DNA of 64,000 bases from the NCBI GenBank assembly GCA_002269645.1, contig NIVC01002434.1, positions 110,080-174,079 of the forward strand, written 5' to 3'. Origin of the DNA: Macrostomum lignano (lineage: Eukaryota). Both the position numbers and the translations under genes were made by a program. The notes under the pieces were generated by a model. That model saw only the letters and a program-made list of their open reading frames with translations. It searched no databases and was not told where the DNA came from. The stretch's first letter is position 1, and each line of letters opens with the position of its first letter. Positions 1-64,000 of the stretch are shown here, one piece after another.

Positions 1-147
1 CTGTGGCCAAATCTATCTTATTATATTGACTATAATAAAATGTGTGATGCTATATAGGTTGATTGGAATATTGAAAAATTGGCTCCGATGAATAGCAATA
101 TACCCATCACTGGTTCTACAATACCGTCTCAGTTTAATATGAATTTA

Positions 148-263
148 GCGGCCGTCTCCCGAGACCCCGAAAACCCCGGGGTTTGGGCCACAGACACCAG
201 AACACCAGCTGCTGCTGAAGCTATAGTCTATGGTCTGAACCCTGGGGTTTTCACTCTGCGGCC
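148..263. mobile_element. Small palindromic (hairpin) dispersed repeat, MITE-like; related copy at ~7221-7370
   Basis: Arms 170-195 (aaaaccccggggtttgggccacagac) and 226-251 (gtctatggtctgaaccctggggtttt) are imperfect reverse complements. A similar sequence (ttagcggccgtcccc...ccacagac...gtctatgg...ggggtttt) recurs at 7221-7370. Confidence 0.6.
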
Positions 264-746
264 AGATGGCTGAAGTGGCCTATGTAGGAGTGTATTGAAT
301 CTGTGATGCCGAAAGCTTTGCATCAAGTGAGGATTTACGAATGTCACTTTCGTGCTTCAATCTTAGAATCTAAACTGTAGGATTCAAGACTTGAAGGCGG
401 TATAGTTAGGGATAAGCCTCTAGAAATTAGTCTAAAAAGATAAAGAGAATTAATTCAATTTTCTTTGCTAGCTCCGCGCAAAACTAAGAAGGTTGGCAGT
501 GGGGACTTGGGAGCAGAAAGTGGCTCATAGATCTGGCCAGTTGCCTAATTTGGGAAGACGGTTAGGGTTCCTGCGGGAGCTGCAAGTCAACTGCATCAAA
601 TTTGGACTTTTGCTTTTGATACTCTTCTTGTATGGGAGCAAGAGTTTTTTATACACTGGCGAGTTTTAGGCTAAAAAATATAGCTTATCTTGCTTTTTCT
701 GCTTCTAAATAAATGGCCAATGTAGTTAATAAGGTGAAAAAGTAGC

Positions 747-1418
747 TAGGTTTGATGAGGTGCAAGAGTAGGTTTGATGAGGCGCTTAAGTAGGTTTGAT
801 GAGGCGCCAAAGTACGAGCGTAGGTTTGATGAGGCTCCAAGATAGGTTTGATGAGGCTCCAAGATAGGTTTGGTGAGGCTCCAAGATAGGTTTGATGAGG
901 CGCCAAAGTAGGCTTGGTGAGGCGCCAAGATAGGTTTGATGAGGCGCCAAAGTAGGCTTGGTGAGGCGCCAAGATAGGTTTGATGAGGCGCCAAAGTAGG
1001 CTTGGTGAGGCGCCAAAGTAGGCTTGGTGAGGCGCCAAGATAGGTTTGATGAGGCGCCAAAGTAGGTTTGGTGAGGCGCCAAGATAGGTTTGATGAGGCG
1101 CCAAAGTAGGTTTGATGAGGCGCCAAAGTAGGTTTGGTGAGGCGCCAAGATAGGTTTGATGAGGCGCCAAAGTAGGCTTGGTGAGGCGCCAAGATAGGTT
1201 TGATGAGGCGCCAAAGTAGGCTTGGTGAGGCGCCAAAGTAGGCTTGGTGAGGCGCCAAAGTAGGCTTGATGAGGCGCCAAAGTAGGCTTGGTGAGGCGCC
1301 AAGATAGGTTTGATGAGGCGCCAAAGTAGGCTTGGTGAGGCGCCAAAGTAGGCTTGGTGAGGCGCCAAAGTAGGCTTGGTGAGGCGCCAAAGTAGGCTTG
1401 ATGAGGCGCCAAAGTAGG
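747..1418. repeat. 22-bp minisatellite (ggcgccaaagtaggcttggtga / ggcgccaagataggtttgatga)
   Basis: Direct tandem units are visible and explain the repetitive ORFs at 685-1566. Confidence 0.95.
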
Positions 1419-1653
1419 TTTTTGGTTCCCCATAATGTATTTTTGTAGTTTCGGCATGTTCTTCATATTGCAAAGTATTGTTCTGGCGTTCAAAAAGTAT
1501 CTTAGAAACGTGATGTCTGTATACAACGGTAAAAAGAGGGCAATAAAAGTACAATAATGAATGCATCTCAGCTGGTGGCCCAGGCGGCTTACTCGTGCAA
1601 ATTCAATATATGCTCAAAATTTACAGTAGTACACTTTGTACTTTCAATTCTAG

Positions 1654-3383
1654 TCGAATCGCTCGGCAACTTGTCAGGAAGAAGTGGCGACCACAAGCAG
1701 CCTGTTTCTGTCGGTGGTGATCGGGCTGTTCAGCCTGGTGATTGTGCTGGGCCTGTTCGGCAATTCGCTGGTCATCCTGGTGATCCTGGCCAACAGGCAC
1801 ATGCGCAGCACCACCAACATCCTCATCACCTCGCTAGCTGTGGCTGACCTGCTCTTCATCACACTGTGCGTACCGTTCACGGCTCTGTTCTATCGATTCA
1901 CCTGGAAGTTTGGCCACTTCTGGTGCGTCATGTTTCAATATTTCACCTATGTGCCCGTGTATGCCAGTGTCTACACTCTGGTACTCATGAGTTTCGACAG
2001 GTGCGTGTACTATTTTGTTATAATATGCTTATACTCAGGTTACGGGCCTTTAGAAAGGCTGTTATTTAGCAATTTGACAAGAAGTATAAGCATAATCCGC
2101 GATTTAGATGTTCTTAAGTGAATAATTACTAACGATAGTTTTTGTTTCTTCTTCCACTTATTACTTCCAGGACGTCTAATAGAAAATACTAATAAATTAA
2201 GGTTTTTAAATCTTATAAAAATAGTAATAAAAGACTACCCCGCCATTGTGAGTTCAGTCAGTTCACGGATCAACAGGTTCACCCCGTGGCTCCGCCTCAA
2301 GGCCCCAGCAAAATGAGCAGCAAAACGTCCTGTTGTTGAGTTGCTCTCAACCCAGTTCACGGGCGTTACAGCGGAGCCTCTGGCAATAGCAGCAATAGTA
2401 CAGTTTGATTACAATCCATCCTTGTCCCATCCGTCAGGTACCTGGCCGTGGTGCACCCCATGCGCAGCATTGGCTGGCGAACCAAATCCAACACTCTGCT
2501 GACCGTCGCTGTCACCTGGCTAGTGATTTCAGCTTCGCACGTGCCATTCGCTATGGGCGTTGGCGTCACCACGATCCCAATGAGCAGCACCTGTCTGTGC
2601 AACAATTCAGCTGCGAACTGCACCACAATATCCGAAGTTGGCATCTGCTCCTACGTTGGCTTCTACTCGGATCCGCTGGCCGGCCGGTTCAGCCTGATTG
2701 GCAAAATATTCTACGCCGCATTCAACATTCTGGGCTACGTGCTGCCCTACGCGCTGATCATTACTCTGTACGTCCTGCTGGTGAAACGGCTGCTGTACGA
2801 TCGGTCGTCATCGCGCCTGCCGCAGTCGATTGAGGCTGTAAAATCCAAGCGACGCGTCACCCGGATGGTAGTAACCGTCGTAGCCATATTCGGCACCTGC
2901 TGGCTTCCCATTCACGTGATTTTCGCTCTGCAAAGCTGGCACGGCGACCTAGAGGAGGTTTGGTTCAGATACCTGCAAGTGGTGTCGCAGGTCCTAGCCT
3001 ACATGAACAGCTGCATGAATCCCATTGTCTACGCGTTTGTTTCCGACAATTTTCGTCAAGCGTTTGCCAGTTTTTTAACTGGCATCCGATTGAAGCCCAA
3101 AACGCGAGATGTCGCTGCCGCTGATAATGGCAATCGGCGGTGCAGGCCGTTGCTTGAGCAGCTGCATCAACAGCGGGAAGATTTTGGCTTCAATCTGGAG
3201 CACCAGGAGCTCGATCACCAACTGCAGGTTGGCAGTGAATTGAGCAATAGTAACAAAGCACAGGCCGATGGAACTGCTGGATGTGCGACCATGGAGATGA
3301 CGCCGCTGTGCGGAGCTGTGCAGCTGACTGTTCAAGTGCATTCGAGCGCAACTCGCGATGCCGAATACGCCGAAGCGAGCTGA
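1654..3383 (+). CDS. Rhodopsin-class neuropeptide GPCR, allatostatin-A/galanin receptor-like; exons ~1654-2000 and 2438-3383, 5' end unresolved
   Basis: TM1 GLFGNSLVILV, TM2 NILITSLAVADLLF. DRY is formed across a phase-2 GT-AG intron (SFDR|YLAVVHPMRS). TM6 CWLPIH, TM7 NSCMNPIVYAFVSDNFRQAF match the AstA-R/galanin pattern. Acceptor ttctag at 1653 gives SNRSATCQEEV; no in-frame ATG in this exon. Confidence 0.88.
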
Positions 3384-4110
3384 CGATGTTTTTTTCTGAG
3401 TAGCTTTTCTTTTGTCAAGAAAAATCTAAGTAAATGGGCAACTGTGTCGAATAGCTCTAATTGGAATGAGACTAAAATCTTAGGGAGAAAAAACACCGGT
3501 TTGAGGCAGTGCGCAAAGCAAAGTACAGGCCAGAAGTGCAGGTTTTTTTGTTCATTAGCTTGTTGTCGACTAATTAGATGAGACTGGAGACGGAAAAGCG
3601 CTGGCGGCAGCTTGTATGCGGATGTTGAACTACGCTGTTTTTTTACAATATTACCAAAGTTACAATATTCTGTGTTATCCGCAATTCAAAGTGTATGTTG
3701 TTTGAGAAAATATTCCCAATTTTCTATTACGTTTCAAGTGGCAGTCTCATTAAAGTACCATATAGATTTCCAATATTAAAATATTTTTTGTCAGTGTCAA
3801 ATTGTTTAGTCTGCAAATCAAGCGATAATTAATTAAAAAATAACAAATTGCAGCATCTATTTCAACAGCCGGGCAGCAGAAGTGATAAAAAAAACTCTTC
3901 CAATAAATAATATTCATGTGTTAGCGTGAAGTTCGTGAGCTGTCGAGTGCAAATAAAAATCTACAAAACCATACAAAAAACTGAAGAAGATCATAGAAGA
4001 TTCGAAGCGCTTTACTTGAAAACAATTTCTCATATAGTTACAAGTGATATCTAATAAAAATCGTGTTTTTTGTAAATATTCCTCGAGTTTCTATATATTG
4101 GACACAATTA

Positions 4111-7100
4111 TCAGTGGCGCAGACTCTCGACAATTGGCGGGAATCGAACCTGGCGCTGCGTTTCCGTTCTGTCCGGCTCGTCATCCGTTGACTCGTCTGT
4201 TTCGCTGCCCGATTCAGCGTCGGCTGGCCGGTGGCGGCCCGGCTGCTTGTTCTGGCCGTCCGATCCGACCGCTGCCACCACCGTGTTTGATCTGTGCGCT
4301 CGCCACGACGGCTGGGGCAAGTTGTCGGACAGATTGAACGACTTGAACTCCTGTCAGTTTGGATTGGGGGGTAGGACAGCCTGATTAGCTCCTATCGTGT
4401 AAGCCAGTGAAGAGTAGCTGCTGGATTTAGATGGATGGCTAAATGGGGGGGAGGTCCTTTCCTAGAAGCTGGAAGACTATAGGGGATTTTCGATGGTTAG
4501 TATGTGGGTTGCTGACAGATAAATCCCGGGCAGAAATCTGCAAAACTCTCCAGAAATGTGTCCTATGAACCCCCTGCCCCATGGGAAAACCGACAAACAC
4601 TCGACTGTTGCCAAATCGGCTGTTTGTTTGTTTCAATTATCTGACAAAACTTTGACGACATAAAAATACAGATTGATTTCAAAAGTACAATTGATAATTA
4701 TAGTTGGTCTATAAGAACTGAAAACTCTGGCCCCGAATGGTTACTCACGGTAGTTTTGAGCACAGTGTACGGAGTGCACACGGAGCCAGCTGCGACTGCT
4801 CGGTGCGTTGACGCTCCGCCGTATTCAACGCGACGATCAGTTCGAGTCAGCCGGATTCGCTCGAAGTCTTTCTCGGCTTTAGCGCCAATTAGCGGCTGCG
4901 GAGGGGGCGAAGTTTAAGTATGTTGGAAGTTCTCTGTGAGATTAGCCAGTTAACAGTTAACATAACAGAGCCATAGCCAGTTAACAGTTAACATAACAGA
5001 GACATAGCCAGTTAACAGTTAACATAACAGAGCCATAGCAGTTAACAGTTAACATAAAAGAGCCATAGCCAGTTAACAGTTAACATAACAGAGCCATAGC
5101 CAGTTAGCAGTTAACATAACAGAGCCATAGCCAGTTAACAGTTAACATAACAGAGCCATAGCCAGTTAACAGTTAACATAACAGAGCCATAGCCAGTTAG
5201 CAGTTAACATAACAGAGACATAGCCAGTTAACAGTTAACATAACAGAGCCATAGCCAGTTAACAGTTAACATAACAGAGCCATAGCAGTTAACAGTTAAC
5301 ATAAAAGAGCCATAGCCAGTTAACAGTTAACATAACAGAGCCATAGCCAGTTAGCAGTTAACATAACAGAGCCATAGCCAGTTAACAGTTAACATAACAG
5401 AGCCATAGCCAGTTAACAGTTAACATAACAGAGCCATAGCCAGTTAACAGTTAACATAACAGAGCCATAGCCAGTTAACAGTTAACATAACAGAGCCATA
5501 GCCAGTTAACAGTTAACATAACAGAGCCACAGCCAGCTATCAGCAAAGTTATTCTGAGCTACGAACATATATAATACTGTGTTATTGTTTACCTTATAAA
5601 CTCCCGTGTCTCCGATGGCTGGCATAGTCTGCGAACGAATTTTCAGCGAACCATTCTCAGCATCCGTTGAGTTGTCCTGAAATCAGGATGATAAAAGTAG
5701 AAACCGATGACAGACCCAGATTTTTGCTCAAGCTGCCCATATTACATATTGTAAACACGCATGTTTAGTTTCAGGAATAAGTCAACTAGTCAACTCCAGT
5801 TTAGGCTTCTAGAAGTTCTAGCGCATCTTTTAGCAGCAAAATATCCTATTACCCCCCCCCCCGGTAGTCGACATCAGACTAATCTCATTACCTGTTCGTC
5901 ACCGCTGGCGCTGGCATCGACGCCTTCATTTTTTGAGTCCGCTAATGTCCGCTCGTCATCTTCCTCAGCTTCCTGCTCTCCGAGTGTGACGACTGGAATT
6001 AAAACCAGCAACGATACTACACTGTTTAGTCCCTGATCTGCAAAAATATTTATAGCTACTGTCACTAATTTGCTTACCGTCTTCAAAGAATTTTTGTCGA
6101 TCAATCTGAGCCTGCATCCACGTTTTTCTGACGCCGATGTCCCACGGTTTAGGCTGAAAGTAAAAACCAGTGAATATAGACAAATGATGTGAACTTGAGA
6201 GTTAAAATGGAGCCTGAAACACTGGGTCCCAATTTCTCTAGTCCAGTTCCTTCATTTGGAGCCAAATATCTCCCACTGTGCCTAAAACTTGACGTTACTT
6301 ACATGAGAATGATTAGTAAACATAAACATTATTAAGAGATAACATAACGGAGGCATAACATAACATTACTATCGCTCTTATTCTTCATACAAACATATAA
6401 AAACAGCGTTTATCTTGGTCATCTCGTCGTTTAAGCATTTGAAGCTCCAAATGAAGGAATTGGAACAGAGAAATCGGGACCCAACGTTTTGGGCTCCATT
6501 TTGACTCGTAAGCTCACATCCTCTTAGGATTCTGCGTTAATTTTATATCCTACGTTTATATCTCCCGTGCCTAAAAATAGTAAAAAAATGGCACAGGCTC
6601 GACTCATCGATTTTATGAATATTTTTTATCATGCTTATCTTTTTGATTTTGTACCAAGATTGGCTTTTAGCTAAAATGATTCAAGCATTCAGACAAAAAA
6701 GTCAATATTGACTTAGGCTTTGCTCATAAATATGCACTATATCGAGATCGTGAGCCTCATATAATTAAAACCTTTTATTCTACGTCAATGAAGACTCACT
6801 ACTGAGTGTAAAAAGCATGGCAAAAAGATTCATAAAACCAGTGAGCCGTGAGTTGAGCCATGTTTGATTTTTAGACACTAATATCTAAATAGAATCCTAA
6901 TTTTCTAACAAATGAATTACTCTAACTATGAAACTAAGCAGGATGTAACAGACAGGCTCACCTGTCCGAATGTCCCCACCGCTTCGCCGCTGATGGTGAA
7001 CAGCTTTGCTGTACAGTCAACACTGGCTGTCACGACAAACTCGCCAACCTCAATTTCGGCCAAGTCCACCGACACGATGGCGGCGTTGTGAGCTCGAAAC

Positions 7101-10100
7101 TCTTGCAGACAGTGCGGCGAGTTGGTCTCTAGCTGCAGAAAAAATCGAGAGGATTAGAATTCAGCGTTATTCCTTTTGATAATCCGGATTCCTTAGGCCA
7201 CAGATTCATTCGCTAATGCGTTTAGCGGCCGTCCCCGACGCCCCGAAAACCCATCAGGGGTTCTGGCCACAGACACCAGCTGCTGTTGCTAATGTCAATT
7301 GGGAGCAGCAGATGCTACTGTCTATGGTCCAAACTCCGGGGTTTTCGCACTGCCGCCATGCCGCTGCGGCCTAGTTGGAACTGCAAGCTTTCAATTTAAT
7401 CATAGATACTGAAATCAGACTTGCGAGACTGAACGTTTTCTGTCTATGGTCGACACGCGTTGGCATAGCGGAGCTCAATTTAATCCTGGGGGGCATCAAT
7501 TTGATCATTCTATGTTTTCTATGCACATTTTCACTGTCATCGTAATTTTCACGACATCGACCAGCCAGCCCAAGTACACCGCAGGTCAGTACAACAAGAT
7601 TAGCGATGAGAAGTAAGGTCTGATTGTCACCGCTTTAGGGCGCGGCGATAGTCCGCTGAAGTTTATTCCAGGGAAGTTTATGCCGAGGTTTATTCCAGGG
7701 AAGTTTATGCTGAGGTTTATTCCAGGGAAGTTTATGCCGAGGTTTATTCCAGGGAAGTTTATGCTGAGGTTTATTCCAGGGAAGTTTATGCTGAGGTTTA
7801 TTCCAGGGAAGTTTATGCTGAGGTTTATTCCAGGGAAGTTTATTGCTGAGGTTTATTCCAGGGAAGTTTATTGCTGAGGTTTATTCCAGGGAAGTTTATT
7901 GCTGAGGTTTATTCCAGGGAAGTTTATTGCTGAGGTTTATTCCAGGGAAGTTTATGCTGAGGTTTATTCCAGGGAAGTTTATGCTGAGGTTTATTCCAGG
8001 GAAGTTTATTGCTGAGGTTTATTCCAGGGAAGTTTATGCTGAGGTTTATTCCAGGGAAGTTTATTGCTGAGGTTTCTTCCAGGGAAGTTTATGCTGAGGT
8101 TTATTCCAGGGAAGTTTATTGCTAAGGTTTATTTCAGGGAAGTTTATGCTGAGGTTTATTCCAGGGAAGTTTATGCTGAGGTTTATTCCAGCCTGCATCG
8201 CCGGGCAGCCAGTCAATCTAAACATTTTTTGACTCGATGATATCCAGCGCTAAAGTGTTTATTTGTCTATTGTGTCGAATTCTGTTTTCAGTTTTTCTCA
8301 ACGATAAGTAAACGACCTGTGTTATAGCACTGGATATCTAACGTTATATGAGTAGAATGATCAAATTGATGCCCCCAGGATCAAATTGAACTCCGCCATG
8401 CCAGCGAGTGTCGACCATAGACAGAAAACTTTCAGTCTCGCAAGCCTGATTTCCGTATTTATGATTCAATCGAATGCTTGCAGTACCAACTAAGCCGCAA
8501 AAAGGAATAATATAATCTGTGGCATAGGCTTACAAAACGATTGCAAGATCAAAGAGGATTCCTTGCAACACTTTGTTCAGCAGAAATTTATAACTGTTTA
8601 TGACCAACAATTCATGAAAAAGCGTTCTTCATCAAGCCAGTCTAATTTTAAGCACTTGCTAAAACTAGTGCAATCTAAGGATGTGCACTCTAAAGAGGGG
8701 CAGCAATCTTTACTTGGCAGAGCATCGGAGTAAATTTATTGATTTTTTGTTCATCAATAATATTAGCTTACATCCCTTGCCAATTTCATTTCAAGGTCAT
8801 GCACAAAAGTGCTTCTATGGATCGTCTTTGATACACAATCGGTTTTGTAACTATATGGGCCGCCGTATGATAAATTAGTATAAGCACCACTTCTTGCTAA
8901 ATTAACATATACACAAATTTAATTTAGCGGTAACCACGCCTGACTTTCACGCCACGTGAAAATTGTTTTAATCAGACACAGACCTGCTCTCGCTGGAACA
9001 GTGCGTAGTTGGCTATGCTCCAGGTGCGCACGAAACCGGCCGTGTCTCCCGTGACCAGCGTGCTGTCCCGCTTGTTGGACACCATCGCTAGAACGCACTC
9101 GCCAGCTTCTGGCCCGCCTTCCGCAGCGCAGAACACCGCCATCTCGTGTCGGCGACCGTGCACGCTCCAGAACCGGATGTGCCCAGCCTCGCTGGTGAGC
9201 AGGAAGCCGCTCTCTCTGTAGCGTCGATCAGCCGCTCGCTTCTTTAGGAAGATCAGCTTGTCGACCGGAGCGGGCGTCCTGGCTGGAGGTTGGTAGGCTG
9301 ATCGGTGGCGGGAGTTCGGGCGACTGCGGCTCCGGCTCCGGCTGCGACTGCGAAGGTCGCTGGCGCCCCGGGTTAAAGGCGGCGTCAGGCCCTGGGCACG
9401 GCACATCTTCTTCTCACTGCAGTGTGTTGGATAACGATGGTTGACGAAGTTTTTTTACGAAATATAGAACATGGCCAATGGTGGTGATATGCTGTAATCA
9501 TTTGACGCAAGACGCAAGACGCTGGTCGAAAGACACTGCTCACCGGGGCAAAGGGTTGCTGAGTATATGTCCAGGCTTCGCCACTTATAACAACCAGAAC
9601 GAACAATTAACACAATAAATCACGCTGTATAGCAAAGATCCTAAAGTATATCAACATCAGTACCGCTCCTACTTACATCGTTTCATGATAGCCTTCACGC
9701 AGTTTCAACAGCAACTTCTCGTGATCGGCGTTCCAAACAAGGACGGCGCCGTCGTAACTCGCCGTGGCTAGGAGATCCGGCGGGCAGAAGTCGCAGCTCA
9801 GAATGTCGTCCTCGTGCCAGACGCCGCCTTTCCATTCTAGGGGGGCTCGCTTTGTGTCCTGAGCGCGAGGTTTTTAGGTTTTGGAGATGCTATAGAGTTT
9901 AGAGTTTAGAGTTTAAAGCTATAGACTATAGAGTTTAAAGCATTGGTGAAGTAGGGAAGAAAGTGGGGTGTTGGGGCGCAACCACACTTTGAGCCATAGA
10001 CCTATTCTGTAACAAACGACGCTACGAAGTTATTTTGTCTATGGTAAAAATTCGACCCGGAAAAGACAATTGAGAGCAGATTAACACTCACATCCGGGTT

Positions 10101-13100
10101 AGAATCGCGATAGCAGACAACCTCTCGACTCCAGCCGACCGTCAGAATTCTCTGCTGCATTGGCGCAGCCACCATCCCGGTGATCTCGGCGTCCGCAGTT
10201 TTCTCCAGTTCGTGCAGCACCTGACCAGTTTGAAAGTTCCACACCTTCATGCTGCCGTGACGACTGCCGGTGAACAGACGGCGGTAGGTGGCATCGTAGG
10301 CCAGACACGTGACTTCTTCTTTGTTATGCGCGTCGGCAAATGCCAGGCATTTATTGCCGGTGTCCAGTTCCCACGTGGTCATGCTGGAGTCGTCCGAAGC
10401 GGTGGTGACCTGCTTGAATGTCGGGTTGTAAAGCGCCGCACACAGTTGCGCCTTGTGCGTCAGGATCAGTCCGGGCACCGGGTCAGCGGCTTTGCCTGAA
10501 GTTTTAGTTCAAAAGCTTGGGCTTCGAAAACTTGCAAAATGTGTCAAGATATCGCTGAGTCATGTTGTCAGCATCGCTGAGTCATGTTGTCAGCATCGCT
10601 GAGTCATGTTGTCAGCATCACTGAGTCATGATGTCAGCATCACTGAGTCATGTTGTCAGCATCACTGAGTCATGTTGTCAGCATCACTGAGTCATGTTGT
10701 CAGCATCGCTGAGTCATGTTGTCAGCATCACTGAGTCATGTTGTCAGCATCTCTGAGTCATGTCATTTTCGCTTGTACTTCAGTATGCACTGCTGAGATG
10801 TAGAATTTCTGTATTTAGCGCTAAGAAAACAAGTTAAAATTAAAAAGTTGTGGCGTCGCAAAAAAGTTTTCTACTTATATTTAGACGGGATAAAATAATT
10901 TTGCTTTGATTAACAGAAAATTATTCTACTTACATGACATTACTTACTGGTAAAAGCAAACAGATTTACTAAGTAACCTCAATTCTAAATCCTGGAGTTT
11001 ATTTTGAGCAGTGTAGAACCTATTTGGCTCCGTTAATCACATGACATAAAAACGTAAAGCTAAAATCAAAAGCTACTGAGCAGACGGATAGTTAATAACT
11101 AAGAAACGAGGCTATTCGGCTGATAAGCAAGATAAGCACATAAATTATGTATGTAAAAGTATGTAAGAGCCAGACATAAACATTCTCGCTACGTAAGATC
11201 TTACCGTCTTCATCGTCGCCTGAAATTTGATTTTTTGAATGATAATTTATTTGAATTTTGGTATTCGATAGCGTTTACCCTGGCTGATCGGGGTGACTAC
11301 TCGTAAAGTTGTTGCTTGCGCATGTGCGCATTATGCATGACTGTTAGTAGTAAAAATTGACGAAAAAGTTCACCTTTTGGACTTCCGGTATTATTCAACT
11401 ACAAAAAGTTAGAGTGGAAAGGCGAGAGATGGGATGAGAGAAAAGATAAAAGAGGAGAGAAGAGGGGAAAGGGGCGAGAGGGGAGAGAAGTAGAGAGGGG
11501 AGAGGGGATAGAAGAGAGAGAAGAGAAAGAGCTGAGCAGAGGTACAAACTTTAAGCGGGCCGGATTGCTATTGTGAAGTTTCAAAGGACCCGATCGTGCC
11601 GGATAAAGAGGCTTCGAAGGCCGCATATAACCGCGCCTTGACCTACCTAATCTGCAACTGCTGAGCACCCACATGCACAGGCAACACACCAACAGCTTGA
11701 ACATAAAAATCCTAAAAATCATCCTAAAAAAAAGGCCCCCTAAAAATCAACTTGGCATCTGTTAAGAATCACACTCGCAGGCATTAGGAACCACATTGCT
11801 TACCTAGTCGGTATTGCAGAATATTGTCCGAGCTGCACAGGTAGACAGTGTTAGATCCCAGGTGCAGGGTCAGCGGACTGCCCATGTGGTCAGGCAGTTT
11901 GTCAGTGACAGAGTAGGGTATTCGGACAGTCACAGTCTGAACGCAGACGTGCGCCTTCAAGTCCCAGGCTTTGATAATGCCGTCACGGGCGTAGCTCAGT
12001 ACGCAGCCCTGTTTCTCGTGAATTTTCACGGACAGCACTGCATTGTTGTGGCCCTCGAGCAGGGCCGTGTGCTTGGCCGTCACGTAGGGGTTCCAGAACC
12101 GGACTAGATGATCGTGCGACCCGGTGACGAGTAAGTTGAGAGTCCAGTTGATGTCGAAGCACTCTGCCCCGCGACGCAGCTTGAAGGTGTACAGAGTTCG
12201 ACGATGTTTCAATTCGTAGATGACAACGGAGTTGTTGGGCGCCGCGCTGCAGGTCACGGTGCAGTTGTTGTCCGGCAGGTAGGCCAGTTCATTGATCGGC
12301 TCGGTGTGCAAGCCCTCGTGGTGGAAGGCGTCCACGCATTTGGTGTGGCTAGCCATCTCGTAGTACCAGATCCTCTGGCTGCGATGGTTCGGATCTGGCG
12401 GGATGTCGAACAGCTGCTGCATGGGCTTCTTGAACACGAATTCGGTCAGGTTACCACCGTCGTCGCCAGCAAACAGATGGCTGTCCGTGTTGGCAGCCTA
12501 GACGGATTTGGTTGACGCGTGGTTTGTCACTTATAGTAGAGCCAAAAATGGCATTTCTTTAAATCGATTTATTCCTCTAATAATACAACTACTCCCCCAA
12601 ACAGTCAGTCTGCAACCCCTCCCCCGAACACAGAATCAGTCTGCAACCCCTCCCCCGCACACAGAGTCAGTCTGCAACCCCTCCCCCGCACACAGAGTCA
12701 GTCTGCAACCTCTCCTCCCTCACACAGAGTCAGTCTGCAACTCTTCCCCCCCCCCACAGAGTCAGCGTGCAACCCCTCCCCCCACAGAGTCAGTCTGCAA
12801 CCCCTTCCCCCCCCCCACAGAGTCAGTCTGCAACCCCTCCCCCCCACAGAGTCAGTCTGCAACCTCTTCCCCACAAGTCAGTCTGCAACCCCTCCCCCCC
12901 ACAGAGTCAGTCTGCAACCCCTCCCCCCCACAGAGTCAGTCTGCAACCCCTTCCCTCCCACAGAGTCAGTCTGCAACCCCTTCCCCCCCACAGAGTCAGT
13001 CTGCAACCCCTCCCCCCCCCCACAGAGTCAGTCTGCAACCCCTCCCCTACAAAGTCAGTCTGCAACCCCTCCCCTACAGAGTCAGTCTGCAACCCCTCCC

Positions 13101-16100
13101 CTACAGAGTCAGTCTGCAACCCCTTCCCCCCACAGAGTCAGTCTGCAACCCTCCCCCCCCCACAGAGTCAGCCTGCAACCCCTCCCCCCACAGAGTCAGT
13201 CTGCAACCCCTCCCCCCACAGAGTCAGTCTGCAACCCCTTCCCCCCCCCACAGAGTCAGTCTGCAACCCCTCCCGCACAGAGTCAGTCTGCAACCCCTCC
13301 CCCTACAGAGTCAGTCTGCAACCCCTCCCCCTACAGAGTCAGTCTTCAACCCCTTCTCAGTGCTCATATGTAACAATTGAGCAAATCAAAATGTACCAAT
13401 AGTTACGAGTACAACAACAGGAAAGGAGTGAGTGCATCGATAGTCTAAACGCTTGACAATCAAGTTTACAAGCATATATATATCGAGTACGAAGTTTTCG
13501 ATTATGATTTTGTAATATCGTGAAACAAATAGAAAAAATTCCGTTTAATCTCTGGGTTTTATCTCAACAGATCAATGTATTATTGTTAGTTGGTTAGCTC
13601 CATACTGTAGCGAATATCAATACTGACATCCGGCAATTGAATTCATACAATCCAGGTGACTGACAAACCAGTGCACGAGTTTAGTAGTCACCTCCCGACA
13701 CCAGATAAAACAGACTATTAAAATTTCTAGTTGAATCTCACCATAAACAATACTTCAGAAGCCTGAAACGAGGAAGTTAACTTTTGATGAAGATAGCTTT
13801 TCTTTCATTAATTAATAAAACTGTTCCCCAACAATATCGCGAGGGAGTGCTCAAAGCGAAATGTGCCGTTAAACTATCAATTAAGCAATTAAGCAACTCT
13901 ACAACTGGGTTAAGTGGCACTCAGCTAACTCAAGCTCTTTTCACTTCTACTAACCCTCTCTCCTCCCCTCTATCGCTCTCTTTCCCCTCTATCCCTCTCC
14001 TTCCCCTCTATCCCTCTCTCCTCCCCTCTATCCCTCTCTCTTTCCCCTCTATCCCTCTCTCCTCCCCTCTATCCCTCTCTCTTTCCCCTCTATCCCTCTC
14101 TCCTCCCCTCTATCCCTGTCTCTTTCCCCTCTATCCCTCTCTCTTTCCCTCTATCCCTCTCTCCTCCCCTCTATCCCTCTCTCTTTCCCCTCTATCCCTC
14201 TCCTTCCCCTCTATCCCTCTCTCTTTCCCCTCTATCCCTCTCTCCTCCCCTCTATCCCTCTCCTTCCCCTCTATCCCCCTCTTTCCCCTCTATCCCTCTC
14301 TCTTTCCCCTCTATCCCTCTCTCCTCCCCTCTATCCCTCTCTCATCCCCCTCTATCCCTCTCTTTCCCCTCTATCCCTCTCTCCTCCCCTCTATCCATCT
14401 CTCCTCCCCTCTATCCCTCTCTCTTTCCCCTCTATCCCTCTCTCCTCCCCTCTATCGCTCTCTCTTTCCCCTCTATCCCTCTCTTTCCCCTCTATCCCTC
14501 TCTTTCCCCTCTATCCCTCTCTCTTTCCCCTCTATCCCTCTCTCCTCCCCTCTATCCCTCTCTCCTCCCCTCTATCCCTCTCTCTTTCCCCTCTATACCT
14601 CTCCTTCCCCTCTATCCCTCTCTCTTTCCCCTCTATCCCTCTCTCCTCCCCTCTATCCCTCTCCTTCCCCTCTATCCCTCTCTTTCCCCTCTATCCCTCT
14701 CTCTTTCCCCTCTATCCCTCTCTCCTCCCCTCTATCCCTCTCTCCTCCCCTCTATCCCTCTCTCTTTCCCCTCTATCCCTCTCTTTCCCCTCTATCCCTC
14801 TCTCCTCCCCTCTATCCCTCTCTCTTTCCCCTCTATCCCTCTCTCCTCCCCTCTATCCCTCTCTCTTTCCCCTCTATCCCTCTCTCTTTCCCCTCTATCC
14901 CTCTCTCCTTCCCCTCTATCCCTCTCTCCTCCCCCTCTACCCCTCTCTCCTCCCCCTCTATCCCTCTCTCCTTCCCATCTACCCCTCTCCCCAACCCTCT
15001 AACCTCTCTCTCCTTCCTTTCTACCCATTCTCCTTACCATCTATCTTCAATATCAGCCAGCGTATATAAAACCATATTTTTGCAGCAAAAAGACATACAA
15101 AAATAAAACAAAATACAAAAATCAGTGCAAAAATCTACCGACAAAGTCAGGGCAATCATGATTACCTCCTTCCTGAAGAAGAACTTCAGCACAGTCGGCA
15201 CGGATTTCATTCCGTACAGGATGTACTCCTCTTTGATCACGTTCGACGCAATGTCGTAAAATTTCAGCTCCCGTCCAGTTGTTGACAGCACAAGCTTGTG
15301 GCAGTTGTCCATGAACACGGCGTCGATGACCCACTCGCTGAATAGCCGCTTGCCGGCAGAGCTGCCCGCCGTTGCCAGGTCAACCGGTGGATTCTGCGTC
15401 TCAAGATGGGATTCGAGTTTGAGCAGGCAGTCCCACAGCATGATGCAGCCGGTCTTGCTGACTGAGATCGGCCGAGTTGGACTGCCGGTCAGCAGCAGGC
15501 GGGCTGTTGGTTCTTGCTGTTGGTTTCGGGTGAAGCGGTTTATACTACTTGTACAGACGAGTTAGTGAGTAGTATGTTACGCTATTTGAATCTTGTCTTT
15601 TGTTCATTTGTCGATTGAAGCAAGAAATTATGCTATCTAGACGGGATTTCTGATCCGCAAGGAAAGCCCCTGATTTATTAGTCAATGTCCTTGCTTCATA
15701 AGATTACCTCATTGACGAAAGGATTCACTTTGCTCGATTTCAATATTTTTTATTAGAGGCAGGGGGGTTGTGTGCACCCTGGCGCACTTTAAGCGACATA
15801 GGCACACAACCGGCGAGAGGCATTACTGCCCATTCCGCCGACTCCCCTGAGCAGGCATACAAGCGCGAGGATACGTACGCAGGCACACACTCACACAGGA
15901 GTGTACAGCGGCCCTAACTTTATTTCATCGTTAGGCATGTACACTTCACTGCGCCTTGGGGGGTTGGCTCTCAAGGCCGTTAATTGCACGAGCAGAGCCA
16001 ACCGAGATTCCAATTCAGCCCCAAATTAATGTGACTGCACTTGGAATCGAGCCTGGGTCACTGGCACACCAGAGCAGCAGCGCTACCGCTGGGCTACGGC

Positions 16101-16743
16101 CCCCCCTCAATATTATTTCCCTTCTCCATAATTGGGATTCCCCTTGCTCCTTGAGGGGGCTTTCCCAATCGTAGGGATTCCCTTGTTCAATGTTTGGATT
16201 CCCCTGTTCTATTTTGGGATTCCTCTGCTCAATAAGGAGATTCTCCTGCTACAAGTATGAATACTTCTGTCAAAAACAGACAAGGATTCCCCGACGTACA
16301 GAACAAAAATCTTCAGCTCAATGTCCAAAAAATTCCCCTGGCAACTGACCTTGTTATGCAGCACGTGCCGCAGCCTGGGCTCCGCTTTGAATGGCGGATC
16401 AACGCGATTAGTGAGACGGTCCCTCTCGTGCAGGTAAAGCATCATGTAGTTGCAGAACTCGGTCCAGGTGACGCTGCCGCTGTTGTCGGTGTCCAACTTG
16501 TAGTACAGGCGCTCCAGCTGGCCCGAGAACCTGTCGTGCCCGATCACCCGGTTCAGGGTGGCCGTGAACTCGCCCAGGTTGAGGTAGCCCTGTCGCCGCT
16601 TTGTCTTCTTCGACTTTTTGCCTCCTCGGGCCTTTGAATCCGCTTCGCTGGGTGGCCGATAGTTTTCGAACAGGGCCTTCACGCGCTGCAGGTGCGGCAG
16701 CTGCAGGAAGTCCTCTACACGGAGACTGCCGCCCTGCTCGGAC
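4111..16743 (-). CDS. EF-hand + WD40-repeat protein (WDR49/EFCAB8/WDY-like), ~1100 aa, multi-exon
   Basis: Exons with GT-AG ends and consistent phases: 16350-16743 (EF loop DTDNSGSVTWTEFCNYM), 15166-15516, 11804-12497, 10092-10495, 9677-9858, 8984-9416, 6962-7132, 6078-6153, 5892-5992 (or from 6037), 5593-5676, 4749-4895, 4111-4350 (stop). WD motifs include LLVTGSHDHLVRFWN, LEGHNNAVLSV, LFTGSRHGSMKVWN, LATASYDGAVLVWN. Family assignment is from domain architecture, not a search. Confidence 0.82.
4945..5531. repeat. 31-bp minisatellite (gccagttaacagttaacataacagagccata), intronic
   Basis: Tandem units visible between WD40-gene exons 4749-4895 and 5593-5676. Confidence 0.95.
6186..6520. mobile_element. 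MITE-like element with ~77-bp imperfect TIRs
   Basis: 6186-6262 (gatgtgaacttgagagttaaaatggagcc...ttcatttggagc) is the reverse complement of 6444-6520 with scattered mismatches. No TSD identified. Confidence 0.7.
7366..8498. mobile_element. Non-autonomous foldback element, ~145-bp TIRs enclosing a 27-bp minisatellite
   Basis: 7366-7512 and 8353-8498 are imperfect reverse complements (gcggcctagttggaactgcaagc...ttgatcattcta vs tagaatgatcaa...gcttgcagtaccaactaagccgc). Confidence 0.8.
7657..8190. repeat. 27/28-bp minisatellite (gctgaggtttattccagggaagtttat)
   Basis: Tandem units visible inside the foldback element. Confidence 0.95.
10553..10760. repeat. 22-bp minisatellite (gctgagtcatgttgtcagcatc)
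   Basis: Tandem units visible. Confidence 0.93.
11430..11630 (+). repeat. Dispersed repeat with GA-rich arm; inverted copy at ~62780-62990
   Basis: gattgctattgtgaagtttcaaaggacccga and its flanks match the reverse complement of the 62780-62880 region. Both copies adjoin a GA/CT-rich tract. Confidence 0.65.
12598..13355. repeat. ~27-30-bp minisatellite (cacagagtcagtctgcaacccctcccc)
   Basis: Tandem units with a variable C-run; source of the Pro/Gln-rich pseudo-ORFs. Confidence 0.93.
13955..15010. repeat. Polypyrimidine minisatellite (cccctctatccctctctc[ttt])
   Basis: About 1 kb of C/T-rich tandem units. Confidence 0.93.
15750..16106 (-). mobile_element. tRNA-derived SINE (family B), intronic
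   Basis: Minus strand begins ggggccgtagcccagcggtagcgc (A-box-like), followed by ggctcgattcc (B-box-like), a non-tRNA body and an A-rich end (ctaataaaaa). Confidence 0.55.
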
Positions 16744-16762
16744 CTTTGAGCAAGGGTAGATG

Positions 16763-17020
<258 letters not shown>

Positions 17021-17669
17021 GAGTCTACGTAAAGTTACAGTCAACTATTCGTCTAACACACATTACTGACATACAGAAAGGTGTTCAACAAAATTAGTAA
17101 TGAATAATTAATGAGTTTTCCGACAGAGCTGAGAATCTTAATTAACGACTGAGTCAAGAGACCCTAGCTGCTAGAAAGCCCTACTTAAGCTTATATGAAT
17201 ACTAGTAAAAAACTGATCGATGCAGCTTGGGTCTGTTTGCAAGAAGGCAAGAATTTGAGTGCACACAGGAAAGCGTTTTGCAGTCCTCTTGGCCTCAGGT
17301 GTGCCCACTGTAATAGAAACTGCTGTTTGCAGTCCACTGAGGCTGGTGCGCCATTGACTGTTAGACACGTGGTAAGGACATGGGTTTCGTTTTACATTAC
17401 ACCAGTACAAATACACAGTAATGCACACTCGTAGCTCCAACCTGCCTAAGGGTGTCGAATTGCCTACACACACACACCTGGGCTTCCGGACCAAACAGGC
17501 GATTTGTACTTTTACTGGCTTGGTAGTTTCGCATGTTTGACAGAGCAAACAATTGTTATAGAACTGCAGATAATGGAAAGTTGGAAAATTTCCTGACAAA
17601 TTTCTGCTTTCATCTATTTATTCTATCCTCTAGTTACATGAATTCGTTTGTATCTATTCCTTCTATTTG

Positions 17670-20600
17670 TCTATCCATTATATCCATCCATTCTATCCAT
17701 CCATTCTATCCATCCATTCTATCCATCCATTCTATCCATCCATTCTGTCCATCCATTCTATCCATCCATTCTATCCATCCATTCTATCCATCCATTCTAT
17801 CCATCCATTCTATCCATCCATTCTATCCATCCATTCTATCCATCCATTCTATCCATCCATTCTATCCATCCATTATATCCATTCATTTCTATCCATCCAT
17901 TCTATCCATCCAGTCTATCCATCCATTCTATCCATCCAGTCTATCCATCCAGTCTATCCATCCATTCTATCCATTTCTACCTATCCATTCTATCCATCCA
18001 TTCTATCCATCCATTCTATCCATCCATTCTATCCATCCAGTCTATCAATCCATTCTATCCATTTCTACTTATCCATTCTATCCATCCATTCTATCCATCC
18101 ATTCTATCCATCCATTCTATCAATCAATTCTATCCATCCATTCTATCCATCCATTCTATCCATCCAGTCTATCCATCCATTCTATCCATCCATTCGATCC
18201 ATCCATTATATCCATTCATTTCTATCCATCCATTCTATCCATCCAGTCTATCCATCCATTCAATCCATCCAGTCTATCCATCCATTCTATTCATCCATTC
18301 TATCCATCCACTCTATCCATCCATTCTATCTATCCATTATATCCATCATTCTATCCATCCATTCTATCCATCCATTCTATCCATCCATTCTATGTATCCA
18401 TTCTATCCATCCATTCTATCCATCTAGTCTATCCATCTATTCTATCCATCCATTCTATCCATCCATTCTATCCATCCATTCTATCCATTTCTACTAATCC
18501 ATTCTATCCATCAATTCTATCCATCATTCTATCCATCCATTATATCCATCATTCTATCCATCCATTCTATCCATCCATTCTATCCATCCATTCTATGTAT
18601 CCATTCTATCCATCCATTCTATCCATTCAGTCTATCCATCTATTCTATCCATCTATTCTATCCATCCATTCTATCCATCCATTCTATCCATTTCTACCTA
18701 TCCATTCTATCCATCCATTCTATTCATCCATTCTATCCATCCATTCTATCCATCCATTCTATCCATCCATTCTATCCATCCATTCTATCCATCCATTCTA
18801 TCCATCCATTATATTCATTCATTTCTATCCATCCATTCTATCCATCCAGTCTATCCATCCATTCTATCCATCCAGTCTATCCATCCAGTCTATCCATTAT
18901 ATCTATCCATTCTATCTATCCATTCTATCCATCCATTCTATCCATCCATTCTATCCATCCATTCTATCCATCCATTCTATCCATCCATTCTATCCATCCA
19001 TTCTATCCATCCATTCTATCCATCCATTCTATCCATCCTTTCTATCCATTCATTCTATCCATCCATTCTATCCATCCATTCTATCCATCCATTCTATCCA
19101 TCCACTCTATCCATCCATTCTATCCATCCATTCTATCTATCCATTCTATCCATCCATTCTATCCATCCATTCTATCCATCCATTCTATCCATTTCTGTCC
19201 ATCCATTCTATCCATCCATTCTATCCATTTCTATCCATCTATTCTATCCATCCATTCTATCCATCCATTCTATCCATCCATTCTATCCATCCATTCTATC
19301 CATCCATTCTATCTCTCCATTCTATCCATTTCTATCCATCCATTCTATCCATCCAGTCTATCTATCCATTCTATCCATCATTCTATCCATCCATTCTATC
19401 CATCCATTCTATCCATCCAGTCTATCAATCCATTCTATCCATTTCTACTTATCCATTCTATCCATCCATTCTATCCATCCATTCTATCCATCCATTCTAT
19501 CAATCAATTCTATCCATCCATTCTATCCATCCATTCTATCCATCCAGTCTATCCATCCATTCTATCCATCCATTCGATCCATCCATTATATCCATTCATT
19601 TCTATCCATCCATTCTATCCATCCAGTCTATCCATCCATTCAATCCATCCAGTCTATCCATCCATTCTATTCATCCATTCTATCCATCCACTCTATCCAT
19701 CCATTCTATCTATCCATTCTATCCATTCATTCTATCCATCCATTCTATCCATCCATTCTATCCATCCATTATATCCATCCAATATACCCATCCATTCTAT
19801 CCATCCATTCTATCCATCCATTCTATCTATCCATTCTATCCATTTCTATCCATCCATTCTATCCATCCAGTCTATCTATCCATTCTATCCATCATTCTAT
19901 CCATCCATTAAATCCATCATTCTTACCATCCATTCTATTCATCCATTCTATCCATCCATTCTATGTATCCATTCTATCCATCCATTCTATCCATCTAGTC
20001 TATCCATCTATTCTATCCATCTATTCTATCCATCCATTCTATCCATCCATTCTATCCATTTCTACCTATCCATTCTATCCATCAATTCTATCCATCCATT
20101 CTATCCATCCATTCTATCCATCCAGTCTATCTATCCATTCTATCCATCATTCTATCCATCCATTATATCCATCATTCTATCCATCCATTCTATCCATCCA
20201 TTCTATCCATCCATTCTATGTATCCATTCTATCCATCCATTCTATCCATTCAGTCTATCCATCTATTCTATCCATCTATTCTATCCATCCATTCTATCCA
20301 TCCATTCTATCCATTTCTACCTATCCATTCTATCCATCAATTCTATCCATCCATTCTATCCATCCATTCTATCCATCCATTCTATCCATCCATTCTATCC
20401 ATCTATTCTATCCATCCATTCTATCCATCCATTATATCCATTCATTTCTATCCATCCATTCTATCCATCCAGTCTATCCATCCATTCTATCCATCCAGTC
20501 TATCCATCCAGTCTATCCATCCATTCTATCCATTTCTACCTATCCATTCTATCCATCCATTCTATCCATCCATTCTATCCATCCATTCTATCCATTTCTA

Positions 20601-21000
20601 CCTATCCATTCTATCCATCCATTCTATTCATCCATTCTATCCATCCATTCTATCCATCCATTCTATCCATCCATTCTATCCATCCATTCTATCCATCCAT
20701 TCTATCCATCCATTCTATCCATCCATTCTATCCATCCATTCTATCCATCCATTCTATCCATCCATTCTATCCATCCATTCTATCCATCCATTCTATCCAT
20801 TTCTGTCCATCCATTCTATCCATCCATTCTATCCATTTCTATCCATCTATTCTATCCATCCATTCTATCCATCCATTCTATCCATCCATTCTATCCATCC
20901 ATTCTATCTATCCATTCTATCCATTTCTATCCATCCATTCTATCCATCCAGTCTATCCATCCATTCTATCTATCCACTCTATCTATCCATTCTATCTACT
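17670..21000. repeat. ~3.3-kb satellite of a 13-bp unit (tccatccattcta) with higher-order duplications
   Basis: Direct observation; explains the 792-aa SIHPFYP pseudo-ORF. Confidence 0.97.
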
Positions 21001-21224
21001 ATATCGAATTATTTTATTTTTTTCTAGTGTTTTCTAGTCATTTGTTACAATTGGTTGATTGGTTTAATCAAATTAAATTTTCCGTTAATTATTTCTGCTA
21101 GTGAATTAAATCTTTTGTTATAATATATTTCATCTCTTGTGCAATATCTATATATAAATAGAAATAAATATCTTTCACCTGCTCAAAGCAAAATCACTTT
21201 TATATTCCCTATAGAAGCGCGTAC

Positions 21225-21507
21225 CAGACAGCTACCAGACAGCTACCAGACAGCTACCAGACAGCTACCAGACAGCTACCAGACAGCTACCAGATAGCTA
21301 CCAGACAGCTACCAGACAGCTACCAGACAGCTACCAGACAACTACCAGACAGCTACCAGACAGCTACCAGACAGCTACCAGATAGCTACCAGACAGCTAC
21401 CAGACAGCTACCAGACAGCTACCAGACAGCTACCAGATAGCTACCAGACAGCTACCAGACAGCTACCAGACAACTACCAGACAGCTACCAGACAGCTACC
21501 AGACAGC
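21225..21507. repeat. 11-bp minisatellite (taccagacagc)
   Basis: Direct observation. Confidence 0.95.
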
Positions 21508-22079
21508 TTCAGTAGTATAGCAGATTTACAATCTCAGCCCGCTGTATGGGTAACTAACAACCAAAGCAAAAAATTGATTGAGAAACTTTTTCTATTTATG
21601 AGATAGTAAATGTATGAATTCTTGTGTTTTTTAATGATAATGCAGCCAATTTGTGGATACAGAAAACCTCCCATCCCCGTCAAACCTTCTGTCAGCTAAT
21701 TTTACAGCCAGTCACAGAGGGAATGAAAAATTAAGTCAGCCCACAGCCTTAGGTAATCCGAGGTACAGTCACCAACCCAACTCAACTCGGGTGAACTTCC
21801 GGTTCAGAGGCACAGGACACGCCTGTGTCTGTCTAATTCTCAACTGACAATACAGAAAAGGCCCGAGACTCACACACATCGTACAGTTGAATGACAGGGC
21901 CACTCTGAATGTATTGTGCCACTCCTCTGTCCTTGATAGGGGGATTATTGAGCCGGTGTAAGAGCCATACTGTGAGCCGATGTTCATTGTGACTCTTTGG
22001 GGGCTTAGACTTAATCTTTTTGGGACTTTGTATCTTCGGGCGAATACCACTCTGATACGCTTGCATATCGTGAGTAATT

Positions 22080-22470
22080 CCCCTAGAGAATAATAGTAAT
22101 TCCCTTTAAGAATGAGGATAATTCCCCTAGAGACTAAGAGTAGCCCAGAGAATATGATTAATCCCCTTAGAGAATAAGAGTAATTCCCCTCGAGAATGAG
22201 ACTAATTCCCCCGAGAGAATGTGACTAATTCCCCTTAGTTAATGAGAGTAATTCCATTAGAGAATAAGAAGCCTAAAGAAAGTGACTAATTCCCATAGAG
22301 TGAGAGTAATTCCCATTAGAGAACGAAAGTAATTCCCCTGGAGAATGAAGAGTAATTCCCCCTAGACAATGAGAGAAATTTCCTTTGTGAATGAGAGTAA
22401 TTCCCCTAGAGAATGAGAGTAATTCTCTTAAACAATGAGAAAAATTCCCAAAGAGAACGCGAGAACTTTT
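22080..22470. repeat. Degenerate ~28-bp minisatellite (gagaatgagagtaattcccctag)
   Basis: Diverged tandem units. Confidence 0.75.
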
Positions 22471-22845
22471 CTGGAAGTGTTAGACTGACACAATTCCCTC
22501 GAAAATTCTCTTTGCTGTAAATAGCGAAGTAACCGCACAGACTGCAGTCGATCTTTTTGACAGCAATTTACTGAGACATTTCACTAAAAGTTTATCTGCC
22601 AACTGTCCTGTAAACTGCTTTATCAATATGAGAAAATCAACAGAATTGGCCTACTAGATAATGTCAATTATACATACAAGTATGATAAGTGTGCATGTTT
22701 TATAAATATATTTGTTTTACAGAATTGTTTCTCCGTATGAGTAACTGCATACCAGTACGCCTAAATGGACATTACAGATGCAGGTTTGTACAGTACATCT
22801 TTGTACTAGATTTATAGTCATATAGATAGATAAAAAGATATATTG

Positions 22846-22849
22846 ATTA

Positions 22850-22910
<61 letters not shown>

Positions 22911-22927
22911 CTGATTGATTGATTGAC

Positions 22928-23001
<74 letters not shown>

Positions 23002-23006
23002 GTTGG

Positions 23007-23056
<50 letters not shown>
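22846..23056. repeat. (GATT)n microsatellite
   Basis: Direct observation. Confidence 0.97.
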
Positions 23057-23058
<2 letters not shown>

Positions 23059-23662
23059 CAGTGTCAGAGATAGGTCAGGACTGTACAGTGTCAGAGATTG
23101 ATAAGGACTGTACAGTGTCAGAGATTGGTCAGGACTGTGTACAGTGTCAGAGATTGGTCAGGACTGTGTACAGTGTCAGAGATTGGTCAGGACTGTGTAC
23201 AGTGTCAGAGATTGGTCAGGACTGTGTACAGTGTCAGAGATTGGTCAGGACTGTGTACAGTGTCAGAGATTGGTCAGGACTGTACAGTGTCAGAGATTGG
23301 TAAGGACTGTACAGTGTCAGAGATTGGTCAGGACTGTGTACAGTGTCAGAGATTGGTCAGGACTGTGTACAGTGTCAGAGATTGGTCAGGACTGTGTACA
23401 GTGTCAGAGATTGGTCAGGACTGTGTACAGTGTCAGAGATTGGTCAGGACTGTGTACAGTGTCAGAGATTGGTCAGGACTGTGTACAGTGTCAGAGATTG
23501 GTCAGGACTGTGTACAGTGTCAGAGATTGGTCAGGACTGTGTACAGTGTCAGAGATTGGTCAGGACTGTGTACAGTGTCAGAGATTGGTCAGGACTGTGT
23601 ACAGTGTCAGAGATTGGTCAGGACTGTGTACAGTGTCAGAGATTGGTCAGGACTGTGTACAG
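23057..23662. repeat. 29-bp minisatellite (cagtgtcagagattggtcaggactgtgta; 27-bp variants)
   Basis: Tandem units run directly into the PhyH-like exon. Confidence 0.95.
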
Positions 23663-24531
23663 AGTGTGGGAGATCAGCAGAGGGCAAATCAAGAGCGGGT
23701 GGATCGCCTGGGCGACTATCCAGTCGAGCAGCAGCCTGGCGACGCGCTGTTCTTCCACAGCAACCTGCTGCACACGAGCGCACCGAACCGCAGCGACCTG
23801 CGTCGCTGGTTCCTGACCATCGCCTACAACCGCGCCGACAATGACCCGGTGTACCGACACCACCACCCGCAGTACACTCCGCTGCACAATGTGCTTCTTC
23901 TTTGAGCAATATTTTCAAAGTTATGAATAGATAAGTTCTGTAGATAAGTTGTGGAGAAAAGTCTTTTCTTGCCAGCGATTTTCTCATATACGATTTTCTC
24001 ATTAGATGATTTTCTCATAGATGATTTTCTCATAGACGATTTTCTCATTAGATGATTTTCTCATAGACGATTTTCTCATAGACGATTTTCTCATTAGATG
24101 ATTTTCTCATAGACGATTTTCTCATAGACGATTTTCTCATTAGATGATTTTCTCATAGACGATTTTCTCATAGACGATTTTCTCATAGACGATTTCTTAT
24201 AGACAATTTTCTCATTAGATGATCTTCGCATACCGGTAGGCGATTCTCTCATTAGATGATTTTAGACGATATTCTCATAGATTATTTTCTCATTAGATTA
24301 TTTTCTCATAGACAATTTCTCATAGGCGATTTTCTCACAGACAATTTTCCCATATGCGATTTTCTCTCAAGACATTTTCACAGGAAAGTGTCAAATGAAA
24401 ACTTCTAACAAAGCTTTCAATTTTGCATTTTTCAGGTTGAGAACTCAGCCCTGCTCAACTGTCAATCGCCCGCAAAACTGTATGGCAAAGATTTCCTAAC
24501 ACCGAGCCAGGATATTTATCCCAATAAGTAA
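23663..24531 (+). pseudogene. 3' fragment (two exons) of a phytanoyl-CoA dioxygenase (PhyH) family 2OG-Fe(II) enzyme
   Basis: Exon 23663-23890 reads SVGDQQRANQERV...PGDALFFHSNLLHTSAPNRSDLRRWFLTIAYNRADNDPVYRHHHPQYTPLHN, with the PhyH C-terminal pattern GDxLFFHxxLLHxSxPNxSxxRR. A phase-0 splice (weak gtgctt donor) to 24436-24531 gives VENSALLNC...GKDFLTPSQDIYPNK*. I found no upstream exon carrying the HxD motif. Confidence 0.7.
23985..24350. repeat. 15/16-bp minisatellite (gattttctcatagac) in the PhyH intron
   Basis: Direct observation. Confidence 0.9.
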
Positions 24532-24979
24532 TTAATTAATAGAAGCCGAACTTTTCTGGTGTGGGCTATAACAGTATAACAACTATAACTGAGAATTAAA
24601 GTACAAATATACACTAATTGGTTCTATGCCACTGTTGTTAGGGAAACAATTATTCCCATATTATTTGAGAGTGAAGGTGTGAAAATCAAGAGTCATTTAT
24701 TTTTTCGTTCTTTTGAGATTCTAAGATGCAAGTTGCCAAGTCTGAGAAGAAATTATTAAAGCAGAAAAGTCGATGCAGACATTGTTCTGCGTGGGTAGTT
24801 CCTTGGTTGCATCCAGAATTTCAGATGAAACCCCAAATCTTTGAGAAGGCCTTTGAGTTGCACTTTTATTTTAATGACCTTTAACAGCTATAGCCATGGT
24901 TCGCTTACAATCCACCTTTCGAATAACAGTCAATTCTGTAATAGTGACAATCCACCAATAAAATTAACAACCTACCCAT

Positions 24980-25560
24980 AGCCAAGCCAACCTTAGAATG
25001 ACAATCCACTTTTAGATTGACAATCCACTTTTAGATTGACAATCCACCCTTAGAATGACAACCCACTCCTAGAATGACAACCTACCCATATTATGAAAGC
25101 CCACCCCTAGAATGACAACCCACTCCTAGAATGACAAGCTACCCCTATTATGAAAGCCCACCCCTAGAATGACAACCCACTCCTAGAATGACAAGCTACC
25201 CCTATTATGAAAGCCCACCCCTAGAATGACAAGCTACCCATATTATGAAAGCACACCCCTAGAATGACAACCCACTCCTAGAATGACAACCCACTCCTAG
25301 AATGACAACCCACTCCTATAAAGACAACCCTCTGCTAAATTGACAACTCACCGACAATCTACCCTTCAAATATCAACAATTCCACCTTTGAATGACAACC
25401 CACTCCTAGTATGATAAACCACTCCTAGAATGACAACCCAAACTTACAAATGACAACTCAGCTTTGAAATTTTACAGTATAACCTTAGAATAATAACGCA
25501 ATCTTAAAAGAACAACTCACTGTTTAGACTGACAACCCATCCTTCAGAACGAAAACCCTA
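24980..25560. repeat. Degenerate minisatellite (agaatgacaacccactcct-type units)
   Basis: Diverged tandem units. Confidence 0.8.
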
Positions 25561-25654
25561 GGTTAAAATTGACAATCCAAGCCTAAACAAAAAGTCAGAT
25601 ACAAAATATGCTCTATCAGACATGCAAGTTGAAATGCAAATCAAAGTAACTCAC

Positions 25655-25677
25655 TCGGAAGCATCTGAATCCGACAT
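25655..25677 (-). CDS. Candidate first coding micro-exon of the EF-hand/WD40 gene (MSDSDAS-E)
   Basis: gcaccATG in good context, ending GA|GTGAGT (phase 2). This matches the phase-2 start of exon 16743 and gives a total CDS of 3300 nt (divisible by 3). The link is inferred. Confidence 0.4.
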
Positions 25678-26539
25678 GGTGCTTGAAGACAGAAATTTTA
25701 TATGATTACTAATGTTGCTGCTTTTACTACTTGGGCTTCTGTGTCGCTCTCGGATGTTAATACCAGAAGCTTTATAACTATTTATTGATTGCTACAGTGG
25801 GGGGTTGCCTGAATTTTAAATCAATATTGCAGGCAAATAAAAACGGGGAAAATTATAAAAAAAGCCTCCATATTCCCTCCTTGGTGAATTAGTGAAAAAA
25901 GATTGCTAGATAAAACTGCATGCTAGACAGAACACTGCCAGTTGAACAATCAAGAGAACAACCCCAGCCACGAAGAGGGAGGGAGAAATGGCGCTATGGC
26001 GACAGTAAACTCTCTTCTATTATAGGGAGCAGCGTCTAAAAACCCAGCCGCAGCGACCAATTGAATTTTTGCTGGGGTTACGAGTGGGCGAGTGCGGAGC
26101 CAAGGACTTCTATGGGCTGGTAGGTATCTGGATTGGACACGCCCGAAATTTTGATTCAAGGTACTATTTACTATTTAATGAGCCAATACTGCCCATACCG
26201 CAGGCTCCATATCAGGGGTCGTGGGACGAGTCAGATGCGCTTACTGTCTAGGAGCTTCTGTCTATGGTAAAACCCTATTTGATGCAATGTATTTTAAAAG
26301 TATCCCACTGTTTTACTTAATAATTAATGAGTTTCCAATCCAATTTTCTAGCTCTAATTATTAGCAGTCTTTGGTGGAAACTAACCAAAGTACTTTACGC
26401 GTGTGTAGTAGTGTATTTATTAAAACTACTTACTTAAATTGATGAAGAAAGCTGTATTTTGGCAACAGCCCGAGCTTATAACACTGACAGTGTAGTTACC
26501 TGGGCAAACTGCCGTTCAATAGAGTAGAACGAGTATAAA

Positions 26540-26770
26540 AGAAAAATAGACTCGCTCAATGCGCCTGCCTACTCTAGCTAACTGTGTCAAAATTGAGAGA
26601 ATTGAAGAGAGACAGTCTTCTCGCGCAACTGTGCACTGTGAGCTGGATGCTGGCACAGTTTGCATAGGACTTGAGTCCTTCAAAACATTTCTAGACGAAT
26701 CGCCCACTTACTTATTAGGTCTATTCAGAAACAAGCTTTCTGCGAGAAACTGTCAGGAGCACTCAAGCTA
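26540..26770 (+). mobile_element. Possible degenerate LINE (CR1/L2-like) 3' remnant
   Basis: Frame reads RLPTLANCVKI...TVHC...SPTYLLGLF, loosely like the post-RT tail of CR1/L2 ORF2. Weak. Confidence 0.25.
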
Positions 26771-26992
26771 TAAAGAAGAAATTGCTTCTTGGAAGCTTGT
26801 AAGCTTCTGGACGCTTTCCAAAATTTTCTGCTTTTTTAGTTTTTAGAATTTTACAGCAAGCTAATTATTGGTGAAATTTGTTGTCTCTTTACTTACGGTG
26901 TTGGCTTGTTGAATTTGCTGTCGAGATGCTGGTATAGCGAGTTTTTCTGCAATTTTTTATATGATACCTCAGTAAAGTCACTTTAATATCAA

Positions 26993-28075
26993 TATAATGG
27001 ATTGCTAATCTATAGCCCATATCTGCTGGGTGAAGGAACAGAATGGATAGCTAATCTATAGCCATATCTGCTGGGTGAAGGAACAGAATGGATTGCTAAT
27101 CTATAGCCATATCTGCTGGGTGAAGGAACAGAATGGATTGCTAATCTATAGCCATATCTCCTGGGTGAAGGAACAGAATGGATTGCTAATCTATAGCCAT
27201 ATCTGCTGGGTGAAGGAACAGAATGGATTGCTAATCTATAGCCATATCTGCTGGATGAAGGAACAGAATGGATTGCTAATCTATAGCCATATCTGCTGGA
27301 TGAAGGAACAGAATGGATTGCTAATCTATAGCCATATCTGCTGGGTGAAGGAACAGAATGGATTGCTAATCTATAGCCATATCTGCTGGGTGAAGGAACA
27401 GAATGGATTGCTAATCTATAGCCATATCTGCTGGATGAAGGAGCAGAATGGATTGCTAATCTATAGCCATATCTGCTGGGTGAAGGAACAGAATGGATTG
27501 CTAATCTATAGCCATATCTGCTGGGTGAAGGAACAGAATGGATTGCTAATCTATAGCCATATCTGCTGGATGAAGGAACAGAATGGATTGCTAATCTATA
27601 GCCATATCTGCTGGATGAAGGAACAGAATGGATTGCTAATCTATAGCCATATCTGCTGGGTGAAGGAACAGAATGGATTGCTAATCTATAGCCATATCTG
27701 CTGGATGAAGGAACAGAATGGATTGCTAATCTATAGCCATATCTGCTGGATGAAGGAACAGAATGGATTGCTAATCTATAGCCATATCTGCTGGGTGAAG
27801 GAACAGAATGGATTGCTAATCTATAGCCATATCTGCTGGGTGAAGGAACAGAATGGATTGCTAATCTATAGCCATATCTGCTGGATGAAGGAACAGAATG
27901 GATTCTTAATCTATAGCCATATCTGCTGGGTGAAGGAACAGAATGGATTGCTAATCTAGAGCCATATCTGCTGGGTGAAGGAACAGAATGGATTGCTAAT
28001 CTAGAGCCATATCTGCTGGATGAAGGAGCAGAATGGATTGCTAATCTATAGATATATTTGCTGGATTATGAAATA
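26993..28075. repeat. 45-bp minisatellite (gaatggattgctaatctatagccatatctgctgg[g/a]tgaaggaaca)
   Basis: Highly homogeneous tandem units; 45 bp = 15 codons, which explains the 294-aa ORF. Confidence 0.97.
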
Positions 28076-28624
28076 AAATGGATTGCTATTCTTTTTAGGT
28101 AATATTTAAGTGTCGATCTAAACCTCCATTTCTTCGTATATTTTAGAGCAGTCCCGAACGCCTCTACTCAAATAAGTAGTGCAGCATGAAATCTACTAAA
28201 AGCTGTCACTCACAATAAGTCTGCTGCCACCTGACTGGTCAGCGCCTGGCACATTCTTCTTCAAGCCTCTGGCCACCTCTGACCAGATGTTCGGCTGCCG
28301 TTTCTCCTGCTCATCCCGGGTGTCAGACATCACTCGGTCTACAGCGCCTCGAAGTTTGGCCAACGACGAGCTGCTTGCTTCTGCAGCCACCGTTTAGTGA
28401 TCGAAATTTGAAATTCTATTTAGTATAGCGAGTGGCAAACTTTAAAAAGCAGGACGAAAACTATAACGTCCTTGTTGAATCAAATTAGAGTGAAATACTT
28501 GTATGAGGGATGCTAATATTTTTAGTAGCGTGAACGAATGCGATATTTTCGAAGTGAACTAACTATTCGAGACTGACCTAAAATGTAAGCGACTAGAGTG
28601 TGACCAACAAGAAGTAATATGCTA

Positions 28625-29110
28625 TAGAGTGTGACTGGCAGTGAGTGACCTTCTAGAGTGTGACTGGCATTCAGGGAGTGACCTGCTGGACTGTGACTGG
28701 CAGTGAGTGACCTGCATCAGTGTGACTGGCAGAGAGTGACCTGCATCAGTGTGACTGTCAGTGAGTGGCAATGAGTGACCTGCTAGAGTGTAACTAGCAG
28801 TGAGTGGCAATGAGTGACCTGCTAGAGTGTGACTGGCAGTGAGTGGCAATGAGTGACCTGCTAGAGTGTGACTGGCAGTGAGTGGCAATGAGTGACCTGC
28901 TAGAGTGTGACTAGCAGAGAGTGACCTGCTAGAGTGTGACTGGCAGAGAGTGACCTGCTAGAGTGTGACTAGCAGTGAGTGACCTGCTAGAGTGTGACTG
29001 GCAGTGAGTGACCTGCTAGAGTAGTGACTGGCAGAGAGTGACCTGCTGGAGTGTGACTGGCAGAGAGTGACCTGCTGGAGTGTGACTTGCAGTGAGTGAC
29101 GTGTTAGAGC
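28625..29110. repeat. ~29-39-bp minisatellite (gtgtgactggcagtgagtgacctgctaga)
   Basis: Direct observation. Confidence 0.9.
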
Positions 29111-30073
29111 CTGACTGGAAGTGTACAGTAAGAAGATAAATGCCAAGTAAATACTGTTTTGCTATCCCAGAAGTATGTGTACTTCACTCAGCCTTCGAGA
29201 GATGTCTCAAAGTGACCTAAGGGGATCAAAGTGATCAAATCACTTGAGGGCTACAAGCATGCAAAGCTTCATATTCAGCCGCTTACCCATTTTTTTTCTA
29301 CAGTGCCCTTCAAAGCGGTTGTCAATGCAGAGATCAAAGTCTGTCTGACGCGCTAGCCTGTGCGAGAACTGACTGAGTACACAAACTGTCTTTCTGAACT
29401 CTCTCTTATCTACCTGAGCAGCTAATATAACAATTATACAAGTTAATAGAAACTAATATTGAGTAGACTCCCCCCTAGGGCCATTGGTCTGGCGCTGTTT
29501 AATACGGACCGAAGCGGAGGCTCAGTATTCTGCAGCTGCAATTGTGCACTTCTGTTCTACTCAAAACTTCGACTCAAAGCGCGAGAGCCCCCAGCACCCC
29601 TCATCTCTTCCACATCTCATCCAGTCCAGCAACCCCCGCAGTTTTATTACCTCCAACAGCAGTTGCCCAGAGTAAACAGATGTCTTATCTTTGAGTACGT
29701 ACTCTCAAACTGAAAATTTCTCAAAAAATAGAATTTACATATCTCAGGCGGGACGAAGTATTTTATAATTAATTCTGGACCGCTTCATTATTCAAACATA
29801 TAAGTACGTTATTTCAAGAGAAATTATTCCGGAAATTTATTGTAGAAATTAATTTATTCAACAGAATGCCGCGTGCAGCTCCCTTTGTTTTTGTCACGCG
29901 TTTAATCAATCAGAAATTTTTTTGGCTTGCAAATACCTTTGTTAGAACTATGATTTTTTCAGGTGCTCTTTTTACAACAGTTGAAAGACAGACAGTCTCC
30001 GCTTCATCTACTGCTAGTCTGGTGGTCAAGTTGAAAGTACCATGCAAAGTTGACGAAACTTCCTGACCAACTC

Positions 30074-34781
<4,708 letters not shown>

Positions 34782-36679
34782 TGTCCAAGCCGAGTCTGAA
34801 AGGCAGTGTGCATGGCTCATATTTTAGGTTTTTTAACTACGTGTAACTCGTCCTCAACCTCAACAGCATTGAATCCTAAACAGCGCAGAACACATTTCTA
34901 ACCAACAATTACCGCATGATTCTCATTTCAAAAAGGAACGAACCGAGCAGTACAATGCTTGAAACTATCTGAGAAAGGTGCCTCATTAGGCATTTCCGTG
35001 ATCTACAGCTATAGTGCAAAGAGCGTGACGGGGGTGCAACCGGAGTGACGTCCCTAAATCCTTCATCTTTTCTGCTTTTTTTTCAAAGGAGATTAGCTTA
35101 GCTAGTCGAAAATGTCTCTTGCCTGGGCAGTCAGGCCTTGCATAAATGATGAGCAGTTGCTCAAACTGCATCGTATATCACTTTTAAAGCTTCTAGCTCT
35201 CTACTGCTACTGAATCACTCGCCGAATATCTTGCTTTTTCAGCTGGTGTTTTAAATGACAATGTCAGGCAGAAAAAGGATCTTACCTGATCTTACCTCAG
35301 GTAGCTGATTATTCGCAAATATCAGCGAAGACAGAGACAGGAAAAGGCAGAATTTATCGAGCACAGGTTTTGCCAGTCAGTTTTGCTATTGGCAGATGCT
35401 GGCCATGCAGAACCTGAGATCTACCGACCAATTGGAGAAGAGAATAACAAAAATGATTGAGTTTGAGGCAATGCTAGCTGATTTTGCTGTTGAAGAACAT
35501 TTCTAAAGAATCATTTTTTTATAATTCAATAAAATTATTAATCCCGAATTCAGATCCTTGGATTCAGTAGCCATCACAATCCAGTTTAAAATATAGGCAG
35601 AATTTTATGATAAAACGAAAGAAAGAATTTACATTGAATCAGTATAAAAACTTAATCTAAACTAAAGCACAGAGAGCAGTCATCCACTGTAGTAAAAAAG
35701 TCTTTAAAGTGAAAAAGAAATCGGAAAAATTTGAAAAGATTTCAAGCAAAACTGGTGTCACTTCGGTCTCTTGAACTTCCTGTCCTTGGCGCCGACCTCG
35801 CACAGCTGGAGCACTCGGGCCGGCGTCAGCGGCAGCTCGAACGTCAGGTTCACGTCCGGCTTTCCCTGCTGCTTCCGGAAGGCCTCAATCGCTCTCTTGA
35901 TGGCGGTGACGCAGGTGGCCGCCAGACCGAGCGGCGGCTCCCCGATCGCCTTGGTGCTGAACACGCTGTCGGTGTCTCCCGGCTTCTTCAGCAGGTGGAC
36001 GCGGAAGTCGCGCGGCACGTCGGCAGCTTGCGGCGGCTTATAGTTCCAGGTACCGTCGGCCAGGTTTCGCCCGGTGTCGGAGTCGTACACGGTTCTCTCA
36101 GTCAGGTAGTAACCCATGCCGAACACGTAGGCGCCCTCGATCTGGCCAATGTCCACGCCAGGGTTGAGGCTCTTGCCGATGTCCATCGTGATGTCGGACC
36201 GCAGGACGACGTACTCGCCGGTGAGGATGTCCACCTCCACCTCGGCCGCGCCAACGCCGAGGGTAGAGTAGCGAGCGTGCTGGCCTTCACGGTCCTTAGG
36301 ATAGTAGCTGTGAATCGGTTAGGTTTAAGTTAACTTTTTACAATTCTTTAGGTAAATTTTGTCTGTTTCTAATCAAAAAAAAAGTTTTCAGGGATTCGAA
36401 GGAAAAGAGCTGTTTTCACGAGTATTGACTGTCTATTCTGTGACAGTGTCGTACAGTTATAGTTGGTTTTGTATCGACAGCGTCGCAGAACCCTCCCACC
36501 GCTTCTGAGGACGTACTGCTCTGTCTCACATTCATCAGTGCATCTACACCTTTTAGCTGCAGCGCGTTGAAGCAGTCACCTCTGCATGGACTCGCCAGGT
36601 GCACGAACTGCGATATTGAGTCCTATCACCGAGGTCTGTCACGACTAATTAAGACAACACACCTTAATTTGTGGCTTTA

Positions 36680-36817
36680 CCATAGACAGTCTTGTGAAAG
36701 CGATCAAGACACATCTGCTACACCTTTCTGCGTCTTATTTCGATAAAACTGCATTCAATATCGACATCGTATATTCGATATCGGCAGCTAGCGCCTCGTG
36801 CGGCAGACTGTCTATGG
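36680..36817. mobile_element. 138-bp mini-element with 13-bp TIRs ccatagacagtct / agactgtctatgg
   Basis: Perfect 13-bp inverted termini; no TSD recognised. Confidence 0.6.
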
Positions 36818-37092
36818 AAACTGCACTCAATTTCGCCAGCGCCAATCTAAAAGGAAAATAAAGACAGAATAGTGGGATTTCTTAGAGTCTGCACAAGTAC
36901 TGCATTTGGAGTACAGTCCCTACCTCGATTTTTACCATAGAGAGTCCATGCAAGCTGAAAGTCGGCAACCCACCATTTTGCAGCAGCAACCAATTTTCTT
37001 GAATTCATCATTACTGTTCCCTGACCTCTAAGTACGAGCTAATGTACATGTATTTAAATCGAAGCTTTTGCTTTCATACCAATTTCAAAAAA

Positions 37093-37416
37093 GGGCTTGT
37101 AGCCTAGTTTTTAGATCATCGGATTCACGACTTGAAGGTCGGGGGGTTCGATTCCTGATCTAACTGGAACAATTTGTGTCCTTGAGCAAGACACTTAACT
37201 CTGCATTGCTTCAGTTCACCCAGCTGTAAAATGGGTGCCAGCATTAGCTGGGGTAATTGAGGGTGTGTGGCGACCCCCCAGTCCTTGGACTGAACAGCCG
37301 TACGCAGCCTTCAGATGCGCCGCGCAATAGCTGCGGCTGAGCTGTCGGTTGCACATCTGGCCCAATTGGGGCAGGCGTAATCAATTACTATTATAATAAT
37401 AATTATTATTATTATT
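37093..37416 (+). mobile_element. tRNA-derived SINE (family A), copy 1
   Basis: A-box-like tagcctagt, B-box ggttcgattcc, core gtgtccttgagcaagacacttaac...cccagctgtaaaatgggt, and (tta)n tail. A second copy lies at 38688-38978. Confidence 0.8.
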
Positions 37417-38687
37417 AAAATTTCATATCGCGCTTCGCTCCGGTTTTTTATTTTACTTTTAATTGCTCGACTTTGTATTTCATCTGGAAATATATATTAC
37501 GACTCGTTTCGCATGCTTGTTATTGCAAGATTTTCTCTCTTTTTCTCTGACGGGAGGTGACTACAGTGAAAATTGTGTCACTGCTGCTTCTACTGCTAAA
37601 TTTTTGAAGACGTAGCCGGGTTAGGTTGGCAGATGAGCTCTCTGGACTCTCTGGAGCCTCGAAAGTAAGTCGGCCAAAGCTGAAACGCATTATTCGTAAA
37701 AAAATTACTCGCAATTTTTTTGGTTCCGTTTTCTAAACATAATGAATTTGAGATCAAACGCTGAACAGGTGTGGTAATTAAAGCTTTTTGCTTGGTTTTC
37801 ACACATTCTGGATATTTATCTGCTACAGATCTTCTCGAATTTGATGCCCGTGTCTGCATTTTCAAAGCAAGTAATTGGCATATAGGTCCAATTCAATTAC
37901 TCACGTTCCGAAAGCCTTGAGCAGTACGCCCGAGTTGATGGCAGTCGATACCAGCTCAAGCCAATTCGCCTCCGGCTTGGTTAATTTAATTGGCAACAGC
38001 CGCTCTCTGATTTGACTGCCAGCAACCTTCGCGGCCATGGCGTTGAGCTCGCTGGTAGCGCTGCCACCAGTTCCGTCCATCTGCGGCAGCAGCATGCTAT
38101 CTGTCGGTTTGGTCTTCACCATGTCGAGCGCAGCACCAAACTCGGCCAGTTGAGCAACAGCCGCTTGAGCAACTTTCGTGGTCAGACCCTGGCCCATCTC
38201 GGCACCGCAGTGCACAATAGAGATGCTGCCGTCAATGAGCACAGTGACATCTACCTGAGGTATTCCGAACCTCTCGTAGGACACCGGATAGGATATTCCG
38301 GACATGTCTATGCCGCGTTTTCTGTACAAGTTCTCCTATTTTAATTTATTATAAAGGAGGGGTTACAGCTCGTGCTTGAATGAAATAACTATAGCTGAAT
38401 ATACAGCTTTGAGTTAGCTCACCTTATTGAACTGCTCAACACGTTTTCTTCGCTTGTCAATATCAGCTGCAATGCTGAGCTCATCCCACATTCGCGCCAT
38501 GTTGTCGTCGGGCCGTTTTAGACCGGTAAAGTCAGTCTGGACGGAGTTTAAGTAGGTAATTAAAAATGTGTTCTTTAAGATGTGCTCTGTACTGCAATTG
38601 TGACAAGTTGAGACGGCCGTTGACAGTGGATCATGATGGATCACACCTGTTGACAGCGGCTACAGGTAATTTTACACCCAAACATGT

Positions 38688-38978
38688 ACATATAATAATA
38701 ATATTTGAATGTCCCTATGACACCTGCCCCAATGGCCCCGCGCATCTGAATGCTGCGTACGGCTGTTCAGTCCAAGTCCAAGGACTGGGGGGTGGCCACA
38801 CACATCCACTCAATTACCCCAGCTAATGCTGGCACCCATTTTACAGCTGGGTGAACTGAAGCAATGCAGAGTTAAGTGTCTTGCTCAAGGACGCAAATCG
38901 TTCCTAGTAGGTAGAGAATCGAACTCCCGACCTTTCAGTCATGAGTCCGACGCTCTCTGACCACTAGGCTAAACGACG
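38688..38978 (-). mobile_element. tRNA-derived SINE (family A), copy 2, inverted relative to copy 1
   Basis: Reverse complement matches 37093-37416 (e.g. cccagctaatgctggcacccattttacagctgggtgaactgaagcaatgcagagttaagtgtcttgctcaaggac). Confidence 0.8.
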
Positions 38979-39587
38979 CTGCTAAACGATCGATAGTAAA
39001 ACTACGAGCTAAGAATATCATCTTAGAATGCAATCAGAAGTATTGCACCTGACTGACTTACCTGACCGGCACAGTACAGGTTCCTTCTCTTGAACTCAAT
39101 AGGATCCAATTTCAACTCGTGAGCCAGGTGATCCATCATGAGCAGGCTAAATACTGCTGCGGGCGCCGAGCCCGGACATCGCATGGACGTTGTCTGTGGC
39201 TTATTAGTCTTCAAGAACAGCAGATCCCGCTTGTAAGTCGGCGAATAGAACGCCTGATCCAGGGACTGGTCGATTTCGTGTCCCAGAATCACGATAAAGT
39301 TGCACGAACTGCCGGCATCGACAATTGACTGCCAGTGAACGCTCATTAACTGCCCGTCGGCGGATGCTCCAGCTCTGTATTTGGCCATCACAGTCGGTCG
39401 CTTCTGTCCGCATTGAGCCAGCGTGTCCAGGCGCACAAACATGCGACACGGCCGGTGAGTGATGTCGCAAGCGATGGCGCACACAGCAACTGCGTGGTCA
39501 ACCTTGTTGTCGATTAAGATGATGTTTGCAAAAATGTGAGTCCTGCCGAATTAACTCGATTGCTGATAGAAGCTCGTAGTCGCTGGG

Positions 39588-40032
<445 letters not shown>

Positions 40033-41961
40033 TCGTGAACTACACATTTTTGAGCAAAGAACTCACTAAGCTTTTTATCCAAGACTTTTTAAAATGATCA
40101 GTTTGTTCATTAGAAGCAATCAATCAGTAAATATTGATGTACAAACCATGAAAAACTTTCCACCGAAGCCGCCGCCAATTCTCGGACAGATCACTCGAAA
40201 CTGATGCTGCGGTCGACGCATGACTTTGGCCAGCACCGCGGCCACAATCTCTGCCCACTGATGCGGCGCGTTCACTACAAAACCTTCCTCGGTTTGGCGG
40301 ACACTCGCGGTGATCGACTCCATGAAAAAGTGCATCTGCTCACCCACAGAAATCTCACCTTCTACTTGAACCGGCTGTTCGCTTAAGGCAATATCGGGGT
40401 CCAGTTTAGAAACTTTCTGAGTATCGTGAAAGTAAATTGACTTCTTTTTGAATGCTTCTGTTGGGTGCAGAATCGGTTCCGACTTTCCGGGTTCGTATCG
40501 GACAGCCACCAGACTGGCCGCTCGGTCGGCGGCCCACTGCGAGTCAGCCGCAGCCACGGCTATGGGCTGACCGGCGAATGCCACGTCGGACGAAGGAAAA
40601 ATTTCGTCTGTTTGCCTTGGAAATTTTTTTCTGTGTTATAAATGGAAATTACGCACCTGTGCATCTCTGAAGCTATAGTATTACGAGTACTTACGAATCC
40701 TTTGGGAAAATAGGCAAGCTAATATTATTGTTGTATCTTCCTTCCAGGTCACTGACAGACAGTAAGCGCTGATACCCAGGAACATTCTAAAACGGAAAGC
40801 AAGAGATACTTCCAATCAGCTACTAAGGCACATTTGTCGTTGGTCGTAATCTTAGAGACTACTTGGATTGTTAATGTTAAATAACCTCAGCTTCCTCAGT
40901 GTCGAAACCGGTGACCTTGATGGCGGCCTCGGGAGCCAGAACGTAGGCCAAGAACAGCTCATTTGCGTGAGCTGGGTAGTCGTTCACGTAGGTGGCCTCG
41001 CCGGATGTCTGCGCCTTGGACTCGAGCTTCCTGACCGACTGGCCCAGCGGTGCCGGCTGAAGCTCTTCGACAAAGTCCTGCTCGCCCCTCTGGAGAGGCC
41101 GGGTGAGGACGGGACCGCCCGAGCGAGCGGCGCCTTCCACAGCGTCGCTGCCGATGTCCAAGATGGTCTTGTAGAGAAGGTTCACGGCCAGCTGTCGACG
41201 GTGCTCGGGTGAGGAGGCGGTGGCTTCCTCGACCGGCACCACCTCCGACTCGAGCACCTTTAGTGCCGCTGTGAGGATTAAAATGCTTGAGTAAAATAAT
41301 AATCTTATTATCATTGAAAATAATATTGTTTTAAGTTTTCATAAGCTTACACTCCACAACTTCTGAATCCATCAGGCTCTTGTGCAGAAGAAAGTTCTCT
41401 GTCCCCGTGGCTCGATTCTACGACAAAAACGTACACAAAAATTAAGCTGTGAGGCTACTAAAGCTACAGAACTACAGAACCACATGCAGTGCTTACAAAT
41501 TTGTCAGAAATTCCTCCAATAACAATAGTAGGACGCTCAATCACAGTGTAGTCTTTTTTCTTATTAACGGCAAGCTGGAACGCTCCGTTGACGTAGGCAT
41601 GAGCGTTCTGCAAAACGTGGAGAGTGACATTTTATATACTAGAGCAGTGAAAAAGAGCAAGATAATGTTGCACGTGTAACTCACAAGCTGACGCGGCGTG
41701 ATCTTGAACGACCTGTAGAAGTGCTGGTCCGTCGAGATCGCCGGCAGCTTGGCCGACACGATCACCTTCCCGCGCATGTCCAGCCTCAGAAAGTCGGTCA
41801 GCACGTGATCCTGAGTACCCTGCTCATCCGCCACCTTGATCACGGTCTTGGCCGCCTCCAGTGTGATAAACACGTCCGACGGAAAGTCCTGGTGTCGGTG
41901 CTTCATCATGAGGTTTCCAGCCCACGACGCATTCGCGCGAACGGCCTGATTGGCTACCTGC

Positions 41962-43153
41962 CACAGAATATAGACAGAATGCCCGATCGGCTGTCGCGGG
42001 ATGTTTGGAAATTAATATGCAAACAAACTACTTTTGTGGTGAAGCGGAGCATTAGTTATGAAAATTCGATATGCATATATATATTTATAATATATGTTGA
42101 CTCTGCGTATGATTCTATAAACTTAGATACTGCTTCAGAATTTAAAATTAACAGGTTTGGCAGTGCCTAGGCTGATTAATGATTGATTCCAGGCTTTCCT
42201 AGTTCTACTTGAGCCACAGCAACGATATCTGCCCAGTTTGCAGTTTTTCGAGTGCCGCTATAATCAAATTCAATGCAATGCTTATGCAGAGCATTTCGCA
42301 TGTTCTTTAAGCAATGAGGAACATCGATTTAAGCTGGAATCAGTGACTGAACTCCGTCTACTTCGATGCACACGGAAGGGCGATCAGGATTCGCCCCTAA
42401 CTGTCGCAAGCACTGCCACTGAGTAGACTCCTGGTCACACACGATGCCGGAAAGCGTGAGTCCCATTCTGTTAACTGCAGCGGTAAGGTTCTGCTGTTTC
42501 TTTGTACGAGCGTACAGCTGGAGCGTCGGGTATGCCGTGGGCATCAGTCTGACCCCAGGCTCATGTCTCTGGTCAGGACACACGTACATGCTGTCGGGAA
42601 AATGGTGGCTGCACACGACAGCGTTCTTCCACCTCGCTTCGTTTTTCTTGCCCAAGAGGTCTGATCGGAAAATGCGCCGAGCCCAATCTTCACACCTACA
42701 GTAGTTAGGTTTCAGTGAATGACTGTGTGGCAATAGCAGGCAAGTCACGCATGTACATGAACATACCTTTCACGGTTTTCTGGGAAACGATGAAATCTCG
42801 TTTGTGCAGGACATTTGTTTGTGTAATTCTGGCAGCCATAAGCAGCGCATTGCCTTCTTGATGCTGTCATAATGTTAAAGTTGTCTCTGTTAATGCCTTC
42901 GTTGCTGCCAATCACTGCCTTATTAATGTCAGTAGCAGCAGCCGCTGCCACAGAATATACTGTATATTCTATGGCATCGGCTGCTGCTACTCGCAGTCTC
43001 AGTCGTCTATGGCAGAACCTTTCCGAGCCGCATACGAGTAAGTATAAGTGACTACTATCTTTCTTCACCACAAAAGTAGCTAAACATGCAAATACTTTTT
43101 GCGGCAGATTTTTCTGCGAGAGGGCTGATCGGCCATTCTGTCTATATTCTGTG
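41962..43153 (-). mobile_element. Internally deleted P-superfamily DNA transposon encoding a THAP domain
   Basis: 27-bp TIRs CACAGAATATAGACAGAATG(C/G)CCGATC and a perfect 8-bp TSD ctacctgc (41954-41961, 43154-43161). The homologous site in copies 2 and 3 has a single ctacctgc. Spliced ORF 42870-42767 + 42695-42329 gives C2CH THAP (CAAYGC...FHRFP...W...VVCSHHF...LMPTAYPTL) followed by a P-transposase-like segment (GLTLSGIVCDQES). Confidence 0.9.
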
Positions 43154-44912
43154 CTACCTGCTGGTAGTGGTCGCTGATTCTGTCGAGGTGAGCCAGTCCG
43201 GTCACCTTCTCGGCTGCCTCCTTGAATGTGTCGATCAACTCGCGCAGAGTGACGGTAGCACCGATCTCCAGACCCGACTTGCTCAGCTGAACCCAATGCG
43301 AAGTGTTACTTAGCTTGCACTTTGAGCGTACAGTCCATCTGATAAACTCTTGCTGTAACATCTACTACTCACCCTGATGTTGTGCAGCTCTGGAACGTTG
43401 CGAACGTTGATGTAGCAGTTGACGAGCACGTCTTCCTTGAACACTCCGGCAGAAGTGTTTCCGCACACGAGCTGGTACTCATCGTCCTTGTACCGCTTGA
43501 GCAGCTTGAGCAGTTGGTCTAAGCTTCCAGGATTGTAGAAGCGCTGTCCCTTCCAGCCGCGAGCGATTGGGATCACACCGGATGTAGGTGGCTTCGCGAT
43601 GCCTTCAGCGCACAGGCTCTTGTTCATTTCCTGAGCAATGGAGTTGATGTTGTATGTGTAAAGGGGTTGAATGGGATGTTGAAAGGGACTAATGATTGTG
43701 CGCCCGACAACATGCATGTAGGTGTAAACCTCAGACTCACCTCGATGTCCACGCAATCACCGTTGTTCGAGTCGCACGCGAACGACTTCATGCCGTCGAG
43801 AATGGACCGATAGCCTGTGCAGCGACAAATGTTTCCATCGAAGAAGTGCTCGACCTGCTGCATCGTCGGCTTCGGGTTCTCCTGCAGCTGGCTGTACATG
43901 CTCATGACGAATCCGGGAGAGCAGAAGCCGCACTGGGTTCCATAGTGCTCGGCGAGTCTCTCTTGGATCGGGTGGTACGGCTTGCCGCTGCCTCCGATGC
44001 CCTCGATGGTGGTGACATGCCAGCCTACTGCCGAGTACACCGGACACAGGCACTGCAAACGATCACACGAGTCGCGTCATGACCCCAGAGCTGACGTATT
44101 CAACTTCATCCTTAGTAGGTCGTAATCACGAAGCAAAAGGTGACTCACCGAGTTGACAGGCACTGACACGACCTCTTCTGTAGCCGGGTGCTTGTAGGTG
44201 GCCGTGACAACGCAGCATCCGCACCCGCCTTCTCTACACATAACTTTGGTGCCCTTGAGGTTGAGCACATCGCGAAGGAAGTCGTTCAGGCTGGTCTCAG
44301 GGTTGCAGTCTCTGGGAACTACATTAAACGTTTGGGAAGAAATTGATCAAAAGTGCCAATTAATGAAGAAAAGTCAAGAAAGAATGCTTATCTCGCTTAC
44401 TATCGATGGGTTTTCCATTGACCCACACTGCTGGGTCTCTGATGGACGACGAGACGTCACTCATAGTCGGTCGGTTTGCAGATCAATACAATTTCTGTCG
44501 TTTTTTTCTATCGAACGACGGCTCTCCCACAGTCACTTCAGCTACTGTTTTAAATAGCCTACTTCAGCGAGAAAGTGTGCTTAGCTTATTTGGTATTGCT
44601 GCTTTTAGCCAATTAAGGCAAGTCAGATCTTTACTATCTTTTGAAGTACTTGGCAAAGGAAATGGAACGGCTTTTTTAGATTGGAGCCGGTCAGTATGTT
44701 TTCAAACTCTATTGCACGTGCCTCGCTATGTCAGCAGTTTATAGCTTGCTGAATGCTAACACTTGCGTTAGAAATTGATCTCTTAATGATAAGAGAACCG
44801 AAGATAGCTTTGAGATACATGTAGAACTGAGAAGCTCGTGTGTTTTGAACTACATTTCATAGCCACTCTCCTCTGACTGACAACAAGCATTTTGAAACGA
44901 TTTCTTTTAATA

Positions 44913-45839
44913 AACTCAGCAACATTGAAAAGTTTCCACCCTCGCGCCAGCAGTGTATATATAGAGCTTCAAAACTGGTTTTGTCGCCAGACTTGTGCCA
45001 TGGACAAAAAATTGGGTCATAGACGCCAGATAAGTCGAAGGAAACAGTCACATGGAGCAGACAGCAGCAGCTTACAGGAGTCTAAAATCCACGTTCGCAA
45101 ACGATTGCAATGGTTCGCCAAATGACCGACCTGGAACGAGCGCGCGCCATTGGCATGCTTGACGCTCGGATCTGTTGCTCGCCAAATTGGGCGGTCGCAC
45201 ACAGCAATCCGCAAACTGCAGATCAAGTGCAGAGAAACAGGCAACGGGAGCTCGTGTTCCTGGATGCGACTGTGACTGCCGAGTCGTACGCCAACCTTCT
45301 ACAGACGCGCCTGCTGCCCTTCATTGATGCTTCATGTGGTGGTGTGGGGAACAGCGTCCTCCAAGACGACAGCGCCCCACCGCATCGCGCAGCTGCTGTG
45401 GCGCATCTGAAGGAGCTGCTGCACCTGCGATCATTGCGCTGGCCGTCCCGATCACCGGACATGAATCCCATAGAGCACGTTTGGGATTACCTGAAGCACT
45501 CGATTCGGCGCGGCAATCCGCCGCAAAACGTTGCCCAACTGCGCGAATCACCGTCTACGGCATGGCAACAACTACCGCAAAATTTTCTGCGACGCCTGGT
45601 TCTGGGGATGCCCCGGAGAGTAAGTGCTCTGCTGCCCGCACGTGGCTGCTATACGCGTTACTGACCCTGTTCTGGGCAAGTTGTCACCCATGCTCGCGTA
45701 CTTTGTTTCTTCGCTGTTCCTTTGCTTCGTTCGAATCCGGATTATATATTTGTCTATGGCTCAAACCACGAACATCTCCACCCACCAAAACGTTGACCCT
45801 TCGCGCGTTAGGGTGGAATCTTTTCAATGTTGCTGAGTT
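44913..45839 (+). mobile_element. Tc1-family (DD34E) transposon, internally deleted
   Basis: TA-flanked ~28-bp TIRs (aactcagcaacattgaaaag...). ORF 45110-45664 has an HTH start MTDLERARAIGML fused to the catalytic part QDDSAPPH...WPSRSPDMNPIEHVW, with 34 residues between D and E. Confidence 0.88.
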
Positions 45840-46182
45840 TAATTGTCTATGGCCGAAACAGGACTTCCAGTTATTGACCAGCCATTAAGCAAAGGTCATT
45901 ACCGTGATGTAAAATTTCGATCAGTGGCTTACAAGGCCGATAGTGTGTAGCTGATAAATACGTTTCGGCCATAGACCATCCACAGAAAAGCAAATGCTTT
46001 TATTCCTGCATCCATGCCAAAAAAATTGGCTAGACTATAATCTGTTCTTCTGATTTATACCCCTTTTGGCCGCTCCAAATAAATGGCTCCGCCAATAGGA
46101 AAGCAAGAATCATTTATCTGGCCCGAGCCAAATAAACGATCCAAATAAATTAGACGCCCGAATAACGATTTTTTAAATTTTA

Positions 46183-46728
46183 TTTCGTCTATGGTTATAA
46201 TAGACAATTATAGTAGACAACAGAGTATAATGTTGTGAACAAGTAAATAACACAAACTTTCCGTTTAAAGTTAGTCAATGGGTCATAACAAAGCAGCTCA
46301 ATCAAACTAGACAACTACACGATTCGTCTCACCGCACAACTCCACACGCATCTTCTTTGCTAGTGGCTGTCCATTGGCAGGCCCCTCATTCGTGTCTTCA
46401 TGCCACGATCGAAAGACTCCTACCATCCAATTGCACTTCTTCTTTGTAGCTTCTGGCACAACAGACGCAATCATTTCATTGAGTCTTTGCTCATCTTCGT
46501 TGTAGTCGGTTACCGGAGGAGCATTTGACAAGTCATCCAGAAGAGCTTGGACTTCAGCAAGACTAATACGTTCAAAACCGAAGCTCATGTCTTCAATGTC
46601 ACTCATGTTGAAAATAGCTCGAATTTCGCAGTTTTTTTAATTTAAGAGATTTAGTTGAGATTTCTCCCTCTGCAAGCTTCGCTTTTCTTTTTAGTAACTG
46701 TACCAAGCTTTTTTTTCGTCTATGGTTA
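46183..46728 (-). mobile_element. Possible Crypton-like (tyrosine-recombinase element) fragment between 15-bp direct repeats
   Basis: ORF 46307-46606 contains PEATKKKCNWMVGVFRSW, resembling from memory the N-terminal motif of Crypton/DUF3504-associated proteins. tttcgtctatggtta occurs at 46183-46197 and 46714-46728. Confidence 0.45.
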
Positions 46729-46819
46729 GAATGTGGGGGCTTCGCCCCCACACCCCCAGCAAGCAATCTGCCCCCTCATCCTCGCTAGCAGCCAACATAC
46801 CGAACGGGGTATAAATATA

Positions 46820-47739
46820 TAGGATTTTTCGTTTGATTTCATAAAATTGTCATTTGATTTCGTCCATAGAAGTTGGCAGCGCGGCCATAGAGTCTATGGC
46901 AATAAAATGCGCTGTTTTCCGATTGAATTCATAACTTTGCCACTTCATTTCGACTTGACGCGCGGAGTGACTCAAACACTGCCAGAGGGGGCTGGGATAT
47001 CAGTGGGTGAATATCTATGGCAAAACCTCTCATGGAAATGAAAAGCCTATATGAACGTGTCCTCTTCTTGGGCAACAGTCACCTTCCTTGTGTGCCTAAA
47101 AATGGCTGCATACGCGTCCATTGGAAACGTATAAACGCGGCCAATCGTATTCAACTGCGAACTCTGCCACCGTACTCTCCATTTCTTAACGCCGCGGAGC
47201 AGGCACACAGTTGTCTCAAGGCTTCGCTTAAACGCCAGCTAGCAACACCTGAGCTTCAACAGGAACTTAGCTATCCGCCTGATGGCATCAACCTAACGCA
47301 GTGGAGACTCATGGTGCTTTTCCGCTGTGGCTACGTTGCACTAGAGGAAATTTCCGCCGCGAATTGCCTTGCCTGGGAACGACATGTGATGCGGTTTCCG
47401 CCCCTGTGCATCAATGAGCAGCAGATAATGTGAAATTTGTAGCTTGTTGCAGCGAATGAGCATTAACTTTGGCTGACATAACTGATTTCACTGTTGCAAC
47501 TGCCTACTTCCTCATGTGACTTAAATACACAGCTTTCTGTTTTTAACAGTTCTTTCTGTACTGGACAAGCGCATCGACTTTTCTGTTGCCTTTCTACTGG
47601 GTATGTCGAAATGAAGTGGCAAAGTTATGAATTCAATTGGAGAACAGCGCACTTTATTGCCATAGGCTCTTTGGCCGCGCTGCCAACTTCTATGGACGAA
47701 ATCAAATGACAATTTTATGAAATCAAACGAAAAATCCTA
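46820..47739 (+). mobile_element. IS630/Tc1-like element remnant with 135-bp TIRs
   Basis: 46820-46954 and 47605-47739 are near-perfect reverse complements flanked by TA. ORF 47017-47433 has LPPYSPFLNAAEQ and a C-terminal WERHVMRFPPLCINEQQI. Confidence 0.85.
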
Positions 47740-48150
47740 TATTATTTCTGTTTATTTAGTCTATGGTCTGAATTAATGGCAGAGGACTCGTTTCTTGGCC
47801 GAGGCAAAGAAATAAATAAACAGAAATAACTTATACTTCTATACTAAAAATATGCCTAAACACTGATGCTAATAGCGATTTAAAAGTTGAGTACACTTCA
47901 TATATAGTCATTTCTATTAAATTAAAATATTGCATAAAGAATCGAGTCGTCTCCAGGGTTGCAGATTGGTTTATTAAGTGAGTGATTTATTAACTGTCGA
48001 CCTAACAAAGGTTTGATAAAAAATCATTCTTCATAAATATATTAAGCTCGGACCAGGCGTAACATAGTTCAATCAAAGAATATAAACTGTAATCATTATG
48101 ATTTTTTTACTCAAACTGCCCCAAAAATTTACTCAGATAAAGTAGGGCTT

Positions 48151-51100
48151 TTACTTGAACATCTTAAACTGCCTGTCCTTGGCGCCGACCTCGCACAGCT
48201 GGAGCACCCGGGCCGGCGTCAGCGGCAGCTCAAACGTCAGGTTCACGTCCGGCTTTCCCTGCTGCTTCCGGAAGGCCTCAATCGCTCTCTTAATGGCGGT
48301 GACGCAGGTGGCCGCCAGACCGAGCGGCGGCTCCCCGATCGCCTTGGTGCTGAACACGCTGTCGGTGTCTCCCGGCTTCTTCAGCAGGTGGACGCGGAAG
48401 TCGCGCGGCACGTCGGCAGCCTGCGGCGGCTTATAGTTCCAGGTACCGTCGGCCAGGTTTCGCCCGGTGTCGGAGTCGTACACGGTTCTCTCAGTCAGGT
48501 AGTAACCCATGCCGAACACGTAGGCGCCCTCGATCTGGCCAATGTCCACGCCAGGGTTGAGGCTCTTGCCGATGTCCATCATGATGTCGGAGCGCAGGAC
48601 GACGTACTCGCCGGTGAGGATGTCCACCTCCACCTCTGCCGCGCCAACGCCGAGGGTAGAGTAGCGAGCGTGCTTGTTTTCCCGGTTCTGTGAGACGTAT
48701 CTGTGTATTAATGTATGTTTAGGCAAAAATAGATGCTCAGGTAATATTGTTGTCTTAAACACGAGCCACTGTTTCATTCTGCCTAACTGAGTTTGCAAGG
48801 TATTTTCTTTTTAAGAACCAAAGTTAACAACTCTTTTCAAAGTTAACCAACTTCAAGTGATTTAAACCTGTAAACTTGTGAAATTTCGTGCGCGAGGTGC
48901 AAACAAAGTTATATTCAGTTCAAGTGGCACCTGTTTAGGATCCACCCCATGTACTATAAACGATATTTAAGTGTTATAGTACGCTCGTACATTGAAAAAA
49001 TTTCTTAACTGAAGTTTCTTACGTTCCAAACGCCTTGAGCAAGACTCCCGACATAATAGCGGTCATTACTAGCTCATTCCAACCGGCATCTGGCTTATTC
49101 TCTTTGATTGGCAGCAAGCGCTCTCTGATTTGCTCGGCAGCAACCTTCGCGGCCATTGCGTTGAGCTCGCTGGTAGCGCTGCCACCAGTTCCGTCCATCT
49201 GCGGCAGCAGCATGCTATCTGTCGGTTTGGTCTTCACCATGTCGAGCGTAGCGCCAAACTCGGCCAGTTGAGCTACAGCCGCTTGAGCAACTTTCGTAGT
49301 CAGACCCTGGCCCATCTCTGAACCGCTGTGCACAATAGAGATGCTGCCGTCTATGTGCACTGTCATGTCCACTTCCGATGGGCCAAATCTGGCGTAGCTG
49401 ATGTGGTACGAGATTGCAGACATGTCGAGTCCTCTCTTCTTGTAGTGGTTTTCCTAAAAGTATGATATAGGTTACCGAGTATTCATTTTTCATTTTTAAT
49501 TTTTTATTCAGAAATATGACTTTGCAAAGTCGAAAGAATTAATATCATTGGTAACAATCACACCTTATTGAACTTCTCGATTGCACTTCGACGCTTCTCA
49601 ATATCGGCCTCTTTGTAAAGGTCGTCCCACATCCGCCCCAGGTTATTGTCAGCTCGCTCCATTCCGTGCTGGTCGACCTATAGTGATTGTTCGCGTGTAT
49701 TTTTTACTGACTAAACGTCATATTATTGTTTTGAAGCGAGCATCAAAATTACAAACCTGGCCAGCACGATAAAGATTCTTCCTTTTAAACTCAATCGGGT
49801 CCACCCTGAGCTCATGGGCCATATGGTCCATCATGAGCAGATTAAGCATAGCGGCTGGAGCGGATCCGGGCGCCCTGACGGCAGTAGCCTGCGGCTTGTT
49901 TGACTTCATGTAGGTTAGGTCCCGTTTAAATGTGTCAGCGTGATACGCCTGGTCCAGCGAATCGTCCATCTCGCGGCCAATCAGCGTGATGAAGTTGCAC
50001 GCGTATCCAGCTTCAACAGCCGAGTCCCAGTGAACGCTTCGGAGAAAGCCATCAGTGTCAGCTCCGGCCTTGTACTTAGCAACAATGGTCGGTCGCTTCT
50101 GTCCGCTGAGTGCAAAGGTGTCCAGGCGTAGGTACATCCGGCAGGGACGATGCGTGATGTCGCATGCAATCGCGCACACCGCAATCACGTGATCTACCTG
50201 CAATTCGGCCCCGAATTTCAGAGATGCTCAGAGAGAGATAGGGGCGTAGCGTGGAGCTTAGCTGGCCCTTTTAGGCTTGTAAATCGTGGTACCGGCGCTT
50301 AGCTTACGTCAAGCGGCCTCCCCCCAAAAAATGGGGCCCAAATATACGTGAAAAAACTTGCACCCACAATTAACCCTGTGACTACTTGCTTAGGCCCGAT
50401 TAAAAAACAACTGCATAGTAACTAGTGAATCTACCAGTTACCAGCTACCAGTTACCAGCTACCAGCTACCAGCTACCAGTTAGCAGCTACCAGCTACCAG
50501 CTACCGGCTATCAGCTACCAGTTAGCAGCTACCAGTTACCAGCTACCGGCTACCATCTACCGGCTACCATCTACCGGCTACCAGCTACCAGCTACCAGCT
50601 ACCGGCTATCAGCTACCAGTTAGCAGCTACCAGTTACCAGCTACCAGCTACCGGCTACCAGCTACCGGCTACCAGCTACCAGCTACATTGTACCAGTGAT
50701 TACTTATCAGTCTGAGAAAAGCCAGTCCCCTAGACGTGTTCTGATTGGTCGAGAAACCCTTTAAACAGCCGTCAAAACTAAACGGATTTGGTAGACTTTG
50801 ATTTGCTTCCTTGATAGATTCACAAAAATTCCAAATAAAGAAGGTTGCGGCCTACTTGTTATTTATGAAATCGGATTTTGAAGGACTGGTAAAAATCAGT
50901 AGTAGCTCCATCTATTTGATGCAAGATTATGAATGCAGCAACTACTTGACAGTTGACACTGCTGAATATACGTCTGTAAGACGGTATTTCTGAAGTCACA
51001 TGAGTCACATGAGAAGAGAGAGAGATGAAGAACCCATGAGTAGGCACTAAGTGAAGAATTTTGAGGCTTGTTATGTTAAATCTCTTATCTATCTTAAGAC

Positions 51101-54100
51101 TGCCTATCAGATTCAAATAGGATTCGACATTCTGATTGATGTATTGTTTCATTACCATAAACATTTTTCCACCAAATCCGCCGCCGATTCGCGGACTAAT
51201 TGCCCGGATTTGATTCCTAGGCCTGCGAAGCACCTTAGAGAGCATCACGGTGACGCCCTCGATCCACTGGTGCGGCGCCTGAACTAGGAAGCCCTCCTCC
51301 GTGCGGCGCACGCTGGCGGTCAGCGACTCGATGAAGAAGTGAATCTGCTCGCCGACCGTCACTTCGCCTTCAACGCGAACTGGCTGCTTGGCCAGGGTGG
51401 CATCGGCGTCCTCCTTGGAAGCCCGCTGAGCATCCTTGAAGTGGATCGATTTCTTAGCCAAAGCCTCCGTGATGTGCACAATTGGCTCCTCGTCTCCGGC
51501 GTCGAATTTCACGTCGACAAGACTGGCTGCTCGGTCGGCGGCCCACTGGGTCTCGGCGAGGACCACGGACACGGGCTGGCCAGCGAAGCCGACAAGCTTA
51601 GATGGAAAGATCTCGTCCGTCTGCCTAAAAGTTGTCGCGACTTTCTTAGTCATTTCTTAGATCATCTGCACTTTTTCTCTGTTTACTCAGTTTTCTCTCC
51701 CTCTGTCTAGTTCAATCTTGTTATTCTTATCTCTCTCTCCCTTGCTGCCTTCTGATTGGCTCTTCAATATCGTCTCTTTCCTTAGTCGCGCACTCCACCC
51801 CTTCTTGTTTTATATTGCACTCAACCCCCCCCCGCCCGACTTTATTGCCATATATAACGTTATACCCGTTGCGGCCCTGAGCCCCTCTGTCTGTCTCTCT
51901 GTTTTGTTTTCAACTCTAATTGAATACTCTTAGTTTATTGATAATTCTTTACAAAAAAGGCAATTCAATTTCGTAGCTCATTGGCCAATCCAAGCGGGCA
52001 AGTAGAAGAGAGAAGATTATGGACTCTTTTGGAAATTTGAGAAGGCAGTTGAACATTAATCCTCATCCACCGACCGTTAATGAATTGCGGTTTTTCATGT
52101 ACATCTCAAAGGCATGACTCTCCGTTTTCATGGCAACGTAACTGACTGTACGAGGCGTTATACAATAACACTTTGCTTTGTGTATGGTTCAAGCATATCG
52201 ATCAGAGAATAAAATTCAATGAACACTTTTCGTGACTCAGTGGACCTTCTCGAAATTATTCGCTGCTTCATCTCAGAGTCTGAAGATTTGTTCTTCACAA
52301 GTTGCTTACCTTAACCGATATGTCTTATTGATTGCTTTGATTTGTAGCGACAGATTGATAATTTATTTCCTGATATCGTTCGTTCAGACGTACGTGTAGA
52401 CTTAATACGACCTACAGAAGATACGCTCGTAATTGTGACGATACAAGGAACTCACATTTCTGGCGGGAAGATTGGCATCGTAGTGTTATTGGTGTACTTT
52501 CCCTCCAAGTCCTTCAAACTTAGCATGCTGTGGTATCCAGGGACTTTCTGAAGTGGTTAACTTTTGCATTAAAGTACATAAGTCTGGTTGACAAGCAAAA
52601 TTCAATATCAAACTATCGCACCTCTGCTTCCTCAGTATCGAAACCAATGACCTTGATGGCGGCCTCGGGAGCCAGAACGTAGGCCAAGAACAGCTCATTC
52701 GCGTGAGCTGGGTAGTCGTTCACGTAGGTGGCCTCGCCGGATGTCTGCGCCTTGGACTCGAGCTTCCTGACCGACTGGCCCAGCGGTGCCGGCTGAAGCT
52801 CTTCGACAAAGTCCTGCTCGCCCCTCTGGAGAGGCCGGGTGAGGACGGGACCGCCCGAGCGAGCGGCGCCTTCCACAGCGTCGCTGCCGATGTCCAAGAT
52901 GGTCTTGTAGAGAAGGTTCACGGCCAGCTGTCGACGGTGCTCGGGTGAGGAGGCGGTGGCTTCCTCGACCGGCACCACCTCCGACTCGAGCACCTTCAAT
53001 GCGGCTGAAAAATATTTTCAGATGTGTCGGAGAATGTTTTAACTCTTCACTGTATCAAAACAAAACATAAGTACCTATATGAGCATTGATAATAAAGGCG
53101 ACTCACACTGAACAACTTCTTCATCTAGCAGACTCTTGTTCAGAAGAAAGTTCTCCGTCTTGATGGCATGATTCTGTTGATTTAATTTAAGAGGAAACGT
53201 TTGACTTTCTGAATTTTTGTATTGAATTTAATTTTACAGTGCAACCGCTAGACGCCAAAACGAACTTACAAACTTATCAGATATTCCTCCAATCAGAATG
53301 TTCGGTCGTTCAGTCACTCTATAATTTTGCCTTTTGTCCACGGCAAATTGAAATGCGCCGTTTACGTAGGCATGGGCGTTCTAGAAAAATTTGCATACTC
53401 GCGTTAAAAACTGTATTACTAGCAGTAGGCAAAGAAGCAAAATCTTACTCTTTGACTTTCAAAAAAGGACAGCAATTCAATTCTAGTGCCCTAAGCAGTC
53501 AATAGTAAGCTATCAGTCTTGAGTAGGGGTGTTCGGGTTTCAATTTTTTCTAAGCTCTAACCCCGAACCCCGAACCCGACCTGAAATCCGAACCGACCCC
53601 GAACCCCGAATACCCCTAGTCTTGAGAACTAAAGGCCTACTGGCTGAAAAAAACGATAACGATCAATTCGAAAAACTATAATGGCGAGTTACGACACTTT
53701 TATCTTCACTGTAATCTTAACGCTGAAGCAACGCAGTGTCAACGTTGTAAAGCCACTCTTTAGAACTAAGATCATTCAGTTCTGTAATAGAAACGATTTT
53801 CAGACTACTAAGAATAGCAAAATAACAAAATGCTAAAAATACAACTCACGAGCTGACGCGGCGTGATCTTGAACGACCTGTAGAAGTGCTGGTCCGTTGA
53901 GATCGCCGGCAGCTTGGCCGACACGATCACCTTCCCGCGCATGTCCAGCCTCAGAAAGTCGGTCAGCACGTGATCCTGAGTACCCTGCTCATCCGCCACC
54001 TTGATCACGGTCTTTGCCGCCTCCAGTGTGATGAACACGTCCGACGGAAAGTCCTGGTGTCGGTGCTTCATCATGAGGTTTCCGGCCCACGACGCATTCG

Positions 54101-55630
54101 CGCGAACGGCCTGATTGGCTACCTGCTGGTAGTGGTCGCTGATTCTGTCGAGGTGAGCCAGTCTGGGAACCTTCTCGGCTGCCTCCTTGAATGTGTCGAT
54201 CAACTCGCGCAGAGTGACGGTAGCACCGATCTCCAGACCCGACTTGCTCAGCTGAAAGCAAAGCAAAGATTTATTCAGATTGCGAACATACAATCCAACT
54301 GATAAACTCTTGCTGTAACATCTACCACTCACCCTGATGTTGTGCAGCTCTGGAACGTTGCGAACGTTGATGTAGCAGTTGACGAGCACGTCTTCCTTGA
54401 ACACTCCGGCAGAAGTGTTTCCGCACACGAGCTGGTACTCATCGTCCTTGTACCGCTTGAGCAGCTTGAGCAGTTGGTCTAAGCTTCCAGGATTGTAGAA
54501 GCGCTGTCCCTTCCAGCCGCGAGCGATCGGAATCACACCGGATGTAGGTGGTTTCGCGATGCCTTCAGCGCACAGGCTCTTGTTCATTTCCTGAACAATG
54601 GAGTTGATGTTGTATGTGTAAAGGGGGTTGAATGGGATGTTGAAAGGTACTACTGATTGTGCGCCAGATAACATAGGTGTAAACCTCAGACTCACCTCGA
54701 TGTCCACGCAACCACCGTTGTTCGAGTCGCACGCAAACGACTTCATGCCGTCGAGAATGGACCGATAGCCTGTGCAGCGACAAATGTTTCCGTCGAAGAA
54801 GTGCTCGACCTGCTGCATCGTCGGCTTCGGGTTCTCCTGCAGCTGGCTGTACATGCTCATGACGAATCCGGGAGAGCAGAAGCCGCACTGGGTTCCATAG
54901 TGCTCGGCGAGTCTCTCTTGGATCGGGTGGTACGGCTTGCCGCTGCCTCCGATGCCCTCGATGGTGGTGACGTGCCAGCCTACTGCCGAGTACACCGGAC
55001 ACAAGCACTGCAAACGATCACACGAGTCGCGTCATGACCTCAGAGCTGACGTATTCAACTTCATCCTTAGTAGGTCGTAATCACGAAGCAAAAGGTGACT
55101 CACCGAGTTGACAGGCACTGACACGACCTCTTCTGTAGCCGGGTGCTTGTAGGTGGCCGTGACAACGCAGCATCCGCACCCGCCTTCTCTACACATAACT
55201 TTGGTGCCCTTGAGGTTGAGCACATCGCGAAGGAAGTCGTTCAGGCTGGTCTCAGGGTTGCAGTCTCTGGGAACTATGAATTAAAGTTGGCTCTGTAGCT
55301 AAAGACAGCATGGATTATATTCAATTATCTCAGCCACTCCCCGGATATTATAAACTGAGGTGGATACGTTGACAGGTATTTCATAGTCAGATAGTGTCAT
55401 TACTTTGCGCCTGCTGAGATGAGACCAAGTGACGTCTCGAAAACGTGTCAGACACTCGCACCAATTCGCATGTCCGTAATTATTCTCATCTTTCCATCGC
55501 TAGTAGTGCTTAGGCTTAAGTTTGTTAGAAACAAATAAAACTTTAGTGAAATATACTTACTCTCAAGCGCTTTACCATTCACATGAATGCTTGGCTCCCC
55601 GCTGGATGGAGCTATCCCTCCTGAGTACAT
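48151..55630 (-). CDS. Aldehyde oxidase-like molybdo-flavoenzyme, copy 2 (apparently intact, 14 exons)
   Basis: Starts MYSGGIAPSSGEPSIHVNGK (55630-55561). Further exons ~55273-55104, 55007-54696, 54590-54333, 54251-53850, then nine more to the stop at 48151; junction phases checked by eye. All 2Fe-2S, FAD and Moco motifs present, including catalytic Glu in KAIGEPP. Confidence 0.88.
50432..50690. repeat. 7-bp-based minisatellite (ccagcta / ccagtta / ccggcta)
   Basis: Direct observation. Confidence 0.92.
53524..53618. mobile_element. 95-bp hAT-type MITE
   Basis: TIRs TAGGGGTGTTCGGG / CCCGAATACCCCTA and a perfect 8-bp TSD gtcttgag (53516-53523, 53619-53626); intron 5 of AOX copy 2. Confidence 0.9.
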
Positions 55631-56820
55631 TTCTTTTGAATATGATGTTTTCGAGACTACAGAGCTGAACTATATTCTATTATGGCTAAGGTGAGTTGTA
55701 GCGATTAATTTTGCATTAGTTGCCATTTATATTCTTCAGTATTGTTTAGCGAGGTAGATTTGCTGATACAATTTTTCCAGTGTTATCAGTTTGTATTCAA
55801 ATCCTAGTTAAGGCTGGTTGGTACCTGTGTGGCGGGTAGAGCGTACGTCAGATAAGAACCGCAACGAGCAAGCAAACTTGATTTAGTGAGCTGCACTCGA
55901 AGTCGGATCTCAGTTCGATGCTTTGCTACTAGCCTGCTGCAAGTCAACTCTCGTATCTGATAACCTCCAAGCAAAGTTTCTTTTAGGGTCAATTGGTTGA
56001 ACTGCGGCAGCTCGGCAAGGTTTAATCATACGCTGCTCTGCTTCAATGAGAATTCATAACATTTTATCACAAATTTCTCAATTAGTACAAGTAGATACAT
56101 CTTAACTAAGCGGTAAATCGACGGCTGATATGCGTAAAATCTTCTTTATTTAAATGTTGGCCATGCGAAAGCTAATTCTATCGATTGATATGTAAAATGC
56201 TGGTTTTATTGTTTAATTATTAGCGAACTCAATCATGATTGGTCATAATTTATTACAGAGCAGCACAAACAGCTCGCTTTCGATTAACCACGCAAGTAAA
56301 AAATTAATACTAGCTACGACGAAAAGAATATTTTGCAACAAGATATTGTAGCTCGTAAAAGTCTTACTCATTCTCAGTGATCCTTTGCTGCTACAGAAAC
56401 TACCAGCTACTTCAATAAAAAAATGACGGCCTAGCTTTAGGGGCGCATAGATTTTAGCAAAAAGCGTCAAATAAATAACTACACACAGGGGTAACTACCA
56501 AGAAAGTAATTAATAAAAAGCAGTAGAACAAAAGGATTTAGCAGAAATGACAACATTTTTCAATTCAAAAAATTCAAAATTTAGGGATCGGAAACAACTG
56601 GCACTTTATGCGGCAGCTGATAAGTAAAATTTTAAAAATCTAAATAGAAAACTAATGGCTACATATTATATATACATAGCAAACTTTTTTATTTAGATTC
56701 GCATTTCTAAAGTGGTAGCGCAAAGTTCAAGCCAGAGACACCATAGCGCAATAAACAACAAACTAAAATCGTCCAAACGCTTGATCAGCGTAATCAAACA
56801 CAGAGACTGCCCGATTTCTT

Positions 56821-59800
56821 TTACTCAGAATGTTCAAATTTCCTGTCCTTGGTGCCGACCTCGCACAGCTGGAGCACCCGGGCCGGCGTCAGCGGCAGCT
56901 CAAACGTCAGGTTCACGTCCGGCTTTCCCTGCTGCTTCCGGAAGGCCTCAATCGCTCTCTTGATGGCGGTGACGCAGGTGGCCGCCAAACCGAGCGGCGG
57001 CTCCCCGATCGCCTTGGTGCTGAACACGCTGTCGGTGTCTCCCGGCTTCTTCAGCAGGTGGACGCGGAAGTCGCGCGGCACGTCGGCAGCCTGCGGCGGC
57101 TTATAGTTCCAGGTACCGTCGGCCAGGTTTCGCCCGGTGTCGGAGTCGTACACGGTTCTCTCGGTCAGGTAGTAACCCATGCCGAACACGTAGGCGCCCT
57201 CGATCTGGCCAATGTCCACGCCAGGGTTGAGGCTCTTGCCGATGTCCATCGTGATGTCCGAGCGCAGGACGACGTACTCGCCGGTGAGGATGTCCACCTC
57301 CACCTCTGCCGCGCCAACGCCGAGGGTAGAGTAGCGAGCGTGCTGGGATTTACGATTTTGGCTGGCGTAGCTGAATGTTCGAGAACGTGTTGTAAATTAT
57401 TTATAATCTTTGTAAATCCAGTCACAGGTGACGAATTAGGAGCTAATGAATGGACTACTTACCTGCCGAAAGCTTTGAGCAAGACTCCAGACATGATTGC
57501 CGCGACAACCAGTTCATTCCAACCGGCATCTGGCTTATTCTCTTTGATCGGCAACAAGCGCTCTTTGATTTGATCAGCGGCAGCTTTGGCTGCCATGGCG
57601 TTGAGCTCGCTAGTAGCGCTGCCGCCGGTTGCGTCCATCTGTGGCAGCATCATAGTGTCGGTCGGTTTGGCCTTCACCATGTCGAGTGTGGCGCCAAACT
57701 CGGCCAGCTGAGCAACAGCCGCTTGAGCAACTTTCGTTGTCAGACCCTGGCCCATTTCCGTGCCGCTATGTACAATGGAGATGCTGCCGTCCATGTGCAC
57801 CGTAAGATCGACCTCGGATATGCCAACGCGAGCATAACTGATCGGGTAGGAAATAGCGGACATGTCCAGCCCCCGTTTTTTGTACGCGTTAGCCTGGAAA
57901 CACGGTGGGGGATTAAATGATGTATACTTAAATTAGGTAGCTCATGAACTTTGCTTAAACTTGAATATGACTTTGCAGTTAACAATCACACTTTTTCTTT
58001 ACCAGATTGAAGGTGTCGATGTCTTTTCTACGCTGGTCTATCTCAGCGGCAATGTACAACTCGTCCCACATTCGCACCAGATTGTCTTTTGTTCGTTCCA
58101 TGCCATTCTGGTCCAACTTGAATTGGATTGGTTTAAATATTCCAAATTAAAGAAAGGACTAACATCTCTTAGCGCTCATGATTTTTGCTTTGAAAATTGA
58201 TAAATATGTCTATTACCTGTCCGTCTCTATACAAATTCTTTCGTTTGAAGTCGATAGGATCAATTTTTAGCTTATAAGCCATGTGGTCCATCATGAGTAG
58301 GTTGAACAGCGCGGCTGGACCGGCTCCCGGAGCTCGAACTGATGTGCTCTGTGGCTTATTCGTTTTTAGGTAAGTCAGATTCCTCTTGAACGTTGGCGAG
58401 TAGTACGCTTGATCCATTGAGTCATCCATCTCTCGGCCAATTATGGTGACAACATTACAGACGTAGCCCGCGTCCAAATAAGAGTCCCAATGGACGCTCT
58501 TTAGCTGACCATCCTCTGTAGCGCCAGCTTTGTACTTTGCGATCACGGTTGGACGCTTCTGGCTGTACTGGGCCAGAGAATCAAGGCGAAGAAACATGCG
58601 ACAGGGTCGGCGGGTAATATCGCACGCGATAGTGCAGAGAGCAGTAGCGTGATCTATCTGTAATGCGCGGAGTATAAAATGCCGATGTGTATAGCTTTGT
58701 GACTCAATACTTCAACGAAATGCAAATATTAAGCATAAAAATCGGTGACTGCCAACCATAAAAATTTTTCCACCGAATCCGCCGCCCAAACGGGGACAGA
58801 CCACTCGAAAATGGTTCCTTGGTCTGCCCATCACCTTGGCGAGCACCATAGAGGAAACTTCTGGCCACTGGTGCGGCGCATACACCAAAAAGCCTTCCTC
58901 TGTTTGGCGAACGCTGGTAGTCACTGACTCCATGAAAAAGTGCAGCTGCTCACCGACCACAAACTCTCCTTCAATCTGCACCGACTGCTTTGCCAACTCA
59001 GCGTCAGGGTCTTCTTTCGAGGCTCTTTGTGCATCCTGGAAGAACATAGATTGCTTAGCCAAAGCCTCCGTGATGTGCACAATTGGCTCATCATCTCCGG
59101 CATCGAAGTTCACTTCGACCAGACTGGCTGCCCGGTCGGCGGCCCACTGGGTCTCGGCGAGGACCGCGGCAACGGGTTGACCAGCAAAACCAACAGCTTT
59201 GGATGGGAAGATCTCGTCCGTCTGCCTAAAGACACCAATTTTATTCAGGGGCATGCATAGATTTCTTCTTATACTTTGTAGAAATCCTTTCACGTGCGTT
59301 TAGGAATATACCAGATTACTAGTACGAGCTACTTACGGTACACGAAGAAATAAGCAAATGTTGTCAAAACTTACGCCTCGGGAGGAAGAATGGGAAGAGT
59401 GCAGTTGTTGGTGTATTTTCCCTCTAAGTCCTTGACTGTAAGGATGCTGTGGAAACCGGGCACTCTCTATAAAAAATTTTTTTAATTCAATAAACTAGGC
59501 ATCGTAGTCTAGGGCAAAGCAGATCTATTTTCTAAAAAAGTGACAAACATGCATAATATATGTACCTCAGCTTCCTCAGTGTCGAAACCTGTGACCTTGA
59601 TGGCGGCCTCGGGAGCCAGAACGTAGGCCAAGAACAGCTCATTCGCGTGAGCTGGGTAGTCGTTCACGTAGGTGGCCTCGCCGGATGTCTGCGCCTTGGA
59701 CTCGAGCTTCCTGACCGACTGGCCCAGCGGTGCCGGCTGAAGCTCTTCGACAAAGTCCTGCTCGCCCCTCTGGAGAGGCCGGGTGAGGACGGGACCGCCC

Positions 59801-61980
59801 GAGCGAGCGGCACCTTCCACAGCGTCGCTGCCGATGTCCAAGATGGTCTTGTAGAGAAGGTTCACGGCCAGCTGTCGACGGTGCTCGGGTGAGGAGGCGG
59901 TGGCTTCCTCAACCGGCACCACCTCCGACTCGAGCACCTTCAGCGCGGCTGAAAGTTTTTGAGTGTCGGTTAAGTGACTGTCAAGTTTTCAAGCGATTCT
60001 TAAGTCCAAAAATTATTTTAACAACACAACCCTTCGTTTAAAACTCACATTCGACAACCTCTTCATCCAGAAGGCTCTTGTTCAGCAGAAAGTTTTCTGT
60101 CTTCGTGGCTCGATTCTACAACAGACAAGGTTACATGTCAACTACTTTGTTGCTTCTGTTTCGCTACTATAAGTTTAGAATCAGCTGCAGTGCTTACAAA
60201 TTTGTCAGAAATTCCACCAATAACAATGGTTGGACGCTCAAGCACAGTGTAGTCCTTTTTCTTGTCAACAGCAAGCTCAAAGGCTCCGTTAACGTAGGCA
60301 TGAGCGTTCTGCAAGAGAAACATGTGGGTATTTCAATGTAGCAAAGTATTATTGGTTGTACATAGTGTTGTGTCAGAAATCATGATTGACTTTTAGCTCA
60401 CGAGCTGACGCGGCGTGATCTTGAACGACCTGTAGAAGTGCTTGTCCGTCGAGATAGCCGGCAGCTTGGCCGACACGATCACCTTCCCGCGCATGTCCAG
60501 CCTCAGAAAGTCGGTCAGCACGTGATCCTGAGTACCCTGCTCATCCGCCACCTTGATCACGGTCTTTGCCGCCTCCAGTGTGATGAACACGTCCGACGGA
60601 AAGTCCTGGTGTCGGTGCTTCATCATGAGGTTTCCGGCCCACGACGCATTCGCGCGAACGGCCTGATTGGCTACCTGCTGGTAGTGGTCGCTGATTCTGT
60701 CGAGGTGAGCCAGTCCGGGAACCTTCTCGGCTGCCTCCTTGAATGTGTCGATCAACTCGCGCAGAGTGACGGTAGCACCGATCTCCAGACCCGACTTGCT
60801 CAGCTGAAAGCAATGCAAAGAGTTATTCAGATTGCGAACATACAATCCAACTGATAAACTCTTGCTGTAACATCTACCACTCACCCTGATGTTGTGCAGC
60901 TCTGGAACGTTGCGAACGTTGATGTAGCAGTTAACGAGCACGTCTTCCTTGAACACTCCGGCAGAAGTGTTTCCGCACACGAGCTGGTACTCATCGTCCT
61001 TGTACCGCTTGAGCAGCTTGAGCAGTTGGTCTAAGCTTCCAGGATTGTAGAAGCGCTGTCCCTTCCAGCCGCGAGCGATCGGAATCACACCGGATGTAGG
61101 TGGCTTCGCGATGCCTTCAGCGCACAGGCTCTTGTTCATTTCCTGAACAATGGAGTTGATGTTGCATGTGTAAAGGGGGTTGAATGGGATGTTGAAAGGT
61201 ACTACTGATTGTGCGCCAGATAGCATAGGTGTAAACCTCAGACTCACCTCGATGTCCACGCAACCACCGTTGTTCGAGTCGCACGCAAACGACTTCATGC
61301 CGTCGAGAATGGACCGATAGCCTGTGCAGCGACAAATGTTTCCGTCGAAGAAGTGCTCGACCTGCTGCATCGTCGGCTTCGGGTTCTCCTGCAGCTGGCT
61401 GTACATGCTCATGACGAATCCGGGAGAGCAGAAGCCGCACTGGGTTCCATAGTGCTCGGCGAGTCTCTCTTGGATCGGGTGGTACGGCTTGCCGCTGCCT
61501 CCGATGCCCTCGATGGTGGTAACGTGCCAGCCTACTGCCGAGTACACCGGACACAAGCACTGCAAACGATCACAAGAGTCGCGTCATGACCTCAGAGCTG
61601 ACGTATTCAATTCATCCTTAGTAGGTCGTAATCACGAAGCAAAAGGTGACTCACCGAGTTGACAGGCACTGACACGACCTCTTCTGTAGCCGGGTGCTTG
61701 TAGGTGGCCGTGACAACGCAGCATCCGCACCCGCCTTCTCTACACATAACTTTGGTGCCCTTGAGGTTGAGCATATCGCGAAGAAGTCATTGAGACTGGT
61801 CTCAGGGTTGCAGTCCTTGGGAACTGTTTAAGTTTATAGGGATGCACTATTTTATTTGTGTGTTAATACGCTCGTAAGCACAAAGAGCAATATTATTAGA
61901 CTTGATTTACCATTTGTGGCTCTTCCGTTAACGAAAATCACGGGATCACCGCTGGAAGGCACAATGCCGCTCGAATACAT
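56821..61980 (-). pseudogene. Aldehyde oxidase-like gene, copy 3; 1-nt deletion in exon 2
   Basis: Starts MYSSGIVPSSGDPVIFVNGR (61980-61911) with the same 14-exon layout. At ~61783 it reads cgcgaagaagtc vs cgcgaaggaagtc in copies 1 and 2, a frameshift leading to a stop early in exon 3. All other exons appear open. Could be a sequencing error. Confidence 0.75.
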
Positions 61981-62951
61981 AATGTCGCTACTCTGGTTTG
62001 GAATTATTTTTTTCGGAAGCGTCAGGCTGGCTATCTGAAATAGTTCTGCGGAGTGTTTTTATTTTGTCAGCAGGCTTAGCTCTGGGTCCTGGTTTGTTGA
62101 TGAGAATTTTTTGTTGAAATAAAACTTGGCGCTCTTAAGTGGCTCGGAAGAAAAACACTTAGATTCGATGCGAGAGTGGGCGCTTTCTCACTTACTTGTG
62201 CAGTCTTCTTTCTTGATTATCTTTGGTTAGCTCAGATTTAGCATTGGTAGCTTTTTTCCACTGTATTTGATATGAAACTTTGACCTAAAAACGCATTTTC
62301 TCAGGGCTCAGTGCAGCTCGTTCGTTATTATATCTTATGCTGTAATCGCTTAATTGCGCTGGGTAATTCTGCTTTTGCATCGTCTTTTGACAGAGTTTTC
62401 TTGTACGGTACTACCTAGAGATAGATAGTTTATTAATTAAAATAAATTTATCTAATGTTATATGAAACTTGTAAATAATAAACTACTGCGTTTAAAGTGT
62501 TTTGTTCATCGCTTTTACGGTTGTCTTAAAACCGAAAAGACACCTTTTTCTACATACCATATCTTACTGTAGTGACTAAGATACTACAGTCACACAGTAG
62601 GTCACAGTATTGCAGTACTAGAGAATACAAACATACCAACTACGACAGTAGTACCACAGTACATATATTATAGTTTTAATGCATGATTTTGTCATCTTAA
62701 GTTAAGTTGCTTAAGGTGTTTAAGTTGAATATTGGCCGTGAAACGAGCGTGTCATTGTAGATTATCATTCATCGCCACATGCGGCCGCAAAGCCTTCTAT
62801 TCGGCCCTCGGGTCCTTTGAAACTTCACAATAGCAATCTTCCCTGCTCAAGGCTTGTGTCTCTTCTCAGCTCTCTCTCATCTTCCTTCTCTTCTCTCTCC
62901 TCTTCTCTCTCTCTCTCTTCTCTTTCTCTCCTCTCTCCTCTCTTCTCTGCT

Positions 62952-62982
<31 letters not shown>

Positions 62983-63341
62983 ATTTATTTCGTCTTCTCT
63001 CTAATGCCAACTAGCAAGCATCTTTAATATGATAAAAAGGTTATATTACGAGTAGTTGTGAGCTCGAGCAGAGACACTTTTTGATAACTTTTCGTTCAAA
63101 TTTAAGGTTAAAATATATATTGTATATCAATCCTCTGTATATTTTTGGCAGCAAGCCATAAATATTCGTACATTATAAATGTTTAATTATAACAACTTGA
63201 GACCTTTCTCAATGGATTAAATGAAAAGTATGTCGCCCAAGCACCTAAAGGAATGAAAAAGGAGTTGTGTCTGCATCTTAATAAAATATTCAACCGTTAA
63301 TTGTTTAAGCCAGTTTTCCTGGCCTGTACTGAAGTACTGAT

Positions 63342-63506
63342 TTAGTCTGAGTCTGAGTCGACCACGCGGTTCCGTTCGGCCTGCAGCCACTCGGAGTTCT
63401 CAAATAGTCGGGCGAAAATACGATTATTCGTGGCGCTGTCCTTGCCGAAGTACTGCACCTGAATCTTCTGTCTGACCCTCAGCTGCAGGCTCTTGGCGGT
63501 TTTGAT
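63342..63506 (-). CDS. Terminal exon of an unidentified gene continuing beyond the window
   Basis: Acceptor tttatttcag, GC-rich open frame IKTAKSLQLRVRQKIQVQYFGKDSATNNRIFARLFENSEWLQAERNRVVDSDSD*. Confidence 0.55.
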   Translation of the reverse strand: MKTAKSLQLRVRQKIQVQYFGKDSATNNRIFARLFENSEWLQAERNRVVDSDSD

Positions 63507-63544
63507 CTGAAATAAACAAATAGAGATTAAGTCAACGGAGTAAC

Positions 63545-63577
63545 TAACTATTAACAAAATAAATTAACTAACTAACT

Positions 63578-63636
<59 letters not shown>

Positions 63637-63649
63637 CTAACTAACTACT

Positions 63650-63722
<73 letters not shown>

Positions 63723-63772
63723 ACTAACTAACTAACTAACTAACTACTAACTAACTAACTAACTAACTAACT

Positions 63773-63842
<70 letters not shown>

Positions 63843-63909
63843 ACTAACTAACTAACTAACTACTAACTACTACTAACTGACTTAACTACTACTAACTAAC
63901 TAACTAACT

Positions 63910-64000
<91 letters not shown>
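63545..64000. repeat. (TAAC)n microsatellite
   Basis: Direct observation. Confidence 0.97.

Follow-up and report, generated by a model that had tools for sequence, protein, structure and literature searches.

Animal AOX clusters have grown by tandem duplication, as in the case of Drosophila AOX1-4 and vertebrate AOX1/3/4. At the HMA4 locus of Arabidopsis halleri, the conversion rate varies along the gene among three tandem paralogs, resulting in a mosaic in which coding sequence is homogenised and long introns are diverged, and a published model yields such an exon/intron mosaic from divergence-dependent conversion combined with purifying selection (bioRxiv 10.1101/2025.10.29.685298). In GOT1 of the copepod Tigriopus californicus, high-divergence islands, with possible functional divergence, persist despite ongoing conversion, and not all converted copies are maintained in a functional state (PMC3728101). 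Surveys in Caenorhabditis and Drosophila showed that high identity and proximity favour conversion, by which paralogs are homogenised and within-locus variation is raised (PMC3966223, PMC3924832). The literature searched contained no account of concerted evolution acting domain by domain in AOX clusters, nor anything directly relevant to gene conversion involving AOX genes or Macrostomum lignano. The AOX-like triplet of this flatworm resembles HMA4 and GOT1 in the respects named above, and it shares with other animal AOX clusters the seven-domain molybdo-flavoenzyme, growth by tandem duplication and the loss of the xanthine-binding residues Glu802 and Arg880.

Organization of the AOX-like array

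The window analysed here is the 64,000-nucleotide stretch from position 110,080 to 174,079 of contig NIVC01002434.1 in the M. lignano assembly Mlig_3_7, which is PacBio-based and represents a neopolyploid genome with three subgenomes (PMC5730564, PMC10733133). Rebuilding of the gene models revealed three AOX-like genes of 14 exons each, arranged in tandem and in the same orientation on the minus strand, on which all features given below are located, with exons 2 to 14 (E2-E14) of equal length in the three copies. The first copy, c1 (35758..44464), has its ATG at 44464, its stop codon at 35758-35760 and GT-AG borders at all introns, and its translation comprises 1287 amino acids after removal of an insertion in E5. 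The second, c2 (48151..55630), is an intact gene encoding 1289 amino acids and corresponds to the annotated BOX15_Mlig026772g1 (PAA57910.1); the gene at 8371-15850 of locus L003 maps exactly to window positions 55630-48151. In c3 (56821..61980), the frame is broken, as assembled, by a deletion of 1 nt in E2. The span originally predicted for the triplet, 35758-61980, matches exactly the c1 stop (35758) and the c3 ATG (61980). Automatic annotation has produced fused or truncated gene models at this locus.

No fourth tandem copy was found within the window or upstream in a sister array (L002), where a Lig_chan gene lies in the region in which a further copy was sought. Exon 10 of c3, used as sole query, gave no match at E<=1e-10 though the exact sequence is present in P0002, reflecting a word-index limit. 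In a homolog search with full-length c2, the nearest matches outside Macrostomum were only ~40% identical, and the flatworm AOX clade is lineage-specific.

Domain composition and enzyme family

The predicted c2 protein contains, in this order, Fer2, Fer2_2, FAD_binding_5, CO_deh_flav_C, Ald_Xan_dh_C, MoCoBD_1 and MoCoBD_2, all above the Pfam gathering score, and the best full-length PDB match was Drosophila AOX1 (7px0; E=1e-75 and 2e-108 for the N- and C-terminal halves, respectively). The eight cysteines for two 2Fe-2S clusters, located in MCREGGCGCC...NSCLC (C-x4-C-x2-C...C) and TQCGFCSPG...NICRCTGY (C-x2-C...C-x-C), showed no difference among c1, c2 and c3 and align to the ligand positions of Drosophila AOX1. 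The catalytic glutamate (Glu1261 in bovine XDH numbering) is encoded by E14 in all three copies, where TKAIGEPPLGL aligns to SKAVGEPPLFL of the rat enzyme. In the predicted chemistry, the Mo cofactor would oxidise the substrate and the two 2Fe-2S clusters would relay electrons to FAD.

At the position of rat XDH Glu802, c1, c2, c3 and a fourth paralog carry, respectively, Phe, Met, Ile and Leu, and at the position of Arg880 the flatworm proteins carry Glu; since both residues are missing, the proteins are predicted to be of the AOX type and not xanthine dehydrogenase proper. The pocket positions 1010 (E, A, A, D) and 1014 (I, P, I, V) of rat XDH also vary across the four paralogs, and diversification of the Mo pocket among them is plausible on these alignments. 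According to the Pfam map, E2-E5 comprise the two 2Fe-2S domains and FAD_binding_5, E6-E7 lie inside CO_deh_flav_C, E8 contains the tail of this domain, a linker that makes up most of the exon and the start of the hammerhead, and E14 encodes the final third of the Mo-cofactor domain, with AIGEPP.

Homogenised blocks and diverged exons

In accordance with the original prediction that exons 2-5, exon 8 and the last exon are near-identical in the three copies, identity was 96-100% for E2-E5 with introns I2-I4, E8 and the core of E14. Nucleotide identity between copies reached 96-100% in E2, 98-99.7% in E3, 98.8-99.2% in E4, 98-99% in E5 and 97.9-98.2% in E8, while E14 showed 94-95% over the whole exon and 98.4-99.0% in a 491-nt core; that of I2-I4 was 83-99%.

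Block A (E2-E5 and I2-I4; 2Fe-2S domains and FAD_binding_5) extends over 41685..44318 in c1, where it includes a transposon (41958-43157) and is 96.3 and 98.2% identical to c2, one value for each side of the insertion. In c2 (53850..55273), its identity to c3 is 98.6% over 1431 nt, introns counted; here the block begins at most 3 nt from the acceptor of E2 and stops 5-7 nt inside I5. In c3 (60402..61823), the leading 51 nt are diverged relative to c1 and c2; the sharp identity switch expected at ~61775 was found here, at E2 position 51 (window position ~61773). Block B is exon 8, of 383 nt, at 40886..41268 in c1, 52622..53004 in c2 and 59566..59948 in c3, and its neighbouring introns are unalignable. 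Its inner 340 nt showed only 1-3 mismatches between copies, the mismatches being concentrated at the exon edges (P=1e-5). Block C, the E14 core (positions 27-517) with the catalytic Glu motif AIGEPP inside, is located at 35791..36281 (c1), 48184..48674 (c2) and 56854..57344 (c3), with 5-8 mismatches in 491 nt; outside the core, the first 26 nt of the exon are 46-50% different and the last 30 nt 23-37%.

Exons 6, 7 and 9-13 proved strongly diverged, as had been claimed, with 57-89% nucleotide identity between copies (E6 72-89%, E7 78-82%, E9 58-69%, E10 67-77%, E11 66-68%, E12 63-68% and E13 76-81%), and the ~39 differences counted by eye between exon 10 of c2 and c3 agree with the 75% identity measured over ~156 amino acids. 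The diverged segment E9-E13 lies at 37905..40786 in c1 (hammerhead, MoCoBD_1 and the first part of MoCoBD_2; 57-81% nucleotide identity), at 49023..52547 in c2 and at 57463..59466 in c3. Between c1 and the other copies, dS in this segment ranged from 0.67 to saturation and dN from 0.12 to 0.38. Alignments of introns I1, I5 and I7-I13 were indistinguishable in score from those of shuffled sequence (z<3). The claim that the introns flanking exon 8 and the last exon are unalignable holds for I7, I8 and I13 and has to be corrected for I6, further upstream, which aligns between c1 and c3.

Two segments departed from this pattern in being shared by one pair of copies. The first, E6-I6-E7 of c1 (41351..41607), is nearer to c3 (60049-60308) than to c2: E6 of c1 and c3 is 89% identical, versus 72-73% with c2, and I6 is alignable for this pair only (z=13.5); the segment represents an older c1-c3 tract. 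The second is the middle of exon 13, an older partial tract between c1 (38021..38245) and c2 (49139-49363), copies already suspected to share it, with 11 mismatches in 225 nt (exon positions 91-315) versus 31-33 to c3 and 12 concordant variable sites in a row (permutation P=0.0002).

Silent-site divergence and constraint

Four-fold sites differed between copies at 12-21 of ~343 positions in the homogenised exons versus 107-119 of ~197 elsewhere (3.5-6% vs 55-59%), a roughly ten- to seventeen-fold contrast between exon classes that was significant (Fisher P 1e-37 to 1e-49). Per-exon dS was 0-0.14 in the homogenised exons and from 0.4 to saturation in the others, i.e., strongly non-uniform over exons and contrary to the uniform-dS alternative. 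As the contrast concerns silent sites, constraint alone is insufficient as its cause. Moreover, when distant paralogs and sequences of other phyla were compared, E4, E5 and E8 were no more conserved than E6, E7 and E13; constraint is therefore not the cause of their identity. Synonymous sites near saturation in E9-E12 indicate that the copies are old duplicates, and these sites, the non-uniform dS and the array-private c2/c3 variants described below agree with the suggestion of old paralogs subject to patchy gene conversion.

A Sawyer-type run test detected only small tracts, between c1 and c2 in E13 (P=0.0002) and between c2 and c3 in E10 and E13 (P=0.0002); it is powerless in blocks where homogenisation involves all three copies, and silent-site heterogeneity tests and quartets with the second array were used in place of it. 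GC3 was 0.80 in the homogenised and 0.58-0.64 in the diverged exons, a weakly specific difference, since an unconverted distant paralog (L001) showed 0.755 vs 0.713 in the equivalent exons; GC-biased conversion as an explanation of the excess was downgraded after this control.

Second array and dispersed paralog

The second array (L002; copies c1', c2' and c3'), on another contig, is colinear with the first, ~97% identical (~2% diverged), and repeats the mosaic. Block A distances were 18 for c2-c3 and 6 for c2'-c3', and 22 for c2-c2' and 31 for c3-c3'; 18 quartet sites united c2 with c3 and c2' with c3', versus 4 in support of orthology, and c2 and c3 have private indels of 16 nt in I4 and 1 nt in I3 in common. 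These array-private variants indicate that the paralogs evolved in concert through interlocus gene conversion once the arrays had separated, and they argue against an assembly artefact. Conversion of block A between c2 and c3 took place independently in each array after their separation. For c1, as well as for E8 and E14, the homeologs are nearest and not the paralogs within the array, and homogenisation of E8 and E14 is older than the array split; as these exons show no conversion after it, the term ongoing is valid for block A only. Between-array divergence was higher in the homogenised than in the diverged exons, ~1.3-2.5 fold depending on the copy (pooled per-exon counts), as expected when conversion imports paralog variants.

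A dispersed paralog on a separate contig (c4) shows the same mosaic as the array, with identities of 93% in block A, 95.6% in E14 and 68-73% in E10-11. The mosaic of silent sites and introns recurs in both the second array and this fourth paralog. UniRef gene models of M. lignano, an independent source, agree in gene order and contain the amino-acid variants common to paralogs.

Frame lesions and the exon 5 transposon

As assembled, only c2 and c2' have an intact reading frame among the six copies of the two arrays, and the lesions of c1' and c3' differ from those of c1 and c3. The insertion in E5 of c1 (41958..43157) has 1200 nt, consisting of a 1191-nt element and a 9-bp target-site duplication (GCAGGTAGC); the element is bounded by terminal inverted repeats of 37 nt, contains an ORF with a THAP domain and is missing from c2, c3 and the sister-array c1'. 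A candidate transposon-derived intron, CAG/GTAGCA ... tattctgtggCAG/GTAGCC, would restore the frame as ...YQQ/VANQ...; its putative donor GTAGCA is a poor fit to the usual consensus. In c3, the E2 frameshift is a 1-nt deletion at 61782..61783 (GACTT-CTTCGC) that is not found in c3' of L002. Rescue by a c3-specific downstream ATG (GATATG vs GATGTG) was considered but not adopted, since the product would be without the first ferredoxin-fold strands. The proposal of a cassette-type detoxification array is weakened by the apparent lesions in c1, c3, c1' and c3'.

Origin of the mosaic

The triplet very probably consists of old tandem AOX-type duplicates in which interlocus gene conversion acts only where homology suffices for recombination. 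The rate of conversion would depend on sequence similarity, with long constrained exons (258-550 nt) remaining within the convertible range and the short I2-I4, between long exons, riding along in conversion tracts. The short exons E1, E6, E7, E9 and E12 (64-114 nt) would be too short to anchor a tract, and the long introns, indel-rich or transposon-laden, would likewise offer no anchor; both would diverge and act as barriers, so that blocks would stop at exon edges and their outermost nucleotides would erode. The block edges track homology islands. The homology threshold by itself does not account for the escape of E10, E11 and E13, each longer than 430 nt, for which selection against swaps of pocket residues, or chance drift beyond the similarity threshold, may be responsible.

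The partition had been interpreted as a shared electron-transfer chassis combined with diversifying substrate-pocket exons. This is only partly right, and the functional labels are not well supported: E2-E5 do comprise redox domains, but E8 is mostly linker and E6-E7 of the flavoprotein C-terminal domain are diverged; as E14 holds the catalytic Glu of the Mo domain, the homogenised set does not equal electron transfer. The mosaic agrees with exon length and homology islands no less than with function.

It is possible, although doubtful, that selection shaped these modules, conversion being tolerated or favoured in the redox scaffold and purged from the Mo-pocket exons because the substrates of the paralogs differ. 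The diverged E9-E13 do coincide with MoCoBD_1 and most of MoCoBD_2, and the dispersed fourth paralog has an equal partition, but the homogenised set takes in the weakly constrained linker E8 and the catalytic-Glu exon E14 and leaves out E6-E7 of the flavoprotein C-terminal domain. Residues aligned with the XDH pocket (802, 1010 and 1014) vary among paralogs; however, the dN/dS ratio of the diverged exons lies well below 1, their dS is saturated and there is no signal of positive selection. The frame lesions of c1 and c3 in both arrays fit redundancy better than specialised enzymes, whereas E10, E11 and E13, long enough for conversion and entered only by short, old tracts, fit the selective explanation. 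An adaptive partition, in which a single interchangeable redox scaffold (2Fe-2S, FAD, linker and C-terminal Mo segment) would be maintained by conversion throughout four or more paralogs and three subgenomes, with pocket exons shielded by selection, is improbable and is not favoured over a neutral homology-threshold process. If it were true, new Mo-pocket variants would always be trialled on one optimised scaffold, and subunits of different paralogs might pair.

That the copies became hybrid through a small number of unequal crossovers or of partial duplications of segments, or that spliced cDNA served as template for repair of E8 and E14, is very unlikely. Unequal crossovers are known to occur in tandem arrays, but in each copy pair identity changes from high to low or back six times or more, which is beyond single crossovers, the closest pair changes from segment to segment, and copy number and exon lengths stay unchanged. 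A cDNA template predicts edges at or close to exon borders, as observed for E8 and E14; however, the block C edges lie 26 and ~30 nt inside E14, off the splice site, and for block A this source of exon-exact edges was rejected, since introns were kept and homogenised.

An assembly artefact, with near-identical blocks arising from collapse or polishing cross-talk between paralogs, is exceedingly unlikely. Many scaffolds of this PacBio-based assembly of a repeat-rich neopolyploid are reported to be chimeric between subgenomes, the coding exons hold several 1-nt indels, and errors at single bases of the assembly are possible. Against collapse, the second array repeats the mosaic and has private variants, and the mosaic is also present in the dispersed paralog and in gene models of other origin. 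Fixed paralog-specific differences are retained inside the blocks of both arrays, cross-talk among six copies would not give array-private c2/c3 variants including a 16-nt indel, and PacBio reads with anchors in the unique flanks far exceed the blocks (0.4-1.4 kb) in length.

Purifying selection alone, maintaining exon identity with no exchange of sequence, is practically impossible: E3, with the second 2Fe-2S domain, and E14 do belong to the better-conserved parts of the family, but this explanation is contradicted by the near-identity of four-fold sites and I2-I4, by the amino acid identity of E4, E5 and E8 to distant relatives (22-60%, no better than that of diverged exons) and by the clustering of within-array paralogs against homeologs.

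Comparison with known systems

The triplet provides a very clean case of interlocus gene conversion and divergence coexisting in one family, with sharp exon-tied edges, in a neopolyploid host whose homeologous arrays act as an internal clock. It is well suited to testing models in which conversion depends on divergence, as well as phylogenetics aware of interlocus gene conversion. In practice, work on these AOX genes will be confounded in blocks A-C, in read mapping and variant calling as well as in orthology assignment and the design of RNAi and CRISPR experiments.

The AOX triplet is a clear but ordinary instance of a known process, with no new mechanism. The higher between-array divergence of its homogenised exons can be compared with the within-locus variation raised by conversion in Caenorhabditis and Drosophila; those surveys covered mostly young duplicates, whereas one old family with sharply bounded tracts is described here. 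GOT1 belongs to another enzyme family and was studied with population-level data, while the flatworm data derive from a pair of homeologous arrays within a single assembly. Unlike the HMA4 copies, which are young and similar throughout, the flatworm genes have unconverted exons with saturated silent sites, and the contrast along the gene is far stronger; furthermore, two of the three flatworm copies look damaged, and a dispersed fourth copy takes part.

Gene models and enzyme family

The three tandem AOX-like genes, c1 (44464 to 35758), c2 (55630 to 48151) and c3 (61980 to 56821), are arranged head-to-tail on the minus strand. Their models were rebuilt using open frames, three-way comparison and GT-AG sites; each contains 14 exons (E1-E14, separated by introns I1-I13), and the lengths of E2-E14 are identical across the copies. 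The c2 gene is intact and encodes 1289 amino acids. Its rebuilt model is the same as the annotated gene BOX15_Mlig026772g1 (GCA_002269645.1, NIVC01002434.1), whose locus is 100% identical to window 38151-64000, and the contig ends where the window ends. Pfam analysis of c2 revealed Fer2, Fer2_2, FAD_binding_5, CO_deh_flav_C, Ald_Xan_dh_C, MoCoBD_1 and MoCoBD_2, the full molybdo-flavoenzyme architecture, and the closest solved structure for these genes is Drosophila AOX1 (7px0). Alignment with rat XDH showed that the catalytic Glu (AIGEPP) is retained, that the xanthine-binding Glu802 is replaced by Phe in c1, Met in c2 and Ile in c3, and that Arg880 is absent, and thus the label AOX-like is correct.

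The distant AOX paralog P0004, from contig NIVC01001033.1 (gene 10001-21855 of its locus), shares only part of this exon structure. Its counterparts of E10 and of a portion of E11 are fused into one exon and that of E14 is in two pieces, indicating that intron positions have shifted within the family.

Identity mosaic among the three copies

Nucleotide identity between copies was 96-100% in E2-E5, about 98% in E8 and 98.4-99.0% in the 491-nt core of E14, while E6, E7 and E9-E13 showed only 57-89%. The introns I2-I4 are 83-99% identical, I6 could be aligned only between c1 and c3, and alignments of I1, I5 and I7-I13 were no better than those of shuffled sequence. Copy-specific simple-repeat expansions help to account for the length of I10 and its failure to align: c1 has (AGAC)n with about 109 units (39588-40030) and c2 a 14-nt minisatellite (50387-50751). 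Nei-Gojobori dS was 0-0.14 in the homogenised exons and ranged from 0.4 to saturated in the remaining ones, and the proportion of differing four-fold sites was, respectively, 3.5-6% and 55-59% (Fisher P 1e-37 to 1e-49). The contrast between near-identical and diverged exons described in the original prediction was therefore borne out, as were its count of about 39 amino acid differences between c2 and c3 in E10, its identity switch near an exon edge (found near 61773 in c3) and the middle of E13 common to c1 and c2 (11 mismatches in 225 nt).

The homogenised blocks have sharp edges. Block A (E2-E5 with I2-I4) starts no more than 3 nt from the E2 acceptor and reaches 5-7 nt into I5, block B comprises E8 plus 2-3 nt on either side, and block C covers E14 except for the first 26 nt and for about 30 nt ahead of the stop codon. 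The eleven variable sites of E8 have a mean distance of 30 nt to the closest exon edge, where 96 nt would be expected (P=1e-5), and the inner 340 nt of this exon contain only 1-3 mismatches per pair. In the diverged segments the closest pair varies, being c1 and c3 in E6-I6-E7, c2 and c3 over the initial 180 nt of E10, and c1 and c2 in the middle of E13, which indicates many events of differing ages.

A second array and a dispersed paralog

A second colinear array was found in the same assembly on contig NIVC01002762.1 (locus L002), holding c3', c2' and most of c1', the counterparts of the three genes. At about 2% substitutions, its divergence from the window agrees with that reported among the three subgenomes of the neopolyploid M. 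lignano (PMC10733133), and the array shows the same mosaic. In block A, c2 and c3 are closer to the paralog of their own array than to their homeologs: 18 differences separate c2 from c3 and 6 separate c2' from c3', compared to 22 for c2-c2' and 31 for c3-c3'. Quartet-informative sites favoured (c2,c3)|(c2',c3') over orthology by 18 to 4, c2 and c3 have two array-private indels in common, one in I4 (16 nt) and one in I3 (1 nt), and three sites are array-private in all three paralogs. Concerted evolution classically leaves this signature, and the exchange of block A between c2 and c3 thus occurred independently in each array, after the arrays had separated. The sequences closest to c1, and to E8 and E14 of all copies, are the homeologs, so these blocks were homogenised earlier. 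When per-exon counts were pooled, the homogenised exons differed between arrays about 1.3-2.5 fold more than the diverged ones (the factor varies with the copy), as expected if conversion brings in paralog variants.

The same partition is seen in c4, a fourth paralog standing alone on contig NIVC01001790.1, which matches at 93% over block A with its introns, at 95.6% in E14 and at 68-73% in E10-E11. Near-identity could in principle arise from polishing cross-talk or assembly collapse; this is unlikely given the recurrence of the mosaic in the second array and in c4, the array-private sites and indels shared by c2 and c3, and UniRef gene models from another source that have the same gene order and carry amino acid variants common across paralogs. 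Purifying selection as the cause of the identity is excluded, since silent sites and introns I2-I4 are also near-identical and E4, E5 and E8 were no better conserved than E6, E7, E10 or E13 when compared with proteins of other phyla and with distant M. lignano paralogs (overall identity 53-55%).

Mechanism and functional interpretation

The mosaic is best read as the product of homology-dependent interlocus gene conversion; the patchy conversion of old paralogs originally predicted proved right on the silent-site and two-array evidence. Long constrained exons would stay alike enough for recombination, carrying along the short introns between them, and short exons (64-114 nt) and long introns with indels, satellites and transposons would be unable to anchor a tract. 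Such barriers would explain why blocks stop at exon borders and why their margins erode. Simulations of tandem HMA4 genes produced this kind of exon/intron mosaic from divergence-dependent conversion combined with purifying selection (bioRxiv 10.1101/2025.10.29.685298).

E10, E11 and E13 escaped homogenisation despite lengths of 431-469 nt. Conversions exchanging pocket residues may have been selected against, and the four paralogs do vary at aligned pocket positions 802, 1010 and 1014; with dS saturated and dN/dS well below 1, positive selection in these exons cannot be demonstrated. Alternatively, these exons may have passed the similarity threshold by chance.

The proposed division into a homogenised electron-transfer chassis and a diversified Mo substrate pocket is only approximate. 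It does not fit E14, which is homogenised and encodes the last third of the Mo-cofactor domain including the catalytic Glu, E8, a homogenised but weakly constrained linker exon, or E6-E7, diverged exons of the flavoprotein C-terminal domain. The hypothetical detoxification cassette array is weakened by the damaged state of the copies.

Copy integrity

Among the copies of the two arrays, only c2 and c2' are intact as assembled, and they are the sole full-length annotated genes. Frame lesions comprise 1-nt deletions in E2 of c3 (window 61782-61783), E4 of c3' (L002 near 4547) and E14 of c1' (L002 about 27369), and an 8-nt insertion in E12 of c3' (L002 7583-7590). A private G-to-A change in c3 creates an in-frame ATG right behind its frameshift. 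The single-base indels lie outside long homopolymers and could be consensus errors, an unlikely origin for the 8-nt insertion and the transposon in c1. As assembled, the lesions of c1 and c3 differ between the homeologous arrays, which may reflect early pseudogenisation following polyploidy or consensus errors.

Of the 1200 nt inserted into E5 of c1 (41958-43157), 1191 nt are a transposable element and the remainder is a 9-bp target-site duplication (GCAGGTAGC). The element has 37-nt terminal inverted repeats (ACAGAATATAGACAGAATG...) and a THAP-domain ORF; neither c2 nor c3 nor the homeologous c1' contains it. A palindrome at 42931-42991 repeats the terminal motif, and the insertion may therefore represent two elements. 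The duplication generates CAG|GTAGCA ... CAG|GTAGCC; predicted splicing at these sites would excise the insert exactly and restore the frame, making a newly born intron possible.

Genomic context

The c1-c2 spacer (44465-48150) contains two Tc1/mariner-like remnants with DDE_3 matches, one with an ORF at 45110-45664 and 46-nt inverted repeats at 44911/45796, the other with an ORF at 47017-47433 enclosed by inverted repeats (46817/47605) of 138 nt and 96% identity. A 99-aa ORF on the minus strand (46307-46606) gave no Pfam match and is included in the UniRef model P0001, which spans c2 into c1. Together with P0002 and P0123, this model belongs to a set of public models (1345, 1389 and 3478 aa) that are fused across adjoining copies and skip exons. 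The repeated modules may have misled gene prediction here, or the fusions may represent read-through or polycistronic precursor transcripts, which are reportedly frequent in M. lignano (PMC5730564).

Mini- and microsatellite arrays, strongly skewed between strands, are very abundant in the upstream half of the window (820-34500), including units of 13 nt (17673-20996, about 260 repeats), 21 nt (13950-15045 and 32483-33240) and 45 nt (26996-28092), as well as (CTA)n at 30378-30719 and (TAAC)n at 34140-34500, the last recurring at 63541-64000. This richness agrees with the 15% tandem repeats reported for the M. lignano genome. Neighbouring genes identified were a rhodopsin-family 7TM receptor gene (1684-3383, plus strand; 7tm_1, E=2e-22) and, represented by exons at 8972-16682 on the minus strand, a gene for a protein that combines a WD40 beta-propeller with an EF-hand pair.

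Comparison with known systems

Our literature search found no report of mosaic concerted evolution in AOX genes or in M. lignano. The process is well documented for tandem paralogs such as HMA4 in Arabidopsis halleri (bioRxiv 10.1101/2025.10.29.685298) and GOT1 in Tigriopus (PMC3728101), and in surveys of Caenorhabditis and Drosophila (PMC3966223, PMC3924832). The AOX array is useful for teaching and modelling and has practical consequences for work at the locus; its mechanism is not new, and it is an unusually sharp case of a known process.
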